In this document: in pieces, positions 1 to 64,000 of the stretch
Position numbering within the stretch: the stretch's first letter is position 1
How the letters are laid out: every line of letters begins with the position of its first letter
IMG/VR virus record: IMGVR_UViG_3300025687_000022
DNA: 64,000 nt
From: a virus
Reading direction: 5' to 3' (one strand)
Program-made: the position numbers and the translations under genes
Notes under the pieces: generated by a model
Told to the model about the DNA's origin: nothing
Database searches by the model: none
The model's input: the letters and a program-made list of their open reading frames with translations, nothing else

Positions 1-258
1 AAAATTTAAAGCGCGAACACCATTTTGCTGAGCGTTTGTAGATTTAAATTGTTTTAGATTGTTACCAAATGTTGAAGTAACGTATATTGGAGTAAAGCGT
101 CTATTAACTCTGCCGTAAAGATATTTCTCTGCCGTAAAATCCATTAGATTTTCATACTCAGGTGAAACAGAGTTTTTTGCGTCATTTTTATAAACAATTC
201 TTTTGTTAAAAAGCAAAAGAGTTGATTCATTGTTTTTTTCTACTAAAAAAGTTCCCAT
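1..258 (-). CDS. Hypothetical protein, partial (runs off left edge)
   Basis: ATG at 258 overlaps the upstream TAA (TAATG); frame open to position 1 (MGTFLVEKNNESTLLLFNKRIVY...EKYLYGRVNR). Not in the ORF track. Confidence 0.75.
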   Translation of the reverse strand, partial: MGTFLVEKNNESTLLLFNKRIVYKNDAKNSVSPEYENLMDFTAEKYLYGRVNRRFTPIYVTSTFGNNLKQFKSTNAQQNGVRALNF

Positions 259-3200
259 TAAAATTTCCTACCTGGAAGTAGGGGTTGAATTGGTACGTCA
301 TTCTCATCACCACTACTACCATCATCCCCGTTTACATCATCTGGTATTAGTGCATTTTGCTGTTCAAGATCTTTGTTCAATGCCTCCAATCTTCCAAGCA
401 AATCTGAACACTTTGAAACGTCTGGCTCTTCTGAGCCTTTATCTGCTTCGCTATTTTGATTACTGGCAAGCTCCTCTGCCTCTGCTTGTGCCACCCATTT
501 CGCGTTTATTGTTGTTTCCGCCAATCCAGGTCCAATCGTGTGATCTGAGCTAATAATCATACAATAGCCACCAACACCAAGTCTAGTTAAATTTTGGTCA
601 AGTGATGGATCAAAGCCACGAGGTTCAACATAAATATAATTACCAGGGAAAGCTGAAACATCTAAAAATGTCTTAATAGTAACATCGTACAATACTCTTA
701 ATTGTGATAGCCCATCATAACCTTCCTGTTCAAAACGAACTTCCGCTAAACCAGTAGATGTTGTTTTTGTTAAGTCTATTGTTTTAACAATGCCTCTATC
801 TTTGCCAACTTGGTAGTGCCATATACCTTTTGGGTGATCTTCGCTTTTCACGCCTCTCATAATCTCAGTTGGCTGTGTTCTTGCGGCGTAATAAACAAGA
901 TAATTTATTTCTTTATCAATACCTGGATTGTTGGTAGCCTCATCTCTTCCGCCCATAACATTGAGTATCGGCATCGAAAAGGCTTGAATGGGGAGTCTTG
1001 TTGTTTTTCTTTTTTTACATAAATATGTAATATCATCAACATCGTCGTAATTGTTGTAAGCAGTGAGCGCAGCACTACCAAGTCTTGTCTTTTGCCTTGC
1101 TCTATTACTATAGCACGTATCTTTATTCAAGAAAGTACCAATAAGTTCATTAAAAAACTGATTAAGGAAAGTATTGAGTGGGTATATTTCTCTTTCTTTT
1201 TTAAGGTATTTTTCAGTTAAAAACTCCATAAAATATTTAACTGAAATCGGCAAATCGCCAAAGTTAACGAATTCTGTTGTAATGGCAGCACCAGTTTTGT
1301 TCGCATTTAATAATTCAACTGGTCCCAGCATTATTCTCAATCTTTTAAAGTTTTCAAGATATCTCTTGTAATTTTCAATTTCTATTGCGTAAGCTTCTTC
1401 TAATCCTTCGGGAGCTTCTTTTTCTAATTCTTGTACTGTTAAATCGAGCGTCTTACCAATACGCTCTAAAATTACATCCAACAAATCGCTTACCCAGAAA
1501 AAAGAAGTGCTAAATACAGTCTCTACCGGAAAAGTGTTTGGTGTTGCTACTGTGACTTTTTCTTCGTCAGTATCTGCTTCAGTAAACAAAGTAGAAGTTA
1601 AAGAATCAGGAGTACTTGGTGAAAGGCTCTGTACCGTAACTTCTGCAAATGCTTTTTCTAGTTGTTCTGAGCTATCAGATAAAGGACCGTTTCTTCTATA
1701 TAAATCCATTGTGTTAATCGGTATATTTACAACTCTAATTTTTTCTTTTTCAATCATGTCTAACATGAGAGAACGTCTGTTTATTATTTTCTCTTGTTCG
1801 ATAACTTCAGCGTTTGCATTTCTAATTTCTGAAATATTTTCAACTGCGCTACATTTCTTTATTTCATTAGCGTATTCAATTTTTCGTAATGTTTGACTAA
1901 CAGATCCTGTAGCTATATCTGGGTTTGAGAAAATATCAAAGCTTTTTTCATCAAAAAAGTCTTCAACGTAAGCAAAGTATTGTTGTGTGAAAGTTACCTT
2001 ACCAGTTTCCTCAAATTTAAAATCATGAACCGTTGGAGTCAAGTTTAAAGTAATATAAGAATCATAAACAGCACTTTTTATATCGTCTGTGATAACAGTT
2101 CCATCGACGCTAATTGGGTTTGCCCAGCCAACGATTGCTTTTAATCTAAAATTTAATTTTTGAAGATTTGACGTTAATTTCTCATCTGCGCTTAGTGGAT
2201 CCAAGCTGTTGACCGTTTCTTCACCACCAGTTTTGAGCGCAAGATCAATGTAAGAGTATTCGCCACGTTTTCTCAATAACTCTCCAAACGTATTTGCAAC
2301 TATTACTAATGTTGCTTTGATTGATTTTTTAATCGCAAATGGATTATCTCCATCATAAGAAAATGAAAAACTTTTAATTCCTACACCATGCCCTCTTTTT
2401 CTTATGTCTTCCAGAAGTGATAAGTCTTTTTGTGTTGTATTGCTATCAAATTCTATTTCAATTTCTCTTTCTGTTTGACTTCCGGTGTCATAGACGACTT
2501 TATAGAGGCGCGTCATTGGCTGCAAAGAAGAAAGAGCAGCATTTGAAATGTCGAAGAATGCTTCTTTCTTGCCGCTTTGTGTCAACCTGTTCATCAAAGC
2601 GTATGGATCGCCTTGCAGCAATAAAGTTCTATTGCCAGAGGCACTTTCTGAGGGTAATTGCTTTCTATGATATATTTGAAATAAAGGATCTCTTACTGGT
2701 TCGCCTTCTATGTTGGTAGTGGAGCCTATATCAATTTGTTTTTTTATTCTTGCAAGTGCCTGAACGTTTGATAAAAGAAAGCACTGCTCTTTAAAGCGAA
2801 CATTTTTAAAATAAATTGAATCTCTAAAACGTTCTTGTTTTTCTGCAATTTCACTTAAAAGTTCTTCAGATAAAGTGCCATCACCAAAACGGCGATTAAT
2901 TATGCCAGCAAGTCCACTTCTTTCTTCCTCTTCTGCCTGTTTAAAGATAGCAGTGAACCCCGCATTTTCATAAATTTCTGCAACAAGAATCTCCAAATAT
3001 GCATCTAAATTAGTTTCGGAAGTCGAGCAAGGATTAAAATTTACCTCGACTGCTCTTGAGTCGTTACCAACGTTATCAATAGAACTACCACTAGTAAAAA
3101 CACCTATAAGATTTAGTGTCGCAGGGGATTGCGCTAGCAGGAGCGGATCGTATATTGCGTTAAAATCTTCAAGCCCACAACCTCCGAAAATATATTCTAC

Positions 3201-3542
3201 AGTGAAAACTCTATCAATATTTTGACTAAAACTTTTTCCAAAATCTTCCCCTAACTTGCTCTTCGCCCCTTGAGCACCCCGATAGCCGATCATCCACTCG
3301 ATAAACTCCATACCCTCTTCAAAGTCTGAATCAATCTCTATCAAAGTTTCTTTTTGATCATTAAAAATGCCCTCGGCAATTCCATAAGCTTTGCTATTAA
3401 TAGAGCCAGGAGTGGGATCAGTTCCTTTTTGTTTTTCAGATAGCCAGCTAAGAAAATCCCAAGGAAGATTTTTGTCCGCAGAATTGGATTTTCCGTTTTC
3501 TTTTTCTACGACCAATCTATAAAGTTCTTTACCAGTTGTCAT
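258..3542 (-). CDS. Putative baseplate hub-like protein (1094 aa)
   Basis: Follows TMP / tube-like / LysM genes as in contractile tails; C-terminal pattern (GIVKTIDL...PGNYIYV...GVGGYCMIISSDHTI...TTINAKW) resembles gp27/GpD hub folds. Confidence 0.55.
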   Translation of the reverse strand: MTTGKELYRLVVEKENGKSNSADKNLPWDFLSWLSEKQKGTDPTPGSINSKAYGIAEGIFNDQKETLIEIDSDFEEGMEFIEWMIGYRGAQGAKSKLGEDFGKSFSQNIDRVFTVEYIFGGCGLEDFNAIYDPLLLAQSPATLNLIGVFTSGSSIDNVGNDSRAVEVNFNPCSTSETNLDAYLEILVAEIYENAGFTAIFKQAEEEERSGLAGIINRRFGDGTLSEELLSEIAEKQERFRDSIYFKNVRFKEQCFLLSNVQALARIKKQIDIGSTTNIEGEPVRDPLFQIYHRKQLPSESASGNRTLLLQGDPYALMNRLTQSGKKEAFFDISNAALSSLQPMTRLYKVVYDTGSQTEREIEIEFDSNTTQKDLSLLEDIRKRGHGVGIKSFSFSYDGDNPFAIKKSIKATLVIVANTFGELLRKRGEYSYIDLALKTGGEETVNSLDPLSADEKLTSNLQKLNFRLKAIVGWANPISVDGTVITDDIKSAVYDSYITLNLTPTVHDFKFEETGKVTFTQQYFAYVEDFFDEKSFDIFSNPDIATGSVSQTLRKIEYANEIKKCSAVENISEIRNANAEVIEQEKIINRRSLMLDMIEKEKIRVVNIPINTMDLYRRNGPLSDSSEQLEKAFAEVTVQSLSPSTPDSLTSTLFTEADTDEEKVTVATPNTFPVETVFSTSFFWVSDLLDVILERIGKTLDLTVQELEKEAPEGLEEAYAIEIENYKRYLENFKRLRIMLGPVELLNANKTGAAITTEFVNFGDLPISVKYFMEFLTEKYLKKEREIYPLNTFLNQFFNELIGTFLNKDTCYSNRARQKTRLGSAALTAYNNYDDVDDITYLCKKRKTTRLPIQAFSMPILNVMGGRDEATNNPGIDKEINYLVYYAARTQPTEIMRGVKSEDHPKGIWHYQVGKDRGIVKTIDLTKTTSTGLAEVRFEQEGYDGLSQLRVLYDVTIKTFLDVSAFPGNYIYVEPRGFDPSLDQNLTRLGVGGYCMIISSDHTIGPGLAETTINAKWVAQAEAEELASNQNSEADKGSEEPDVSKCSDLLGRLEALNKDLEQQNALIPDDVNGDDGSSGDENDVPIQPLLPGRKF

Positions 3543-3546
3543 TTTA

Positions 3547-3885
3547 TCACACGTCCAAGATTCTTAAGGTTTCTTCTAAATTTAGTGGAATAGCAAGAAC
3601 TTTGCCAGTTTTTATTTGAGATTCCATGTTGTATCCATTCCACCACGCAATAACCCACCAGTATCTGGAGTCTCCATAATAATTATTAGCGAGAACATAA
3701 AGACGATCTCCGTATTTCCAAGTGTGATACGTAGTTCTGATCGAAGCTCTTTGAGCAACCGTTGGGTTAACCATAGGTCTTGTAGCTTGATGAACTATTG
3801 ATTTTGAACCTCTTGATTTTCTAATTGGCTCGTAATAGTCACTGTTATTTGTTAGTATTCTTGCTTTATTATATCTTGAAGGCAT
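3547..3885 (-). CDS. LysM-like baseplate protein (gp53/tail X-like)
   Basis: YHTWKYGDRLYVLANNYYGDSRYWWVIAWWN...GKVLAIP is a LysM/gp53-type signature. Confidence 0.8.
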   Translation of the reverse strand: MPSRYNKARILTNNSDYYEPIRKSRGSKSIVHQATRPMVNPTVAQRASIRTTYHTWKYGDRLYVLANNYYGDSRYWWVIAWWNGYNMESQIKTGKVLAIPLNLEETLRILDV

Positions 3886-3905
3886 AGTATAGTATTAAAT
3901 CCTTG

Positions 3906-4721
3906 TTAGATGCTATTGATCGTGCTTATAATAATTGACGCCAGTTCATCCACTTCAGCATCAGTTGGTGCATCTTCTTCTGCGGGTGCAGATTCGAGTG
4001 TTTCGTCGTTAACATTATTTGCTTGAACCGCATTATAAGGAAAGCTATTTCCTTCTGCAAAGCTGTAGTCGCCATTTGTATCTGCTTGCCATCCAAGTGA
4101 ATGCTCGTGAATAGGACTAAAATCAACAGTTATCACAACCTTTTTCGGCAGAATAACTCCCTTATCTTTTAAGAATACGCCTAAATCAGAATCAGCGATA
4201 TTATGATCAACAGTTACGTTATTTATAATCCCAAGAAGTCCCTTGTCGCCGCCCTTATAGTTTGTATAAATATCTTCAGGTCTTTGGTCTGCTCCATTCG
4301 AAGTAGTATTTTTTGTTAACAAGTTCATAACTTTTAATCTAATAAGCGAAGATTGAGCTATGGTGGTCGCGCTTTGTACATCAGTATAAGCAGGATAAAG
4401 AAATTGAACTAGCGTTTGTGCTTTTGCTAGTATCTCATAAGCTTCGCCTGTGCTTGATGCTGGCGCTTCAAAAGTAAGTGATATCTTTCTTGTTGTGTTT
4501 TTAAAAGTATAAATAGGGTCTGCTCTGCCATAAACAGTTTCTGGTGTCCAATCTGGCGAATATGTATCAGTAAAAGCATTAATAAATGCTTTGAAAGCAA
4601 CTTCTTTGCCTGTTATTAAATGAGTAAAGATAATTACAAATCCTGAATTGGCTAAAGCATCAGAAGGATCGCTAAAAGCATTCCCAGCGGGAGCATTATA
4701 CCTATCATACTTAAAATCCAT
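3906..4721 (-). CDS. Tail tube initiator / tube-like baseplate protein
   Basis: FKAFINAFTDTYSPDW..VYGRADPIYTFKNTTRKISLTF motif; directly after tape measure. Confidence 0.65.
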   Translation of the reverse strand: MDFKYDRYNAPAGNAFSDPSDALANSGFVIIFTHLITGKEVAFKAFINAFTDTYSPDWTPETVYGRADPIYTFKNTTRKISLTFEAPASSTGEAYEILAKAQTLVQFLYPAYTDVQSATTIAQSSLIRLKVMNLLTKNTTSNGADQRPEDIYTNYKGGDKGLLGIINNVTVDHNIADSDLGVFLKDKGVILPKKVVITVDFSPIHEHSLGWQADTNGDYSFAEGNSFPYNAVQANNVNDETLESAPAEEDAPTDAEVDELASIIISTINSI

Positions 4722-4723
4722 TT

Positions 4724-6703
4724 TTAACCTCCTGCTCTAACTGTTCTAATTTCTCTACCGATTACTTCAACAACAAACTCTGCCATTTTATCGCCGTTTA
4801 ATGTAACTTGAATAGGTTGTCTTACTGTTTGTTCTCTACTAGAAGTTGCCGCTGGCGCACCAGCAGCAGTAGCAGCGTTAGCAGAATTTGCAACTTGCAC
4901 ATTCTTCTTGATTGAAATTTCTTTCATAGTATTCGCGTCTTCACCAAGTCCCATAAAGCCTTTGATTTTGCCACCAACTGAATCAATTGCGCCACTAACA
5001 AGGTTCATCGGATTCATAACAGATAATACCATTTCTGCGATAAAGCCAAATGCATTTCCAATTTTACCTAACCCCTCCAAGAAAGAGGACGCATATACCT
5101 TTTTGAACAAAAGATACCCGATTGCCCCTATAGCTGCAGCAGCTGCTAAAAATGGCCATGTCGCAGCAAGTGTACTAGCGGCGAGCGTTATCATGCTCCA
5201 GTTTAGTGCTACTATACCTGCTATAAAAACAGGTATCAAAATAGCCCCAATAAACTTAAAAACCTCAGCATATTCTAGCATGAACGTTGTTAGGATTGTA
5301 AACAAATCAATTAACGGTGTCAAAATGGGTATCATTTGAGCAAATGCTGTATTTAACTTTTCTTGGAAACCTTGCATCTCGTTTGCTCGTTTTGCTGCAT
5401 CAACATAACTTTGTTCTGTTTGTTTTGTACTCTCAGATAACATATCCATGTTTCCAGACATAACAAGAGCTAGCTCGCTAACATCGCTTAAGTCAAGTGA
5501 ATCAGCATAAAACTTCTTTTGATAATAACTCATATCATCAAAAGATAGTCCAGCATTTAATAACGAATCTCGAATCATGTTAAAACGCTCTGCTGGATCT
5601 GTTGCCATCATTAGGTCCATTGCATTGACAAAGTTGCCTCCAAGAGCAGCGTTAAGTTTTCCAGCTTGTTCGGCGGCACCCTCAAAAGTATCAAATTTAT
5701 CTGTAATTCTTAAAATCTTTTCCATTTCTAGACCAGTAATCTTTGATGCGATTGCAAGATCTTTAAAAGCATCTACACCTTGATCACCCATCTTTGCCAT
5801 CATGTTGCCCGCGCCAGCGAATTGCTGACCTAACATTTGGGGAGCAACCCCTATCTCTTCTGCAAACTTCTCTATGTTCAGCATGTTCTGCCCTGCTTGT
5901 TCTGCTGACATGCCTAATGCTTTTGTTGAGATCTGAACGCTTTTGGCAAAATCTGTATTAGAAATACCTAATTTGTTTAAAACCGCGCTAGTTTGTGCCA
6001 ATGATTCTCTTTGCTCTTTTGCCATAAACGTAAAATCAGTAAAACCAGTATAAAGGGCTTCATAAGCTTTACTTGTTTCTTCTATACTGGCACCAAATTT
6101 ACGTGTCTCTTTGTAAGAGTTAGTGACTGATCGTGCGAAGTCTTGATTAGCGCCAGTGACTTTCATAAAGTTAGCTTCGGCATCACCTAGATCTATCGCT
6201 AAATCAACAATAGCTTTGGTAAAAACAAGAAGGGAGTCTACTGCAAACAAGCCAGCAAAGAGTTTTGTTGCTGCCATGCCGGCAGCTTTAATATTTTTCA
6301 TTTTTTCAGCGACAGACATTAGATTTTTAGGGTCTAATGCTCCTTTTAAATCTGGAGCTTTGCCTGAAAATATAGTGGAGAATGAGTTTGCAAGATCTTT
6401 GGCGCTTTCGCCTGCTTTTTTAATGATTTTTGCTTGTTCTTGTAGTGTAAATAGAAGTTCTCTCTCCGCGTCGGACGCTTCCTTTCCTTTTTGTGCAATT
6501 ATTTTTTTAAGATCTTTGATTCTTTTTTGAAGTTTTTCCTCGTCCTCCAAATACTCTCTTTGTATTTGTTTTATGGTAAGAATTTCTTTGTCTTGTTCTG
6601 CTCGGTTTTTAATTTCTACGTTTTGCTCTTTTAGTAATTTAAGTTCTTCTTTTAGTTCTTCTTTTAGTTCTTCTAAGGTTTTCGAATTTGATTCATCAGC
6701 CAT
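4724..6703 (-). CDS. Tail tape measure protein
   Basis: Ala/Met-rich helical protein with coiled-coil N-terminus and hydrophobic C-terminal segments; follows tail chaperone genes. Confidence 0.8.
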   Translation of the reverse strand: MADESNSKTLEELKEELKEELKLLKEQNVEIKNRAEQDKEILTIKQIQREYLEDEEKLQKRIKDLKKIIAQKGKEASDAERELLFTLQEQAKIIKKAGESAKDLANSFSTIFSGKAPDLKGALDPKNLMSVAEKMKNIKAAGMAATKLFAGLFAVDSLLVFTKAIVDLAIDLGDAEANFMKVTGANQDFARSVTNSYKETRKFGASIEETSKAYEALYTGFTDFTFMAKEQRESLAQTSAVLNKLGISNTDFAKSVQISTKALGMSAEQAGQNMLNIEKFAEEIGVAPQMLGQQFAGAGNMMAKMGDQGVDAFKDLAIASKITGLEMEKILRITDKFDTFEGAAEQAGKLNAALGGNFVNAMDLMMATDPAERFNMIRDSLLNAGLSFDDMSYYQKKFYADSLDLSDVSELALVMSGNMDMLSESTKQTEQSYVDAAKRANEMQGFQEKLNTAFAQMIPILTPLIDLFTILTTFMLEYAEVFKFIGAILIPVFIAGIVALNWSMITLAASTLAATWPFLAAAAAIGAIGYLLFKKVYASSFLEGLGKIGNAFGFIAEMVLSVMNPMNLVSGAIDSVGGKIKGFMGLGEDANTMKEISIKKNVQVANSANAATAAGAPAATSSREQTVRQPIQVTLNGDKMAEFVVEVIGREIRTVRAGG

Positions 6704-6725
6704 AAAATAGCCCTCATTTTATTTA

Positions 6726-6733
6726 TAAATAGT
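6726..6733 (-). promoter_or_regulatory. ACTATTTA motif upstream of tape measure (putative late promoter)
   Basis: Same octamer in several intergenic gaps about 20-50 nt before start codons. Confidence 0.6.
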
Positions 6734-6741
6734 AACCCAGC

Positions 6742-6774
6742 AAAAAAGAATAGGGCGCTATCGTTGCGCCCTAT
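6742..6774 (-). terminator. Rho-independent terminator
   Basis: 9-bp stem ATAGGGCGC/GCGCCCTAT followed by TCTTTTTT on the minus strand. Confidence 0.8.
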
Positions 6775-6776
6775 GT

Positions 6777-7025
6777 TTACATCAACTTTTTAGGTTTTGG
6801 TGGCTGGTTTATTGCCGACAATGTATGAGTATTAGAAGATTTATTACCCTTTGAAGCTTCTTGCATAGCTTTCTGCTCTGCTTCTAACTGTTTCATCAAG
6901 CGCTTAACAAACCAGTTTCTAAGCCCTACAGGCAAGTTGTAAGCTTCAGAAAAAGACCACCCACCAGAATACTTAAGGAAAAAAAACTGTTCGTATACGT
7001 TCTCTATGTAATCAGTTGTTAGACC
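6777..7025 (-). CDS. Tail assembly chaperone C-terminal extension (probably reached by +1 frameshift)
   Basis: GLTTDYIENVYEQFFFLKYSGGWSFSEAYNLPVGLRNWFVKRL resembles chaperone extension segments; no in-frame ATG/GTG near its start; overlaps upstream gene in the +1 frame. Confidence 0.65.
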   Translation of the reverse strand, partial: GLTTDYIENVYEQFFFLKYSGGWSFSEAYNLPVGLRNWFVKRLMKQLEAEQKAMQEASKGNKSSNTHTLSAINQPPKPKKLM

Positions 7026-7854
7026 AAAAGAAATCCGCTGAAAGCGGAACCTCCATGTCCTGTTCGTGACTACATTCTGAACAAACAAAGTTTTGTGTTA
7101 AATCAATGTTTGGGGCGGCTAATTTATAAGCTGTTCTTAAAAATCTAGAATCAATAGAAGGAACGTTCTCAACAAAATAACGCTTGGCTTCTTCGGAGGT
7201 ATCTCCATTTAAAGAAACAATAATTGCGTAAAGCTGTCTTGTAATGTTTTTTTCTACTTTGGATCTTTTATCGTCTTCCATACCTTTTAAAAAGCTTTTT
7301 TCATCTGTTCCAGTTAATAATCTAAAACAAACATTTACTTTTGTTTTTGGAAGAGTAACACTAAACGTTCCATTTTCATTAAGAGTAACATCTTCGCCTA
7401 AATCATCGCCTGGATTATAAACATTAGCTTCATTTAAATCAAACGAATAATCTTGACTTGTTGAACAACTTGGGCAAGTAACTTTTGTCTGATATATATT
7501 ACCATACCCGTATTTTCTAATCGCAATAATAATTGCATTTTTATCGCCAACTAAAAGAGAGTTTGGGTTAATTCTTTTATCTACAATAAGATTTGCTATA
7601 ACTCTCTCTAAAGCAACGCCTTTTTTAAGAAGCGTCTGGGAAGTTAGAATATCCTCTTCTTTTGCGGTCATTTGTTTTATTTCAATTGACTCTTGATTAT
7701 GAAGAGGATGGTTAGGCGAATAAAATCTTCCGCCAGATGGTAGTTCTACAAAATCAGTTGGAACTACAAAAGAAAAACCACCAGAGTCTTCCATTTGCGC
7801 TGGTGGCTGGGTGTCTTGGCGAGTTGCGCCAAGACGGTCACTATTTCTACTCAA
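7012..7854 (-). CDS. Tail/baseplate assembly chaperone (T4 gp26-like)
   Basis: VELPSGG..Y, MTAKEEDIL, CPSC and CSEC motifs, ends DFFW; between tube and TMP; GAGGT SD before TTG. Confidence 0.75.
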   Translation of the reverse strand: MSRNSDRLGATRQDTQPPAQMEDSGGFSFVVPTDFVELPSGGRFYSPNHPLHNQESIEIKQMTAKEEDILTSQTLLKKGVALERVIANLIVDKRINPNSLLVGDKNAIIIAIRKYGYGNIYQTKVTCPSCSTSQDYSFDLNEANVYNPGDDLGEDVTLNENGTFSVTLPKTKVNVCFRLLTGTDEKSFLKGMEDDKRSKVEKNITRQLYAIIVSLNGDTSEEAKRYFVENVPSIDSRFLRTAYKLAAPNIDLTQNFVCSECSHEQDMEVPLSADFFWSNN

Positions 7855-7877
7855 TTTACACCTCGTTATTTATGAGT

Positions 7878-8462
7878 TTATGATGAAGTGGTTGTGGTTG
7901 TAAAGTGATCGGTTTTGCTTGCATCAGTTAACTGAGCCCAATCATATTTAAACTTGATTGTATATTCGGTTAGTTCATCACTGGTATAATCAAGAGTACC
8001 GTGCTGGACTTCAGTGATAAAAGCGTTCCACAACGTCCAAGACTCAACAGGTTGGCCATCTGAATCTATCTGCGTGATGATAACACTTTGAAGTGCGGAT
8101 ACCGCTTTTGCTTTTGAGATTGTTTGCTGGACGTTAGTGTTTGCAGGAATAACATAACCACCCTCAATAACTTTTTGGGCTAACGTTCCGGCAACATCTG
8201 GGTCAGTTGGGTCAACAACAGTAATATCAACATCACTCCAAGTAACGGAACCTGGATAATTAAAAGTATGTCCAAGATATTTGTGCTCAACCGAGTTGAT
8301 TGTATATCCTGGCTTTGTAGCAGTCTTTGCATACCAAACAATAGATGATTCAGCACCTGTTCCTGCAGCGCTACTTAAACCAGTGATCTGAACTGTAAAT
8401 CTAAAATTTCTTTTTGGGTCTTTGTTACCAGAATTAGAGAAACTGTCTGTCCAAAATGCCAT
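7878..8462 (-). CDS. Tail tube protein (gp19-like)
   Basis: DPKRNFRF, YPGSVTWSDV, WTLWNAF..GTLDY..FKYDWA; immediately after sheath. Confidence 0.9.
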   Translation of the reverse strand: MAFWTDSFSNSGNKDPKRNFRFTVQITGLSSAAGTGAESSIVWYAKTATKPGYTINSVEHKYLGHTFNYPGSVTWSDVDITVVDPTDPDVAGTLAQKVIEGGYVIPANTNVQQTISKAKAVSALQSVIITQIDSDGQPVESWTLWNAFITEVQHGTLDYTSDELTEYTIKFKYDWAQLTDASKTDHFTTTTTSS

Positions 8463-8491
8463 GTGTAAAGGCTCCTATAATGTTTATACTT

Positions 8492-8499
8492 TAAATAGT
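8492..8499 (-). promoter_or_regulatory. ACTATTTA motif upstream of tail tube
   Basis: Recurrent intergenic octamer, 30 nt before ATG. Confidence 0.6.
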
Positions 8500-8527
8500 A
8501 AATGTGAGAGAAAAATCTCTCACATTT
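8500..8527 (-). terminator. Hairpin after sheath gene (terminator or processing site)
   Basis: Perfect 12-bp inverted repeat AAATGTGAGAGA/TCTCTCACATTT with 4-nt loop. Confidence 0.6.
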
Positions 8528-8530
8528 TCA

Positions 8531-11437
8531 TTAATCATCAAATGCTGCACCAGTTGAAAGAATAGAGAAGTCAATTGCGATATACTCAATTGCTCTAGCT
8601 GGCTTAATCATGATCTTGGCGTACAGAATGTTCTGATCGATAAGATCTGGAGTAGTGGTTGTTTCGTCAAGAACTAGACGGTAATCAGTGATACCAAACT
8701 GAGTTTGGACTCTTGATAGTAGGGGACTAACAAGACCCTTGAATCGGTTCCAAGTTGCTTGCACGTTCTGCTCAAAAAGAACTTGAGTTGATAGAATGGA
8801 AATTTGTTTCTTTAGGTAAATAACTAATCTACGAACGTTAATTCTGTCAAGAGCAGATGGGCGCTCTTGTAGGGTCTTCTGACCAAAGACTACGATACCT
8901 GTACTTGGGAAGCTTGCGATTGGGTTAATGCGAGCCTCGTAAAGCGTATCACGTTGCTTAGAAGTTAGTCTCTCGGAAACGTTTGATACCGGAATGCCAG
9001 CAGCGCCGCCTGTTAAGCCTGCACGGTTGAAGCCAGCAGGAGCAAACCAAACAGCAGACTGACGCTCAGAGGAAGCAAAGACACCAAGCATAGCAACAGA
9101 AGGCGGAATCCAAAGAAGTCTACCGCTTTGCTCGTCGCGAGTCTGAACCCACGGATAGAAGGTACAGCCATAAGAAGAGTCTAATCTTCTATCTCTTAGC
9201 GCGTTTGCCGCGCTGATTGGTGTGGTGCCGATACGGCTAGCCTTGTCTGCGTAGTAAGCTTCATGAGAAGGAATATAAACATCAGCTAAGTCAACAACTG
9301 CTAATGCATCTGCTCTTTCGCCGCAAACATCAATCATGTGAGTGGTTAGAGCATCTGTTGTTAGCCCTGGCATGGATAGAAGATTCATGTCAAGGTACTC
9401 TGGGTCTGCAACTGTATCAATCGCACGCTTAATTGTGTAGTAAGCGTAAGAGGTAGTTTCGGTTGCGCTAGTCATACCAGCGTTATAGAACGGGTCTGGA
9501 ACAGTGATATCGACACCATCAAAACCACCCCAGAATGGAGCAGTAAATCTGTTGTACTCTGCATCGAGAAGAGTGTTGTAGGTGTTTGAACCTCTCGCAG
9601 AAACAGAAGTACCAGCTAAACGTGACCCAGAAGCGTAAATATACTCGCTGGTAGCAGAAGAGCTAACGTTATCAAGGGTAAAGATGTAAGAATACCCGTT
9701 GATTGACTCAATAGCATCGCCAGTTGGATCTGTTGGAACGTTGTTTGTTGTACCAAGACCGATGTAAAGTAGGCGTTGTGGGTCTGCGACAGACGCATCT
9801 GGTCTGGTTGAAGCAGCAGTTCTGGTAACTTCCATGCCGAAATAAGCGTTAGTTGGGTCAGATAAGCCGCCATCAAGAGCGCTGTTACGAAGTCGGACAG
9901 ATGGGAAAGCAAACGAAGCAGTTGCAGCAACACCGTAAGAAGATGATACAATTAGTGCTGCGTCACTGTGACCACCTGGAAGCGCTGTGCCTGCAACAAC
10001 AAATCGCTGGTCTAGTTCTGCGGCGTTAGCCACATCCATCGCTAGTGCAGTAACGTCTTTATACTTCGGAGGACCGTAATAACCAAATGGTAGTAGAACC
10101 GGATCGGTTGCGCCAGCTTCAACATCAGCGTTCATTTCAATTCTAACAAACTTTGATAGGTTATCAAAGTCGCCATAAACTTTTAATCTACGCTCTGTGG
10201 CATCCCAGCGCTCGTATTTGTCGCCAATCTTACGAGCAACATAATCTGCAGAAGTTGGGTCTAAAGTACAGTTATCGAAACGCTCTAAAACCACGACTCT
10301 GCTATCTGTATCAAGTAGCTGGCGAATAACAATAGAGAAAGTACCATACTCGCTGGTGGTTGTAGTAGAGCGCTTAATGTTCTCGATAGAAACTTTGGCG
10401 TTCTTGTGCATCCATTCACCGTGACCACGACCAATTAAACGGAATAATTTTGGTAGAGAAGCTGGGTTGAAAGAAGAATAATCTCCAAGATCCTGACCAA
10501 CAAACCAGCCAGCAACAGCTTCCTGCGAAGGCTGACCTTTCATTCGGTGTGGTCCAACTGTTGAAGCGGAGCCGGAAGCGATGCCGACAACAACACCAAC
10601 AAGAGAATCAGAACCACCACCAATAAGCGAACGCTCACGTAGTTCTTGTTCGAAAGTCTCGCCTAACCAATAATCTTCGTAAGAAGCACTTGGGTAAAAA
10701 GTACCTTGAGGAGAAGTTAGCTGTGGGTTGGTGTTTAAACGCTTGCGAGCAAAATACTCAGAAGAATCATCAAAGTTGATTGTGTATTTCTTGGAGCCGT
10801 TAACCGCGCCGTCGATAACAAGAACAAAGTTATTGTTTGAATCAGATTCAACGATAGTTGAAGAAGCTTGAACACCCTCAGTAGAGCCAGCAAGAGAGCC
10901 AGATAGCTGAACTGAACCAGAAGCAGCGTAAATAATACCAGCTAACTGAAAAGAGCCAGCAGAACCAGTATATTCACCGTTCGAAGAAGAAACTGCGATA
11001 AATAAGCCGTAAGCACCGCCAGCGGAAGTGCCGTTAACTGGAGCAGTTGCAGTTCCTGCGTTATTTTCAGTTTGCCAGCCAGCCTGTGCATCAGCGGTGC
11101 CGTCATTGTTGGCGTCTTGCTGACCAAGGAGGCGAATATAAGTTAGCGGAGCAACATTAGCGTTAAGAAACGCTTTCGCTGCGTAAGTTCCGTACATTGG
11201 AGACTGATAGTTGCCACCACGGTAAACATCACCACCACCGTTGCCTGGAACCGCATCACCCATTAGCTCAACGAACTCTGAATAAGATTGAACTTTCACA
11301 GGAGTCATAGCAAGACCGCGAGTTGCGCGACCAATAACAACTGGACCAATTGCATCTGACTCGCGTGGTCTAAAAGAGTTGTCAATCTCGTTGATGAAAA
11401 CCCCCGGTGAAACAAACTTAAAATTCTTTACTGACAT
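8531..11437 (-). CDS. Tail sheath protein (gp18-like)
   Basis: FVSPGVFINEID N-terminus; WFAPAGFNR, INPIASFP, FGQKTLQ, DRINVRRL, KPARAIEYI C-terminal motifs. Confidence 0.97.
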   Translation of the reverse strand: MSVKNFKFVSPGVFINEIDNSFRPRESDAIGPVVIGRATRGLAMTPVKVQSYSEFVELMGDAVPGNGGGDVYRGGNYQSPMYGTYAAKAFLNANVAPLTYIRLLGQQDANNDGTADAQAGWQTENNAGTATAPVNGTSAGGAYGLFIAVSSSNGEYTGSAGSFQLAGIIYAASGSVQLSGSLAGSTEGVQASSTIVESDSNNNFVLVIDGAVNGSKKYTINFDDSSEYFARKRLNTNPQLTSPQGTFYPSASYEDYWLGETFEQELRERSLIGGGSDSLVGVVVGIASGSASTVGPHRMKGQPSQEAVAGWFVGQDLGDYSSFNPASLPKLFRLIGRGHGEWMHKNAKVSIENIKRSTTTTSEYGTFSIVIRQLLDTDSRVVVLERFDNCTLDPTSADYVARKIGDKYERWDATERRLKVYGDFDNLSKFVRIEMNADVEAGATDPVLLPFGYYGPPKYKDVTALAMDVANAAELDQRFVVAGTALPGGHSDAALIVSSSYGVAATASFAFPSVRLRNSALDGGLSDPTNAYFGMEVTRTAASTRPDASVADPQRLLYIGLGTTNNVPTDPTGDAIESINGYSYIFTLDNVSSSATSEYIYASGSRLAGTSVSARGSNTYNTLLDAEYNRFTAPFWGGFDGVDITVPDPFYNAGMTSATETTSYAYYTIKRAIDTVADPEYLDMNLLSMPGLTTDALTTHMIDVCGERADALAVVDLADVYIPSHEAYYADKASRIGTTPISAANALRDRRLDSSYGCTFYPWVQTRDEQSGRLLWIPPSVAMLGVFASSERQSAVWFAPAGFNRAGLTGGAAGIPVSNVSERLTSKQRDTLYEARINPIASFPSTGIVVFGQKTLQERPSALDRINVRRLVIYLKKQISILSTQVLFEQNVQATWNRFKGLVSPLLSRVQTQFGITDYRLVLDETTTTPDLIDQNILYAKIMIKPARAIEYIAIDFSILSTGAAFDD

Positions 11438-11486
11438 TTATAGATCCTCACTTTAAGTTGATGGTATAAACCATCTTAGTCATACC

Positions 11487-11494
11487 TAAATAGT
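11487..11494 (-). promoter_or_regulatory. ACTATTTA motif upstream of sheath
   Basis: Recurrent octamer; a 6-bp hairpin (11460-11475) lies between it and the start codon. Confidence 0.6.
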
Positions 11495-11547
11495 GTCGAG
11501 CGGTCCAAAAGGAGATCAGGAAGAAAACAAATATAATGTTTTCGTTC

Positions 11548-12432
11548 TCAGGAACTGATCGTATAGAAGCCATCATCGTCTTCTTTTACGATTGATTCCA
11601 TTGGATATGTAATCTCAACAAAGTTTTCTTCGACCCTTACAATAGGTCTATCATCGTTCTCGCCTTCGCCAATTAAATAACCAAGAACTTTTATGCTTAT
11701 TTCTGTACTAAATATTCTTATGTCCTCACCAAGAGCAGCAGTATTGTTGTTGTGTGAGAAGTTTTGATCAATAAACGCTTCGTATGTGTGTCCATTTCTG
11801 CGAAGATTAAAAGCATTTATTTGCCCTGTACGTGCCATGAACGGAGTTATTATTTCGTTCATTTGCTGTTGGTATTCTGTTTTAATTGTAATTTTATAAT
11901 CTAAGTTTATATAAACTGGAAATGGAATCGAAAGAGAACGAACAACAATTTTTTTGTTAACTCTTGGGGCGTATTTCTGCGCTGTGCCACCCGTGTAGTT
12001 TGCTGCGCGTGTATTGCCAACAACAGCAAAGTTTCTTGTTTTATCTTGGACAATTTGTTTTGCAATAACCATGCGCCCTGCTCTACCGTTTTTATCTTTA
12101 GAATATAAATGAGCTTGGAAAGATCCTTTTCTTGCTGGATCTTTTACTATACCAGTGCGTTCAATGCTGATAACTGGAAGAATTAAAACACCGTCATTAT
12201 CTCTTAAAGATTTATCGTCTTTTACTTGGAACGCTCGCTCTGGAGATTGCCAGAATACAGGAACCTTATTCCAGCCTTTGTTTGTTGTTGCGCTAAGTGC
12301 TAGATCTTCTTTTAGCCATGAAACAATTGCATAATCTATTGTCTCAATAGAAGAGTTTAGCATACCAACTTCACTTAGTTTTAATTCAGTGCCTGGAGGT
12401 ATCATAGCGAAATCAAAATCTTTAGGTAGCAT
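11548..12432 (-). CDS. Tail completion / sheath stabiliser (gp15-like)
   Basis: Between neck and sheath; LPVISIER and QQQMNEII motifs; start moved to ATG 12432, which has an AAGGAG SD. Confidence 0.65.
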   Translation of the reverse strand: MLPKDFDFAMIPPGTELKLSEVGMLNSSIETIDYAIVSWLKEDLALSATTNKGWNKVPVFWQSPERAFQVKDDKSLRDNDGVLILPVISIERTGIVKDPARKGSFQAHLYSKDKNGRAGRMVIAKQIVQDKTRNFAVVGNTRAANYTGGTAQKYAPRVNKKIVVRSLSIPFPVYINLDYKITIKTEYQQQMNEIITPFMARTGQINAFNLRRNGHTYEAFIDQNFSHNNNTAALGEDIRIFSTEISIKVLGYLIGEGENDDRPIVRVEENFVEITYPMESIVKEDDDGFYTISS

Positions 12433-12913
12433 CAAACGCTCCTTGTCTTGTAAGTCTGCATGTCGCTGAAATCTCAAAGGATTGACCAGCTTGACCAAAT
12501 AATAGTTTTGGCTTTGAAGTTTTTACTATCTCATAATAACTATCATTATATAAAACATAATCGCCAACACGAACAGATAAATTTTGATCTGTTTCTAATC
12601 TTCGCTTATGAAAATGTACATTAATTTCTGATGAATTATCCACACCAACACCATCTAAATATTTTGTTGAGAAATCTGTATATTCCACAAGAGCATAAAC
12701 GTGAAGAGGAGGCAAGAAAGTTTTTTCTATTGCTTCTCCGTACAAATCATGAAAGTTTGTTCTCTCAACATCAATAGGATAATAAAGAATCTGCTGACCA
12801 ATTACTTTTTCGATCAGTTCATCGTTAACTTGCTTTACGAGATCACGCTCTTTCTTGCCGAGAAAGAGCGGAGGAGGAGGTGCTGCTGGTCTAGACCATT
12901 CGTTATCAGACAT
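12422..12913 (-). CDS. Neck / head-closure protein (gp14-like)
   Basis: GQQILYYPI..DLYGEA..VGDYVLY..YYEI; follows gp13-like gene. Confidence 0.75.
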   Translation of the reverse strand: MSDNEWSRPAAPPPPLFLGKKERDLVKQVNDELIEKVIGQQILYYPIDVERTNFHDLYGEAIEKTFLPPLHVYALVEYTDFSTKYLDGVGVDNSSEINVHFHKRRLETDQNLSVRVGDYVLYNDSYYEIVKTSKPKLLFGQAGQSFEISATCRLTRQGAFDAT

Positions 12914-13144
12914 TTAATTGCCTCTAAAATACTTTGACAGGATTGCTTCAAGAGCATCGTGCATTTCATTTTCCAATTGTATTGCTTGTTCTTCTGATAT
13001 ATCAATATTCATTGGTAAACGAACTTTAACTCCAACAACATTGGGTCCAATATCCATATCATATATGGCACCCGGTGTAAGACAGGCGCGCTCTTCATCT
13101 GGATTTTTGATGTAATCTTTCCAATTTTCTAATAATAGTTTCAT
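12914..13144 (-). CDS. Small protein with MKLLLENW leader (putative internal head protein)
   Basis: N-terminus MKLLLENWKDYI shared with 22244 and 36325 ORFs. Confidence 0.6.
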   Translation of the reverse strand: MKLLLENWKDYIKNPDEERACLTPGAIYDMDIGPNVVGVKVRLPMNIDISEEQAIQLENEMHDALEAILSKYFRGN

Positions 13145-13147
13145 AGT

Positions 13148-14428
13148 TTATCCTACGAAGATTGGTAGCGGAGATTGCTTGAAAGTATTTGCAGCAGCTT
13201 CAGCGGTTTCAGAATCTTGTTTAGCAAGTTCATTGTATGTGACTTTATCGAGGATCTCCATTAATTTATCTTTTAATTGTTGCTGTTCGTCTTTTGCCTG
13301 CGACAATAACTCTGAATGGTTTAGTGTAACAGATTCGCCTGGGATTGGCATAGTTGTATATTTGCCTCGTACTTGTCCAAGCATTTCTTTACATAACGCC
13401 AAAGCATACTTACGAATCCATTGTTTGCCAATAGAGTTGATGTTTGCATATGGAAGATTATCAAAAGGAAGAGTATTGATGTTGTTAATGCCGTCTACGC
13501 CATCATTATAATTTGCATTTACATCCCAGGAGTTTGCATTATCAACATAAAAGTTGACCCAAACACGATTGTATTCTGAATCTCCAAAACCAAACTTATC
13601 TGGCTGAGGAAATAATCTTAATTTGTTGTCTCTTAGCTCATAAGAATAATGAGAGGTTCTGGTATAAATTGAATCTTCGTACATGATTGCTTGAAGTTTA
13701 TTTTGCCAAGTTGGGATAATCTCAAATGTAGAATCATCAGCAAATTGTCCGTAAGTTGAATAATTACCAACAACGCCTACGCCACCATAATAACCGTAGA
13801 AACGCCACATAGCACGAGGAGACTTATAAAAAACTTTAGTAATAATAACCCTATTCGTTCCAACTGCACCAGAATAAGGCACAGCATTTCCAGCATCGTC
13901 AACACCAGAATCTGAAGCGCTAACAATAATTGTTTGTAAATCGTAGTCTTGAACACCTTCTGTTATACTGAAAGAAGCTGAATAAATTGGTGTTGTCCCG
14001 CCAAAGCCGGCAATCGTTGACATTACATCACCGACTCCGCGAGCGTGTGCGATTTGAAATCTTGGATAACGAAGGTTTACAGAAGATGGACCTTCTTTTA
14101 ATTCACCTTTATGGTCAAATGTTCCTGTTTGTTCTCCAAGAACACTTGATACAATGTTCTGTGCTTGATGAAGATTTACAATATAAGAATATTCAAGCAC
14201 AGCTTCTTCGTATGCCGTATAAACATCAGCAGCAGTTAATTCAATATCAACAACAGAACCACCAAGTTTTTTGAAAACATAATTAACTTGAAGTGCTGCC
14301 CCACTAAGAAAGTCTGATGAACCAGTATAAATACCATAAGGCACTGCTGATGCAACATCAGATGCAGTACCAGTAGATGGTAAAACTAAAGCGCTAACCT
14401 GTGATAATGGATTAAGGTTTGTTGGCAT
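13148..14428 (-). CDS. Neck / head-tail adaptor (gp13-like)
   Basis: KLGGSVVDIELT and WIRKYALALCKEMLGQVRGKY..IPG..VTLN motifs. Confidence 0.85.
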   Translation of the reverse strand: MPTNLNPLSQVSALVLPSTGTASDVASAVPYGIYTGSSDFLSGAALQVNYVFKKLGGSVVDIELTAADVYTAYEEAVLEYSYIVNLHQAQNIVSSVLGEQTGTFDHKGELKEGPSSVNLRYPRFQIAHARGVGDVMSTIAGFGGTTPIYSASFSITEGVQDYDLQTIIVSASDSGVDDAGNAVPYSGAVGTNRVIITKVFYKSPRAMWRFYGYYGGVGVVGNYSTYGQFADDSTFEIIPTWQNKLQAIMYEDSIYTRTSHYSYELRDNKLRLFPQPDKFGFGDSEYNRVWVNFYVDNANSWDVNANYNDGVDGINNINTLPFDNLPYANINSIGKQWIRKYALALCKEMLGQVRGKYTTMPIPGESVTLNHSELLSQAKDEQQQLKDKLMEILDKVTYNELAKQDSETAEAAANTFKQSPLPIFVG

Positions 14429-14448
14429 TTGTAGAAGTTTCCTTTAAT

Positions 14449-14640
14449 TTACTCTGCTGATTTTTTACTGCGAGTGCTTTTACGGATAGTTTTTTTAACT
14501 GATTCTGGGGCAGGTTGTGGCTCGATAGGGGCAGCTTCTGCAACAGGCTCCACGACTGGCTGTGGCGCTGGAACAGGAGCGGGTGCCGCTGGAGCTTCAA
14601 CAGCTTTTGAGCGTAGTAGTTTCTTTTTTCGAATATTCAT
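14449..14640 (-). CDS. Small basic Pro/Ala-rich protein
   Basis: AAGGAG SD and its own upstream motif; Lys/Arg-rich ends flanking a Pro/Ala/Glu linker. Confidence 0.7.
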   Translation of the reverse strand: MNIRKKKLLRSKAVEAPAAPAPVPAPQPVVEPVAEAAPIEPQPAPESVKKTIRKSTRSKKSAE

Positions 14641-14666
14641 GTTTAACTCCTTTAACGAAACTATAG

Positions 14667-14674
14667 TAAGTAGT
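14667..14674 (-). promoter_or_regulatory. ACTACTTA motif variant
   Basis: One-base variant of the recurrent octamer, just downstream of the capsid terminator. Confidence 0.55.
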
Positions 14675-14679
14675 TATGG

Positions 14680-14713
14680 AAAAATAAAAAGCCCCTGGCT
14701 TTCACCAGGGGCT
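14680..14713 (-). terminator. Rho-independent terminator after major capsid gene
   Basis: 9-bp stem AGCCCCTGG/CCAGGGGCT followed by TTTTATTTTT. Confidence 0.85.
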
Positions 14714-14738
14714 AGCTATCATTTATAGCTTATTGGTT

Positions 14739-16550
14739 CTAGGAGCCAGACTCGCCTAGAAGACCACGGATGACGACTAGACCATAAAGGTCTGGACGGA
14801 CCATCTTCTTCGCATAACGGGTCATGACCCCCTTGCGAGGCACGAAGTCCTCTGGACCAAAGATGGTTGGAGTGGTCTGTAGTGGAACGTATGGAGCGTA
14901 AACGTAACCGCTTTCTAGGAAAGAGCTACCTCTACGACCAACGAGGACCACGTTGCGTAGGAAGTATGGGTCAACAATGACATCAAACTTCTTGCTTAGT
15001 GAGCCAACCTTGACTGCACCAACAGAACCAGACTCATCATCAGCGGTAACAGAAGCACGGAAACCAGCGGTGAACTCTAGAATGTTAGCAACTTCAGGTC
15101 CGACGACGATGAAGTTAGCGCCACCTCTAAGAGTCTTGCGGTGAATCTGTGCAGAAACATCGTTGATGGTTTCGACTAGAGTCTCGTACCACTCGCTAAC
15201 AGTACCAGTGAAGTCTGGAGCGGCAGCAGAAGCGCCGATCTCAGTACCAGTTTCGCGGTTAACGAATAGACCTGGAGAGCGAGCCCAATAGTAGGTGCCA
15301 GCGGTAGCACCGTTAACGAGGTCCGCTAGAATCTCACGGTCGATTTCTAGAGCAATCTGCTCGGATAGGATGCTGGTTAGCTCAACCTCTGCATCGAGGT
15401 TGTGATAAGCGTTTAGATCCTGACCAAGCTCTGGTGTCCACTTAGCCTTTAGCTTCTTGGTTTGAGCGGTAACAGCGATAGAATCAACTTTGATGTCGAT
15501 CTCTGGGATTAGCTCAGAACCTTCGAGTCCCCACTCTGATGCACCGACAACAGCACCAAGAGCGGTAGCGCTGGTTAGATTGTCGCGAAGTGCAAAAGAT
15601 GCAGTAAGACCAACAGCCTCGGCAACTGCGCCAGTGTTGATATCGTCAGCTGTCGTGCCAGAAGGAGCAACAACCGTGAATAGTAGTTCATCGGCAGAAA
15701 CTAAGCCAGTTGCGACATCGGCGGCAGAAGCAACACGAGTTAAGCGACGAACTAAGTTACCAGCAGAAGTAAGGGACGAGCCAATACCTGTCTGCTGAGT
15801 AATGGTGACATCGTTAAGCACGATTGGAGCCGTGTTGTCAAGATCGATGTTGTTGCCAGTATAGCTAGCTTGAGCAACAGCAAAAACTGCAACAGCGTAA
15901 GCTGTGCTTGAGCCACTTAAAGCTAGAATGTCTGGATCGAACTGTAGAAGCTTTTTCTGAGCCTCAGAAGCGGAATCCAGATCGAAAGCCTGTAGATCAT
16001 AGCCGCTTAAGGCAACCTCAACACTGCCGGTTGGTGAAGCGTAAGCATAACCACGAGCACCGACTGTACGAGCACCACCAAAGTCAACCTTAGCGCTGTT
16101 TAGAAGATCAACGCCACCAGTGATCTGGGAGCCAACCTGATCAGTACCGTAAATGGACTTATCAGCAATGTTGCCAAGACGACTAGTCTGTGAGCCAGAA
16201 GCACCTAGATTTGGTGAGAACACGAAGTCTAGGAAGAAAATAAGCCCAGATGGTAGGCTCATTGGCTGAACGCTAACGAGATCGTTGGCGATTAGACCAG
16301 CGAAAACGCGGCGAACAATTGGGAATGCGACGGCAGCGAAGCCCTCAACATCACCAGCAGACATGCTGGAAGACTCACGGAGTAGTTCCTTTGCTTGGTT
16401 CTCAAGCAGACGAGCCATAGAAGCGCGTTTACGGTCGTTGTTTAGACCCTCTAGGAGTCCAGTGCGCTCCCATTTCTTTAATAGCGCGTTAGATTCTGCG
16501 CGCATATCACGATTGACAACACCTTCGGTCAATCTTTCGATAATAGACAT
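14739..16550 (-). CDS. Major capsid protein (T4 gp23-like)
   Basis: VQPMSLPSGLIFFL, KLKAKWTPELGQDLNAYHNLDAEVEL, YAPYVPL, PRKGVMTRY; AGGAGGT SD. Confidence 0.97.
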   Translation of the reverse strand: MSIIERLTEGVVNRDMRAESNALLKKWERTGLLEGLNNDRKRASMARLLENQAKELLRESSSMSAGDVEGFAAVAFPIVRRVFAGLIANDLVSVQPMSLPSGLIFFLDFVFSPNLGASGSQTSRLGNIADKSIYGTDQVGSQITGGVDLLNSAKVDFGGARTVGARGYAYASPTGSVEVALSGYDLQAFDLDSASEAQKKLLQFDPDILALSGSSTAYAVAVFAVAQASYTGNNIDLDNTAPIVLNDVTITQQTGIGSSLTSAGNLVRRLTRVASAADVATGLVSADELLFTVVAPSGTTADDINTGAVAEAVGLTASFALRDNLTSATALGAVVGASEWGLEGSELIPEIDIKVDSIAVTAQTKKLKAKWTPELGQDLNAYHNLDAEVELTSILSEQIALEIDREILADLVNGATAGTYYWARSPGLFVNRETGTEIGASAAAPDFTGTVSEWYETLVETINDVSAQIHRKTLRGGANFIVVGPEVANILEFTAGFRASVTADDESGSVGAVKVGSLSKKFDVIVDPYFLRNVVLVGRRGSSFLESGYVYAPYVPLQTTPTIFGPEDFVPRKGVMTRYAKKMVRPDLYGLVVIRGLLGESGS

Positions 16551-16565
16551 AAGATATACCTCCTT

Positions 16566-17588
16566 TTATTTGATACCTGCTAGTCTACGCATACGTTCTG
16601 CGAACGCATCAGTTTGTGTGCTTTCCTGACGGGAAGCGCGGATAACAGAAGAAGGACGATGAATAGCTTCGCTTAGTGATTTTGGACTGTGACGTTCGCC
16701 AGCAGACTCCACTGTGCTTTGAAGTGTTTCGTAGATTGTCTTTGCTTCTGAAACAGAATCTGCGCGGGAAATAGCTTCGACAATTTTATTCTTTTGTCGC
16801 TCATTAAAGGAGGTACTTCTTAATGCACGATTCGTGTATAATAAACGAGCATTTGAAAGGTTAACGCTTTGTAGTGTTTCTTTCAATTCGCTTGTAGCTT
16901 GCTCGTAGTTTTGAAGGCGATCTTGAAGTTGTTTATTTTCAAAAACAAGCTCTTCTTGTGCCTTTTTAAGATCTTCTAACTCTTGTTGTAGTTCGGTGCT
17001 ACGACGATGAGCCATTTCTTTTTCCATTTGATATTTCTTGTCGCTAGCGGAGCGACCAGCCCAACCTGAAAGGTCGGCACCCATATCAACCATTAGTTTT
17101 TCAACGATAGAATCAACTAAATCTTCTTCAGAAAGTTCTTCTTGTTCTTCTTCAATTTCAATTTCTTCAGATAAATCTTCGCTTTCTTCTTCTATAGCTT
17201 CTTCAATGTTGATTTCCTCTTCTTCGGAAAGTTCTGCTTTTAAAGCTTCAACAGATTCGCGAAGAGCACCAAGATCAAGATTAAATTGAACTTCTTCGTC
17301 TTCAGTTGGAATATTTGTTAGGTTTGAGCCCTGCATGTCGCTTAGGTCGCTAGTGGCTGCGTAAGGAACGTCTTCTAATTCTTCCTCAAGGGCTTCATCG
17401 GCAGGCGCAACTGCTGCAGTGTCTGATAATTCTGCCCCCAAGCCAAGCTCGTCTTGTTCCAGCAATTGCTCTAATGTACTGCGAACTTCATCAGAGTATT
17501 TATCAATAACTGATGCCTCGGCATTTTTTAATGCCGCTTCGCGAAGTGCTTTTGCGTCAATAATAGCTTCTTTTAGTAAGCTTGACAT
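16566..17588 (-). CDS. Prohead core scaffold (gp22-like)
   Basis: Acidic coiled-coil protein directly upstream of MCP with many (L/I)xE sites; ends RMRRLAGIK. Confidence 0.8.
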   Translation of the reverse strand: MSSLLKEAIIDAKALREAALKNAEASVIDKYSDEVRSTLEQLLEQDELGLGAELSDTAAVAPADEALEEELEDVPYAATSDLSDMQGSNLTNIPTEDEEVQFNLDLGALRESVEALKAELSEEEEINIEEAIEEESEDLSEEIEIEEEQEELSEEDLVDSIVEKLMVDMGADLSGWAGRSASDKKYQMEKEMAHRRSTELQQELEDLKKAQEELVFENKQLQDRLQNYEQATSELKETLQSVNLSNARLLYTNRALRSTSFNERQKNKIVEAISRADSVSEAKTIYETLQSTVESAGERHSPKSLSEAIHRPSSVIRASRQESTQTDAFAERMRRLAGIK

Positions 17589-17618
17589 ACAATTCTCCTA
17601 AAAATAAAGTTTCAAAAT

Positions 17619-17626
17619 TAAATAGT
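17619..17626 (-). promoter_or_regulatory. ACTATTTA motif upstream of scaffold-capsid unit
   Basis: Recurrent octamer, 31 nt before ATG. Confidence 0.6.
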
Positions 17627-17652
17627 AATACTTTTTTATAAAAGCAAATAAA

Positions 17653-18156
17653 TTAGAAAATAAACCAGTCTGTTCCGTTACAATAAAGGTTTATGGCTGG
17701 ATTAGAGCCAGACATAACAAAAGATGAAGCGTTATCGATATTAAATCCTGAGCCTGTGATTGTTATAAATCTAGCTGCTGCACTTTCATCTTTAACAACT
17801 AATATTCTTCCTGTAATCGCTGCAGATGGAGTTGGTAACGTAACTTCAAGGTTTCCTGCTGCTGTTGCTCCAAGAATGTAATCTGAGTCATTAACAGTAA
17901 AAGGCGTGGTTGTTATTGGTCGGTAGCCAGCATAGTAAGCACCAGTAACAAATAATGATCCAGAAAGAACAACGTTATGTCCTGCAACTGGATTGGCAGC
18001 TTCTGAGCCAGTATAAAAAGAAAAGTTTAATGAACCGCTACTAACACCTTCGCCAGAAGCGGTCATAAACTGAATAGAATTAGCTGGTCCTGATGCGGCT
18101 CCGTCGCCCCCAGCAGAAGAAGTGCAACTTACATATGCCCAACCAAATTGAGCCAT
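17653..18156 (-). CDS. Putative virion surface / short fibre protein
   Basis: Gly/Ser-rich; C-terminal VTLP..GRILVVKDE..LYCNGTDWFIF beta-rich module typical of fibre ends. Confidence 0.55.
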   Translation of the reverse strand: MAQFGWAYVSCTSSAGGDGAASGPANSIQFMTASGEGVSSGSLNFSFYTGSEAANPVAGHNVVLSGSLFVTGAYYAGYRPITTTPFTVNDSDYILGATAAGNLEVTLPTPSAAITGRILVVKDESAAARFITITGSGFNIDNASSFVMSGSNPAINLYCNGTDWFIF

Positions 18157-18539
18157 TAGCCTACTCCAACAGAACCTGACCAGCTAGGTCCAATAGAACC
18201 AGATGTTCTAGATGAATCAATGTTGGTTAACCCAGCGACAACTTGAACATTATTGGAACCAGATAACCAAAGCTCACCTATTTTAAGTTCTAAAACAGCA
18301 GATGTTCCACCGTTACCAGAAACTTCAAAAAAGTTGTTGTTTTCAACACCGTTCTGCGAAAAGCCGACTCGTACTGGATCGGTTGATTGATTTAGCACAT
18401 AAAGCCAGCGAGTGGTTGTTGGAAATTCAACTTTTGTAGTTGTAGCCGCATTAACCCCACCAGTAACAAAAGGACGACCTGAAACTTGATAAGCGCCAAC
18501 GTGGTTTAAGCCAACATCTGTTTTCCATGATATAGCCAT
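18156..18539 (-). CDS. Putative capsid decoration / structural protein
   Basis: GLNHVGAYQVSGRPF motif, beta-rich, in head module. Confidence 0.5.
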   Translation of the reverse strand: MAISWKTDVGLNHVGAYQVSGRPFVTGGVNAATTTKVEFPTTTRWLYVLNQSTDPVRVGFSQNGVENNNFFEVSGNGGTSAVLELKIGELWLSGSNNVQVVAGLTNIDSSRTSGSIGPSWSGSVGVG

Positions 18540-18561
18540 AGTTTATCTCTCCAATTAATAA

Positions 18562-18569
18562 TAAGTAGT
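18562..18569 (-). promoter_or_regulatory. ACTACTTA motif variant
   Basis: Octamer variant 23 nt before the 18539 ATG. Confidence 0.55.
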
Positions 18570-18814
18570 TAGTTATTGTTTCTTGCGCGCTTTTCTGTCA
18601 TTCTTTGTTTTTTTAGCTCTTCGCGTCTGCGGCGTCTTTGTGCTCTAAGTCGCTTTTCTCTTTTAGCAACAGATGGCTTTGTGTAATAAGAATTTTCTCT
18701 AACTTGTTCTACGATTCGCTCTTTTTTTGTTTTCTTGATAAATCTGCGAATCATTCTTTCAACGTTTCCTTTACATTGATTTATATCAACACCAAAATTA
18801 GTTGGTTTTTTCAT
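18569..18814 (-). CDS. rpsU: Phage-encoded ribosomal protein bS21
   Basis: NVERMIRRFIKKTKKERIVEQVRENSYYTKPSVAKREKR aligns by eye with bS21 (E. coli [30 protein letters not shown]); ATGA overlap with upstream gene. Confidence 0.9.
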   Translation of the reverse strand: MKKPTNFGVDINQCKGNVERMIRRFIKKTKKERIVEQVRENSYYTKPSVAKREKRLRAQRRRRREELKKQRMTEKRARNNN

Positions 18815-19230
18815 TGCATTGCCTTCCAAATCTTTGAAGCGCCACCCATAAGAGAGCTAATGTCAACGCCAGAGTCCGTAGGATCTCCTAAATCAACTGC
18901 TCCTGCTTTTGGTGCCGCTGCTTCGTAACTAGTCATTGGTTCTGTATTTTCAAACAAATCAACACCACCATAAGCGTCTTTTCCAATCGCATCCATTAAC
19001 TTGCGACGATGCTCGGTTAGTTTTGCTTTTGTTTGTTCTGCTTGTCGTTTCATTTGAATTCTTTCAGGCTCTCTTTGAACATTGGATCTTGATTCAACTA
19101 CAAGATTACCTTGCATGCCTTTAGCGACTTCTGAAACAATATTAGATAAAAGCCCTTCTTCTATGAGGACTTCTTGAATACACTCTTTTACAAGTGGCTT
19201 AATAAGACTTTTTAATTCGTTTTTTTTCAT
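18811..19230 (-). CDS. Head-module hypothetical protein with MKKNELKSLIK..VKE leader
   Basis: Translationally coupled within head module; amphipathic leader with LIEE site. Confidence 0.6.
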   Translation of the reverse strand: MKKNELKSLIKPLVKECIQEVLIEEGLLSNIVSEVAKGMQGNLVVESRSNVQREPERIQMKRQAEQTKAKLTEHRRKLMDAIGKDAYGGVDLFENTEPMTSYEAAAPKAGAVDLGDPTDSGVDISSLMGGASKIWKAMQ

Positions 19231-20903
19231 TTTATACCCGCTAGGATCTTCATCCTATCATAACTTACAGATTCTTGTTGAGTTTTTGCTTCTGGTTCTT
19301 GGTAATTAGGGTTTTCATAAATCGCCATAGCAAAATTATCAAATTTCCCAGAGCCATACAAAGCCCTGTATGCATAGTACACAGCTTTTTTATCTTGTGA
19401 GTTGAGCTTATCAAAAGTTGCTTTTAGACCTCCTTTCTTATTAACAGATTTAGCTTTTACAACATAATTTCTGTTAATAAGAGATGTATTCTTATCGCCG
19501 TAAATTTGCTTACCGGGATTGTTGACAGAAGCCTCGTTAACAAGTCGAGCCGTCTGAGAACTTAAAAGCTCATCTCCCATAAATCTACCTAAGAAGTTGG
19601 CAAACTTATCTAAGTATTGTTTAAAAGTATCTTCACTTTTTTCCTCTTCTTTAGCGTTGTTTTTGAATGATTCATATGCTGCTTTAAAATTCTCGTCGGT
19701 AAACTTTTCTTCTGAGTACATGAATTTTCTCTGCTCACGCTCCCGTTGCTCTGGCTCTTGAACTGGTGCCGATGTATCGCCTACTGGGGCGTCCGTGGCG
19801 TCGGTATCTGCGCTATCCGGGGCGTCGGTGTCTGCTGCTCCTGGTTGTTGAACTGGTTTCTCGCCATTTTGCTGGTCGTCTGGGCGTGGAGGTGCTGCTC
19901 CAGGGTCAGATTGTTTGCTCGGTGGTCCAGGGAAACTTGATTGGCTCGATGTAGCCGTTGGTTCTGCTGGCGCTTCTGGACTACCAGAAGAAACATCTTT
20001 ACCAGCAAACAACTCTATAAACTTTTTCTTTATTGGTTCTCTTTTTTCGTTGCCGGCTCCAAAAGTGCTAAGGTAGGTTAAAACAAATTCTTTTACCCTT
20101 TCATTAGGTTCTTTATACCATTCTATAATTTTGTCAATATCTTCTTTTCCAATTCCAAATCGACTACCTAATAGTTCTTTGTAAACTTTCTTGAAATTTT
20201 CTTTATTTTCAGCATTTATTAGTTCATCAACCAATACATTTCTTTGATAATCCGTCAGACCTCCTGATTCCGGCGTATCTGTTCCTGCTGTTGACGCTAT
20301 TTGTGCTTGTTGTGCAGAAGACGCACCCAAAGCTTTGCTAGATTCTGGATTTAATTTGATTTTATTGTTTCTTAGGAGTTTTACAATAACTCTTATAATC
20401 TTGTCTCTATCTGGTCCCTTTGGTATATTAGATAAAGCTTTAATGGTTTCTGGAGCATCAATAATTCTTCTAGATTTCTTTTCTTCCAAAACATTGAAGC
20501 CAGCATTCTTCAAGTCCGTAGCCAACGCTTTTAAGATTGTATTTAAAGTTTTGCTATCGATACCAGCTTTGGCTAATTGTGATTGGATTCCTTTGCCTCT
20601 TTTCCCACGGAAAATGTATACATCTTTTTGTTGATCTTCCACTTCTTCTTCGGCGTCCTCAATAGCCGCTGCGACAGCTTCCTCTGGGACACCTTTGTTT
20701 TTAAGCATTTCGATGTATTGATCGATTTGATTTAACATTTTTTCTCTTTGTTTTCGTGGCGCGGCGGCGTAATTTTGCAAAGCTGGAACTAATACATTAC
20801 TGAGATCATCTATCTCTTTTTGAGAATATTGTCGCTCTTGTAAAAAGCTACGCCATTTATCCACTATAACTTTATCGTTTTTAAAGCTTGACCAACTACT
20901 CAT
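19227..20903 (-). CDS. Putative internal core/cargo protein (558 aa)
   Basis: N-terminal DKWRSFLQE, Pro-rich linker, C-terminal RMKILAGIK like the scaffold. Confidence 0.55.
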   Translation of the reverse strand: MSSWSSFKNDKVIVDKWRSFLQERQYSQKEIDDLSNVLVPALQNYAAAPRKQREKMLNQIDQYIEMLKNKGVPEEAVAAAIEDAEEEVEDQQKDVYIFRGKRGKGIQSQLAKAGIDSKTLNTILKALATDLKNAGFNVLEEKKSRRIIDAPETIKALSNIPKGPDRDKIIRVIVKLLRNNKIKLNPESSKALGASSAQQAQIASTAGTDTPESGGLTDYQRNVLVDELINAENKENFKKVYKELLGSRFGIGKEDIDKIIEWYKEPNERVKEFVLTYLSTFGAGNEKREPIKKKFIELFAGKDVSSGSPEAPAEPTATSSQSSFPGPPSKQSDPGAAPPRPDDQQNGEKPVQQPGAADTDAPDSADTDATDAPVGDTSAPVQEPEQREREQRKFMYSEEKFTDENFKAAYESFKNNAKEEEKSEDTFKQYLDKFANFLGRFMGDELLSSQTARLVNEASVNNPGKQIYGDKNTSLINRNYVVKAKSVNKKGGLKATFDKLNSQDKKAVYYAYRALYGSGKFDNFAMAIYENPNYQEPEAKTQQESVSYDRMKILAGIK

Positions 20904-21501
20904 CTTCTAATACCTGATTAATTAAGCGATTGATTTTATCTGCTTTTGTAAATACGTTGATGTTATGTTCTTTGGCTTCTTTCATCATAAAAGCGCCAGG
21001 GGTAGAAGGCTCAGAAACAAAGTCAAAACAAATAAGTTGGAAGTCGTCTTCAACCATAGTTTGACCATTTGATTCTCTAACTGAACCCATGCCTCTTGAA
21101 GAAATACCAAGAGTAACGCCAGACTCCACAAGAGAACGTAGAATTTTACCAGAAGGAGTTTCTAAAATTTTTGCTTTACCCATAACAGCTTTGCCATCCC
21201 ACCAGACTTCTGTAATCATGTGAGAAGCGTTCTTTAAATTAATAACTGAATCTTCTGGGTGGTCTAATTCACCTAAAGCTCTATTTTCTTTTACAAGTTT
21301 TTGGTAGTTCTTCATTTCTCTTTGGAGAACACGATAAGGGTAAACTCGACCGTTACCATTGCGGACATCTGCTTCTTGTAGTTTGCCACTAAGGATCATA
21401 CCACCATTAGCAACAAATCGCTTTTCTTCTTCAGTAAGAAGGTCTTTGCATATTCCGCTCTCGCAAAGAGCATAAAATTCTCTTAATAATTTCTGACTCA
21501 T
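20896..21501 (-). CDS. Prohead core protease (gp21-like)
   Basis: NGNGRVYP, ALGELDHP, GISSRGMGS, DFVSEPSTPGA. Confidence 0.95.
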   Translation of the reverse strand: MSQKLLREFYALCESGICKDLLTEEEKRFVANGGMILSGKLQEADVRNGNGRVYPYRVLQREMKNYQKLVKENRALGELDHPEDSVINLKNASHMITEVWWDGKAVMGKAKILETPSGKILRSLVESGVTLGISSRGMGSVRESNGQTMVEDDFQLICFDFVSEPSTPGAFMMKEAKEHNINVFTKADKINRLINQVLEDE

Positions 21502-21503
21502 AA

Positions 21504-21605
21504 TTAAATCCTAAAAATAGCAGGCTCACCCTGCACGAATATACAGCCGCTTTTGCAGCGACGAACAGGTTGTAGCTTCCATCTATTGATTATCATGTCG
21601 TTCAT
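21504..21605 (-). CDS. Unannotated 33-aa ORF
   Basis: AAGGAG SD 7 nt before ATG; MNDMIINRWKLQPVRRCKSGCIFVQGEPAIFRI fills the gap up to the protease start. Confidence 0.5.
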   Translation of the reverse strand: MNDMIINRWKLQPVRRCKSGCIFVQGEPAIFRI

Positions 21606-21616
21606 TGTTCATCTCC

Positions 21617-21922
21617 TTATTTGGCTTTAGAACCAATATTTTGCTCTAACATTTTAAGAATTCTTTCTAGCATAGTTTTGTGCTGGGACAAATCAATCCC
21701 TGGCCTTGATGCTAAATCGGAGATATATTTTTCAATTTGATTAATAAGTCCAGTCTCTTGACCAGTTAATTCTTTTTCAGTGTCAGAAATTCTAGATAAA
21801 GCATCTTTTCTTCTTTGAGAAGCACTGGCGGTTTGAGTAGCTAGCTTTGTAGGATCAGCAGTTTGATCGTTTGCCAACTCTTCAAGAATAATTTCTTTTA
21901 ATCTACTCTTCGTGATCTTCAT
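21617..21922 (-). CDS. Protein with MKITKSRLKEIILEE leader (putative internal head protein)
   Basis: Shared leader; GAGG SD favours ATG 21922. Confidence 0.65.
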   Translation of the reverse strand: MKITKSRLKEIILEELANDQTADPTKLATQTASASQRRKDALSRISDTEKELTGQETGLINQIEKYISDLASRPGIDLSQHKTMLERILKMLEQNIGSKAK

Positions 21923-22247
21923 TTCCAATCCTCATGTTTTGCGCTATTTGAATTCCTTGATCACCAAATACCATGCTAAGAGCATAAGATGTTCCAGAGG
22001 AAAGTGAGCCAAGTAAAAGTGCGTTTACTAAACTAACTTCAAAATTAAATAGTTGCGTCATTGGAGAAAGCAACATTAAAATCCATCCAACGTGAAAACC
22101 CATGCACATAGGACAATGAAATACTTTTCCATAACCTTTATATGATTGCTTTTCTGGTCGCAATCTTTTTAACAAAGGCATGTCGCTATAAACTAAAATC
22201 TGCGTTAGTCCGTAGGCGATTAAGGCGAATAATATTAGTTCTATCAT
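21903..22247 (-). CDS. Small membrane protein with CPMC motif (DUF1360-like)
   Basis: Three hydrophobic segments; FHCPMCMGFHVG. Confidence 0.6.
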   Translation of the reverse strand: MIELILFALIAYGLTQILVYSDMPLLKRLRPEKQSYKGYGKVFHCPMCMGFHVGWILMLLSPMTQLFNFEVSLVNALLLGSLSSGTSYALSMVFGDQGIQIAQNMRIGNEDHEE

Positions 22248-22702
22248 TTCTTTACCTGATTTGAATTAAATTTACTAGCCAAGAATTTCTGAAGCTCAGC
22301 ATTTACATCTGGAATTGGGGCAAGATCATCCATGTCTTCTATGGTTTTCATAAGATCATTAATAAAAGCAACTTCGATGGGATCATCAACAATTTTGGAA
22401 ACATCATCATCAACGTTTAACTTATCTAACCCTGTTGCTGATTTGAATGAGTCTTCGGCACCATATAGCTTTCCAACAATTTCTTTAGCATCTTTCGCAC
22501 CCTTCCAAAGAGAGAAGATATTACTAACAACTGGTATCTGTTCTATTGCTGCCTCTGCTGCCTTCTTACCCAACTCTTGCCCTGCTTCCATAGCGCGGTG
22601 AGTTTTGATTAGTTTTCTTAAATCTCCAACCGTTTCTAGAGGTGCTTCTTGTATAAGAAACTTATCCCAATTTTCCATTATAAGTTTCATGTGCTTAGAC
22701 AT
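22244..22702 (-). CDS. Protein with MKLIMENWDKFL leader (putative internal head protein)
   Basis: Shared leader; AGGAG SD. Confidence 0.65.
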   Translation of the reverse strand: MSKHMKLIMENWDKFLIQEAPLETVGDLRKLIKTHRAMEAGQELGKKAAEAAIEQIPVVSNIFSLWKGAKDAKEIVGKLYGAEDSFKSATGLDKLNVDDDVSKIVDDPIEVAFINDLMKTIEDMDDLAPIPDVNAELQKFLASKFNSNQVKK

Positions 22703-22712
22703 TTATTTGCTC

Positions 22713-23252
22713 CTATAATGTATATAGATAGTTCATTGCATAAGGATCTCTAACAAAACCTTTTCGGATAGATCCTTGCTTGACTGCTTGTGGGACTTCG
22801 CCAAGCTCAGTAGAATCTTCTTTATCTGGATTGGTTAGCTCATCATCAGTAATAGCAACATAAGCTTCCATTGCTTCAAAATAAGGACGCTCTTCTGTGA
22901 TGAAATTAGAAATGTTTACAAGTGCTAGTTTGGCAGCAGATGTTTTTTCATCTTTTGGAGTTTGCATTTTTGCTTCAAAAGAGCCGTAAAAAGATCCAGC
23001 TTTAATTGACTCTGGAATAACAATTCCTCTTTTGCGAAGAAAAGTAAACAATCTGTTTTGTGCGCCATACACATAATCAGAAGCAATTTCTTTTGGAAAC
23101 GCAATAATCTTGCTTTCGTTTAACGAAAGAATAATATCAATGTCACCGTGATCTAAAATCATCAAACTTCCGTCTAACGATTTACGAACATTCATTTCAA
23201 GGGTGACTAGTTTTCTGTTGGCTTTATCTCCAACTCTAATCGTTATCGCCAT
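22713..23252 (-). CDS. Hypothetical head-module protein
   Basis: GGGGAG SD before ATG 23252 (MAITIRVG); downstream of portal. Confidence 0.6.
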   Translation of the reverse strand: MAITIRVGDKANRKLVTLEMNVRKSLDGSLMILDHGDIDIILSLNESKIIAFPKEIASDYVYGAQNRLFTFLRKRGIVIPESIKAGSFYGSFEAKMQTPKDEKTSAAKLALVNISNFITEERPYFEAMEAYVAITDDELTNPDKEDSTELGEVPQAVKQGSIRKGFVRDPYAMNYLYTL

Positions 23253-24063
23253 TATCAATCTCCCCAACTAATGCTTGTGTTGCTAAAACTGTCATTAAAA
23301 CATTTTCGTTAATGGTTTGTCTTGAGAAGCTATCTAATCTGCTAATGATTTGTTCTGTTTTTTGAACCATATCATTGTCGTCTTTTATCTCAGAGTTTTT
23401 GCAAGCTTCTGTTAGTTTTGTTTTTAATCTTTTGATTTCTTTATTCAAGAAAATCTTAAGTTCTAATGCATTATCAGCAAAAGAAGAAATGTAATGATTT
23501 AATAGTTCTTTTTGTTCTGACAAAAGAGCATCGTCGTATTTCTCATTAAATTTCTTAACGAAACTTTTATAAGTTAAAGCATCGATCTGCGCTTGCTCAG
23601 CGTTTGGAGTGCTTTTAGACATTTGCTGAATAATGTTCTGCTCTAACATTACTCGTGTTTTTGGAGTTGTTTTTAACGAGAAAATCTGATCAATGGTGGC
23701 AAGACTTTTATAATTGGGCACAAAGTTATTGAAAATATCTGAGGATAGTTCTTTGTTAATGTCGTTGATTAATTCTGTTTGTTGGTTAAACAAACCTTGT
23801 GTGTCTATTAGTCTTTTAGCTAAACGAACTTCTTTAATCAGTCTTTCGCCCATTTCTTGCTCAATACCCTGATTGCTATACAAAGAACGATAACACTCTA
23901 AATCTTCTGATAAAAGGCTATCAGAGTTAAAATGCTTTTTAATAACTGAAATTGTTTTATCTCTTCGTTCTGTGTCGCCCTTCATGATAGCAACAGTTGC
24001 TTCACGAATTAACGCTTCATAGACAAACGCGGTATTTCTTTTTTTGTTATGCCTTGTCTTCAT
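23236..24063 (-). CDS. Hypothetical protein next to portal (possible prohead core component)
   Basis: Helical 275-aa ORF overlapping portal end. Confidence 0.6.
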   Translation of the reverse strand: MKTRHNKKRNTAFVYEALIREATVAIMKGDTERRDKTISVIKKHFNSDSLLSEDLECYRSLYSNQGIEQEMGERLIKEVRLAKRLIDTQGLFNQQTELINDINKELSSDIFNNFVPNYKSLATIDQIFSLKTTPKTRVMLEQNIIQQMSKSTPNAEQAQIDALTYKSFVKKFNEKYDDALLSEQKELLNHYISSFADNALELKIFLNKEIKRLKTKLTEACKNSEIKDDNDMVQKTEQIISRLDSFSRQTINENVLMTVLATQALVGEIDNGDND

Positions 24064-26053
24064 TGTTGTTTTGCTCCGTTAAGATTTCTTTTGTTTTTAA
24101 ACTGTCCAGCAAAGAGCGCACAGATTGATTAACTTCAAAAAGTTGTTCTTCCTCTACTTGCTCTCTCAAAGTATAAGTAGATTGCTCTTCCTCGTAAATA
24201 CCAACATTTGCACGAATAGGTTTAGCAAGGTTGTTTATTGCTGGTGCTCCTGGGAATACATTACGAACACCTGAGCTTGCTTTTTGTCCCCCACCAACAG
24301 CAGCCAGCGATCTACTGCGAGGACCACCACCAGATCTGCGATCAACTTTGGTAGGGTAATATAACTTACCTTTTGCGCCTGGAGTTAGATAAGGCGTATT
24401 ACGCGAGCCTGGAGGGACCGCGAGTAATGGTGACTCTTCGCCGCCGCCTGCTGGCTCTGCCTCTGGTTCTGGTGCGGCTGGTGTTTCTTCTGGTCCACCG
24501 AGGTCTAGTTCGCCGCCGCCTCCACCGAGGTCTAGTTCGCCACCACCTCCACCGAGGTCTAGTCCACCACCTCCACCGAGGTCACCAGCGGCTGCTTCTT
24601 CTGCGACTGCTTGTAGTGCAGCATCTTGCTTACGATCATAAAACATTTCGCGTTGGTTACGGATAAATTCTTCGTTTGACATACCAAAAATATTTTCCAT
24701 AACCCAACGACGAGAAAAATATCCTTCGGTAGCACCAGCGGCAATATCAAACTTTTGCTTCCAGTGCTCTAGCTCTTGTAGTTCTGCAATCTTGGAAGGG
24801 TTGTTTAGCGATAACTCAAAGCCTAAAAGATCGTCGCCTCTAAATCCAAGAGTGTAAAGATGAATAATGCCAATTTTGGTTAGCTCGGAAATAATAACTC
24901 TTTGTAGTCTTTGAATTGTTCTAGCAAAGCGAATGTCTTTCATAGCCAAAGTTGACTGATCTTCTGACGCGCCTTCGCCCATAGTAAGATAAGACTGCGG
25001 AATCTTAAGAGCAGAGAATAGTTTGTCGCGAAGATACTTTACATCATCAATAGCAGTAATGTTTTGGGCACCAGCAAGAGACTGAATGTCTGTAACTGAA
25101 CCAGCACGAACAGGAATAAAATAATCTTCTTCAATAGACATTGGGTTGTAGCGAAGATCTATTCTGCCTGTGTCTGGGTTAACAACAGAATGTCGCTTTA
25201 ACTGTGTTACGATTTTCTCCATGTATTGTTCGACATCTTGTGGAGGAATCGCGCCAACATCAATTTTAAACACGCGACGTTCAGAAGAACGAACAACACG
25301 ATAAGCCATCATAGAATCTTCCATTAATGTAAGCTGACGCCAGATACGACGCGCTGGCTCTAAAATAGAAGAACCATAAGGAATGTATTTATCATTTCCT
25401 AAAATTCTAAAATGACAAATCTGCCAATTTTCAAACGTCATGCCCGCAGAGTTCCACTGGTACTGCACGTAATTTGGGTTTGTAGAGTCTTGCCCTTCTA
25501 ATCTCTCAATCTCTTGTGGGGGCAAAGCGATTACAGATTTAACTCCATAATTATCGTCAAGATCAAGATAAAGAAAGAAATCGCCATACTTGCACATTGT
25601 TCTAGACCAACCAAACAAGTTGTATTGGATGTTTAGCACCTGATCAAAAAGAATGTGCAATACTGCTTTGATTTCTTCGTTAGAACATTTAATGTTTAGC
25701 ATTGGACGAAGTTCAGTATATGTTGTCATTTCGTCTGCGTAAATATCAAGAGTAGAAGCAATTTCTGGAGTGTATTCCATTTGATCAAAATCAACGTATC
25801 TTTCCGTCCTACGTTGGTTTGCGATTGCATCTGTTGCAACAACATCTAATGGGTTATAGAGAGATTTTTTAAATTGTTGCCCTGAAGCAGATTTAAATCT
25901 TGAACTATATTTGTCAAGATGCTGTCTTCTTATTCTTCGCCCTGACTGTGAGCGATAACTAATAATAGGTCCAGAAAAAAGCCTTGTTAACGCTTTAAAT
26001 AACTGCGACTCTGCATTAGCTGGATTTCTTCCCGATCTTCTTGGTGGTGCCAT
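24047..26053 (-). CDS. Portal protein (gp20-like)
   Basis: QLTLMEDSMMAYRVVRSSERRVFKIDVG, EEDYFIPVR, IDDVKYLRDKLFSALKIP. Confidence 0.95.
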   Translation of the reverse strand: MAPPRRSGRNPANAESQLFKALTRLFSGPIISYRSQSGRRIRRQHLDKYSSRFKSASGQQFKKSLYNPLDVVATDAIANQRRTERYVDFDQMEYTPEIASTLDIYADEMTTYTELRPMLNIKCSNEEIKAVLHILFDQVLNIQYNLFGWSRTMCKYGDFFLYLDLDDNYGVKSVIALPPQEIERLEGQDSTNPNYVQYQWNSAGMTFENWQICHFRILGNDKYIPYGSSILEPARRIWRQLTLMEDSMMAYRVVRSSERRVFKIDVGAIPPQDVEQYMEKIVTQLKRHSVVNPDTGRIDLRYNPMSIEEDYFIPVRAGSVTDIQSLAGAQNITAIDDVKYLRDKLFSALKIPQSYLTMGEGASEDQSTLAMKDIRFARTIQRLQRVIISELTKIGIIHLYTLGFRGDDLLGFELSLNNPSKIAELQELEHWKQKFDIAAGATEGYFSRRWVMENIFGMSNEEFIRNQREMFYDRKQDAALQAVAEEAAAGDLGGGGGLDLGGGGGELDLGGGGGELDLGGPEETPAAPEPEAEPAGGGEESPLLAVPPGSRNTPYLTPGAKGKLYYPTKVDRRSGGGPRSRSLAAVGGGQKASSGVRNVFPGAPAINNLAKPIRANVGIYEEEQSTYTLREQVEEEQLFEVNQSVRSLLDSLKTKEILTEQNNNEDKA
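24495..24583 (-). repeat. Imperfect 24-27 nt tandem repeat encoding (E)LDLGGGGG in portal tail
   Basis: CCACCGAGGTC core repeated four times. Confidence 0.85.
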
Positions 26054-26061
26054 TTATTTTC

Positions 26062-27645
26062 TCACTTTATAATCCATTTGTATTGATCATACATTAATCT
26101 TGCTTCTGTCATTTTATCCATTATATTATCTTCTTTATGTCCTATCTGTCCTTTGATGCGAGTATTCATTGTTGTTTTAGTTGTGTAGATTGCATTAACA
26201 AAAGCTTTTGAGTAGTTTAGATCTCTAGAGTTCGCTTGAATCGCAGTATCTCTGACCCAGCACGCAATTGCAAGAGCCATAATTAAATCATCATGGTATC
26301 CTTTCATTGCTTGTGGCTTGCCATTTTTCCAAACAAAAGTTTTCATTTCACTAACAACACGAGATGAATTTATTTTAATTAGTTTATTTCTGATAAACTC
26401 TTCAAATTTCGCAATAATCAAAGGTCGTGTCTTCACACTTGTCGAAAAGCCTGCAACAGCAGTATTTCTAACTTCTGCTTGATATTGCTCAACATACTCG
26501 TGTGTAGACTTAATAGAATAATAAATATTTGGATAACCATATTCTATCAGTTTATCCAAAACTGTGTAGCCAATGTTATTGTTTTCAACCACCATCATGC
26601 AATTACCGTATTCTCTACCAACTTGATTTAACATGTTGGCAAACAAATCTGGCGATGGTTTACCTTGATATTCGCCTACAATCTCTAATGTTTCTAATTC
26701 AAGTATATGAAACGTAGAAAAGTCTTCTCCATCGCCTCTTGCAACATCAGCGACAAGAAGATAGTTAGATGTAGGATCAAATTCTTTCCAAATCCAAAAG
26801 TTACGATCAAAGCCGGTGCGATGCTTTGGCTCGCAAACATTTGCCAATAACCATTCCATGTCTTCTGCGTCAATAACAGTTTCACCAGATGTATTAAAGT
26901 TGCACTCTAACTCCTGCGCGATCTGGCGTCTAGACATGTTGCGTGTTTCTTTTTTAAACCAAACTTCATCTCGCTCGGGGTGGACATGCCACGGAAGCGT
27001 TGTTAAGTGAAAGTTATTTGATTTTGATTCTGCATCGGCGCACGTTTTATGAAACCAGTTACCAACACCGTTTGGAGTTGATAGCGCGATACAGCGACCA
27101 CCAGTAGACAACGTTGGATATAGACCAGTCCATAGCTCTTCTAAGCCTTCAATGTGCGCTGCCTCATCAAGAACTAATAAAGAAAGAGCTTCAGAACGAC
27201 CAGCATCGCCAGAAGTTGAAGCAGCTTTAATTGAAGAACCATTTGATAATTCAAAAGAAGTAGAGTTATCAGTTTTGATTTTTGCAATCAAAATCCACTC
27301 TGGTAGGTTCTTCATTATTTTCTTGACTTTCTTAACCAAGTTAGTTGCTGTAGCAAACTTGGTTGCCATAACAAGAACAGCTTTATCGCGATGAAACAAC
27401 ATCATCCAAGCGATATAGCCTGCTGTAACTGTAGAAATACCTAACTGTCTTGCTTTAAGAATAACGTTAAATCGATGATCGTTAAAGTCAGATAACAATT
27501 TATCCTGAAAAGGATAAGTATTAAAAAGTATTAACCCATGCATAGGATGGGAAATACGTGCATAAGTTTTCAGAAAGTATGCTGGGTCTTTACCGCATTT
27601 AAGTATTTCTTTTACACGCTGTTTTTTATCTAGCTGAAAAGACAT
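26062..27645 (-). CDS. Terminase large subunit (gp17-like)
   Basis: KARQLGIST (Walker A), LVLDEAAH (Walker B), STPNG, ADVARG, HDDLIMALA. Confidence 0.97.
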   Translation of the reverse strand: MSFQLDKKQRVKEILKCGKDPAYFLKTYARISHPMHGLILFNTYPFQDKLLSDFNDHRFNVILKARQLGISTVTAGYIAWMMLFHRDKAVLVMATKFATATNLVKKVKKIMKNLPEWILIAKIKTDNSTSFELSNGSSIKAASTSGDAGRSEALSLLVLDEAAHIEGLEELWTGLYPTLSTGGRCIALSTPNGVGNWFHKTCADAESKSNNFHLTTLPWHVHPERDEVWFKKETRNMSRRQIAQELECNFNTSGETVIDAEDMEWLLANVCEPKHRTGFDRNFWIWKEFDPTSNYLLVADVARGDGEDFSTFHILELETLEIVGEYQGKPSPDLFANMLNQVGREYGNCMMVVENNNIGYTVLDKLIEYGYPNIYYSIKSTHEYVEQYQAEVRNTAVAGFSTSVKTRPLIIAKFEEFIRNKLIKINSSRVVSEMKTFVWKNGKPQAMKGYHDDLIMALAIACWVRDTAIQANSRDLNYSKAFVNAIYTTKTTMNTRIKGQIGHKEDNIMDKMTEARLMYDQYKWIIK

Positions 27646-27653
27646 ACTTTGCC

Positions 27654-28205
27654 TTAACTATTCTGTTCTTTCTTTCTAGAATCATTTGATGGGCGCTTTC
27701 CACCTTTACCGTCCCAGCCGCCTTGCTCAACAAAAGATCTCCAGTATTCATCTGGAGCTTTGGAGCCAGTTTCGTTATTCATTTCTTCGGTTAGCCCACC
27801 AACGCGGAAGCTTAATTGGGCGATTACCCAAGAACGAACGCGAGAAGAGTTTTCAACTCTCATGTCAACTTCGCCTTCTTTGGTTAAGTTAACAGAGTTG
27901 CCTGTGATGCGACGGTATTCTTTTTTAAGCCAACCAACAACTTCCATCATTCTATCTTCAACATCAGATTCAAAACCAGCAGTATAAACTTCTTTTAACT
28001 TAACTTCTGAATGGTAAGAAAGGCACATCATGTCGCCAGCAAAACGAACTTTAAAGCCGTCCATAACGCGACTATCAAGAAGTGGAGAACCTTCTTCTCT
28101 TTGTAATCCTGCTTGGATTGGCTCTCCACTTTCATCAAGCGCACCATCATAAGCGTTGGCTGCTGCCTGAGAAAGACCTTGAATTATTTCATATACTGTT
28201 GCCAT
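27654..28205 (-). CDS. Hypothetical protein upstream of terminase
   Basis: 183-aa ORF tiling the operon. Confidence 0.6.
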   Translation of the reverse strand: MATVYEIIQGLSQAAANAYDGALDESGEPIQAGLQREEGSPLLDSRVMDGFKVRFAGDMMCLSYHSEVKLKEVYTAGFESDVEDRMMEVVGWLKKEYRRITGNSVNLTKEGEVDMRVENSSRVRSWVIAQLSFRVGGLTEEMNNETGSKAPDEYWRSFVEQGGWDGKGGKRPSNDSRKKEQNS

Positions 28206-28217
28206 TAGATTATTTCC

Positions 28218-28592
28218 TTATTTATCTGGTCGCCAGCCTGTTAGCCATCGCTCTTCTCTTCCATCTATATATTGAATGTAACACTTGTAACAAGTTCCAA
28301 ACTTAACAAGACAAACATCGTCCATAGATTTTGATGAAAAACTACTGCAAATACAACAACTGTTTAAAGATTCTCTATTAAGTAGTTTTTTAGATATCTT
28401 TATTCCATTTCTATCTATTTTTTCTTGATTGCTCTCAACATGTTTTATTTTTGAGTAGTATTCTTTTGTTTGTTGAAGAAAGTCTTTTTCGTTTTCTTCG
28501 GTCCAGTCCGCTCGTGGATCTTGTATTGCTTCTTTACCGTATTTATTTTGTATTGCTTTTTCAATTGCTGCTAAACGATTTAAGTTACTCAT
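28218..28592 (-). CDS. Hypothetical Cys-rich (putative Zn-binding) protein
   Basis: CCIC...C...CYKC, ends GREERWLTGWRP; ATGA-coupled start at 28592. Confidence 0.6.
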   Translation of the reverse strand: MSNLNRLAAIEKAIQNKYGKEAIQDPRADWTEENEKDFLQQTKEYYSKIKHVESNQEKIDRNGIKISKKLLNRESLNSCCICSSFSSKSMDDVCLVKFGTCYKCYIQYIDGREERWLTGWRPDK

Positions 28593-29140
28593 TGTCCCCA
28601 CCAAATCTTTTCATTTCTACGATAGTTTTTTGCTTGACTAAATAATTCTTCTTTTATAAAATGATCATCTTTAAACTTGCAATAGTTGTTGGGAATCAAA
28701 GCATACTGCCCGTCAAACAAAGCAATCAAGTTTAGTGGCTTATGCTCTTGTGGGTGTCGATCAAATCCGCCACACCAGTCAACAATGACTCCAGTATGGC
28801 GACCTTTCCATTTTTCTTTATAATATTCTACTTCTAATCCTTCAAGGTAATCAGCATGCCAAGCTTCAATGTGTTCACCCATCGCTGTCCAGGGAATAAG
28901 TTTATTGTGATCTTTTTCTTCCCATTGCTTTGGTCCGTTTGCAAAATCTGAAATAGCTTGAAGCGGTAATCCTGACCAATGTGCTCCTGTTTCCAATAAT
29001 ACATGAGCCATTGGAATTTGTCCGTTGCGTGAATGTATACCGTGCCATAATCCATAAGTGTATCCTGGTGGCATACTTGGACCAAGATATTTATTATTTA
29101 CCCAAATGTAAATATGATATGGAAGATTCGCATGTTTCAT
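28589..29140 (-). CDS. Hypothetical protein
   Basis: 183-aa His/Trp-rich ORF abutting both neighbours. Confidence 0.6.
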   Translation of the reverse strand: MKHANLPYHIYIWVNNKYLGPSMPPGYTYGLWHGIHSRNGQIPMAHVLLETGAHWSGLPLQAISDFANGPKQWEEKDHNKLIPWTAMGEHIEAWHADYLEGLEVEYYKEKWKGRHTGVIVDWCGGFDRHPQEHKPLNLIALFDGQYALIPNNYCKFKDDHFIKEELFSQAKNYRRNEKIWWGQ

Positions 29141-29554
29141 TTATTGTTCTATTAATTTATTGATTCCATAGTAAGTAGCACCGCTAGCCAAAACACCGCC
29201 AGCAAACCAAAGCCATTTATACTGAGGAGATTGTTTTTTAATGACCTTCTTTTGTTCTTCAATTACAAGATCTTTCTGCGCTACAATCTCGGTATATTCT
29301 TGATCAAGCGTTGTAATCCTTGCTTGTAGTAAATCTTTCTCAAGTTGGTACTGAGTACCTGCTTTGTCAAGCTGAAACTCCAACTCAAGATCGCATTCCA
29401 TTTGTATTTGCTCGTATTGAGACAGTACCTCTGCCGATGCTGGAACACTAAGTAAAACGCCCTCAAATGGGGCGGGCTGATCTTCTGCAAGAATTGTAAA
29501 CTCTTCGGCGTTAGCAGTCGAGAGCAAAACAAAAAACATTAAACTATTCAACAT
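29141..29554 (-). CDS. Exported coiled-coil protein with C-terminal membrane anchor (spanin-like candidate)
   Basis: Signal-peptide-like N-terminus (ANA/E), coiled coil, WLWFAGGVLASGATYYGI. Confidence 0.45.
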   Translation of the reverse strand: MLNSLMFFVLLSTANAEEFTILAEDQPAPFEGVLLSVPASAEVLSQYEQIQMECDLELEFQLDKAGTQYQLEKDLLQARITTLDQEYTEIVAQKDLVIEEQKKVIKKQSPQYKWLWFAGGVLASGATYYGINKLIEQ

Positions 29555-29930
29555 ATTCTAATCCGTATGTTTGCTCAAAGCGTTTTATGATTAACTCTTT
29601 GTCTTGCTTGAACTCTTTTATTATAGTTTCTTTTTCTGTTTTTGTGAAATCTTTTATCTCAGCTTGACGTGCTTCGTACTTTAAAACCAACTCCTCTACT
29701 TCAATACGATAACGTTCAAGAGCTTCATCGCGCAGTCGCAACTCTTCAGTATGCAAATCTTGAAGAGTTGTTATTTGATTTTGTAGCGACTGTTCTATAA
29801 CGTCATGAGTTTTAGTTATGTTATGCATATCATACCGCGATTTACCAAACACAACAAGAAGGAGAAGGACAAGTCCAATCTCCTTCCAGTGCTTTAGGCA
29901 GAATGATAATATTTTTTGTTGCACCAGCAA
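29544..29930 (-). CDS. N-terminal TM + coiled-coil protein (i-spanin-like candidate)
   Basis: IGLVLLLLVVFG followed by heptads; overlaps next gene. Confidence 0.45.
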   Translation of the reverse strand: MLVQQKILSFCLKHWKEIGLVLLLLVVFGKSRYDMHNITKTHDVIEQSLQNQITTLQDLHTEELRLRDEALERYRIEVEELVLKYEARQAEIKDFTKTEKETIIKEFKQDKELIIKRFEQTYGLEYVE

Positions 29931-29931
29931 G

Positions 29932-30135
29932 CTACTCTAATCCTTTTAATTTAACAATAGCATCAATTACAGATTGACCACCGAGATAAAGACCGGAGAT
30001 AACAACCCAATCTGCTGATTCTAAACTACCAAAAGCCATAAGTGCAGTGGCAGCGACCCAAACCAACAGTTTACGTGATGTTAGTTTTTCTAATCCCCTG
30101 TCTAATAAAGCTTCTTTTCTTTCTTCACTCATCAT
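29932..30135 (-). CDS. Holin-like small membrane protein
   Basis: 67 aa, LTSRKLL then two hydrophobic segments ending YLGGQSVID. Confidence 0.55.
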   Translation of the reverse strand: MMSEERKEALLDRGLEKLTSRKLLVWVAATALMAFGSLESADWVVISGLYLGGQSVIDAIVKLKGLE

Positions 30136-30358
30136 CTTTCACCTCTTTTATTTCACCCATGTCGCGTAAAACACTTGCAACATAAGCATCTGCTCTTTCC
30201 TTGCTTAAACCTTTAGTTGTTTGAATACACTTTGATTTACCTGCAAATGTTTTATAAAGACCTTTCTCAAAGCAATCTTTCTTTTTTTCTTTTTCTGCCA
30301 TAAGCCTATCAAGCTCTTCTGCGATTATTTGTTTTAAAGTTGATTTATTAATTTTCAT
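30125..30358 (-). CDS. Small protein with MKINKSTLKQIIAEE leader
   Basis: Shared leader followed by a short basic domain with two Cys. Confidence 0.65.
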   Translation of the reverse strand: MKINKSTLKQIIAEELDRLMAEKEKKKDCFEKGLYKTFAGKSKCIQTTKGLSKERADAYVASVLRDMGEIKEVKDDE

Positions 30359-31197
30359 GGTCGGATTCCTTTGGATTCGTTTAAAGCTTCCATAAACTTC
30401 TCGTGTGCTGTACCGCTGCTATTAGATTGAAACAGTCGTCGTAATTCTGGTGGCAGCAACCAGCAAAATTCGAGGTCGAGGGTCGTCAGGTTCGTGCAGC
30501 CCTCCAGCACGTCTACGTTCTCCAGCGACCTGCAATCGCTGAGATAGAGTTTCGTCAGGCTCGTAAGCCCCTCCAACCCGTCTACGTTCTGCAGCGACCG
30601 GCAACTGTAGAGGTAGAGGGTCGTCAGGTTCGTGCATTCCTTTAGCCCGTCTACGTTCTGCAGCGACGAGCACATTTCGAGGTTGAGGGTCGTCAGGTTT
30701 GTAAGACCCTGGAGCCCGTCTACATTCTGCAGCGACTTACACCAGTAAGCGTCGAGGGTCGTCAGGTTCGGTAGGGACTTCAGCACGTCTACGTTCTCCA
30801 GCGACGTGCACCTTTCGAGGTCGAGGGTCGTCAGGTTCGTGAGTCCCTCTAATCCGTTTACGTTCTGCAGCTTCTTGCAAAAGCGGAGGTCTATTTGTTC
30901 TGTAATATTTAGTTCACTTAAGCCAGACAAGAAATCAACGTCTTGTATTTTTGACCTTGCAAACCGATCAATCACTTTTAGCTTTGCTAAGATCTGATCA
31001 TTTTCTGTTGGAGCGTTAGTTTCAATATCGTCTTTGAGCGTAGAATAAAGCACTACTCCTTGTGCAAACTGCCAAGGATCTTCATGATCTAAAAACTCTA
31101 AAATCTTTCTAGCATATTGTTGATCTTCATTTTCTGTTAAAAACTTAACAACTTCTTCTTTGATTACTTGCTTTAACTTAGTTTTGGTTATTTTCAT
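30355..31197 (-). CDS. Leucine-rich repeat protein with MKITKTKLKQVIKEE leader
   Basis: About 6-7 23-aa repeats NLTTLxLxxCxSLxNVDxLxxxT. Confidence 0.9.
   Translation of the reverse strand: MKITKTKLKQVIKEEVVKFLTENEDQQYARKILEFLDHEDPWQFAQGVVLYSTLKDDIETNAPTENDQILAKLKVIDRFARSKIQDVDFLSGLSELNITEQIDLRFCKKLQNVNGLEGLTNLTTLDLERCTSLENVDVLKSLPNLTTLDAYWCKSLQNVDGLQGLTNLTTLNLEMCSSLQNVDGLKECTNLTTLYLYSCRSLQNVDGLEGLTSLTKLYLSDCRSLENVDVLEGCTNLTTLDLEFCWLLPPELRRLFQSNSSGTAHEKFMEALNESKGIRP
30453..30900 (-). repeat. 69-nt tandem repeat array encoding the LRRs
   Basis: Units start at 30837, 30768, 30699, 30630, 30561, 30492; shared AACCTGACGACCCTC and TCGCTGSAGAACGTAGAC. Confidence 0.9.
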
Positions 31198-31420
31198 TTG
31201 GTGTTTTTTCCTCTTCTGGAGCAGGACATTCTTGCGGTAAATGTGATTTTAAATCTTGCTTATAATCTTCAATGTCTGGTTGTTCCCAAATGATCTGTGG
31301 GCAGTATTTTTCATGGTTTTTTTGATCTAACAAAAACTGCTCTAATGCAGAGACAGAATCCATAACTTGTTGCATATTATCTTCGGTGTATGAAGTCAAA
31401 CAAAGTAAAAAATACAACAT
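31178..31420 (-). CDS. Small hypothetical protein with hydrophobic N-terminus and Cys-Pro motifs
   Basis: MLYFLLCLTS..YCPQ..ECPAP. Confidence 0.5.
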   Translation of the reverse strand: MLYFLLCLTSYTEDNMQQVMDSVSALEQFLLDQKNHEKYCPQIIWEQPDIEDYKQDLKSHLPQECPAPEEEKTPNENNQN

Positions 31421-31424
31421 AACA

Positions 31425-31697
31425 TTAGCTACCCGATATTAGATTTTCAATTCGGTTAAGAGCACCTTTCATATACTCAATATCTTTTTCTATTGAGATA
31501 ATTTGTTTGGCGTTATCTTCAGATTCGCGTATTTTGGTTTCCAAAGATTCTATTGTTCTTTCTGCGTCCCCAAGATCGTTATGAAGTTCAGCCACCTTTA
31601 CATTCATCGTCCAAACCCATCCCGCTAACGGAACTACCAAAATAGACATGATTAATGAAAAAACTTTCCATATATCATCTTTTGTAACTGTAGCCAT
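31425..31697 (-). CDS. Single-TM coiled-coil protein
   Basis: VFSLIMSILVVPLAGWVW then heptads; AGGAG SD. Confidence 0.6.
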   Translation of the reverse strand: MATVTKDDIWKVFSLIMSILVVPLAGWVWTMNVKVAELHNDLGDAERTIESLETKIRESEDNAKQIISIEKDIEYMKGALNRIENLISGS

Positions 31698-31708
31698 AAA
31701 AATTGCTC

Positions 31709-34700
31709 CTATTGTTTTATTTTTGCAAAGTCGGCTTCTTTGTCAATAACGATCTGCATATCAACACAATCCTTCAAAGAATCAAGATGCGAGATCAACA
31801 AAACGTTTTTAAAATACACTTTAATTAGTTCTAAAATCCGAATAAACCCATCCATATTTTCAGCATCTAGCGCTGTTCCTGGTTCATCAAGTATAAACAG
31901 ATCTGCTTTAGGCAAAGAAGACACACTAAGTAGCGATAATCTTATTGCTATCGCTGCCATTGTTTTTTCTGCACCAGAAGCCATTTCAATAGGTCTTTCG
32001 TCGTAAGCGGGGTGTTTAATGAAAATATCAAATTTATTTCCAGAACTATCAAAGAAAATTTCAAAGTCCACAATATTTGCTAGAATCTTTGCGATCTCTT
32101 CATTAATAACAGGAATTTTATTTTTAATAATGTCATACGAGATTCCGTTAGTATGCATACAGCGCATAAACAAATCGTAAGCCGTGAACTCACGTTGCAA
32201 GCGCAAATAAGATTCTTTGTCTTTTATAATGTTTTTAAGCGCTTCTTCACAAGAACCAACTTGTTTATAAAGTTGCAAAGTATCTCGCTCGCATCTTGAA
32301 AGCTTGTTTTTTTCATTTGATAAATCTTTTTCAATTTTTGATTTGTCTTGGATTAGTCGCTGAAGATTTTCGATTACTTCTTTGTTTTCTTCATAATAAG
32401 AAATTCGCTTTTCGATTTCTATCAACTCACTTTCAAATCTAGCTACACTTGTTTTGTTGCGCTCTCTTTCTAACTTGGCTGTAGAAATCTCAGCCTGCAA
32501 ACTACGAGTAAGATTTACAATATTTTCGTATTGTTCAATTCGTTTGTTAATTGTACCAAGATCGTAGTTTGCAAATCTTAAGTTTGTTTGTTGTAATTCA
32601 GATTCAACAGAACCAGAAGACGCAACAGCAACGTGAGCATCTTTAATAAATCTACAAGTAGGAAAAGAATTACCACAAGGTATGCTGTTTAATAGTTTTT
32701 TCTTTTTATCGATATCTTGCAAATCACTCATTAAAGAATTTATTTTATCTTTTAATTTATTTGCTTCTTCTTTTTCGACGTGGATCGAGCTAATGTCGAT
32801 CATCGAAACTAAAGCATTTGCTTTGGCTAGCTTTTCTTCTTTAAGTCCAATAGCACTTGACGCTTCTGTAATCTTTTCATTTACGCAAGACAAAAGGTAT
32901 TTTGTTTCATTTTGCTTATTGACAAGTTGGGCAACATCGATAAAATCTGTTGGAGCAGATGCTATTTGATTTTTTAAATTGTTCAACTTTTCGTTAAGAA
33001 CAGAAATTTTAATTTTCAACTCTTCGCACTTTGATTGATTTACCTCAGAGTCTTGCTTTGCCTTAGCTAACCTTTCTTCTGTTTCAGAAATCTCAACATC
33101 AAAATCTCTATCAGAGCATTTGTTAAGAAGAACTTTTGTATCACGCGAATCTTCTTTTGCTAATTTGAACTTTTGATCAAAAAACTCAAGATCCAAAAAC
33201 TTTGCAATAATCTCTTTGCGCTTTGTTGAACCTTCATCGACAAAAGAAAATGCGCCGTGCTGAGAGGCAAGAGAAGACATAGAAAAATCTTCTATGGTGC
33301 CAAAGTGCTTGCGAATATTTGCGTCGGTTTGAGCCCGCGTGGTGCCGTTGAGAGAGGTAGTTTCTCCTGTGGTCTTGTCGTGCTCTTCAAAGTTTAGCTC
33401 AGTCTTTGCTTCTGTTATTTCTTCTTTCTTAACGCGACGAGTGTACTTAACAGATTGTCTGGTAATATAATAAACTTTATCTCCGATCTCAATCTCTAGT
33501 TCTCCGCGCCCATAGTCTCTATTTTGATTAATAACATTTAAATTCTTGCGCTCATTTTTCGAAGTCGTGTTGAAAAGTGTATAAAGCGCTGCGTCAATAA
33601 CAGAACTTTTGCCACTAAAGTTCTTGCCAAAAATTCCGATAATCCCAGAGAGACTGTCAAAATTAATGTTGTTATCTTCTCCATAATTAAAAAGATTGTC
33701 CCATTTAAAGTTGTTGATTTTCCAGTTGACATTTCTTGAAACCTCTTCGTTGTCTTCTACAATTTTATTATACTTACGATTTAGTTCGTAAATAGACTCA
33801 AGAGTATCTTCATCGATCTGATAATCCTTAAGGTACTCTGAAATAAGTTCTTCTTGTACGTTTATGTCGCGTAGGTTCTCGCAATACAAATCTCCAGCAA
33901 TTTCTTCAACGGAACCACGAGAACCAGCAGCACGGTTGAGAAAAGTAACACTTTCAGGCTTGTATTTATGTTTTGCAACATCAAGCGCTTTACGCATAAC
34001 GTCGAGAGGCAAATTATTTTCACTTACCAAACGCAAACGAGCGCCACTTGGGACGCTTGTTTTTCTTGGTATCTTGCCAGTTGGAGTTAGCGTAATAGTA
34101 AAAAATGGCTTTGGATTATTAAAAACAATATGATCAACATTCCAATCATTTTTAGATTTTATGTTCCAAAGCAACAAGCCTTTATCGTTGCTCTCTCCGT
34201 GATTTTGCTGAACGGTAGAGCCAGCATACCAAACTCGTTTTGTTTTATCCAGCGCCTGACAACGATGAATGTCGCCAAGCATAGCAAAATCAAAATCGTT
34301 AAAAATAGATATATCGTCTTCGCCGTTTACCATTTCCCAATCAGCATCGGTTTTACAACCGCTGATAGAGCCATGATAAAGCGCTATGTTGATTTTTGAT
34401 GAATCTGTTGGTTGCGTCCAATTATCTCTATCAAAAACAGAAAGTACATTTAAACATAAATCATTATTTAAATGTACTTCACCGGAGTTTTTAAGCAAAT
34501 GAAGATGAGGAAGATTTAATGCCTCAACGATTGGAGTAATCGCATCTTGGCGGTTACTGTTCTTAAGATTGCCATCGTGGTTACCAAGAATAATATAAGT
34601 TGGCGCAATTAAAGAAAGATTGCGAAAAAAATCAGAGCACATATCAACAAACTCAGGAGAAATTTGAGTTTTAGTATGTGCGATATCTCCACAGTGAACA

Positions 34701-34816
34701 ATATAATCTACTTTATTTTCTCTAAGAGAATCGTAAATTTGTTCAAATATTTCTTTGTATTCTTGATGGTATTTTAAATTTTTAATATGAGTATCAGCAA
34801 TATGAGCGATCTTCAT
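31709..34816 (-). CDS. Fused SbcD(Mre11)-SbcC(Rad50) nuclease-ATPase
   Basis: ADTH, CGDIAH, GNHD, YHG, GDIH; then GKNFSGKS, ASGAEK, FILDEPGTALD, ISH with central coiled coil. Confidence 0.93.
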   Translation of the reverse strand: MKIAHIADTHIKNLKYHQEYKEIFEQIYDSLRENKVDYIVHCGDIAHTKTQISPEFVDMCSDFFRNLSLIAPTYIILGNHDGNLKNSNRQDAITPIVEALNLPHLHLLKNSGEVHLNNDLCLNVLSVFDRDNWTQPTDSSKINIALYHGSISGCKTDADWEMVNGEDDISIFNDFDFAMLGDIHRCQALDKTKRVWYAGSTVQQNHGESNDKGLLLWNIKSKNDWNVDHIVFNNPKPFFTITLTPTGKIPRKTSVPSGARLRLVSENNLPLDVMRKALDVAKHKYKPESVTFLNRAAGSRGSVEEIAGDLYCENLRDINVQEELISEYLKDYQIDEDTLESIYELNRKYNKIVEDNEEVSRNVNWKINNFKWDNLFNYGEDNNINFDSLSGIIGIFGKNFSGKSSVIDAALYTLFNTTSKNERKNLNVINQNRDYGRGELEIEIGDKVYYITRQSVKYTRRVKKEEITEAKTELNFEEHDKTTGETTSLNGTTRAQTDANIRKHFGTIEDFSMSSLASQHGAFSFVDEGSTKRKEIIAKFLDLEFFDQKFKLAKEDSRDTKVLLNKCSDRDFDVEISETEERLAKAKQDSEVNQSKCEELKIKISVLNEKLNNLKNQIASAPTDFIDVAQLVNKQNETKYLLSCVNEKITEASSAIGLKEEKLAKANALVSMIDISSIHVEKEEANKLKDKINSLMSDLQDIDKKKKLLNSIPCGNSFPTCRFIKDAHVAVASSGSVESELQQTNLRFANYDLGTINKRIEQYENIVNLTRSLQAEISTAKLERERNKTSVARFESELIEIEKRISYYEENKEVIENLQRLIQDKSKIEKDLSNEKNKLSRCERDTLQLYKQVGSCEEALKNIIKDKESYLRLQREFTAYDLFMRCMHTNGISYDIIKNKIPVINEEIAKILANIVDFEIFFDSSGNKFDIFIKHPAYDERPIEMASGAEKTMAAIAIRLSLLSVSSLPKADLFILDEPGTALDAENMDGFIRILELIKVYFKNVLLISHLDSLKDCVDMQIVIDKEADFAKIKQ

Positions 34817-35076
34817 TCAGCACCCTGGACATTATCTCCGATAAGCTTCTGGTTTAAATAGTCAGCATTGTTTTCAACCAGCATCTCTACATAAGCATCA
34901 TATGTTTCTTCTTCTATATCCTGTAGAGGGACCGAAATAACATTTGGCTTAACGCTTTCAATACGCGAACGCTCGTATACAATATCAAAAACTAATCCAG
35001 CAGCCGCATGTCCCATGAAAAAAGAGATAACAACAACAGCAAAATAAAACACTCTATCAAAAAGAAGACTTTTCAT
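34813..35076 (-). CDS. Small membrane-anchored hypothetical protein
   Basis: Hydrophobic N-terminal segment; GGAGG SD. Confidence 0.6.
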   Translation of the reverse strand: MKSLLFDRVFYFAVVVISFFMGHAAAGLVFDIVYERSRIESVKPNVISVPLQDIEEETYDAYVEMLVENNADYLNQKLIGDNVQGAE

Positions 35077-35104
35077 CTCTTACCTCCATAAATAATATAA
35101 CTTA

Positions 35105-36328
35105 TTATTGAGGCGATGTCAAGGAGTCTATCTTTTGAATTCCTGCTCCGTAAAGGATTTTATTCAAAATTTTAAGCAGCTGTTCTTCGCTTTCAACACC
35201 ATTAGCTATTAGTGTTGCTTCTGGCTGTCTTTGATAATCGGACACAACTTTATTTATACCATCTTCAACAATTTCTTGATATAAATTGTATGCAACTGAC
35301 CATTCTAGAGCAATTACTTGTGCTTGAAGATCTTCATCGCCCCCAGGAAGGTCAGCATAGCGCATTTCAATATCGCCGCTATTAGATGGCCATTTTCCAG
35401 TATCTCCGAATACAAAATCTCTTAGATCTGAAATATTTTTGACATCATTTTTCAAAATATTTTCAATAACCCACTCCTTATACTGCTCTTTAGTGTCAAA
35501 AGAATTTGGCATAACAAGGTTATCTGGTATTTGATCGTAATCTATATATGCAATGCCGCCTGGAGCTTGTGTAGTGACATGCGCTCTTCTGTAATTTAAC
35601 CGACCAGAGTCAACTAATTGATCAATATGATTCCATAGAACTTCTACAGTTTCATCATTTGTTAAGTCGTCAAAAGCTTCAGCATTTATATTTCCATAGA
35701 AATCGTAGGCTTGGACTTGTGAAAGGTCAGGTGGTCCATCAGAAACTGCAAACGTCATACGCGGCTTCGAATCAGTTGCCATCATTTCTATTGCACTTTC
35801 TGGATCATCGGCAATAACGTTTATGTGATTAAAAATATCAGTACCTTGAGATAATGCTGACGCCAGCAACCCAGCTATAATTGCTTTTGTACCTCTTGTT
35901 TCTCTTCCGATTCTGTCTTTGATTTTTTGTATCGTTGCTCTCGCAAGATTTTCTTTTGACTCACCAGTTTCTTCAGAGTCGATACGATCAGCGAGTTTGG
36001 AAAAAAATCTTTTGACCATGTTAACATCTGGTTGCTCTGATTCGGAAAGTGTATTTAAAAAGTCCACAAGTTCATCTGCAATTTTAGATGATGGATCGGA
36101 TGATGGACCACCTGATGGATCACCCATTCCATGCACTTCAACTACTTGTTCTTTATCTGGAACTTGAAGAACTTTCGGTGGAGAAGCTAATCTTAAAAAT
36201 TCAGCAGTTTCTTTGGGAGATAATGTGTTGATTTCCGAAGAAAAAGAGCCGTTTTGTTCTTTCAAAAAAGCATTCACTTCTTCTTTAATAATTTGTTTTA
36301 ATCTTGTTTTTGTTATTAACATTTTCAT
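35105..36328 (-). CDS. Acidic protein with LITKTRLKQIIKEE leader (putative cargo)
   Basis: Shared leader ending AFLKE. Confidence 0.65.
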   Translation of the reverse strand: MKMLITKTRLKQIIKEEVNAFLKEQNGSFSSEINTLSPKETAEFLRLASPPKVLQVPDKEQVVEVHGMGDPSGGPSSDPSSKIADELVDFLNTLSESEQPDVNMVKRFFSKLADRIDSEETGESKENLARATIQKIKDRIGRETRGTKAIIAGLLASALSQGTDIFNHINVIADDPESAIEMMATDSKPRMTFAVSDGPPDLSQVQAYDFYGNINAEAFDDLTNDETVEVLWNHIDQLVDSGRLNYRRAHVTTQAPGGIAYIDYDQIPDNLVMPNSFDTKEQYKEWVIENILKNDVKNISDLRDFVFGDTGKWPSNSGDIEMRYADLPGGDEDLQAQVIALEWSVAYNLYQEIVEDGINKVVSDYQRQPEATLIANGVESEEQLLKILNKILYGAGIQKIDSLTSPQ

Positions 36329-36855
36329 GCTCCTTGCAAATATTTATCTTCTATAAGTTTTTTTAAGTAATACCGAACCCATACATTTTCAAAAGTGTTG
36401 ATAGTTGGATCAAAAAAATCTTTTAGAGGATATGTGTCATCCTCGTTTGTACCATCTGGGTGAACAAAAGAACCGTTCATGGGCGCCGAGAGCGATTCAA
36501 TAAGCGATAAATATGCAGGAATAAAACTTTCTATATCTTCTTTTGTTTGTATTTCTGATGCTTTTTTGCGAAGTTCTTTTATTTGTTTTATTTTTTCAGG
36601 CGTTTCATCACGAAATACATTTCCCCAATCAGGGTCTTCATCTGTGGTCAACAATTCAAAAAAAGATCGCTTTAAGTCTTTAACGGCAAGATTTTCTGCT
36701 TCGGCGTAAATGTCTTCAATGGCTAAAGGCGCAAGTTCGTATCCTTGCTCTACAGTATCTGGATCATCATTTGTTATTAGTTTATAAACTTGTTGTGCGT
36801 ATGGATCGGCAGCTTCTTTTAAAAACTTGCGCCAATTTTCAAATAGTAATTTCAT
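36325..36855 (-). CDS. Protein with MKLLFENWRKFLKE leader (putative cargo)
   Basis: Shared leader; ACTATTTA motif 39 nt upstream. Confidence 0.65.
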   Translation of the reverse strand: MKLLFENWRKFLKEAADPYAQQVYKLITNDDPDTVEQGYELAPLAIEDIYAEAENLAVKDLKRSFFELLTTDEDPDWGNVFRDETPEKIKQIKELRKKASEIQTKEDIESFIPAYLSLIESLSAPMNGSFVHPDGTNEDDTYPLKDFFDPTINTFENVWVRYYLKKLIEDKYLQGA

Positions 36856-36866
36856 TTATAGTCCCT

Positions 36867-37802
36867 TTATATTGCTAATAACAAGTTTCTCAATAAATAG
36901 TCGTCATTATCAATAAAAGTAGCTTGTTTTTTACGTTGGTTAAAAACCTCTCTTGGCATCTCACCAACGTCTTCATAGCCTGTAGTATCTATTTTATATA
37001 GTTCAATATCATATTGAAGAAGCGTCTTAATAATCTTTTGCTCTTTTTTGCTTGCATCAGCATCGAGCGCCAGATAGACGGGCGTGTCGTTAAGAACGAT
37101 CTTTCGTACAAGTTTGGAGTTTGCTTGGATTGTTGAACCCAATAAAGGTATAGCGTTTCCTGCGATAATAGCATCAAATACTCCTTCGGTTATTGTTAGG
37201 TCTTTGTTCCAGTTTACATATAGTTCATTAAAAATAATGTTTTTAGATGCTCTTGGGTTTTTATATCGATAAGAAGAGTTATTGTAAGTTCTACCAACAA
37301 AATAGTTAATATCCCCATCATTATCAAATGACGGAATAATAATTCTTTTGTAGTATTCTCCAGTATTGCAATAGCCAATCTTCCAGCGCAAAATATCTGC
37401 ATCCGATACACCACGCTTGCGAAGATAATTGTACGCCGGATAAGCAACTGTAGGCAGTTTTTTACTAGCTAATGTGTCGAACTCTGGTGGTAACATTAGC
37501 TTTTGTTTTACTTCCGGCTCTGGCTCGCTAAACAAATCCGAAAAGCGATCAAGATCTATACGATTAGTAATTTGATCCCATTTCTGTAGTAAAGTAAATG
37601 AGCCAAATCTACGTATAATACGACGGATGTTACGACCACGGTAATCGCAAATCCAGCATTTAAAAAAGTTTTTGTCTATATTGATAGACAGTTTATTTTT
37701 ATGGTGGTTGCACACCGGGCATCCAAAAAGATATTCCGCTCCGTTCTGCTGATAATATCCTAATGTTTGGTGCAGTATGCTGATAGCTTCTGTTTTATTC
37801 AC
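36867..37802 (-). CDS. DNA primase (Zn finger + TOPRIM)
   Basis: CPVCNHH..CWIC, YLRKRG, RIIIPS..YFVGR, ITEGVFDA, LDADA. Confidence 0.9.
   Translation of the reverse strand: MNKTEAISILHQTLGYYQQNGAEYLFGCPVCNHHKNKLSINIDKNFFKCWICDYRGRNIRRIIRRFGSFTLLQKWDQITNRIDLDRFSDLFSEPEPEVKQKLMLPPEFDTLASKKLPTVAYPAYNYLRKRGVSDADILRWKIGYCNTGEYYKRIIIPSFDNDGDINYFVGRTYNNSSYRYKNPRASKNIIFNELYVNWNKDLTITEGVFDAIIAGNAIPLLGSTIQANSKLVRKIVLNDTPVYLALDADASKKEQKIIKTLLQYDIELYKIDTTGYEDVGEMPREVFNQRKKQATFIDNDDYLLRNLLLAI
36894..36901 (-). promoter_or_regulatory. ACTATTTA motif inside primase 3' end, upstream of leader-tagged genes
   Basis: Exact octamer at a spacing like the intergenic copies. Confidence 0.5.
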
Positions 37803-37829
37803 AAATACAAGATAACATGACGTAAGCTA

Positions 37830-38267
37830 TTAATCAACCCTCTTTTGCAAAGTTCCAGACAGTAAATCCATTATTGGTAAGACAACCCCCCAACTTTTAT
37901 TTTGGTTTCTCATGTGGTGATTCCAGTGCCACCAAAAAACTTTTTTAGCTACTGCTGGATATCTATGGACAAAGTTGTGAATTAAAATAAATAAAACACC
38001 GTAAGTAACAAGAGCAGAATAAAAGAAAGGACTGAAAAAAGCAATTGGCAGATGAGCAAGCAAAATAAATGGTATACCAATCATTTCGACTTTTGATATT
38101 TTAGAATCAAAAAAATCGTTATGTCTTGCAGTCAAGTGGTGCTCTCGCAAGTGAAATGAAAATAATGAATCTTTCTTTTTGCCAAATTCGTGAAATAAAT
38201 AACGATGAACTGCATACTCAAATGTGTTAGCATACAAGATGCCAAGAGCAAAAAGAACTATTTCCAT
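37830..38267 (-). CDS. Fatty acid hydroxylase / sterol desaturase superfamily membrane protein
   Basis: His boxes EYAVHRYLFH, HLREHH, HNFVH, HWNHH plus hydrophobic segments and WGVVLPIMD..GT. Confidence 0.8.
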   Translation of the reverse strand: MEIVLFALGILYANTFEYAVHRYLFHEFGKKKDSLFSFHLREHHLTARHNDFFDSKISKVEMIGIPFILLAHLPIAFFSPFFYSALVTYGVLFILIHNFVHRYPAVAKKVFWWHWNHHMRNQNKSWGVVLPIMDLLSGTLQKRVD

Positions 38268-38277
38268 TATTTATCTC

Positions 38278-38793
38278 CTATTGTTTGGTTAGCTCGTACC
38301 CTGCCTTAGCAATTACGATTGCATCTGCTCTGTCAAATGATTCTGGTTTTGGATTACCAGATTTAGTGTATTCAACACTAAAAGACTCTTCTGTTTCTAA
38401 AAGATGCTCTAAAACAACTAATTTTGCTTTTTCGCCTTTTGGAACTTTAATGTCGCAAAGTTTCCGTGCTTGACTCGCACCTATATATTCAGGCTGCATT
38501 TCAAAAATCTCATACACCATCCAAGATACGATACCGTTGAATCTTTGTAATGATGCCATTGTTTTTGCAGATGAGCCTCCAGAATTAAAAAATGTAAAAG
38601 GTTGCTCGATGTAGATTCTATCAAATTTATCATATTGTTCGTAAATGTCAAGAATTTTACTTTTTATATGAATTGACTTAGCAAAAACATCTTTGTATTT
38701 ACGCAGATCTATTGAGTCATAACTGATTAGCTTACCGTTATTTACAATCGCAAAACCAGTTATGCTTGTGCTTATATCTATACCCAAAATCAT
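38278..38793 (-). CDS. RuvC-like Holliday junction resolvase
   Basis: ILGIDISTSITGFA, IYIEQP, DRADAIVIA. Confidence 0.85.
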   Translation of the reverse strand: MILGIDISTSITGFAIVNNGKLISYDSIDLRKYKDVFAKSIHIKSKILDIYEQYDKFDRIYIEQPFTFFNSGGSSAKTMASLQRFNGIVSWMVYEIFEMQPEYIGASQARKLCDIKVPKGEKAKLVVLEHLLETEESFSVEYTKSGNPKPESFDRADAIVIAKAGYELTKQ

Positions 38794-40004
38794 ATATCTA
38801 ACTTTAATTTAAATGTCAAGTCTTCGTCTTCTTTTTTGCGAACAGGATTAGACAAAGTTGCTACGCCAATAAGATTTTGTTTGTCGTCGTAGATAGCTAC
38901 GCGAGAAACATAAACTTGTCGCTCAAAAGAAGCGCTGTAATCAGTATAACTTGAAGACGCAAAATTGTATATTCTTCTTGAATTGTTTTCTAAATAAATC
39001 TGAGAAGAAGTTTGTTCGACTAAACTTTGATTATACTCGATGTAAGTTGGGTTATTGGAATAATTGACTTCTCCGCGTCTAGCATGCGCGAACATCGTCA
39101 TAACTTGAATGTCGTTAGTGCCTTCGAAAGATAAGCGAGAAGAAGCAGTTAAATAAGAAGCACCAGCAGTAGATGTGCTAACATTATCATGCGCTCCTGC
39201 TCCCCAATAAATCCAAGATGGATTTTTTGGTCCCGCGCCAGCTTCCAAAGAGATTGTCTGCGAACTTAATGCCCAAGAGCCAGTTAGCAATATAAATCCT
39301 TCGTTATATAAAACAACACCAGCTACTGAACCAGAGCCAGTAGAACCAACAGGACCAGTTTGTATTAACTCTCCATTTTGTTTTGTATCTTCTAATGTTC
39401 CAATTAGCGAGCCAGTAAAATACCAGTCTAACCTAACAGACCCTGGATTTATTTTCTGTCCGTAGAAAATAGAAGGAATCGATGTTAAATTTATAGTTTG
39501 GTTTGCTTTATCTCCATAAGAAGAAGAAACTTTATAATGCTCGCTGATAGCGCCATAAAAATTTAATCTATTCTTCAGAGCATAAAAATGCGGATAAACA
39601 GGGGTAGTTTGAAAAGTCAATCCTGTGTCTGGATTAGTAGCAGTATTTCTTTGCCCTGCTGTTGCCATGAACTCGCGAGTAATAGACGCAGATAAAGGAT
39701 AGCTGCCAGAAATCACAGTGCCGTAAGCATCTGTTGCTTTTGAACCGCTTAAAGCAAATCCAGAACTTTGTTTATAAGTAAAAGGATAAATAAATGGATT
39801 TGTCCCATCGGCGCGATCAGTATTAATTTCATGCAAACTAATGTGACCAGATGGAACATTATCCGCTTGGGCACTAAACGCGCCAGACTGCGAAGGCTTA
39901 TCGTTGTAGTAGATATTGCTATCAAAAATGAAGAACTCACTTTTTGGGTAAGTTCTCATTGTGTTTAGTATGATGTCATTTTCACCAAACTTTTTAAGGG
40001 ACAT
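38790..40004 (-). CDS. Baseplate/collar structural protein
   Basis: C-terminus NYSNNPTY..VAIYDDKQNLIGVATLSNPVRK..KLKLDI, paralogous to 40006 ORF. Confidence 0.6.
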   Translation of the reverse strand: MSLKKFGENDIILNTMRTYPKSEFFIFDSNIYYNDKPSQSGAFSAQADNVPSGHISLHEINTDRADGTNPFIYPFTYKQSSGFALSGSKATDAYGTVISGSYPLSASITREFMATAGQRNTATNPDTGLTFQTTPVYPHFYALKNRLNFYGAISEHYKVSSSYGDKANQTINLTSIPSIFYGQKINPGSVRLDWYFTGSLIGTLEDTKQNGELIQTGPVGSTGSGSVAGVVLYNEGFILLTGSWALSSQTISLEAGAGPKNPSWIYWGAGAHDNVSTSTAGASYLTASSRLSFEGTNDIQVMTMFAHARRGEVNYSNNPTYIEYNQSLVEQTSSQIYLENNSRRIYNFASSSYTDYSASFERQVYVSRVAIYDDKQNLIGVATLSNPVRKKEDEDLTFKLKLDI

Positions 40005-40005
40005 T

Positions 40006-41046
40006 TTAGTAGTCCAATCTAACTCGTAGTGTTATCTCGTTTGTTGGGTCTTTGCGTAGCGGTTCTGAAAGTTTAGCAACTGCTAGTAATTCGTTTTGAG
40101 AGCTATAAAGACCGATTGTTGTAATATAAGCAACTGGAGTATCAGTAGCAACGTTTTTAACTCTGATTGTGCTAGCCGATAAATAAGTTGGGTTTGACGA
40201 GTGGTTATATTTATTATGCGGAACGCGGCAGAAATAAATAGTTGAGTTGATTTCTGTTGTGTTGTTAAAGCTAATGTTTTGAACTCTGTGGCGAAGGGCA
40301 TCGCAAGCACCCGTAATTGAAGACGAAACAAAAACCTGAGCAACTGATTTGGTTCCTGCGGACTCTGATAAGAAATCTGTCATAACATCAAACGAAGATG
40401 TAGAAAGAACCGCAATACCTGCCTGATAAAAGACTAGTCCACGAACAACGTTATCAGAAGAATAAAGAAGACCATAATCTCCACCAAACGTATTAGTAGT
40501 TCCACCAGTATCGGAAGCAGAAACATCGGTAAGGACTTTAGTGCCAGCAAAAGGAGTTGCCCAAGAACCAGTGCCCAATGTAATGCTAACGGAACCTTTC
40601 TTAATTTGATCTTTGGTAATTAAGCGAGAGAAGTTGAGGAAGAAAGATTCCTGCATCGCTCCAACTTCATCAAGTGCTAAATCAAGCTCAAATTTACGGA
40701 CAGTGTTGGTCGAGCCAGTATAACCTAAAAGAACCTGAGAGAACTGGTTATACATGTTAATCTTTTTGGCTTCCAAAGTAACACCAGGAGATCCAGAAAG
40801 AGGAGAAGCTTCATCGTATCCAATAGAAATATCAAAAATGTGGTTTGCAGAAGAAGATAAATAAGGATAGTCATAAACAGATTGGAACTGCCCATGAGTA
40901 TAGTTTTTAATGTTATCTTCACTTGGGAATGTTCCATAAGTACCGCTAATAATCGTTCCTGTTAGTGGGATCGACTCGTGAAGTAGCGTTCTTGTTGTCG
41001 TAACGTCTTGAGTGAGATCTAAGATCTCATAGTTTGTAACTGCCAT
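40006..41046 (-). CDS. Baseplate/collar structural protein
   Basis: NHSSNPTY..ITTIGLYSSQNELLAVAKLSEPLRK..RVRLDY. Confidence 0.6.
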   Translation of the reverse strand: MAVTNYEILDLTQDVTTTRTLLHESIPLTGTIISGTYGTFPSEDNIKNYTHGQFQSVYDYPYLSSSANHIFDISIGYDEASPLSGSPGVTLEAKKINMYNQFSQVLLGYTGSTNTVRKFELDLALDEVGAMQESFFLNFSRLITKDQIKKGSVSITLGTGSWATPFAGTKVLTDVSASDTGGTTNTFGGDYGLLYSSDNVVRGLVFYQAGIAVLSTSSFDVMTDFLSESAGTKSVAQVFVSSSITGACDALRHRVQNISFNNTTEINSTIYFCRVPHNKYNHSSNPTYLSASTIRVKNVATDTPVAYITTIGLYSSQNELLAVAKLSEPLRKDPTNEITLRVRLDY

Positions 41047-41064
41047 TTATATTCTCCAATTCCT

Positions 41065-42072
41065 TTATGATATTCTGGCTATTCTAACGGGGATCTGAAT
41101 TTGTGCTCCAGTGGTTCCGCCCTGCACATACACTGTTGTATCAATATAATCAATCGTATTGCTTCCAAAACTTTGGTTTACTGAACCGTAAAGAGTATAT
41201 TCTGGGTCTAATCCGGCTTTGACCGTAAAAGCAACAGCACCAGCAACTCCTCGTGGTCCCCCAATTGCAGAATATGTTTCTTCTGTATTGTTGGAATCTG
41301 AAGTGTAGACGACACCATTTGGAATAACGTTAACTCTAGCTGCCGCATAGTTTTCTAAACCGATAGAAATAGAAGTAGCTGGAGCGGAATCAAGAGTAAA
41401 AGAAATATTTAAACCATTGTTATCGGCAGTATTGTTAAAAACATTATCCACGCCAGAAGAGCCAAGTACAGAACCTATAAAACGACTATCATAAAATACG
41501 TAGAAAAATCTATCAATTAAATTATTGTTTGTTAAATAACTTGTTCTATTCGTAGATGAGCCAACAGGTACATTGCCGAATCCAGTATCTAATCCAGTCT
41601 CCAGAAGAACATATCTACCAGTAGAAGTTCCATTAAGGTTATCAGTCGATCCGCTAGCTCTCAATACAGAGCCGATATTTAAACTTGTTGTATCTTTACT
41701 TGTGTCTGTTAGATAAAATAAGCTTGAAGCAGGGGAAGAACCCTTTCTAGCAATACCAGTACCAATACCAGCTAATTCATTGGTCTTCATTGTTGGAAGG
41801 TAAAGTAAGTCTGTAGCTGTATTTGGTAGTAGTCCGTAGTTAATTCCAGCGTTAACTTGCGTAAACGCTTCAAAAATTGGCGTCTGCAAAATCGTAAGGT
41901 CATAATATGCAGAGCCAGAAGGATGAGTTTTATCGTATAGTGAATAATCAATCTCATCGTCGCCTAGTGCGAACTTGGTAACTCTAAAGTCACCCTGCGC
42001 CATACGACGGCGACCTGTCTCAGTTAAGACAGCATCTAAAATAATGTCGCCAGAATTATCTAAAAAAGCCAT
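41065..42072 (-). CDS. Baseplate/collar structural protein
   Basis: DAVLTETGRRRMAQGDFRVTKFALGDDEIDY, like tail-collar domain N-termini. Confidence 0.6.
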   Translation of the reverse strand: MAFLDNSGDIILDAVLTETGRRRMAQGDFRVTKFALGDDEIDYSLYDKTHPSGSAYYDLTILQTPIFEAFTQVNAGINYGLLPNTATDLLYLPTMKTNELAGIGTGIARKGSSPASSLFYLTDTSKDTTSLNIGSVLRASGSTDNLNGTSTGRYVLLETGLDTGFGNVPVGSSTNRTSYLTNNNLIDRFFYVFYDSRFIGSVLGSSGVDNVFNNTADNNGLNISFTLDSAPATSISIGLENYAAARVNVIPNGVVYTSDSNNTEETYSAIGGPRGVAGAVAFTVKAGLDPEYTLYGSVNQSFGSNTIDYIDTTVYVQGGTTGAQIQIPVRIARIS

Positions 42073-42090
42073 AAGTGTTCCTCTTTTTAT

Positions 42091-42098
42091 TAAATAGT
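42091..42098 (-). promoter_or_regulatory. ACTATTTA motif
   Basis: Intergenic octamer 19 nt before ATG 42072. Confidence 0.6.
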
Positions 42099-42112
42099 TT
42101 TGCTTTTCTTTA

Positions 42113-44698
42113 TTAACTGTTCAATCTATAAGTAATGTTTAAATCGATTTTTCGTCCAGTCTTTTTAGATGTTAAACGAATTTTAAATGTTTTATCCCAG
42201 ATTAAATCATCAGCAGTTCCAATAATCAAATTTGCTTTTTGATTTTGTGCTTCATCGCTAAAGTCTATGTTTGTTGTGTCTAAAGCAACTTGGCTTAAGT
42301 TTGGTTGTAGTTGGAATACTTTTTTGAATTCTTTTGATGGGTTATTAAATATTTTTTGATCTAACTCTGATTCAAAAATAATATTATATACAGCAAAGTA
42401 ATAACCACCATCATTAATTAGTTCTGCTTCGTAAATATCTGTTGTATGAGAAAGCACTCTTTGTTCGTTTAAAACTCTAAACAAATAATAGTATTTTTTA
42501 TTTGTTTTAACTGTATCCTCAAAAAAATCTTTTGTGTAAGTTGCATCTTGATTTTCGATTTTTAAGTCTAAAGTTGCAATTAAATTTTGATCAAAATCTG
42601 TTATCGCCATTGGTCTGTCTTCAAGACGATAAATTTCTATGTATCTTGGTTTTGAAATACTTTGTTTTCTGATAATAGACGTTTCTAGTATATCATTTGC
42701 ATTTAGATAATTTTGTTTATAAGTATTATCATCGTTGCTAATCGTAGATGGAAAATGACGATTATTAAATACACCATAAGTAAAATCAAATCCAAGTTTT
42801 TGAGATTGATTGATATTTTGGAATGGGACAACATCCAACTCATTACCTGGGTGTTCTAATACTCGTAGTGTTTTAGAATAAACTGGAATCTCAATAATCT
42901 TCATTACTGGCTGGTAAGATAAATTAAAATCTGCGACGTATTTAAAATCTGAGTATATTTGAGCATTGGTGCCATAGCCTCCCCCCGCTTGTTTATCAAA
43001 TGAATCATTATTGTCACTATCATAAAGTTCGTCTGTTGCTTCATCGGTGCTTGGAGTGTACATTTCTAAGGCATACTGATCAGAAGAATTAGTAAATCCC
43101 AAATCTCGACTTAATAGTAAGTTTGAATATTGGTATTCGATTCCAAATGATAATACATAATAATATACGTTGTATGTGTAATCAGTGTTGTATTTAATTT
43201 GGTTATCAATAAATTCAAATGTTTCTTTTAAATCAGAATTTATAAACCAATAATTTTGTAAAGTGTTTTGAGTATTAGCATCGCCAGAACCGGCACCACC
43301 TATTTTCTCTACTCTATAGGCTATGACTTCTGTATGTCTTTCGGTATCGGAATACAAATCACTAAAATCATTTATGTCGATGTTTGCTGGATTTTTAAGA
43401 AAATCTAATCCACCTTTAAGAGTTTTTGACGATACAATCGTGTTAATGTGTCGGTAAATTCCGCCAGATTCATTTGCGGAAGCTCTGTATGGGTCACTAC
43501 CACCAACAAATAAACATCCAATATCATTACTTTCAAAATTTCTGTAAGCGTAAGTTAGCATCGAAATGTAGTCTATTTCTCTTAAAGTTGTTGTTACCGC
43601 TTCGCTTGCCTTGCTGATACCATCACTAAGCGAGCCAGTATAATATTCTTTATTGAGGACAAACGAAGATTGCTGTGGAGTCAAGCCTTCTATTTCGCCA
43701 GAAAAAGATTTATAAAGCAATTTTATTAATTTAGAAGAAAACTTATTATTTTCTATTTCTTGACCTATTTCGCCCTTTGGTTTACCAGGAAATGAGATCT
43801 TAACATAATAAGGTAGCTTGCTTTCTTGTACTCCAAGATTGTTTAGATTTGTGTTTGCATTATGATCAAACAATACATTTCTTAATTTGTCTTCTGTCCA
43901 AGAAATTGTTGAACTAGACAAAGGAGCACTAAAAACAGCAGATTGCAAATAATCAACAGATAAATTGGTGTTCTTGCTGATTAATGTTTGATTTGTTTCT
44001 TGCTCTGCTTTCGGAATATCTTCTGGTAAGTTCTTGGCATTAAAAACAAATAGCTCATTTATAGCGGGATATGTATTTTCTCTTGAAATGTAATTGATCA
44101 ATTCTTCAGGATATATTGCAGAAATGTCTTCTTGTTTTTCCCACCTTGAAAGATCTTTCATTATTGTATAACTTGGCATCTGAAGTTCAGATGTGTATTG
44201 ACCAACAGTATCTTGATAAAATGGAGAGTATTGTTGATAGCTGTATCCTATTTCTATTACGTCTGTAGCATAGTCGCTTGTTAGCTTGGTTTCTTCTATT
44301 TTAGAATAAGGCATCGATATACTAAGATTCATATTTCTTAAAATAACTTCATTATAAACTGGTGTATAAGTTTTTTTACCGTATGTCCCGCCAAGCCAGA
44401 TAGCTTTCCAATCATCATCATTACGAACTCTTTCATCGTCACCAGTTACACGAACAGCAAAAACTTTATTTGGGTTCAATACAGATTCATTTAAAGTTAC
44501 AGAACCCGACACAACATCAGAAAATACTTTATTAAATGGAGGGTATCTTAAATTTTCTGAACTTAGCGAATCAAATTTTAAAACAGTGCCCTCATCGGAT
44601 GCAACAGATGTCCAGTTACCACCATTGAGTGTTCTAAAAGCGTCAGAAGAGCCAGAAAGTAAGTCGCTACTGATGATTTTAGTTTCAATAGAATTCAT
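42113..44698 (-). CDS. Putative baseplate structural protein (861 aa)
   Basis: Long ORF in baseplate cluster with FN3-like beta segments (DTVKTNKKYYYLFR). Confidence 0.5.
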   Translation of the reverse strand: MNSIETKIISSDLLSGSSDAFRTLNGGNWTSVASDEGTVLKFDSLSSENLRYPPFNKVFSDVVSGSVTLNESVLNPNKVFAVRVTGDDERVRNDDDWKAIWLGGTYGKKTYTPVYNEVILRNMNLSISMPYSKIEETKLTSDYATDVIEIGYSYQQYSPFYQDTVGQYTSELQMPSYTIMKDLSRWEKQEDISAIYPEELINYISRENTYPAINELFVFNAKNLPEDIPKAEQETNQTLISKNTNLSVDYLQSAVFSAPLSSSTISWTEDKLRNVLFDHNANTNLNNLGVQESKLPYYVKISFPGKPKGEIGQEIENNKFSSKLIKLLYKSFSGEIEGLTPQQSSFVLNKEYYTGSLSDGISKASEAVTTTLREIDYISMLTYAYRNFESNDIGCLFVGGSDPYRASANESGGIYRHINTIVSSKTLKGGLDFLKNPANIDINDFSDLYSDTERHTEVIAYRVEKIGGAGSGDANTQNTLQNYWFINSDLKETFEFIDNQIKYNTDYTYNVYYYVLSFGIEYQYSNLLLSRDLGFTNSSDQYALEMYTPSTDEATDELYDSDNNDSFDKQAGGGYGTNAQIYSDFKYVADFNLSYQPVMKIIEIPVYSKTLRVLEHPGNELDVVPFQNINQSQKLGFDFTYGVFNNRHFPSTISNDDNTYKQNYLNANDILETSIIRKQSISKPRYIEIYRLEDRPMAITDFDQNLIATLDLKIENQDATYTKDFFEDTVKTNKKYYYLFRVLNEQRVLSHTTDIYEAELINDGGYYFAVYNIIFESELDQKIFNNPSKEFKKVFQLQPNLSQVALDTTNIDFSDEAQNQKANLIIGTADDLIWDKTFKIRLTSKKTGRKIDLNITYRLNS

Positions 44699-45639
44699 TA
44701 ATAAGTTCCTGTTGAGGTGCTGGTCGTAGGTGATACACTAACCGAAGTTGATGTTGAAACAGTTGTGGTCGTTGTAGCGGCTTGTCCAGCTAAAGCAGAC
44801 TGCGTTTTTTCTTTCATTGGCGTTGTTTTGTTAAATCTAAAAGTTACTTCTTCTGAAGTTGGAGAAAAATTGTACATCTCGTTAGTATAAGTATCTATAA
44901 AGTTAGTAAAGTTTTCTTCAAAAGTTTCATTTGCCCACTTATTTTGTATGGCTGTAGTTTCTGCTTCAGAGTATTGCACGTCGAAACCAACAAGCATGTC
45001 AAAGATATCATTTGGGTCACTTACGTTTGGCTCTGTATTTTCGTTTGCGAATGTTGGTCTAGCAGTACCACCGTTTTCTGCTGACAGATAATAATAACCG
45101 TCTTCAACTATGCTTGTTATTCCAAATATTCCTTGTTGAAAAGTGACTTTAACTAAATAAGAGCCAACATCTGATGTGTTTCCAGATACTAAATTATAAT
45201 CAATATTTGTATTATTGGAATTCATTTGTAAAACTACAGTCCCAGATGATGATGTTTTTGCTTCGTCGGCACTATCATATGTACCATATGCAATTAACGA
45301 ATTATATGCAAAGCTAAAATTATTTCCATCTATCAAATTAGAATCTGCTATAGAGCCGTTAATATAGGCAACTTTCCAAACTTGATAAAAGCTATTAACT
45401 ATGTCAGCCGTATCTGACGTTGCTAAATTGCCAATTTTTATTTTCGAATTGCCTGATTCTATTTCACTGGTGGCAGTTTGAGTGGTGCTTCTGGTGGCAG
45501 TTTGAGTGGTGCTTCTGGTGGCAGTTTGAGTGGTGCTTCTGGTGGCAGTTTGAGTGGTGCTTCTGGTGGCAGTTTGAGTGGTGCTTGTAGATTGTTCTTT
45601 CAAAGCTTCAGTGGCTGCGGTAGATGGAACTATCGGCAT
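44698..45639 (-). CDS. Thr/Ser-rich hypothetical structural protein
   Basis: STTQTATR repeats; Thr-rich tail. Confidence 0.55.
   Translation of the reverse strand: MPIVPSTAATEALKEQSTSTTQTATRSTTQTATRSTTQTATRSTTQTATRSTTQTATSEIESGNSKIKIGNLATSDTADIVNSFYQVWKVAYINGSIADSNLIDGNNFSFAYNSLIAYGTYDSADEAKTSSSGTVVLQMNSNNTNIDYNLVSGNTSDVGSYLVKVTFQQGIFGITSIVEDGYYYLSAENGGTARPTFANENTEPNVSDPNDIFDMLVGFDVQYSEAETTAIQNKWANETFEENFTNFIDTYTNEMYNFSPTSEEVTFRFNKTTPMKEKTQSALAGQAATTTTTVSTSTSVSVSPTTSTSTGTY
45467..45586. repeat. Five perfect 24-bp tandem repeats
   Basis: CTGGTGGCAGTTTGAGTGGTGCTT x5, in frame. Confidence 0.95.
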
Positions 45640-45640
45640 T

Positions 45641-46303
45641 TTAATAACTCCTCACAACTGTTTGGGTAGCAATAGCCATTTGGCTTGTAACTGTTTGAGT
45701 CGTAGTCGCACTAGTGGTGCCAGCTATCGCGCTCGTAGTTCCAATATCTGTAAATTGTTTTAAACTAGAGCTACTGCTTGAGTTTAAAGTTGCAATATCA
45801 GAAGCTGTTGATAACAGTTTGGTTCCTGTCTCTAACTTACTTTGGTTTAATCTTTCGGTTAGTTTATCTTTTGACTCTGTTGTGTCAGCTGATGTTTCAA
45901 AAATGGGATCATCTGAGAAAGTAAAAGATTTTGAAACAGATAGCCCAGCATTGCCTCCTATTCTAACAGATAATGCAGAACTACTATCAATATTTGGATT
46001 GTTTATTTTTGTGTTATTCGTTTGATCAGAAACTAAAGAATAATCTTTTCCTTGGTCTTTCGAAACAACAGCACCGAGAGCTTCAAAAAACAAAATAGAC
46101 TGCAAAGAAGAATTATCCGATTGTGAGCCATCTGCAAATAATTTTTGAGATGTTTTTGCTATTTTCGCCTCACTACTTCCTCTTTCATATTCTACACCGT
46201 TTACTGTTATTGTCTTTTGGCGGAAAGCAGTGCTTTCTAAAGATACTGTCTGATCTATAGATTCAGGATTTAATACATTTGATAAATTAGCGGTTATTGG
46301 CAT
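45641..46303 (-). CDS. Ser/Thr-rich hypothetical protein
   Basis: 220-aa ORF tiling the cluster. Confidence 0.55.
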   Translation of the reverse strand: MPITANLSNVLNPESIDQTVSLESTAFRQKTITVNGVEYERGSSEAKIAKTSQKLFADGSQSDNSSLQSILFFEALGAVVSKDQGKDYSLVSDQTNNTKINNPNIDSSSALSVRIGGNAGLSVSKSFTFSDDPIFETSADTTESKDKLTERLNQSKLETGTKLLSTASDIATLNSSSSSSLKQFTDIGTTSAIAGTTSATTTQTVTSQMAIATQTVVRSY

Positions 46304-46304
46304 T

Positions 46305-48635
46305 TTATTCAGTTGTCCTTTCTGCTGTTTTCTCCGTTGATGTTAATTCTGACTCTGACTCTGACTCTGGCGGAACAAAAGTGGTAGTAAGTTGGAACCC
46401 ATTCCTTAAAATTGTTTTATCTTCAGTGATTGCCGCGTTGAAAAGCGCCACTACAAATTCAAAATTATTTACTACAGTTGAAAATTTATCTTGAAATGAT
46501 TCAATCGCTTCAAGATTTCCGTTGATTGGATTTATTGTTTGTGAAATTTGAAGTGCTTTTTCAGTAACTTTCTCTATATCATTATCAAATAAGTTGTAGT
46601 ATAAATCAAGAATCATACAATACATAAATGGGGCGGTGTACCACGGAGCAGAACTTGGCTTATCTTGATATTGTGCCGAAGCTGATTCTCTAAAAAATCT
46701 GTTAAATTTTCCAAGATTTTCGTTAAATGCACCATTATCGCTTGCATAATCATAATATTGTTGTAATTCCTCTGATGTATCTTGGAGTTTTTGTAGTATT
46801 GTGTTTGCAATTGTTGCTGTGCGATCTTTTATAACAACTTGGAAAGATAGAATAGGAGTATCATTTATGTTTTTTGCGTAATCAAGAATCTCAAACGACA
46901 TTAGACGATAGTTTTTAATCGCTAAATCATCTACTCCGTTTAAACTTGGATCTAAATACTGACGGTATATAACGCTACTTGCGTACCCAAAAAGATATCC
47001 ATACGTACCAGGATAATCAGAAATTGTTGTTGTTCCATCAGAATTAACTATTTCAACTGTTCCTTGTAATTCTTCATCCGAATAATAATAAGGAGTTCCA
47101 GAATAATTTGTATCGCTCGTAAACTGCTTTAGATAATACGATATTGCTTGCTGTGTGGAGTCGTCTTGATTTAACTGATCTCTAGCATAAATCTTTTCTG
47201 ATATAGGATAAGCTGAGCCAGTTGCGAAAGAAGAACCGTAAATTGCTTTTAAAGAAGAATCCGAATCGTTAGTTTCGTATCGATAAACCCAACAAGACTC
47301 AACAAAAAATGTATTGAAATCTATTTCAATGCCATAGTTTTTTAGTTTATTTACATTTAAAATTTTTGAGATATTTGAAGTTCTTTGCAGCGCTTTTTCA
47401 TAGTCAAAATATATTCTTCCAAAAATAACGTGCGAGGGAACGTCGTAAGATGTATCAGCACATTCATACATTGACAACTGAGAATCGGTATAAATGTAAG
47501 TGTCTGTTAAGTCTGTGTCGTGAATATTATTAGGTTCTGCTTCCGATGTATCACCTATTTCTCTTAAGTCACTTATTTTAGAATCATAAAGAACTTGTTT
47601 TATTAATTTAGCATTCTGTTGAACTGAATTGTTTGATAATACCAGTCTTTTTCTATAGTTTTTATAAAACTTGCCGATTGGCTTTGCGGGGGACTTATCT
47701 GGATAAACTCTTGCGATTTGATTTAGCTGAATTAATAAATCCGCACTCTCACCGTATGTTGCGAGAACAGACGAAACATTATCCATAATATCTTTTAGTT
47801 TTGAATAGCGCTCGCCTTGTTCGTAAAAAGATTGATATTCATCAAGTAGATTTTGAAATTTATCAACAACTTGTTGGTGTGTAATAGTTTCAGTTTTATA
47901 AGCAGAGCCGTTTAAAGAAATCAAAGGTGTTTCGCTGTAAAGATTACCTTCTGCATCCAAGTATTCCGCTTTGGCTCCGCTGGACAACCCACTATCATTA
48001 AAAATGGACTCATACGATACTTCACTTGTTTGAAAATCAAGAAGCTGTAAATTATCCATTTGTTCTGGAAATGTGTCTTCGCTATATTCATACACACTGC
48101 TAAAAGCAATAATCTGTAAAGAAGCGACATTGCTCCAACCGTCTAATTTTATATACATTTGTTTGTCAAGATTAATTGATTGAGAAAAATCATATTTTCT
48201 GATTTCATTCCCCGATTCGTCATACGCGATATTAGAATCACTTGAAATTTCAATTTGTGTTAGAAAAATAGGAGTTGGTGCGTCGGCAGATCCAGAAGAG
48301 TAATAAACCATAAAAGGATTTATTTCTTTGCTTATTACTGATTGATATAAACTATCGCCGTTTGAGCCAGTTTGGCTAATTCTTCCATCGACTGACGACA
48401 TAAAAACCGCAACATAATAGTACAAAGAATCATTCAGAATACTGGCAATCGAATCTTTATCTTGCTTAATTTCGCCATCATCATAAAAATACGCATCGTC
48501 ATAATTGCTAATAAAAATAGAACCGTTTATCGTAAGCGAAAGATCGTCTTGTAGTTCCATTTTTTCAATATAAGGTGCTGGAAGGTATTTTCCAGTATTA
48601 TTAATGATGTCGCCCGTTAGCGTTAAGTCTGACAT
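46305..48635 (-). CDS. Hypothetical structural protein (776 aa)
   Basis: Long acidic ORF in baseplate cluster. Confidence 0.55.
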   Translation of the reverse strand: MSDLTLTGDIINNTGKYLPAPYIEKMELQDDLSLTINGSIFISNYDDAYFYDDGEIKQDKDSIASILNDSLYYYVAVFMSSVDGRISQTGSNGDSLYQSVISKEINPFMVYYSSGSADAPTPIFLTQIEISSDSNIAYDESGNEIRKYDFSQSINLDKQMYIKLDGWSNVASLQIIAFSSVYEYSEDTFPEQMDNLQLLDFQTSEVSYESIFNDSGLSSGAKAEYLDAEGNLYSETPLISLNGSAYKTETITHQQVVDKFQNLLDEYQSFYEQGERYSKLKDIMDNVSSVLATYGESADLLIQLNQIARVYPDKSPAKPIGKFYKNYRKRLVLSNNSVQQNAKLIKQVLYDSKISDLREIGDTSEAEPNNIHDTDLTDTYIYTDSQLSMYECADTSYDVPSHVIFGRIYFDYEKALQRTSNISKILNVNKLKNYGIEIDFNTFFVESCWVYRYETNDSDSSLKAIYGSSFATGSAYPISEKIYARDQLNQDDSTQQAISYYLKQFTSDTNYSGTPYYYSDEELQGTVEIVNSDGTTTISDYPGTYGYLFGYASSVIYRQYLDPSLNGVDDLAIKNYRLMSFEILDYAKNINDTPILSFQVVIKDRTATIANTILQKLQDTSEELQQYYDYASDNGAFNENLGKFNRFFRESASAQYQDKPSSAPWYTAPFMYCMILDLYYNLFDNDIEKVTEKALQISQTINPINGNLEAIESFQDKFSTVVNNFEFVVALFNAAITEDKTILRNGFQLTTTFVPPESESESELTSTEKTAERTTE

Positions 48636-49627
48636 ATCTCAGGCTCCGTTCTCGATCCGTAAATATCGTAAAATGCTTCTTCTTGAGCTTGCTGGTCGCA
48701 GTCAAAATCTAAATCAATATAATAGCTTTCTTTATTAAAGATTTCTGCTCCTTTGCAAGCAAGTCTTTGTTCAACTTCACTATCTAAGAGAGTGTCAAAA
48801 TAATACTCAACGCTATCAGTTGTTATTTCATCAACTGGTAAAACTTGGGCAACTTCTGACATTAGAAAGCCGTTTTGTATTTGTGGTATTTCTTTTCTGA
48901 AAAACTTACGCTCCAGTTGTTCTCTTGAGCCAGCAGCCGAAGATGATAATATTAAAAATACTTCAATATCAAAATTTTGTGTAAGGTTTTCTGTGTTTAG
49001 CTCTTCAATATAAAACAAAGGATCATCAGATACAAGTTTTAAAACTTTTTGATCTATAAATTGATTTGAATAAGAGTTCAATTCTCGTAGTTCTCGTGCG
49101 CGTAAATTAAAGATAGGTTCCGATACTTGTATTGAATAATTTGCATCTATGTTTAATTGCGGAATCTTTGTGTCGTTTACAGTATCACTCTGCGTTGAAG
49201 AAGAAATCTGATTTTGTAAAGCAACGATCTTCCAAGCAGGAGTATAGTTTGTTTCTCCATCTAAAAAGGCGTCACCAATCTGAGAATCAAACTTAAAAAT
49301 ATCAGACGCTGGAACTTTAGATCTTGAAGACGGAGTTAGTTTGTCGTTTGGACTTGGCTCCTCGCCAACTGACGTTTTTAATGTTTCTTCAACGTCTCTA
49401 AAGAGCACAAGAGATTCAATATACTGCGTTTCATTTTTTATACGAGCATGTACATCATTTTGTTTTTCTGACGCGCTAGAATAGGCATAGCGACGGTCAT
49501 AAAGCACATTATCGTCATAGAAAGCATAATGAGTTGGCTTAAACTTGCCAACTGATAGAAGATAGTGCCCATAGGAGGTAAGTTTTAAATCAAAAACCTG
49601 TTCTTTTTTGTTTACAAACTTCGCCAT
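48623..49627 (-). CDS. Baseplate/collar structural protein, paralogue of 41065 ORF
   Basis: DLKLTSYGHYLLSVGKFKPTHYAFYDDNVLYD matches the 41065 N-terminal pattern. Confidence 0.55.
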   Translation of the reverse strand: MAKFVNKKEQVFDLKLTSYGHYLLSVGKFKPTHYAFYDDNVLYDRRYAYSSASEKQNDVHARIKNETQYIESLVLFRDVEETLKTSVGEEPSPNDKLTPSSRSKVPASDIFKFDSQIGDAFLDGETNYTPAWKIVALQNQISSSTQSDTVNDTKIPQLNIDANYSIQVSEPIFNLRARELRELNSYSNQFIDQKVLKLVSDDPLFYIEELNTENLTQNFDIEVFLILSSSAAGSREQLERKFFRKEIPQIQNGFLMSEVAQVLPVDEITTDSVEYYFDTLLDSEVEQRLACKGAEIFNKESYYIDLDFDCDQQAQEEAFYDIYGSRTEPEICQT

Positions 49628-49630
49628 TTA

Positions 49631-52600
49631 CTATCCTTGATCATCTTCTTTATACAGTACATCAGCGCTGATTTTAATTGTCTCTACAAAAGATACATAG
49701 TCATAAGGCCAATTGTACTCTAACTTGTAAGTGTCTTTTGACAAATCATCTTTGTTTTTCTGAGTTTCATTTTTAGCTGCGTTTGTCTGAGAAGACGGAG
49801 TAGAGGAGCCAGCCTGAGATGGTATTAAATCTGCATATTTTGCTTGGCTTCTTTGTTTTACTTTAAAAACCATCCATCGAGTGTTTGAATTATTTATATC
49901 GTCAGCAGTTAGTAATTCATTGTCACCAAGAGTATGAGCAGTAGAAGAAACTGTTTTTGTTATCTTCTTATAGTTTCTTGGTGCCAAGTTCTGCCAAATG
50001 TAATTTAAATCATCTTTATCAAACTTGTATTCAAACTCAAAGAAATACATTACCATTGGATCTGCATCTGGATTATTTAAGAAATCAAATTGAGGTGGTA
50101 GAATGTATTGTTGCATTGCTTCAACTTGTCTTCTGATGGACTCGCCCGCGTAATCAAGGGAGTCTCCCTCTGACGATCCTATTGCGCTTTGCAAGCTAGC
50201 TTCGATTCTTGCTTGATCAATCTCAAAGAATGTTTTTGTTGCGCCACTAGATTCTTCTTGGTAAGGAACTGCAACAATAGCTTCTTTAATTGTTTTGCTT
50301 TCAGCTAACTGACCAAGCTTAACTGAAACATTTTCTTCTGTAAAGTTTATAACGTCAGTAAGCGGCTTCATTGTCTGGAACATATTGTTTCCGTTTCCAG
50401 CAGCATCATTTTTATTGTAGATACTGTTGTTGTCAATAACGTCATAATGCCCGCGTAGCCAATCAGAAGGAATATCGCCAATTTCTAAGAAGATTCCTTT
50501 TGTCTCATCTGGTTCCACCACACCAAACTGATGCCAAATGCCTCGTGGAGCCGAATGAGATGCATAAGTTGGAACCGAGAAAGTTGAATTTGCATCTGTA
50601 ATTGGTCTAACACCTTTGTTGTTGAAGTTAGGCATTGGAGTTTCCATTTTTGGCTGGATAACCCAACGCGAGCCAACATACTCGTCTTCAGATAGTACTT
50701 CGTTGCCAAAGTTATCGGTTCTAACTTTCTGGATTCTTTCAACGCCAAATGATGCAATACTTGCGCTTAATTGCATCGCGTTAGCATTAACGTTTTTGCC
50801 GTCGTAAATTAAATCACCGTATGTTGCAGAGCTACCAGAGAAAGCTATGTTTCCGCTAAGGGTTCCAATCAACTGCGTACCTGTCCAGTTAGTGATGTTT
50901 GGTCCACTTGGGACAGAAGAAGCTGATGGACCTGGATCACATCTCCAATACTTTGTTTTTGCTTCTGAAAGAATCTTTTCAAGATCGTAAGATTCGCCAG
51001 CATTTGGCTCGAAAACAATATCAAGCCAAGCTTCACCGTTGTAATAAGGGGGCGTATAGGACCAGTTAAATCCGTTTAGCGAATCTATTGGGTGAGATGC
51101 TGTAATATAAGATCCAGAAGCTTCTCCTAAATCTGGTCTACCTGCTATCGGAGGACCGAAAGCGCTTGGACGACTGTAAAGAGTGAACGACTCTTGGAAT
51201 TCATCGGCAGAAAGCTGTCTTGGATCCTGTGGTAGTGGATATGTTCTTCTATTAACAAATGTGTTGGCACCTGAGTCATAGAATCTCGCACCGTAAGTGC
51301 TGTACGCAGAGTTGTTGCCTGCCGCGCCAGATTCGCTCGTATAAATTCTACTACCGCTAACAGACCTTCTTAGTTTTAGTCTTGCACCGTAAATGCTCCC
51401 AGATTCAAATCTTAAATCATTTGAAACAACATCAGATTGCAATCTTGTGTATTGAGAATCCTTCAAGAAAAAGTTAGCCATTTCACCAAAGTAGTTAGAA
51501 GCCATTCTGGTGTAAAGATCATCAATCTCGTTTACAGTAAACGAAGCCGTTGCATCTAGCGATGCAGATGGGTGAGGTTCCATATCAAGGAAAGTCAAAC
51601 CAGCAATATGTTTTTCTGGTCGAATAATAGCTTCAAATGGGATTCGTTTCTGCCAAACAGAGCCACCTTGATAATCTGTTGGTCCAGAGCCAGTAATAGT
51701 TGTTAACATCCACTGTGCAGTATCGTCTGTGCTACTAACAGTTCCAAAATGATTTTTGGAAAGTTTGGTTAAAGTTGAGCCGATAGGGTAATCAACAGCC
51801 ATACCAGATTTAATGGTGTTGTAAAGAATGCCTGGGGCGAACAAAGGCTGGACCAATGGTCTAACACCGCCGTCTGTGCCATTGGCAATATTTGCACTAT
51901 TGTTGAAAGCTTGGATTGATTTTCCATAAGAATTTTTAAACTGCTCAACAAGATCAGCGCTTCTTTGTGCAGGATAAAAACCCTTGTAAGGCATTAGTCT
52001 AATCGACGCGCTACAAGCTAATCTAATTTCTTTTGGTGCCAAGCCTGTCTTGTTAGAAATGTTAGCAAATCCTTCCATAAACTCGGCATTTGAATAATCA
52101 TTATAAAAGTTTGTTTGAGAACTATCAATGCCAGTTCCAACGACCTCAAAAGTATCTTTTGTTCTGCCAAGTCCAAATTTTCTATAATCAGAAATGTGTT
52201 CGCTTAATCTAAACTCTGGAACAACAGCGTAACCTTTGCTGACCAAAGAAAGTTCTTCTTTATAAGAATCATAATCATCAAACCACGGTTCAGAAGGATA
52301 AGAAACAAACTCATTTGTTGAACCGCTCTTTTGTATAATGCCCGCATTTGCTGGAGCATCCCAGAAAGCTTCACCAGCAAAACGATCATAGTTATTAAAC
52401 TGAGCAGAAACGCTACCCTTGACAATAGATCCTGTTTCTGGGATTGGAATGCCAGAAGGTGAAACAACAGAACCTGGGGCACCAAGAAGATGCTTTCTTG
52501 AATAAAGGGCGCTTATTGCCCTGTTTCTGATCTTTGTTTGTGTGTTTAAAGACGCTGTTGTGTAGTGGGCGTGTAGATACTCATTTTGCAACTCACCGGC

Positions 52601-55600
52601 AGAGTTAGAAGAAATTAAAGCATCAAATATTCCATCAGTTGGAATAGACGATATTCCGCTTAATGTTCTCGTCAAAAAGTCAGAAGGAGCGTCAAGTACC
52701 CAAGCAGATTGAGTCACCAAAACGCCATACGAATTTGTTTGAACTGAAGAAGTATGTAAGTCTATTCTTTCTTGCTGTGTCGCTCGCCAGTATAGGTTGT
52801 CGTACCCAACTCTTGTTGAAGAAGCTGTGGTTAGTTCTAACTTTCTAGTCGGGAAAAGCGCTTCAGAATACATAACCCAATTTAAAGTATAAGCATTTGG
52901 GTTATTTTGTGGAAGTTGAAGCAACTGATCGAACAACAACGTTTTATTTTGAATCTTTCCAGCGAAGACTTTTTGATTTAAATCTTTATCGCTGAAATAT
53001 AGATTTTCATTATTATAAGTTGTTTTTAGTGTTATATTGCTTCCATTAGCATCCATGTTAATATAAACTGGTGCGTTACGGCTACTGAATGGCTTGGTTG
53101 AGTATCTAGAAATAGAAGCACCATCATAAATCGTTAAAGTATTTTCTCTGGCATGCTTTCTTAAAACAGGGTGGGAAGCAGGACCAGTATAAGGCGTGCG
53201 TCGATAACCAAAGTTGTATTTACGCTTTGAGAAAGTTAAGTTAACAAAGTCTGCATTGCCATTTAAGTCTGACAACAAGCCAGGAATTGTATCGATTAAA
53301 TCTGTATTATAATAATTTTGTGAAGGCGTGCCAGTGCCATAGCCCATAACATTGTTGCTTGCAGAATCAACTGGTTCAGCAATGTAAATGTTGAGATCTA
53401 ATGTTGGCTGGTAAAGTGAGGCTGTGCCTGACGCACCAAGAACATCTGAAGCAGATACAAACGGGAAATAAGCTTCATAACGTAAACCGCTGCTGCTACT
53501 GTATTGATAGTAGCCAGTTTGAGGTCCAGATGTTGGAGCATAGCCATAGTATCTAATGTCTCCGTTATGCGCCTGAGAGGCGAGCGAAGCAGTAATCCAA
53601 GCGTATTGTCTATCTGCTCTTGGAATCTGATGTTGAACAAAGAAATTATCAAACTGAGATGAAGAAATAAAAGCACCAGAAGAATCTTGTTTGATAACAC
53701 GCAAAGTATTGCGGTTCATTTTATTTAATGTTGGTGCTTGGGAATAAGACGCACCAGGGTTGGTGACTAAATCTGGGTGCCTACCGAATCTACCAGCATG
53801 AGTAGCAAGATTTTTGATTAAACCAAAGTCTTGACTATTAATGTCGGAAACTCTGATGCCTGTTGTACCTGCACCAACAGTTTCGGAAACAGTTCCAGAT
53901 ATATTTTGGAACGGTCTACGAACAGTTAAATTGCGGTAGTTGATAGCATTGTAAGCAGAATATTCATTTGCTCTTATGTCGCCATAGCCTTGACCGATTG
54001 ATTCAATACCACCAGGAGAAGAGAATCTACTGCGAATAATGCTTTTATTATTAGCGTTGCTGTGCAAATAGTTCACAGCATAATCAGGAACAAATTCAGT
54101 ATGAGACTCATCTGTTCTGCGAATATCAAGGATAGATCGAGCCTGCGAAGCCGAAGGTGTTTGAGTTATTTCAACTGGTAAAGTTGGAGGATTATCAACA
54201 AATGCTCTTGGATTGGCATATCCACCAACGCTACTAACAACTTCATAGTTTTTATAGTAGTTTCCAAGAATAGTGGAGCCTGTTGTTGTATTAATATTGC
54301 GAATATTAACAGGACGCTTTGCCGTAAAATCTCTGTAATAAACTGCTTTTTGAGAAGCTGTCATTGGGTAAGGAGTTTCACCAACTTCATTTGCTTCTGG
54401 ATATGGATAATCTGCACCAACCATACCAATCGCGCCAGTAAAATCAGCAGTTGAGCGGCAAGAAGGATCGTTTAGAGTGCCAAGTAATAATTTCCAAGCT
54501 TCTGGGCGATTAGTATAATCGTCAGAGCCTTGATTTATTTTAACGTGTCGGGACTGGTGACCACCAACTGCATAATCTGTGAACGGACCTTGCATTGGTC
54601 GTTCCATGTCAGAGCCGTAAACGTCGTTGTGCAAGTTAACAATCTCAACGTTTCCAGTAACTTTCTCGACAACTTGTTTGTTGTATCCAGTAGTAACATC
54701 AGATTTAACAACATTGAATGGGAATATTCTAGAAGACTTTAAGTTGTAATAACCAAGACCATCTTCCCATTGTCTACCATATTGAACTTTAAAGTTTCTT
54801 TTGATTTTGACACTTGGAGCAGATCCAGTTTCGCTGTTTTCTGGTAGCGCGCCAATGTCCTCTGCTTTTGCAAGAAGAACGTTTGTTGGAACAAAAACCC
54901 CACCATCTGTATTGACTGGTCCTGCTGGATAAAGAGCGGCGTAGGTTAAGCCAAGATCTTTATTGTTATTAAAGTTTGTTCCGCCCTTCACAACATGACG
55001 AGTTGCCATTGTTAGTTTGTAAGGCTTTGCGCGAGTTCGTAAAACATCAACAGAACCTTGATACTCAACCGCCCCATTTGTACTTAAAGTTGGAGCAGAT
55101 TGATCGTTTGCAATATCTATTGTTTCACGAATTGTTTCTCTTTGAGCATTTACGGTTGTATCGCCAGATGTTATTGTGGTATTAACATCGCGTTGTGCTC
55201 TTTCTTTCCACCAAAGAGTATTTTGATCTTGCGAACCACCGATAGGAGCATGATTAATTTTCCAGTTATAAAGTAACTTATTGATACCAAGAATAGGGAA
55301 CTTTGGTTCTGGAACAGTTTCTTTGATAATTGGTAGCGGAGTTTTATATTTGTTTCTTTCTAAAACGTGGCTTTCAATGATATTGTAAGCATCTTCAACA
55401 ACTGGCGAAGATGCCGGTAACAATTGTGCGACAACAGAAGCCAACGCATCGTCTATCCATTTATAATACTCAATAAACTTTTCAACGTTAGAAACAGTTG
55501 AGACTTTTCTAAAGAAGTTTTCTCTTAGTTTCTCAAGTTTCTTGTAGCGACCGCGATAACGCTGAACTGGCTCGCCAATAACATTATGAAAATCAACAAC

Positions 55601-58600
55601 ACCAGCAAAGAAATCAAGCATTTCTTGAGATACCGCAGAGTACATGCTTTTTTCAATCGTGTGGAAATACTTTGGTCTAACCTCGCTGACACCAAATAAA
55701 TTTTGTGAATCAGAAAGAACTTTGATCATATTAGAAGAAATAGCTGTTTCTGGCTCAAGAAGCCTCATTGCATTAACAAGGTTATTTTTGACAACATCAG
55801 TTGAAGATGTAGCAAAACCATATCCATAACCAGTATGCTGATAACCGCCAATCGCGCCGATCCATCCGTAGTTATCTCTTATTTCTGATGAACCAGAGCT
55901 ATTATCAGTTACATAATAAAAGTTACCGCTTGAATCTGAACCTGTTATGTTGGAGAATGTCCAATGTAGCGCTAGCGAGTTTGCGTTTTTTACATCTACT
56001 TGTTTTAAATTAGAATCAAGGGCAGATAAATTTTTATAAGACCCAGAGATGCCGCCGTTATTTAAATCAAATGCGTGATGTTGTAAGTCAGAATCTTCAA
56101 GATACTTTGTCCAGTATTTAACGTTTGAGATAAGAACATCAGATCTTGTATCTAATGCTCCAGTTATGTTAGTACGACGAGCGCCAGCGTAAATTCTTTT
56201 TGCGCTTTTTAAGAAATCTTGACCTGTTGTTTTAGAGAGCGAGCCAGTTAGCGTGAAAGTATTTTCAATAGTTCCATTGACTGAATTGATTCCGCTAAAT
56301 TCAAGATCGTAGGTGTATCCACTGGAGCCAGAAACCAAATCTGCATACGGATAGTTTGACGGTTTTAGACGAACAGCAAAAGACCAATCATCATTATCGT
56401 AAGTTCCGAGGAAGAAACTACTGGTTAACTCTGGGAATGGATTTGGAGAAATTGAGGAAGTTAACTTAAAATAAACTCCCTTTGACCATTGCTTGTCTCT
56501 AATCGCATAAACTTGGAAGTTTACAGGATCAGTAGACGCCCAAGTGGTATCAGATGCAGAAGCAGTATTCGCCAAAGCCATACCGAATAGTGACACATCA
56601 GTATAGTTTCTGTTGACTGTTTCGTCAATACGTTCAAATGCCGGGAAGGTTGTTTTTACTTCCAGCGTAAAGCCGTATCTTGCTTCTTTGTCGGTCGAGT
56701 AGGAACCAGAAATATAATCAAGAGATTCAGCGTTAGTTGGATCTGCTTTCTGATAAACAACACCAGCAAGATTATTGTTGTCGTTAAAATTAACTTGAGA
56801 GTTTGGCTCTAGATTAATTTGTAAATTAGATTCTAAATCATAAATCTCACGATCTGAATATGTTTTGAACTTAATAACTCTATCGTCAAAATTGAAACAT
56901 CTAAAAGCATTTCTGATTGCTTTTTCTGTTCCTTTCGCTTTGTAGATTCCCGCAAGACTGTTGTAAAGGTTAAGATAAATTAAATTTTTTGCATCGTTTA
57001 AATCAGATTCCATGAATTGATCATCAGAACGATTTAAAAACTTCTCCATAACCGTGGAATCTACAAAGATCTCTGGCATATAAAGACCAAGAGATTGAGG
57101 TAAATGTTGTGCAAATGGCACTGGCTTTGCAGATGCCGATGTGTGTTGTAGAAACTTTAACGATGGAATAGATTGAATTTGTAAAGTTAGTTTATCAAGA
57201 TAAGCACCAACAATATGCGAAACCATACGAAGATCTGATGTATCCTCTTCTGCTTCTTCGATAACCCAGGAAGGCATCATGTTTACAAACATGGAGTTAT
57301 TGTTTCTATCGTGGAAAGAACCTTTATTTAATAGATCAGTCTTCAAAGAAGCAACATCTGGGTGATCAGAATAAATTATTGGATCTAAATATTCGCTTGT
57401 TGCGTTTGTAGAAAGCACCATCGCGGAGCTTGTTGAGCGAGAATTGGAGCCATAGCCTGTCCATGTTCCGTTACCGATTCGCCCAGAATAGTCAAGGACA
57501 CTACTATCTGTTGTTGTATTCCCAACAATACCTTCGTTAAACTTATAATACAAGCCAAGAGTTGTGTTGCTAACATCTGTATTCGCGCCACCTCTAACTT
57601 GAGATTTCCAATATCTTGCAATATCTCTTGCAGATCGGGTAGCATTCCAAAATCTAAATTCGTCTAACGAACCACTTAATTTACCAGCGCCAGCAGATGC
57701 AGTTGAGCCAGACGGACTTGTGATTAGGGCACCGATGCGACCTTGCATGTTTTTTGAGTTTAGTTCGCTAAGCGCCCCAGCAGTCGTATTCTCGTCATTT
57801 AAAACCCCATCTACATAAAGCTTTGTGATCAAGTTTGTTCCAGAGTTATAGAACACAAAAGCATAGTGAGCGTAGCTCCCAAGAGATGCAGTTGTTAAAG
57901 AAGCACCAATTGATTGTTGGTAAATGCCAGATGTTCCAGCTTGCGCTGTAATAAGAAACGGACTACCACTAGAAGAGCCAGTTAGTTCAATTGTTAAGCG
58001 ACCGTAATCAGCGCTGGAAGATAAGTTATTGTTCCAGATGTCAAGAACAACTTCTTTTTCTGTCAAACTTGTTGAGAAAGCGTCTTTCTTTAGCCAGAAC
58101 TCAACAGTAACACCATTATCAAAATTAGATTTTAAATTTGATTCTCTCGTGCCTACACCATAATCAGAAGGCAATCCAGCAGTTGTGTATAAATCATCGT
58201 CGTAGATGTTTGAAAACTGGAACTTGCTGTTTTTGTCTGTTGGAAAAGCTTCTGATAGTTTGGTAAAACTAGTTTTGTTAGGTCCACCGTCAAAAGAAAT
58301 ATATTCTAACGTCGCTGGTAGACCATAACCATCAGCAGTAGAAGACAAAGAACCCCAACCATCAGCGGAAAAGTTAGCTAAACCGTTTGTTCTTGGGTAT
58401 AGGTTATTGAAAATGTATTTTTCAATATCTAGTAATTTGTTGTAGTATTCTGTTATTTCCGCATCAGATCCATCGTATGGATAATAATCATGAACTTGTT
58501 TGATTGCGGAATCATAATACAAGTAAGCAGAACCATAGCGAGAAAAGTTTTCTGGCTCAGAGTAATCAATCTGTGGAATAAACTCTTGTTGCTTTGTAGA

Positions 58601-58714
58601 TAAAGCACGAAGATTTCGATCTGATTCAACTGACTCAAAAGCTTCTTTTTGATCTGTTTTAGAAAGATAGTTTCTTGTCTTGTTTGACGAATCAAAAAGT
58701 TTTTTAATACTCAT
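49631..58714 (-). CDS. Giant virion/baseplate protein with LamG (ConA-like) domain(s), 3027 aa
   Basis: VTVEFWLK..HYAFVF..LYVDG..SGSLDEFRFWN..LYYKFNEG..DYSG; IYKAKGTEKAIR wedge-like motif. Confidence 0.75.
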   Translation of the reverse strand: MSIKKLFDSSNKTRNYLSKTDQKEAFESVESDRNLRALSTKQQEFIPQIDYSEPENFSRYGSAYLYYDSAIKQVHDYYPYDGSDAEITEYYNKLLDIEKYIFNNLYPRTNGLANFSADGWGSLSSTADGYGLPATLEYISFDGGPNKTSFTKLSEAFPTDKNSKFQFSNIYDDDLYTTAGLPSDYGVGTRESNLKSNFDNGVTVEFWLKKDAFSTSLTEKEVVLDIWNNNLSSSADYGRLTIELTGSSSGSPFLITAQAGTSGIYQQSIGASLTTASLGSYAHYAFVFYNSGTNLITKLYVDGVLNDENTTAGALSELNSKNMQGRIGALITSPSGSTASAGAGKLSGSLDEFRFWNATRSARDIARYWKSQVRGGANTDVSNTTLGLYYKFNEGIVGNTTTDSSVLDYSGRIGNGTWTGYGSNSRSTSSAMVLSTNATSEYLDPIIYSDHPDVASLKTDLLNKGSFHDRNNNSMFVNMMPSWVIEEAEEDTSDLRMVSHIVGAYLDKLTLQIQSIPSLKFLQHTSASAKPVPFAQHLPQSLGLYMPEIFVDSTVMEKFLNRSDDQFMESDLNDAKNLIYLNLYNSLAGIYKAKGTEKAIRNAFRCFNFDDRVIKFKTYSDREIYDLESNLQINLEPNSQVNFNDNNNLAGVVYQKADPTNAESLDYISGSYSTDKEARYGFTLEVKTTFPAFERIDETVNRNYTDVSLFGMALANTASASDTTWASTDPVNFQVYAIRDKQWSKGVYFKLTSSISPNPFPELTSSFFLGTYDNDDWSFAVRLKPSNYPYADLVSGSSGYTYDLEFSGINSVNGTIENTFTLTGSLSKTTGQDFLKSAKRIYAGARRTNITGALDTRSDVLISNVKYWTKYLEDSDLQHHAFDLNNGGISGSYKNLSALDSNLKQVDVKNANSLALHWTFSNITGSDSSGNFYYVTDNSSGSSEIRDNYGWIGAIGGYQHTGYGYGFATSSTDVVKNNLVNAMRLLEPETAISSNMIKVLSDSQNLFGVSEVRPKYFHTIEKSMYSAVSQEMLDFFAGVVDFHNVIGEPVQRYRGRYKKLEKLRENFFRKVSTVSNVEKFIEYYKWIDDALASVVAQLLPASSPVVEDAYNIIESHVLERNKYKTPLPIIKETVPEPKFPILGINKLLYNWKINHAPIGGSQDQNTLWWKERAQRDVNTTITSGDTTVNAQRETIRETIDIANDQSAPTLSTNGAVEYQGSVDVLRTRAKPYKLTMATRHVVKGGTNFNNNKDLGLTYAALYPAGPVNTDGGVFVPTNVLLAKAEDIGALPENSETGSAPSVKIKRNFKVQYGRQWEDGLGYYNLKSSRIFPFNVVKSDVTTGYNKQVVEKVTGNVEIVNLHNDVYGSDMERPMQGPFTDYAVGGHQSRHVKINQGSDDYTNRPEAWKLLLGTLNDPSCRSTADFTGAIGMVGADYPYPEANEVGETPYPMTASQKAVYYRDFTAKRPVNIRNINTTTGSTILGNYYKNYEVVSSVGGYANPRAFVDNPPTLPVEITQTPSASQARSILDIRRTDESHTEFVPDYAVNYLHSNANNKSIIRSRFSSPGGIESIGQGYGDIRANEYSAYNAINYRNLTVRRPFQNISGTVSETVGAGTTGIRVSDINSQDFGLIKNLATHAGRFGRHPDLVTNPGASYSQAPTLNKMNRNTLRVIKQDSSGAFISSSQFDNFFVQHQIPRADRQYAWITASLASQAHNGDIRYYGYAPTSGPQTGYYQYSSSSGLRYEAYFPFVSASDVLGASGTASLYQPTLDLNIYIAEPVDSASNNVMGYGTGTPSQNYYNTDLIDTIPGLLSDLNGNADFVNLTFSKRKYNFGYRRTPYTGPASHPVLRKHARENTLTIYDGASISRYSTKPFSSRNAPVYINMDANGSNITLKTTYNNENLYFSDKDLNQKVFAGKIQNKTLLFDQLLQLPQNNPNAYTLNWVMYSEALFPTRKLELTTASSTRVGYDNLYWRATQQERIDLHTSSVQTNSYGVLVTQSAWVLDAPSDFLTRTLSGISSIPTDGIFDALISSNSAGELQNEYLHAHYTTASLNTQTKIRNRAISALYSRKHLLGAPGSVVSPSGIPIPETGSIVKGSVSAQFNNYDRFAGEAFWDAPANAGIIQKSGSTNEFVSYPSEPWFDDYDSYKEELSLVSKGYAVVPEFRLSEHISDYRKFGLGRTKDTFEVVGTGIDSSQTNFYNDYSNAEFMEGFANISNKTGLAPKEIRLACSASIRLMPYKGFYPAQRSADLVEQFKNSYGKSIQAFNNSANIANGTDGGVRPLVQPLFAPGILYNTIKSGMAVDYPIGSTLTKLSKNHFGTVSSTDDTAQWMLTTITGSGPTDYQGGSVWQKRIPFEAIIRPEKHIAGLTFLDMEPHPSASLDATASFTVNEIDDLYTRMASNYFGEMANFFLKDSQYTRLQSDVVSNDLRFESGSIYGARLKLRRSVSGSRIYTSESGAAGNNSAYSTYGARFYDSGANTFVNRRTYPLPQDPRQLSADEFQESFTLYSRPSAFGPPIAGRPDLGEASGSYITASHPIDSLNGFNWSYTPPYYNGEAWLDIVFEPNAGESYDLEKILSEAKTKYWRCDPGPSASSVPSGPNITNWTGTQLIGTLSGNIAFSGSSATYGDLIYDGKNVNANAMQLSASIASFGVERIQKVRTDNFGNEVLSEDEYVGSRWVIQPKMETPMPNFNNKGVRPITDANSTFSVPTYASHSAPRGIWHQFGVVEPDETKGIFLEIGDIPSDWLRGHYDVIDNNSIYNKNDAAGNGNNMFQTMKPLTDVINFTEENVSVKLGQLAESKTIKEAIVAVPYQEESSGATKTFFEIDQARIEASLQSAIGSSEGDSLDYAGESIRRQVEAMQQYILPPQFDFLNNPDADPMVMYFFEFEYKFDKDDLNYIWQNLAPRNYKKITKTVSSTAHTLGDNELLTADDINNSNTRWMVFKVKQRSQAKYADLIPSQAGSSTPSSQTNAAKNETQKNKDDLSKDTYKLEYNWPYDYVSFVETIKISADVLYKEDDQG

Positions 58715-60221
58715 AGTCTTCTACTCTAAATTTAAATGTCTGTGGTTGTTCAATCCAAGATGATAATTCTGGATCATAGAAAGAGAACTTAAACGCATAA
58801 CCATACCCAGGCTCAAGAACTGACATATCAAAGTCGAAATAAGAACCTGAAATATCATAAGATAAAACAGTATGCGCGTCAGAACCAGTTCCGTATTCAA
58901 TAGCCTCATATGCGTCCAAAAGTCGATAAACTCTGTACGAAGCGCTTTGAATAATCGTGGAAGGAGGGTCTGTTCTTGACACAGTATAAATACTTGGACT
59001 CCAGTTTTTATTGCGAACATAAAGGTTGAAACGTGGAGCTTCTGAAGTATTGTATTTGCTCTTCAAGTTTGTGATATTTATGTAATAAGAAAGTTTTGTT
59101 GCTGTCTGGGAAGCATACTGAACTACTGGCTTGATTGTGCCTGTAAAATATTGTGTTGAGCCTGAATACCAAACATCAAATAAAGTTGTTATTGGTGTTG
59201 AAGCAGCAGTAATGCTGACAGAACAAGAGTAAATACCAGTCGAAACATACCCGCCAGTAGCAGGAGTGCTAACTGATTGATTCAAGGCGGAACCAGAAGG
59301 TCCGCTATTGTTAGCAGAACCAGAATAAAGATCAACGTAAATAGCACCCGTGCCAATATCTGGAATATTGCGTAGCCTACCGCGAACATAATTGTATAAA
59401 TATAATGTGTTTAAGTTGTCCTCTGCTGGTGCGAGAGAAGAACTGTAATAAAAGTTACCCCTATCATCACGAGTAGAAGAATCCCAACGAGCCTCAATAA
59501 TCGGTCTTTTAAAGAAATATTGAGAGCCGCGAGCAAAAAAACGTTTCGTATAATAAGATGTAGTAGCACCACCAGTATTATGAATAATACCACCATCGTC
59601 TAATCCTGTTGAACTTGAGTAATAAGCTTCTTGAGAAGAAGTTAAATGAACACCAACGCCATAGTTTTCTTGCGTTCCATCGATCCAGTTTTCAACTAGT
59701 GATGTAATATCAACTTCAAGATCTTCTAATCCAGTTTCAAAACTTTGAGAAAATAAATAACCTGAACCTGTTAGGTAATCTCCACCCACGTTAGTCCAAG
59801 CAGCAGTATTGGAAGCAGACATCCAATTGGAGCCCTCGTTTCCTTTGGTATCATCTTGGTAAGTTTCCAAATCTAATCCGACGCCTTCTTGCCAAGATTG
59901 AGAAACAGCCGAAACTAAAAGCGTAAAACTTTCTGGAACTGTTTTGGAGTGCTGCGCGTTATAAAGCTTAAGATAAAAAGACACAGAACCAGATGCCGGA
60001 ATCGTTCCTGCTGTCCTATCAGTTGAAATACTGGAAACAGGAAACTTAACTAAGATTCTAGAAAGTTCTTGCGAACCGCTTGCTTCCCTACCGTAAATTG
60101 AATAAACTTCCATTACGTCAGCATAGCCAGCGTTAGAGCCAGTAGCTCTTAACTTAAATCCTGGTTTAAAAGTATTTACTATCGTGTTATCGGCATCTGC
60201 TTTATATCTTTTAAAAGCCAT
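58704..60221 (-). CDS. Virion structural protein (DNRLRE-like N-terminal domain)
   Basis: ADNTI..SRILVKF..LKLY..VSQSWQEG..DLEVDITSLVENW..NYG pattern. Confidence 0.55.
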   Translation of the reverse strand: MAFKRYKADADNTIVNTFKPGFKLRATGSNAGYADVMEVYSIYGREASGSQELSRILVKFPVSSISTDRTAGTIPASGSVSFYLKLYNAQHSKTVPESFTLLVSAVSQSWQEGVGLDLETYQDDTKGNEGSNWMSASNTAAWTNVGGDYLTGSGYLFSQSFETGLEDLEVDITSLVENWIDGTQENYGVGVHLTSSQEAYYSSSTGLDDGGIIHNTGGATTSYYTKRFFARGSQYFFKRPIIEARWDSSTRDDRGNFYYSSSLAPAEDNLNTLYLYNYVRGRLRNIPDIGTGAIYVDLYSGSANNSGPSGSALNQSVSTPATGGYVSTGIYSCSVSITAASTPITTLFDVWYSGSTQYFTGTIKPVVQYASQTATKLSYYINITNLKSKYNTSEAPRFNLYVRNKNWSPSIYTVSRTDPPSTIIQSASYRVYRLLDAYEAIEYGTGSDAHTVLSYDISGSYFDFDMSVLEPGYGYAFKFSFYDPELSSWIEQPQTFKFRVEDYEY

Positions 60222-62017
60222 TATCTAACTTTTCCTTTGATATCAACTTCTGAAAATTTAATTTCTGCAACAGCATTCTTTGGAATTATTAGCTGTGTGC
60301 CGTCAGGCGATAGGTTTTTGTTGATGTTAAAATCGACATTTGAGTAATTTCCGCCTTTCTTATTAATTAGTTTAACAGAAGAAACATCAAGCACTCCTGA
60401 TACCTTATTTAGCTCATTATAAATATCAGCTATGTTAACAGGTTCTCCAATATAATACTGTGTTTTAAATTTATTTCTTAACTGTGTCACACAAGCTTCC
60501 AGTAAATCAAACTTATCAACATTAGCCTTTGGTTTAACAATAAAATCAATACCAAAGTTAATAATGTAAGTATCTAAAATGTCGATTGTATCTGAAAGCA
60601 TTCTATACTGGTTTAACCAAGTTTTTAAATTATTTTTAATTGTTATATTTGATGTCGTTAGTTTTCCAAAGCGGTCTTCCGAAATAACGTACATGTTTAA
60701 GTTTCTTTTTCTCGCACTTGGATCTCTTTGAACAGAGCAGCGTTTGATGGATCCAAACTTTGCTGGCATTCTATAAGCAAGATTCTCGTAGTCTGCTTGA
60801 GTTACCGCACGGTTCTGTGTTGGGAAAGTATCGTAAATTCTTCTTTTAATCTCTGATGTAGTTGCATTGGTGACATTACCAACGATTGGCTCTTCATTAC
60901 TAACTTCAATAGAGTTTCTAATTGTTGTTAAAACTGAAGAATCTAGGTTTTGTGGATTTGCAAACTCCAAGTTTGCAGAACTAACGGCATTCAAAGATCC
61001 AACAGCTATGTTTGAGTTAACGGGTTGAATGACTCTATAAGACACATTTAGCGTTGTATTGGTTGGCACTACACCAAAGCTATCATTTTCAGATAATCTT
61101 GAAGGATCGAACGTTGTACTTGATATATATTCTTTTCCAAACAAACTCATAGCAACATTTGATGGATCAGCAATAACATCAGTCTGCCCTTCTTTGCCGC
61201 TACCAAACTGTAAAATTGTTCTGTTGCGCAATCTTTCAACCACGAACTTGCGAGAAACAAGGAAAGGCTTAAGAATAGAAGGAACATTATCATTTCTGAA
61301 ATTATTGTTTGTTGCTTCTTTGAAAATCATGTCTTGAGACAAATAATCAACTTCATAGTATTCATTACCTTGCGAATCTCTTACAGAGATAATTTCTGCT
61401 ATGTTGTTATCGCCAATACTAACTGCTTTAAATCTCTCATACGCGCCGACTTCAACTTGTGTGCGACTAAAAAATCCAGAAACAACATTACCATAAGCTT
61501 TAATTGCATAATAAGTCGGAGCACCAGTTGTTGTATCCGTTCTCGCAACAACGATTGGGTTTTCTGGAGATCCAAAATCTACGTTCTCTGTGAGCACAAA
61601 GTTAATACCAGTATCTGAAGTAAAGCGCGAGCCTCGTTTTATTGTTGGAATGTAACTTGAATCTGGTCCGATACCTGTTGAGCTAGCTGGCACAAGCACA
61701 TAAATTGCCACCTTACCATATGTTGATGGTCTTCCAGTATATTTATAGCCAAGAGTGCGACCATGACGGATAACATTATCGTATTGGTAAGCGGTATCTA
61801 AAAATGCCTCGTTAACGTTATAATCAAGATAAAAAGACATCTGGTCACCGATGTAAGCAACAGCGTCCACCATCATCGCACCGAAAGAACCTTGACTGAA
61901 ATCTTGAAAGCTATCAGGATAAAGACGTTCTGCAATACCTAACAAGTCTCTTCTGATGCCTTCAAATTCTCTATTCGTATAATTGATAGGCACTATCTTT
62001 TTTTGTTCATCTGACAT
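60221..62017 (-). CDS. Baseplate wedge subunit (gp6-like)
   Basis: YTNREFEGIR..YLDYNVNEAFLDTA..LGYK; QNRAVTQADY. Confidence 0.9.
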   Translation of the reverse strand: MSDEQKKIVPINYTNREFEGIRRDLLGIAERLYPDSFQDFSQGSFGAMMVDAVAYIGDQMSFYLDYNVNEAFLDTAYQYDNVIRHGRTLGYKYTGRPSTYGKVAIYVLVPASSTGIGPDSSYIPTIKRGSRFTSDTGINFVLTENVDFGSPENPIVVARTDTTTGAPTYYAIKAYGNVVSGFFSRTQVEVGAYERFKAVSIGDNNIAEIISVRDSQGNEYYEVDYLSQDMIFKEATNNNFRNDNVPSILKPFLVSRKFVVERLRNRTILQFGSGKEGQTDVIADPSNVAMSLFGKEYISSTTFDPSRLSENDSFGVVPTNTTLNVSYRVIQPVNSNIAVGSLNAVSSANLEFANPQNLDSSVLTTIRNSIEVSNEEPIVGNVTNATTSEIKRRIYDTFPTQNRAVTQADYENLAYRMPAKFGSIKRCSVQRDPSARKRNLNMYVISEDRFGKLTTSNITIKNNLKTWLNQYRMLSDTIDILDTYIINFGIDFIVKPKANVDKFDLLEACVTQLRNKFKTQYYIGEPVNIADIYNELNKVSGVLDVSSVKLINKKGGNYSNVDFNINKNLSPDGTQLIIPKNAVAEIKFSEVDIKGKVR

Positions 62018-62029
62018 TTAAAGTCCTCT

Positions 62030-62407
62030 CTATAAACCAGAAATCGTAAATTCTAAAATATTACGTATGTTCAAGCCAGTATAACTATAACTAATTCTAA
62101 TTCCAAGTTGACCTTGATCGATATTAACTGTATTAAAACCAATATCATTTATGGTCAAACCTCTCATGTAAACGGAAGCTTGTTCTCTTATTTTACTATC
62201 GATTCTTGCATAAACAGTTTGATCGAAGTTTTCAAATAAAAACTGTCTCATTCCCACGCCATAATTAGGATCCATTACTCTTTCACCTGGGTTTGTAAGA
62301 AGCAACATTTTTAAATTTTGTTTTATAAGTTGATTGAAGTTCTTAATGTTGGCAAAGCCATCAGCAGAATTTCTAATAAGTGGCAAACTAGGAGCTAATC
62401 CAGACAT
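62030..62407 (-). CDS. Baseplate wedge protein gp25-like
   Basis: IKQNLKMLLLTNPGERVMDPNYGVG..LFE. Confidence 0.92.
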   Translation of the reverse strand: MSGLAPSLPLIRNSADGFANIKNFNQLIKQNLKMLLLTNPGERVMDPNYGVGMRQFLFENFDQTVYARIDSKIREQASVYMRGLTINDIGFNTVNIDQGQLGIRISYSYTGLNIRNILEFTISGL

Positions 62408-62451
62408 ATAATGTTTCCCTCATCAACTATAAATACAACCTCGTTTGCTTT

Positions 62452-63999
62452 TTAGTCGCAAAGATTTCCATTAGCATCAAATGGATTAGTTCTTAATTTA
62501 CGACGCTTCCACCACGGCAACAGTCTTTTGCCAGGAGCAGGGCGTAAAGCTTCTCTTAGTTTTTTAAACTCTATTTGTGCTGGCGAGCTTTGGTTTCCAA
62601 ACTCTGCGTTATCAAAGTCGCGAGAATTGTAATAATTTTTGAACAGCTTTTTGATTCTATAAGTTGAATTCTTAAGCAATTCTTGATCCCAATTATCCCA
62701 CTCAAGAACCCCTACCCCGCCAAACAACCCAGGGGCTCGATCTTTATAAGACGCCCATGCACCATCGGGAGCAGTTGCTTCGTATTCCGTTATATTTCCA
62801 AATATATCTTGAGTTTGTGTTGGCTCTCCAAATTTTTCAATTTCAATTCCATTAACTTCTGTCGTTGTTATTTGAACCCCCGGCTTTCCACCAAAATCAA
62901 AGTCTAATGATCGTTTAAATGTTTGACCTTTTTCAACGGTTACCTCGCCAATAGAAGGCAGCATTGCCACATCGTTGTAAATGGCAGCTATTGCCACAAG
63001 CTTATTGAAACCAAAAACATACTGACTAGCAAGAATATAATCTTTATCTTTCTTTAAATGGTTTATTAAACAAAGTAAATTTAAACTATCGCCAGTTAGA
63101 TTTTTGAAATCAGATAACGGAAGATCAAGTGCATCAATTTCAACAGAAGTTATTTCTCTGTAAATACCATTATAATACGTCCCAAAAGCTAAACCGTATC
63201 TAACTCCAAGCTTACCTTTGATACCAACAGCATTTCCACTTTCGTCCTCTATTAACCTCATGTCGCCAGGATAAACTTCGGAGATTAATAAATCAAGATT
63301 TTCATTTGAAGTTATTTCTGATGAAGCTTCTGTTGGGCTATACCTCTCTCCATTGATTGAAATATATTTTTGTAATGCGAAAGGCTGTGCCTGATCGTAA
63401 CTAAATCCGCTACCGTACTCTGGAACGTCACCAACTTTAACTTCTACAATATTCGCAAATGGAGTTAATATATCTTGTGATGCTTCTTCGTCATGATATT
63501 CCCCAGCCATGTAAATTGGAAGACCAGTCGTTGAATCGATGTGAACATGATAATAGCCAATATATTCTTGTCCAACTGTTCTAGTTCCTTCATTTGATTC
63601 TGAAACAGTTAGTTGTGCTCCGTTTGTGTAATAAGGCTCCTCAACTTCCTCGTTTTCTTCGTAAGGAATCGTTGGCAAGTCTCCATTAGTCGCGGAGTAA
63701 GTCCCATCAACATTTAATGATTCGTTAAGTGTTAGTGTCGAACCTTGACACATTTTTTCAAAAATATAATAATCTAAATCAAGGATGTCTGGCTCAAGAT
63801 TAATACGTTTTAAATTAACCATAAAGTTCTTGCCCATCTCATTTAATTGCTGGACAACGAAATCTGTTAATATTAGTTTTGCATCTTCTTCTGTGTCCCT
63901 AACAGCTTCAAGATTTTTCTTTTGTCTGTAATTTTTAAGGTTAGTTAAGCGGTTAATTTCACCAATCTCAACTGCTTCTTTTCTTTCTTCTTTGTAGGG
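62452..63999 (-). CDS. Large hypothetical protein, partial (frame open to right edge)
   Basis: No stop in frame between 63837 and 63999, so the ORF-track start is internal. Confidence 0.75.
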   Translation of the reverse strand, partial: PYKEERKEAVEIGEINRLTNLKNYRQKKNLEAVRDTEEDAKLILTDFVVQQLNEMGKNFMVNLKRINLEPDILDLDYYIFEKMCQGSTLTLNESLNVDGTYSATNGDLPTIPYEENEEVEEPYYTNGAQLTVSESNEGTRTVGQEYIGYYHVHIDSTTGLPIYMAGEYHDEEASQDILTPFANIVEVKVGDVPEYGSGFSYDQAQPFALQKYISINGERYSPTEASSEITSNENLDLLISEVYPGDMRLIEDESGNAVGIKGKLGVRYGLAFGTYYNGIYREITSVEIDALDLPLSDFKNLTGDSLNLLCLINHLKKDKDYILASQYVFGFNKLVAIAAIYNDVAMLPSIGEVTVEKGQTFKRSLDFDFGGKPGVQITTTEVNGIEIEKFGEPTQTQDIFGNITEYEATAPDGAWASYKDRAPGLFGGVGVLEWDNWDQELLKNSTYRIKKLFKNYYNSRDFDNAEFGNQSSPAQIEFKKLREALRPAPGKRLLPWWKRRKLRTNPFDANGNLCD

Positions 64000-64000
64000 A

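Follow-up and report, generated by a model that had tools for sequence, protein, structure and literature searches.

The head module and the question it raises

Why should proteins of one phage whose bodies have no detectable similarity begin with the same short peptides, and could these peptides be capsid addresses of the kind known from T4? The question arises from a stretch of 64,000 nucleotides of viral DNA, referred to below as the window. The phage is a marine, distantly T4-like myovirus. Homologues of the T4 terminase, portal, protease, capsid protein and sheath lie together in one module (PHROG matches; PDB matches to T4 gp23 and gp21), of which the following genes are needed here:

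24047..26053, minus strand: portal protein, gp20-like, where the head module begins (phrog_213, E 2.9e-71)
20896..21501, minus strand: prohead protease, Peptidase_S77, T4 gp21 family (PF03420, E 2.4e-34; PDB 5JBL, E 3e-20)
19227..20903, minus strand: 558-aa low-complexity protein whose C-terminal end is the C-terminal motif of the scaffold (sequence; leader-profile scores)
18811..19230, minus strand: 139-aa head-module protein with LIE/IEE sites at residues 23-25 (sequence; leader-profile scores)
16566..17588, minus strand: scaffold, gp22-like, acidic and coiled-coil, with an RMxxLAGIK motif at the C-terminus (LxE density; alignment)
14739..16550, minus strand: major capsid protein, gp23-like (phrog_138, E 6.6e-70; PDB matches to T4 gp23)

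The earlier note on this DNA had reported a gp21-type protease, and this was borne out. The protein retains the catalytic His and Ser, and GELDHP and GISSRG line up with the T4 catalytic motifs in an alignment to T4 gp21; by sequence the S77 prohead protease of the window is intact. The capsid protein has a T4-like N-terminal propeptide containing LLE50 and LRE59, both conserved (propeptide comparison), and the density of [LI]xE in the scaffold is 4.7 per 100 aa, compared with 1.2 in the window proteome and 5.9 in T4 gp22. The scaffold and the 558-aa protein both end in the RMxxLAGIK motif. In other phages a LAGIK-type motif, followed by ITE, is found at the start of small proteins. The T4 late-promoter motif TATAAATA was uninformative within the window.

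Two classes of leader

Four ORFs of the window begin with a leader of the type MKITKxxLKQIIKEE (class A) and three with one of the type MKL[LI]xENW..[FY][LI]xE (class B):

21617..21922, minus strand: class A leader protein of 101 aa, immediately upstream of the protease in the head module (profile match)
30125..30358, minus strand: class A leader protein of 77 aa with a basic body (profile match)
30355..31197, minus strand: class A leader protein of 280 aa with a leucine-rich-repeat body (Pfam LRR_4, E 7.5e-20)
35105..36328, minus strand: class A leader protein of 405-407 aa with an acidic body (profile match)
12914..13144, minus strand: class B leader protein of 76 aa (first-pass profile match)
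22244..22702, minus strand: class B leader protein of 152 aa, in the head module between portal and protease (profile match)
36325..36855, minus strand: class B leader protein of 176 aa, adjoining the class A 405-aa gene in a variable slot between primase and SbcCD (profile match)

In a six-frame search of 1.07 Mb the class A starts at 21922, 30358, 31197 and 36322 matched the class A profile with E values of 1e-13 to 1e-12. The last coordinate is that of Met3 in the ORF from 36328; similarly, in the ORF at 22702 the class B leader starts from Met5 (coordinate 22690). Against a class B profile made mostly from relatives the 152-aa protein scored 38.7 bits and the 176-aa protein (36855) 32.7 bits. 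The 76-aa protein (13144) was too short to enter this set of scores; it has the shared MKLLxENW core, and its class B match of E 3e-7 comes from a profile seeded with 13144 itself.

The earlier note had listed nine leader peptides. All of them were found where it had placed them, on the minus strand at or near ORF starts, and seven keep their class. The other two do not: the 139-aa protein (19230), taken for a class A variant, scored -1.8 (rank 377 of 1803 N-termini), and the 558-aa protein (motif around 20867), taken for class B, scored 3.8 (rank 93 of 1803) against a profile built without it. That the bodies of the nine proteins are unrelated was upheld, the best BLASTP match among them having an E value of 0.095. 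The body of the 405-407-aa protein had no Pfam, PHROG or ESM Atlas match, and when residues 1-40 of its 407-aa form were put to a word-index homology search, only orthologues came up. The 101-aa class A gene and the 152-aa class B gene keep their positions in relatives.

At the DNA level class A copies share 53-73% identity, and the leaders at 31197 and 36322 differ in codon at 6 of their 16 identical residues. As conserved residues are encoded by differing codons, the conservation is at the level of the peptide and does not stem from recent duplication of DNA. It might be thought that the conserved start reflects selection on mRNA or translation initiation (an A-rich start) rather than on the peptide, and the first codons are indeed A/T-rich (ATG AAA ATT ACN AAA). 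We regard this as highly improbable, because codons differ at conserved residues, class A conservation extends to residue 15-22, and 70 of 173 internal leader copies keep the peptide without Met.

Leaders in related phages and metagenomes

A profile scan of the window and related genomes had been named beforehand as a test of the idea that the leaders are portable tags, and its outcome favours that idea: the matches are nearly all N-terminal and stand on many unrelated bodies. The survey covered 200 related IMG/VR loci. Near the protease of 80 relatives, 96 of 96 class A matches start at ATG or GTG. The same was true of 123 of 140 matches in independent IMG/VR loci, only one of which lay more than 60 aa from the upstream stop. 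Where an 8-residue class A pattern was sought in DNA, 161 matches were viral and 120 came from cellular genomes; a start codon preceded the match by exactly 7 codons in 75% of the former and 9% of the latter (Fisher p 1e-30). Strict confinement to N-termini held for nearly all matches and failed for multi-copy proteins, in which protease-type sites border the internal copies.

The 195 unique class A proteins form 128 body clusters with no BLAST link between them. The bodies have a median length of 111 aa, and in most of them no known domain is present; LRR, GNAT and FliG_C were the only domains recognised. Bodies are acidic in 60%. Class B comprised 13 body clusters and reached 10 copies in one complete genome. 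Each long or complete related contig carries 2-8 class A copies, often in tandem arrays, and 2-10 matches of either class, so that both classes coexist in the same genomes. Across relatives the primase-SbcCD slot holds 0 to 6 tagged genes. In public metagenomes the class A profile matched 9,208 protein clusters at the 50% identity level.

The tandem arrays of 5-7 small tagged genes in relatives, together with the short bodies mostly devoid of known domains, could also be accounted for by a single fast-evolving paralogous family, multiplied by tandem duplication, whose N-terminus is merely its slowest-evolving part and addresses nothing. This seems to us very unlikely, given the clearly distinct folds on the bodies (LRR solenoid, GNAT, FliG_C), the 128 clusters without a BLAST link and the two leader classes within the same genomes. 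Moreover, conservation of the peptide across clusters as numerous as those in the metagenomes means that selection acts on the peptide itself. RiPP precursors, too, have a conserved leader, a hypervariable remainder and tandem gene arrays, and the leaders match this pattern well enough to raise the question of whether a modifying or export enzyme reads them as RiPP- or bacteriocin-type leader peptides. We find this scarcely credible for genes of a lytic T4-like phage that lie close to head genes and encode bodies of up to 400 aa, including folded domains; nor was a maturase or C39 peptidase-transporter present among the scanned window proteins.

Further observations connect the leaders with T4-type heads. 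PF03420 (S77) was detected in 9 of 10 leader-bearing contigs of at least 100 kb, a figure uncontrolled for the base rate of S77 in long marine viral contigs. In addition, a non-leader window gene, most often terminase, portal or protease, had a homologue in 86 of 120 leader loci. No exact leader was found in cultured phages, although Flavobacterium phage immuto shows one start that resembles class A and one, also N-terminal, of the LAGI type. A tblastn search of GenBank phages with the 22-residue consensus gave one weak match, and a literature search for the leader motif strings found no paper containing them.

Protease-type sites and the predicted leader helix

The earlier note had also cited cleavage after (L/I)xE in T4, and in the leaders such sites are present at fixed positions. 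[LIVM]xE finishes at residue 14 in 79 of 80 class A leaders, and a second site follows at residues 18-26 in 57 of the 80. Of the three class B leaders in the window, two finish in [LI]xE (residues 14-15), and the third, on the 76-aa protein (13144), contains just the L-x-E of residues 4-6. Among database proteins with several leader units, [LIVMF]xE occurs at most 6 residues before the internal copy in 111 of 168 cases, compared with 14.5 expected (about 8-fold). Single-unit proteins showed no enrichment of [LIVMF]xE at their C-termini. The I-K-E-E core of the leader could simply be part of a conserved helix and not a cleavage site.

In the AF2 model of the 101-aa class A protein the leader is a helix (residues 5-20) followed by a low-confidence linker. 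In that of the 280-aa protein the helix (5-22) ends at FLTE and stands apart from the LRR solenoid. A free helix with a flexible linker behind it would suit a shared N-terminal interaction helix working outside the capsid, either in oligomerisation or in docking small early proteins onto one host or phage target. The presence of some tagged genes amid replication genes, the mostly acidic ORFan bodies and the existence of proteins with several motif copies are in keeping with such a role. It would leave unexplained, however, the fixed (L/I)xE positions, the excess of protease-type sites before internal copies, and the tagged genes of the head module together with the link to S77 contigs, and we consider it unlikely.

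By eye, class A looked like a mimic of the scaffold N-terminus and class B like a mimic of the capsid propeptide; both ideas were abandoned, as the leader profiles place those N-termini at ranks 200-600 of 1803. No leader match was found inside the scaffold, the protease, the capsid propeptide or any other head protein of the window. These comparisons thus point to no docking partner. A complex prediction for the scaffold and the 101-aa class A protein, run without controls, scored 0.00, a value that counts neither for nor against binding. The helical hydrophobic moment of the leaders does not differ from that of shuffled sequences.

Proposed explanation

We suggest that in this lineage the two leaders do the work of the T4 capsid targeting sequence (CTS), serving for prohead loading, trimming by the S77 protease and retention of the cargo with the DNA. 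We put the probability of this reading at about 58%. A short N-terminal helix (about 14-22 residues in class A, about 14 in class B) would recruit whatever protein carries it to the scaffold core within the assembling prohead, and the S77 protease would then cut the tag off after Glu in an (L/I)xE context. For class A, cuts are predicted at I-x-E14 and frequently also at L-x-E20-22; for class B, at L-x-E6 and at [FY][LI]xE14. Once trimmed, the cargo would remain in the head with the DNA and would probably enter the host on infection. That the tag binds the core, that it is cut off, and that the cargo is present in virions and injected are all steps that we infer.

A broader reading is put forward more tentatively, as we give it somewhat less than an even chance: an abundant marine clade of distant T4-like phages may use a few interchangeable tags to load a large, fast-changing repertoire of cargo for delivery to the host. 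Classes A and B would serve as tags, joined in cousins by a copy of the scaffold LAGI motif at the N-terminus; the LAGIK motif of the scaffold is, as a putative address, a second kind of portable capsid tag. The cargo would amount to hundreds to thousands of unrelated families, including polyproteins split by the head protease. If so, injected effectors, for example anti-defence proteins, could be listed from metagenomes by sequence alone. It would be the first large natural example of the CTS type outside the T-even phages, with about 9,200 clusters, nearly all of unknown function. Should the tag mean packaged and injected, it would give direct access to the earliest proteins that hosts receive from abundant ocean phages, and would offer natural loading tags for engineering cargo into T4-type capsids.

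Comparison with known systems

The C-terminal coat-binding peptides of scaffolds, such as that of the P22 scaffold, have a parallel in the terminal RMxxLAGIK of the window scaffold and the 558-aa protein. Unlike the leaders, this motif is C-terminal in the window, and it belongs to neither leader class. In phiKZ-like giant phages (phiKZ, 201phi2-1, SPN3US) many head proteins are trimmed after Glu by a T4-related protease, with several sites per propeptide (PMC9026906). Those propeptides, however, are long, share no single short tag, follow an S/A-x-E rule and are supported by mass spectrometry.

T4 itself offers two comparisons. The propeptides of Alt, gp67, gp68 and gp24, which gp21 cuts, have [LI]xE finishing at residue 6, and in class B, similarly, L-x-E stands at residues 4-6. 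The portal-protease interval, the position of gp67 and gp68, holds in the window one gene of class A and one of class B, but the bodies of these T4 proteins have no detectable homology to the window's head-module proteins.

The closer comparison is with the CTS of IPI, IPII and IPIII, likewise removed by gp21; Asp at the T4 cut site prevents processing and leaves targeting intact. T4 packs a handful of such tagged internal proteins, of which IPI is an anti-restriction factor. In both systems a short N-terminal peptide stands on otherwise unrelated proteins and ends in (L/I)xE, which for the window leaders is a sequence pattern only, and an S77 protease is encoded in the genome. The cargo is encoded at variable loci, at a distance from the head genes, the primase-SbcCD slot resembling the variable internal-protein loci of T-even phages. 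When the T4 sequences were compared by eye, IPII and IPIII began with MKTYQEFIAE and IPI had ITE at residue 19. Given an insertion of 4 residues, class B has MK, Glu6, [IL]xE and an aromatic residue in common with the T4 CTS, a loose likeness seen by eye; the leader profiles matched no protein of the T4 head region, so that there is no similarity at the profile level. The T4 CTS is also shorter (10-19 residues, compared with 14-22), and in the window lineage two classes coexist and multi-unit forms occur, unlike in T4. T4 has three internal proteins, as against 7 tagged genes in the 64-kb window and the thousands of metagenome clusters, and they are described as basic (PMC9026906), whereas the bodies in the window lineage are mostly acidic. 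The T4 internal proteins have only the CTS in common, and the first 10 residues of IPIII are enough for packaging (PMC9026906; PMC3012670). Reviews have proposed the CTS as a general route by which T4-like phages bring new proteins into the head (PMC9026906).

The T4-type head genes

Head and replication genes of the window were assigned by PHROG and Pfam scans. Every gene in the region lies on the minus strand.

Head and replication genes of the window
8531-11437, minus, tail sheath (PHROG/Pfam)
14739-16550, minus, gp23-type capsid protein (PHROG/Pfam)
16566-17588, minus, scaffold, rich in [LI]xE sites
20896-21501, minus, Peptidase_S77 prohead protease (PF03420, E 2.4e-34)
24047-26053, minus, gp20-type portal (PHROG/Pfam)
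26062-27645, minus, large terminase (PHROG/Pfam)
31709-34816, minus, fused SbcD-SbcC (PHROG/Pfam)
36867-37802, minus, primase (PHROG/Pfam)

The capsid protein was just 42-48% identical to those of the closest cultured phages (Flavobacterium phage immuto, Microcystis phage Mel-JY01 and Rhodothermus phage RM378). The earlier note was right that a gp21-type protease is encoded here: the protein could be aligned to T4 gp21 and to structure 5JBL, and retained the catalytic His and Ser motifs. The N-terminal propeptide of the capsid protein had a clear relationship to the one in T4 gp23, and its two motifs LLE (final residue 50) and LRE (final residue 59) did not vary among the relatives. The scaffold possessed 4.7 [LI]xE sites per 100 residues, compared with 1.2 for the window proteome and 5.9 for T4 gp22. 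From a protease of the S77 type with its catalytic motifs, a T4-like capsid propeptide and a scaffold rich in LxE it follows that this phage has a maturation system of the T4 type, served by a Glu-directed protease.

The head module also comprised a gene resembling that for ribosomal protein bS21 (18569-18829; phrog_21469, E 1e-4), and the SbcD-like and SbcC-like parts at 31709-34816 shared one frame of 1,035 aa (phrog_100, phrog_77). The protease encoded on L002 (IMGVR_UViG_3300008012_001601), a 7.3-kb IMG/VR contig, matched that of the window with 100% amino acid identity; L002 appears to derive from the same phage or a very close one. A hint at genome size comes from the cluster of the window's 407-aa cargo protein, which is also found on a 161,402-bp contig.

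The leaders and their distribution

Nine proteins had been listed as carriers of two classes of shared N-terminal leader, and all nine peptides were found at their sites. Four class A leaders (21922, 30358, 31197 and 36322) and three class B leaders (13144, 22690 and 36855) proved statistically solid, but the two "variants" on the 139-aa (19230) and 558-aa proteins did not: they failed to score against profiles built without them and were not counted as members. Around residue 23 both proteins nevertheless have (L/I)xE sites, and the C-terminal motif of the scaffold also terminates the 558-aa protein. The nine bodies, as had been stated, showed no similarity to one another. Conserved leader residues were often encoded by different codons in different copies; selection in the leaders therefore acts on the peptide.

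The earlier note expected leader profiles to match almost exclusively at N-termini and on diverse bodies in this and related genomes, and this is what we observed. In 80 IMG/VR loci, taken from 503 matches to the protease query and translated in six frames (1.07 Mb), the iterated class A profile gave 96 matches, all starting from ATG or GTG and all within 50 residues of an upstream stop. They fell into 45 body clusters that BLAST did not connect; class B gave 36 matches over 13 body clusters in the same loci. A degenerate DNA pattern of the 8-residue class A core retrieved at least 120 additional viral stretches, where 123 of 140 profile matches began at ATG or GTG and just one lay more than 60 residues into its frame. 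The identical pattern in cellular genomes, where it is rarely N-terminal, served as control for this bias: a start codon lay 7 codons upstream in 75% of cases in viral contigs and in 9% in cellular genomes (Fisher p 1e-30).

Pooling gave 195 unique class A proteins (median length 111 aa) in 128 unlinked body clusters. Among 98 body representatives the only recognisable domains were LRR (in this window), GNAT acetyltransferase and FliG_C; the majority of bodies are acidic. Whole-record searches of long or complete related contigs showed 2-8 class A and 0-10 class B leaders per contig, with leader genes often arranged as tandem arrays. When 1.84 billion cluster representatives were searched with a leader profile, 9,208 proteins passed the threshold of E 0.001. 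True class A leaders also occurred on marine contigs assigned to MAGs of Acidiferrobacteraceae, Gammaproteobacteria and Opitutia (L215, L247, L254, L311); these contigs are probably mis-binned phage DNA rather than a host signal.

A further motif, R[MW]xxLAGIK, ends the scaffold (16566-17588) and a second protein of 430-800 aa (19227-20903 in the window) in practically every relative. Small proteins of immuto and of several uncultured phages have this motif, followed by ITE, at the N-terminus. Beyond the window, these observations concern L001 (4774-5238), L088, L128, L133 and L164. The motif has the look of a third portable address for the head.

Genomic setting

Homologues of the window's non-leader genes, mostly terminase, portal or protease, were present at 86 of 120 leader loci. 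An S77 protease was encoded on 9 of 10 leader-bearing contigs of at least 100 kb, a figure that stands without a base rate. The interval between portal and protease, which core genes 67 and 68 occupy in T4, contains a class A gene and a class B gene. The slot between primase and SbcCD (34816-36867 in the window, with counterparts in L092, L109, L115, L118, L138, L144, L152, L163, L175 and L191) ranged from 461 to 4,134 bp in the eleven genomes and held 0-6 tagged genes with differing bodies, seven genomes having at least one. This hypervariability is reminiscent of T-even phages and their variable loci for internal proteins. Thioredoxin-like or GIY-YIG-like ORFs occupied the slot in other genomes.

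Predicted cleavage sites and multi-unit proteins

In class A, [LIVM]xE ended at residue 14 in 79 of 80 leaders, and a further site fell within residues 18-26 in 57 of the 80. Residues 4-6 of class B form L-x-E; [FY][LI]xE ending at residue 14-15 follows in two of the three class B genes of the window, the 76-aa protein having no second site. Proteins with two to four copies of the leader were over-represented among the top database matches. Within these, [LIVMF]xE stood at most 6 residues ahead of 111 of 168 internal copies, where its frequency at other positions of these proteins predicts 14.5, as would be the case if the head protease cuts multi-unit precursors apart. No enrichment of [LIVMF]xE was seen at the C-termini of single-unit proteins. 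Part of the Glu/Lys signal before the internal Met could be the translated remnant of a ribosome-binding site, but such a remnant would not account for the hydrophobic residue two positions ahead of the Glu.

In many metagenomic proteins (P0004-P0153) a class A leader at residue 1 is joined by internal ones, to a total of 2-4; the initial Met was retained in 103 of 173 internal copies, and internal copies usually followed [LIVMF]xE and a linker of 2-4 residues. Such proteins could be polyproteins or the products of recently fused tandem genes.

The main rival explanation makes the leaders a common interaction helix that acts elsewhere than in the capsid. In two AF2 models, of low overall confidence, the leader formed a helix over residues 5-20 or 5-22, and a break or a low-confidence linker came next. 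An interaction helix gives a poorer account of the fixed Glu sites, of the sites ahead of internal copies and of the tagged genes in the head module than does capsid addressing. Comparison of the leaders with this phage's scaffold, protease and capsid propeptide revealed no matching segment and indicated no docking partner. Weak Pfam S_100 helix matches of the class A leader itself (E 5.7e-5; P0004 residues 281-302 and two other database proteins) are a chance resemblance of amphipathic helices.

Comparison with the capsid targeting sequence of T4

The leader motifs were not found in the literature searched, and of the cultured relatives tested, immuto alone showed anything similar, a single weak start resembling class A. 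The N-terminal 10 residues of T4 IPIII are enough for packaging; residues 4 and 7 of the capsid targeting sequence (CTS) count for targeting and 8 and 10 for processing, and the diverse internal proteins of T-even phages have the CTS alone in common (PMC9026906; PMC3012670). A comparable [LI]xE site ends at residue 10 in IPII and IPIII and at residue 6 in Alt, gp67 and gp68, the latter as in the class B L-x-E. Since the leaders behave like the CTS at sequence level but have no profile similarity to it, we regard them as a putative variant of the CTS principle and not as a member by homology, with packaging, cutting and injection of the tagged proteins as its predictions.

What the first reader, a model, noticed from the sequence alone, without database searches (positions are those of the whole stretch)
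30355..31197. Leader-tagged LRR protein with GC-rich 69-nt repeats and a hypervariable face
Seen: the LRR block uses mostly G/C-ending codons, unlike the AT-rich N-terminal part of the same gene and its neighbours. Framework codons are near-identical between units even at synonymous sites, while exposed positions vary (D-L-ER, D-A-YW, N-L-EM, Y-L-YS, Y-L-SD, D-L-EF). Inference: an LRR module from a high-GC donor (possibly the host) was grafted behind the leader, then expanded or homogenised by recombination while the binding surface diversified. It may be an injected binder of a host defence protein.
Basis: partly seen in the sequence, partly recalled or inferred. Interest (0 to 1): 0.7.

Follow-up and report, generated by a model that had tools for sequence, protein, structure and literature searches.

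The report
Phage LRR binder with borrowed repeats
A T4-like estuarine phage encodes a small leucine-rich-repeat binding protein whose six repeats were copied from a high-GC organism, are swapped between sister genes and vary on the binding face; its front tag suggests, without direct proof, that it is loaded into the phage head and injected.

Summary
Gene 30355-31197 (-) encodes a 280-aa protein in four parts: a 14-aa leader, an AT-rich helical N-domain, six 69-nt LRR units and an AT-rich C-cap. GC3 is 0.80 in the units against 0.28 +/- 0.055 elsewhere in the window (z = 9.5).

An uncultured 67%-GC, leaderless gene found in two independent metagenomes carries the same unit. Its consensus matches the phage consensus at 66 of 69 nt and at all 23 third positions. 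The high-GC donor idea is therefore supported. However, only the internal units are recent imports; the N-domain and caps are old. The donor's taxon is unknown, as is whether it is the host.

Five concave-face positions have dN about 0.9 against dS about 0.3. Unit number runs from 1 to 9 in the family. One strain allele carries a unit also found in a paralog.

The leader ends in I-K-E, the cutting motif of T4-type head proteases. Such a protease (Pfam S77) lies in the window, and unrelated proteins share the leader. Loading into the head and injection are inferred, not shown. The target is unknown.

This scan had already noted ten more paralogs elsewhere in this genome, and leader-tagged LRR families in other phages.

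The parts
30355..31197 (-). Whole gene for the 280-aa leader-tagged LRR protein. Its stop overlaps the start of the next leader-tagged gene (ATGA).
   Evidence: ORF list. Pfam LRR_4, 7.5e-20, 70.9 bits against a cut-off of 27. AF2 model with pLDDT 91 and pTM 0.85.
31156..31197 (-). Leader, aa 1-14 (MKITKTKLKQVIKE). It is basic (pI 10.2) and ends in I-K-E. Candidate capsid-targeting propeptide and prohead-protease site.
   Evidence: The same leader starts unrelated ORFs. gp21 cuts after L/I-x-E and T4 propeptides are 10-19 aa long (PMC9026906). pLDDT is 54-59 over aa 1-20. pI.
30949..31155 (-). AT-rich helical N-domain, aa 15-83 (type A N-cap, contains DPWQFAQG).
   Evidence: GC3 is 0.13-0.35. 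Helices at 25-36, 41-61 and 63-74. It is conserved in the paralogs.
30880..30948 (-). Degenerate first LRR unit, aa 84-106 (IQDVDFLSGLSELNITEQIDLRF), with AT-rich codons. The GC-rich tract starts at about aa 103.
   Evidence: Unit register and sequence. GC3 profile.
30466..30879 (-). Six GC-rich 69-nt (23-aa) LRR units, aa 107-244. Unit boundaries are 30811-30879, 30742-30810, 30673-30741, 30604-30672, 30535-30603 and 30466-30534. The hypervariable positions are 2, 18, 20, 22 and 23 of each unit.
   Evidence: Beta strands fall on unit positions 18-20. The units are 84-94% nt-identical to those of the 67%-GC gene in L029.
30355..30465 (-). AT-rich C-cap and conserved tail, aa 245-280 (CWLLPPELRRLF...GTAHEKFMEALNESKGIRP), plus the stop codon.
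   Evidence: GC3 is 0.35-0.39. Strand at 255-257 and helix at 264-277. The tail is conserved across the family.
20896..21501 (-). T4 gp21-type prohead protease, the presumed enzyme that removes the leader.
   Evidence: Pfam Peptidase_S77, 2.4e-34. phrog_207 head maturation protease, 1.7e-56.
30125..30358 (-). Neighbouring 77-aa gene with the same leader class (MKINKSTLKQIIAEE) and an unrelated body.
   Evidence: No Pfam or PHROG family.
21617..21922 (-). 101-aa protein with the leader MKITKSRLKEIILEE, next to the protease gene. This is the position of the small T4 core proteins gp67/gp68.
   Evidence: T4 gene order.
35105..36328 (-). 407-aa protein with the leader MKMLITKTRLKQIIKEE and an unrelated body.
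   Evidence: No Pfam family.

Best explanation
The window is part of an uncultured T4-type myovirus from estuarine metagenomes. The gene encodes an internalin-like LRR solenoid. It is one member of a phage family of about a dozen paralogs that share a leader, one of two N-caps, a variable number of 23-aa units and a constant C-cap.

Shown:
- The internal units descend from one 69-nt unit whose third positions were 22/23 G or C.
- Almost the same unit sits in a leaderless gene of an unidentified 67%-GC organism.
- The unit pool of the GC-rich gene lies at the centre of the phage units' diversity.
- The phage units have since drifted toward A/T.
- Unit number changes between close alleles, and whole units move between paralogs.
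- Five residues of the LxxLxLxxCx strand and loop change far faster than synonymous sites.

Inferred:
- An older, already AT-adapted phage LRR gene had its internal repeats replaced by recombination with the high-GC homologue. The new units then spread through the paralog family.
- The 14-residue leader works like the T4 capsid-targeting sequence. It would dock the protein onto the prohead core, and the S77 protease would cut after I-K-E14.
- The roughly 30-kDa acidic LRR would stay in the head and enter the cell with the DNA.
- There its concave face would bind a polymorphic host protein, most plausibly part of an anti-phage system.
For: Phage identity. TerL, a T4-type portal, an S77 protease and the major capsid protein are all present.

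Composition.

Family.
- There were 388 hits, and 54 of the 137 proteins fetched carry the leader, with 0-9 units by a regular-expression count.
- Locus L005 has five leader-tagged genes in tandem. Four are LRR genes with GC3 of 0.43-0.56, and one is a non-LRR gene with GC3 of 0.22.

Units.
- Codons are fixed in a position-specific way, including an A-ending GTA for Val7. This points to common descent of the DNA rather than a general drive toward GC.
- Synonymous departures from the consensus are 74 GC-to-AT, 35 GC-to-GC and 3 AT-to-GC.

Donor.
- L029 (ENA) and L036 (JGI) are 99.6% identical over 813 nt and differ by one unit.
- Both are 67% GC, and GC3 of the gene is 0.74-1.0 throughout.
- Their units are 84-94% identical to the phage consensus.
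- They also share an odd unit, GSGTFTALQSRGALGVLKSLPNLT, with phage proteins P0005 and P0006.
- Framework dS is 0.09 within the GC-rich gene, 0.40 within the phage units and 0.275 between the two sets. GC3 is 0.92 against 0.83.
- The two proteins align collinearly over their full length, but the N-domain shares only about one third of its residues.

Selection. Framework codons give dS 0.40 and dN 0.135. The five variable codons give dS 0.32 and dN 0.90. The window's own six units give 0.355 and 0.81. The GC-rich gene shows the same pattern.

Recombination.
- Full-length alleles of 239, 216, 193 and 170 aa correspond to 4, 3, 2 and 1 units.
- P0019, whose N-terminal part is close to the window's (76% identity over the aligned half), has a single unit.
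- Strain allele L025 is 99.5% identical over 4.1 kb. By hand count of the two printed alleles it has 19 nt changes in 12 LRR codons, 11 of them non-synonymous. A gapped alignment scored 15 of 20 mismatches in the 415-nt LRR part. Only 5 changes fall in the other 3,689 nt.
- The new unit in L025 matches a unit of paralog P0022 over 28 aa.

Leader.
- All K-type leaders end in I-x-E at aligned positions.
- T4 IPII and IPIII start MKTYQEFIAE, IPI ends ITE, gp24 starts MAKINELLRE and gp22 starts MLKEQLIAE.
- The cleavage rule, the length of the targeting sequence and the fact that it can carry unrelated cargo come from PMC9026906, PMC5694885 and PMC3012670.
- The leader is a low-confidence helix detached from the fold in the AF2 model.

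Fold. The best matches are internalins InlC2, InlA and InlB, with E down to 4.6e-9.
Against: - There is no virion or cleavage evidence of any kind.
- Resemblance to the T4 targeting sequence is generic: an MK start, an amphipathic stretch and an I-x-E end.
- The mature protein is acidic (pI 4.5), whereas the T4 internal proteins are basic.
- The target is unknown, and PADLOC and PHROGs give no functional lead.
- The GC-rich gene is known only from contigs of 1.3-1.4 kb. Its taxon was not found in 401 Verrucomicrobiota genomes, 401 Planctomycetota genomes or the phage collection.
- The direction of transfer rests on composition and divergence alone.
- The five 'variable' positions were chosen after looking at the data, which inflates dN. 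This does not explain dN exceeding dS.
- Some chimeric or short alleles sit on contigs of 1-2 kb and could be assembly errors within repeats.
- Other paralogs differ between strains by only 1-5 SNPs, so change is episodic.
Confidence: 0.55

Rival explanations
1. The LRR proteins are ordinary intracellular phage proteins made during infection to bind host factors. They are not packaged. On this view the shared leader is a conserved 5' coding cassette that serves translation initiation or recombinational gene swapping, not head targeting.
For: - In a related strain, a GNAT gene with the same leader is inserted exactly at the leader of the next gene. Leaders therefore do act as recombination joints.
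- The mature protein is acidic, unlike the T4 internal proteins.
- No virion data exist.
Against: - The leader is conserved as protein with synonymous differences (compare the DNA).
- It ends in the exact motif cut by S77 proteases, at a constant distance from Met1.
- It also sits on small proteins inside the head-gene module, next to the protease.
- It is detached from the fold.
- In T4 the same kind of shared N-terminus is both a recombination joint and a targeting signal, so the two roles do not exclude each other.
Confidence: 0.25
2. The GC-rich codons are maintained by a force acting on the repeats, not inherited from a donor. Candidate forces are GC-biased gene conversion among frequently recombining units, or selection for rare, slow codons that helps the solenoid fold. 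On this view the 67%-GC gene received its units from the phage.
For: - The repeats do recombine.
- The block uses the phage's rarest codons.
- The AT-rich caps are homologous to the caps of cellular relatives, so a single whole-domain graft cannot explain the pattern.
Against: - Codon choice is position-specific and includes a fixed A-ending Val codon (GTA, 44/47). This is a sign of descent, not of a general GC drive.
- Departures from the consensus run 74 toward AT against 3 toward GC, and phage GC3 (0.83) is below that of the GC-rich gene (0.92). The phage units are decaying, not being held.
- In the 67%-GC gene the unit composition matches its own N-domain and flanks. In the phage it matches nothing.
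Confidence: 0.12
3. The protein is an external virion or adhesion component. It would be an internalin-like receptor-binding or decoration protein whose variable face tracks host surface molecules.
For: - The fold is closest to internalins, which are surface adhesins.
- Hypervariable phage proteins are usually receptor binders (general knowledge).
- A multi-paralog repertoire would suit host-range variation.
Against: - There is no tail-fibre or capsid-attachment domain, and the protein is only 280 aa.
- The same leader is carried by enzymes and small unrelated proteins.
- The gene lies among non-structural small genes, between the fused SbcCD gene and the terminase gene.
- Cys occupies the Asn-ladder position, and the protein has 9 free Cys. 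By general knowledge of the cysteine-containing LRR class, this is typical of cytoplasmic LRRs.
Confidence: 0.08

Closest known systems
[quoted passage not shown]
   Same: - A T4-type head module with an S77 protease.
- A short N-terminal leader shared by otherwise unrelated, dispensable-looking proteins and ending in I-x-E.
- Cargo genes that differ between strains and are swapped at the leader.
- In T4 the cargo includes an anti-restriction protein (IPI*) and an enzyme (Alt).
   Different: - The leader sequence is different (MKITKxxLKQIIKEE against MKTYQEFIAE).
- The cargo is an acidic 30-kDa LRR solenoid rather than a small basic protein.
- The cargo forms a multi-paralog family with modular, hypervariable repeats.
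- Packaging and cleavage are not demonstrated here.
Listeria internalins (InlA, InlB, InlC2), as a fold
   Same: A helical N-cap followed by short (22-23 aa) LRRs that form a curved solenoid with a binding concave sheet. Foldseek E is 4.6e-9 to 1e-7, with TM up to about 0.5-0.6.
   Different: Sequence identity is 20-33%. There is no signal peptide, Ig-like inter-repeat domain or cell-wall anchor. Cys replaces Asn at the ladder position. The protein is phage-encoded.
LRR proteins of Verrucomicrobiota and Planctomycetota MAGs (Chthoniobacter tandem membrane-anchored LRR arrays; a Luteolibacter nSTAND1 NTPase-LRR), and the unassigned 67%-GC gene P0029
   Same: The same 23-aa unit signature (C-x-[SA]-L-Q-N-V-D-x-L-x-G-x-T-x-L-x-x-L-x-L), at 42-59% protein identity over the LRRs. 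P0029 shares the unit at the DNA level (66/69 in the consensus) and the whole domain order.
   Different: The cellular proteins have no leader. Most have a membrane anchor or a STAND NTPase in front. Apart from P0029, their DNA is only 61-72% identical in the consensus unit.
Variable lymphocyte receptors of jawless vertebrates, and LRR gene families of giant viruses and entomopoxviruses
   Same: A constant LRR framework with diversity concentrated on the concave face, generated by moving whole LRR modules between genes. Large viral LRR paralog families are known in NCLDV and entomopoxviruses, which are the top BFVD matches.
   Different: Here there is germline exchange between paralogs, not somatic assembly. 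The host is a bacterium. None of the 50 BFVD matches listed (E down to 2.8e-9) is from a phage.
Injected bacterial LRR effectors (Yersinia YopM, Shigella IpaH and Salmonella SspH LRR domains)
   Same: A small LRR solenoid delivered into a target cell by an injection machine in order to bind host proteins. This is an analogy from general knowledge and was not tested here.
   Different: Delivery here would be by the phage head and tail. There is no E3-ligase or other effector domain, and no sequence relationship was tested.

Membership tests
Leucine-rich repeat proteins (Pfam LRR_4 / internalin-like solenoids) | Tandem 20-30-aa repeats with the LxxLxLxx(N/C)xL core | tested here: met
   There are six regular 23-aa units plus one degenerate unit, with core L16-x-x-L19-x-L21-x-x-C1-x-x-L4.
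Leucine-rich repeat proteins (Pfam LRR_4 / internalin-like solenoids) | Profile match above the curated cut-off | tested here: met
   PF12799 LRR_4 scores 70.9 bits against a cut-off of 27, E = 7.5e-20. Five further LRR models (LRR_EndoS, LRR_5, LRR_R13L1-DRL21, LRR_Zer-1, LRR_RPS2) score above their cut-offs.
Leucine-rich repeat proteins (Pfam LRR_4 / internalin-like solenoids) | Curved solenoid fold with one short beta strand per repeat | tested here: met
   AF2 pLDDT is 91. Strands recur every 23 residues, at 124-126, 147-149, 170-172, 193-195, 216-218 and 239-241. The top PDB matches are internalins.
T4-type capsid-targeted internal head proteins (CTS cargo) | The phage encodes a gp21-family (Peptidase_S77) prohead protease and a T4-type head module | tested here: met
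   PF03420, 2.4e-34, at 20896-21501. T4-type portal, capsid protein and TerL.
T4-type capsid-targeted internal head proteins (CTS cargo) | An N-terminal propeptide of about 10-19 residues ending in L/I-x-E | tested here: met
   I12-K13-E14 in this protein, and IAE, ILE and IKE in the other K-type leaders. The rule is taken from PMC9026906.
T4-type capsid-targeted internal head proteins (CTS cargo) | The same propeptide on several otherwise unrelated proteins of one phage | tested here: met
   Four K-type leaders plus one variant occur in the window. In L005 the leader precedes both LRR and non-LRR bodies. In L026 it precedes a GNAT.
T4-type capsid-targeted internal head proteins (CTS cargo) | Sequence homology of the leader to the T4 CTS (MKTYQEFIAE) | tested here: inconclusive
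   Only the MK start, the amphipathic character and the I-x-E end are shared. The stretch is too short for statistics.
T4-type capsid-targeted internal head proteins (CTS cargo) | Presence in the virion, removal of the propeptide and ejection into the host | not testable with these tools
   This needs virion proteomics or a cleavage assay.
Diversity-generating retroelement (DGR) variable proteins | Adenine-specific substitutions copied from a template repeat | tested here: not met
   Differences between alleles involve all four bases (for example ACC>GAC, CGG>GAG, TCG>TTG, TGC>CTC). They arrive as a whole unit also found in another paralog. Variable codons include NNG types, which could create stops. 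No search for a reverse transcriptase was made.

The most novel reading that the evidence does not exclude
The phage keeps a germline library of about eleven head-targeted LRR binders. They are built from a 69-nt cassette captured from a high-GC cellular LRR gene and are reshuffled between paralogs. The phage would inject this 'polyclonal' set with its DNA to block or decoy variable host immune proteins. Candidate targets include STAND/NLR-type sensors, some of which in Verrucomicrobiota use the same LRR type. This would be a phage counterpart of a variable-receptor repertoire, without a retroelement.
Probability: 0.2. Interest if true: 0.85.

Novelty: new variant of a known kind. Interest (0 to 1): 0.65.

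Why it matters
T4's internal proteins are the textbook case of proteins pre-loaded into a capsid to disarm the host on entry, but they are few and small. Here the same address label appears to carry a modular, fast-evolving binding scaffold.

The origin of that scaffold can be traced to the nucleotide: a foreign high-GC repeat unit, still 96% identical in consensus to a gene living in a 67%-GC genome.

That gives a dated, directional example of transfer from a high-GC genome, probably cellular, into a phage. In this transfer only the repeats of an existing gene were replaced.

It also shows a route to binding-site diversity through unit shuffling and selection on five residues per repeat. This route needs no diversity-generating retroelement.

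If packaging is confirmed, such families would be a source of natural, compact, injectable protein binders and of new anti-defence proteins. The leader would be a simple marker for finding injected cargo in uncultured phages.

Tried and rejected
Searches that found nothing:
- No nucleotide or protein match of the region in the 50,697 phage records. The GC-rich contig also had no match there.
- No whole genome is held for the window. Contigs behind L005, L007 and L009 are not held either, so I could not prove that the paralog clusters lie on the same molecule as the window. They do co-occur in the same samples.
The single-protein scan gave 6 loci.
- The donor's taxon was not found. There was no hit at E <= 1e-35 in 401 Verrucomicrobiota or 401 Planctomycetota genomes. 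Five MAGs match only the LRR part, at 42-59%.
- A search with the N-domain of P0029 found one distant relative, P0138, whose units are unrelated in DNA.
- The flanking ORF of L029 gives only a sub-threshold Acyltransferase hit (E = 0.015).
- DNA for P0006 was not retrievable.
- PADLOC gave nothing, and PHROGs gave only an unnamed family.
- The T4 late-promoter motif TATAAATA and sigma-70 or terminator scans showed no useful signal near the gene.
- The window has no tRNA genes.

Ideas rejected:
- DGR-type mutagenesis, because the substitutions are not adenine-specific.
- Continuous hypermutation, because other paralogs differ between strains by only 1-5 SNPs.
- Translational optimisation, because the block uses the phage's rarest codons.
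- Overlapping ORFs in the repeat (30422-30673 on the - strand, 30806-30997 on the + strand), which I take to be by-products of stop-poor GC-rich sequence.

Not done:
- Three literature searches that included 'leucine-rich repeat' found no paper on leader-tagged phage LRR proteins. The library is incomplete.
Full report
**What the window is.** All long ORFs lie on the minus strand. They include a large terminase (26062-27645), a T4-type portal (24047-26053), a head maturation protease (20896-21501), a major capsid protein (14739-16550), a 968-aa ORF (8531-11437) that I take to be the tail sheath, and other tail genes. The protease matches Pfam Peptidase_S77, the family of T4 gp21, at 2.4e-34. 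The nearest terminases are those of Flavobacterium myoviruses, at 48.7% identity, and nothing matches at the DNA level. The target protein is encoded letter for letter on 14 metagenome contigs. The five fetched (L009-L013, four from JGI and one from ENA) are 100% identical in DNA over the gene. This is therefore an uncultured T4-type myovirus of about 37% GC.

**Checking the observation.**
- The gene at 30355-31197 (-) encodes 280 aa.
- Tandem Repeats Finder reports a 69-nt period with 5.8 copies.
- In frame there are six 23-aa units (aa 107-244). An AT-rich degenerate unit (aa 84-106) precedes them and a C-cap and tail (aa 245-280) follow.
- GC3 rises from 0.13-0.35 to 0.70-0.87 and falls back to 0.35-0.39.
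- The block's GC3 of 0.804 lies 9.5 standard deviations above 604 equal-sized windows from the other genes, whose maximum is 0.50 in the capsid gene.
- Its preferred codons (CTG, CTC, ACG, TCG, GGG) are the rarest in the capsid and sheath genes, so this is not translational optimisation.
- Pfam LRR_4 matches at 7.5e-20.

**The family.** A protein search gave 388 relatives. The best are full-length metagenomic proteins with a common layout. They share the leader MKITKxxLKQIIKEE, usually followed by an acidic D/E/Y tract. Then come one of two N-caps, a variable number of units and the constant tail ending GTA(Y/H)E(K/Q)FM...; the protein is 165-389 aa long. In locus L005, from a 113-kb contig, five leader-tagged genes stand in tandem. 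Four are LRR genes with GC3 of 0.43-0.56. One has an unrelated body with GC3 of 0.22. Earlier notes of this scan report ten such paralogs elsewhere in this same genome. I could not confirm that they lie on the same molecule, but the loci come from the same samples as the window's locus.

**Anatomy of the unit.**
- I compared 50 non-redundant 69-nt units from the window gene and the paralogs in L001-L008. The consensus is CKSLQNVDGLKGCTNLTTLDLSG, with G or C at 22 of 23 third positions.
- Codon choice is position-specific. Leu4 and Leu16 are CTG, Leu19 and Leu21 are CTC, Thr17 is ACG, and Val7 is the A-ending GTA in 44 of 47 units. That pattern indicates shared descent of the DNA, not a general pull toward GC.
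- Amino-acid entropy is concentrated at positions 2, 18, 20, 22 and 23 (2.1-3.2 bits). These are x positions of LxxLxLxxCx. In the AF2 model (pLDDT 91), the beta strands fall on unit positions 18-20.
- At these codons the first two bases vary while the third is mostly kept, giving NNC or NNG.
- Nei-Gojobori estimates give dS 0.40 and dN 0.135 for the 18 framework codons, against dS 0.32 and dN 0.90 for the five variable codons. The window's six units alone give 0.355 and 0.81.
- Choosing the positions after looking inflates dN, but it does not explain dN exceeding dS about 2.5-fold.
- Framework dS is no lower than dS between the N-domains or tails of paralogs (0.14-0.83). The units are therefore not especially homogenised.

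**Where the units came from.** Named cellular relatives with this repeat signature are almost all Verrucomicrobiota of 55-69% GC.
- Chthoniobacter MAGs carry tandem arrays of membrane-anchored LRR proteins.
- A Luteolibacter MAG has a 942-aa nSTAND1 NTPase fused to 16 units.
- One small contig is binned as Planctomycetota.
- Their consensus units are only 61-72% identical to the phage's in DNA.

The decisive relative is P0029, encoded on L029, a 1.3-kb ENA contig of 67% GC.
- It has no leader.
- Its N-domain and units both have GC3 of 0.74-1.0.
- Its seven regular units are 84-94% identical in DNA to the phage consensus, including the odd GTA codon.
- It carries the unusual unit GSGTFTALQSRGALGVLKSLPNLT, which phage proteins P0005 and P0006 also have.
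- An independent JGI contig, L036, is 99.6% identical over 813 nt and has one more unit. The gene is therefore real and is itself length-polymorphic.

The two consensus units are identical at 66 of 69 nt and at all 23 third positions. Framework dS is 0.09 within the GC-rich gene, 0.40 within the phage units and 0.275 between the two sets. The GC-rich units thus sit near the root of the phage units' radiation. Phage units have lower GC3 (0.83 against 0.92). Their synonymous departures from the consensus run 74 toward A/T and 3 toward G/C.

P0029 aligns collinearly with a phage paralog over its whole length. In the N-domain, however, only about a third of the residues match, and the phage's N-domain has phage-like AT-rich codons. 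My reading is that the phage already had an old, AT-adapted member of this gene family. The internal repeats of that gene were then replaced by recombination with a high-GC homologue, and the new unit spread through the paralogs. The opposite direction would leave the GC-rich units in the phage unexplained. The donor's taxon was not found. A 67%-GC host for a 37%-GC phage would be unusual, so 'donor = host' stays open.

**Variation in relatives.**
- Clusters at 90% identity or more hold full-length alleles of 239, 216, 193 and 170 aa. These have the same leader, N-domain and tail with 4, 3, 2 and 1 units.
- On long contigs, one paralog has 2 units in L003 and 3 in L001 and L002. Another locus has a 6-unit gene in L005 where L006-L008 have a 9-unit gene plus a further 7-unit gene.
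- P0019, whose N-terminal part is close to the window's (76% identity over the aligned half), has one unit.
- At the window's own locus, IMG/VR contig L025 is 99.5% identical over 4.1 kb. It nevertheless differs in 12 codons of units 4 to 6, and 11 of those changes are non-synonymous. By hand count this is 19 nt in the 415-nt LRR part; a gapped alignment scored 15 of 20 mismatches there. Only 5 differences fall in the other 3,689 nt.
- The replaced stretch equals, over 28 residues, a unit of paralog P0022, which has the other N-cap type.
- The changes involve all four bases, so they are not DGR-like. Other paralogs differ between strains by only 1-5 SNPs.
- Diversity therefore arises episodically, by exchange of units and unit indels, with selection on the concave face.
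- Some variants, such as the chimera P0129, sit on contigs of 1-2 kb and need read-level confirmation.

**The leader.**
- In the window, four ORFs start with the K-type leader: 31197, 30358, 21922 and 36328. ORF 19230 has a variant. Three more have a second type built around ENWxxFL.
- All K-type leaders end in I-x-E at aligned positions (IKE, IAE, ILE, IKE).
- T4 gp21 cuts after L/I-x-E.
- The T4 internal proteins have 10-19-residue propeptides that target them to the prohead core and then are removed.
- That targeting sequence can carry unrelated proteins into the head, and related phages have different cargo behind similar leaders (PMC9026906, PMC5694885, PMC3012670).
- From the T4 record, IPII and IPIII start MKTYQEFIAE, IPI's propeptide ends ITE, gp24 starts MAKINELLRE and gp22 starts MLKEQLIAE.
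- The leader here is basic (pI 10.2), lies outside the fold (pLDDT 54-59) and is followed by a low-confidence hinge.
- Leader-bearing small proteins also sit next to the protease gene, where T4 has its core proteins gp67 and gp68.
- In strain L026, a GNAT acetyltransferase with the same leader is inserted between the LRR gene and the next gene.

These features fit a T4-type 'load, clip, inject' signal. There is no direct evidence, and the mature protein is acidic (pI 4.5), unlike the T4 internal proteins. I put packaging at roughly 0.55-0.6 and an anti-defence target at roughly 0.3.

**Comparison with what is known.** The fold is internalin-like. In the viral structure library, the 50 matches listed are all LRR families of giant viruses and entomopoxviruses, and none is from a phage. 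PHROGs has no named family for it, and PADLOC has none. Three literature searches found no description of leader-tagged phage LRR proteins. This scan has met leader-tagged LRR paralog families in other uncultured phages. The general theme is therefore recurrent within the scan, though I found no published account.

What is specific here is the traceable high-GC origin of the repeat unit and the strain-level unit exchange. I class it as a new variant of a known kind, namely T4-type targeted head cargo, with an LRR repertoire as the cargo.

**Verdict.** The high-GC origin, the expansion by recombination and the diversifying face hold. The graft boundary and the 'homogenised' claim need correcting. 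Host identity, injection and target remain untested.

Noticed in passing
window 12914-13144, 22244-22702, 36325-36855 (all -); capsid gene 14739-16550 (-): A second leader class (MKLLFENWRKFLKE, MKLIMENWDKFLIQE, MKLLLENWKDYIK) resembles a motif in the N-terminal propeptide region of the phage's own capsid protein (ALLKKWERTGLLE) and of T4 gp23 (ELLNKWKPLLE). It may dock on the scaffold in the way the capsid protein's propeptide does.
   Followed up: partly
L026:76-627 (IMG/VR UViG_3300000116_002405), corresponding to the junction at window ~30358: In a closely related strain, a 184-aa GNAT acetyltransferase (PF00583, 26.7 bits) with the same leader is inserted between the LRR gene and the 77-aa gene. 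The insertion joins at the leader, which suggests cassette insertion by recombination between leaders.
   Followed up: partly
L018:1144-3972 (Luteolibacter MAG JBOFET010000249.1): A 942-aa protein combines N-terminal transmembrane segments (judged from the sequence) with an nSTAND1 NTPase (PF20703, 2.9e-14) and 16 LRR units of the same 23-aa type. It is an NLR-like architecture and has no PADLOC match.
   Followed up: partly
L014:3140-6521 (Chthoniobacter MAG GCA_021414005.1, 504-kb contig): Four tandem paralogs of 250-276 aa. Each has an N-terminal membrane anchor, a conserved AxREAxxAG...DWH domain and 5-6 LRR units of this type. A fifth lies nearby.
   Followed up: no
L015:1272-4017 (ENA contig, 40% GC); also P0048, P0058, P0067, P0085, P0102, P0118: Another widespread LRR family occurs in tandem. 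Members start MTKTELKxxxxKIKKxLKQRDY, have an N-domain like the phage's type-B N-cap and end MTTREEVAAYQEEIKKSMK. Their units are not GC-enriched. The organism is unknown.
   Followed up: no
L029 versus L036: The 67%-GC leaderless LRR gene is itself polymorphic in unit number (7 against 8 regular units). It shows the same excess of non-synonymous change at the five concave positions (dN 0.91, dS 0.26).
   Followed up: yes
window 31709-34816 (-): A single 1035-aa ORF fuses an SbcD-like nuclease (Metallophos) to an SbcC-like ATPase. In T4 these are two separate genes, gp47 and gp46.
   Followed up: no
L005:2971-7059 and 13755-14711; P0022, P0016 and others: Most paralogs carry a long acidic D/E/Y tract directly after the leader (for example EQDEYDDYDDYDYEEEE). 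The window's gene has only TENEDQQ there. The tract recalls the acidic stretch of the T4 core protein gp67.
   Followed up: no
P0129 (302 aa, 1.3-kb ENA contig): This protein joins the N-terminal part of paralog P0001 to the C-terminal units and tail of the window gene, in the L025-type allele. It is either a real inter-paralog recombinant or an assembly chimera.
   Followed up: partly
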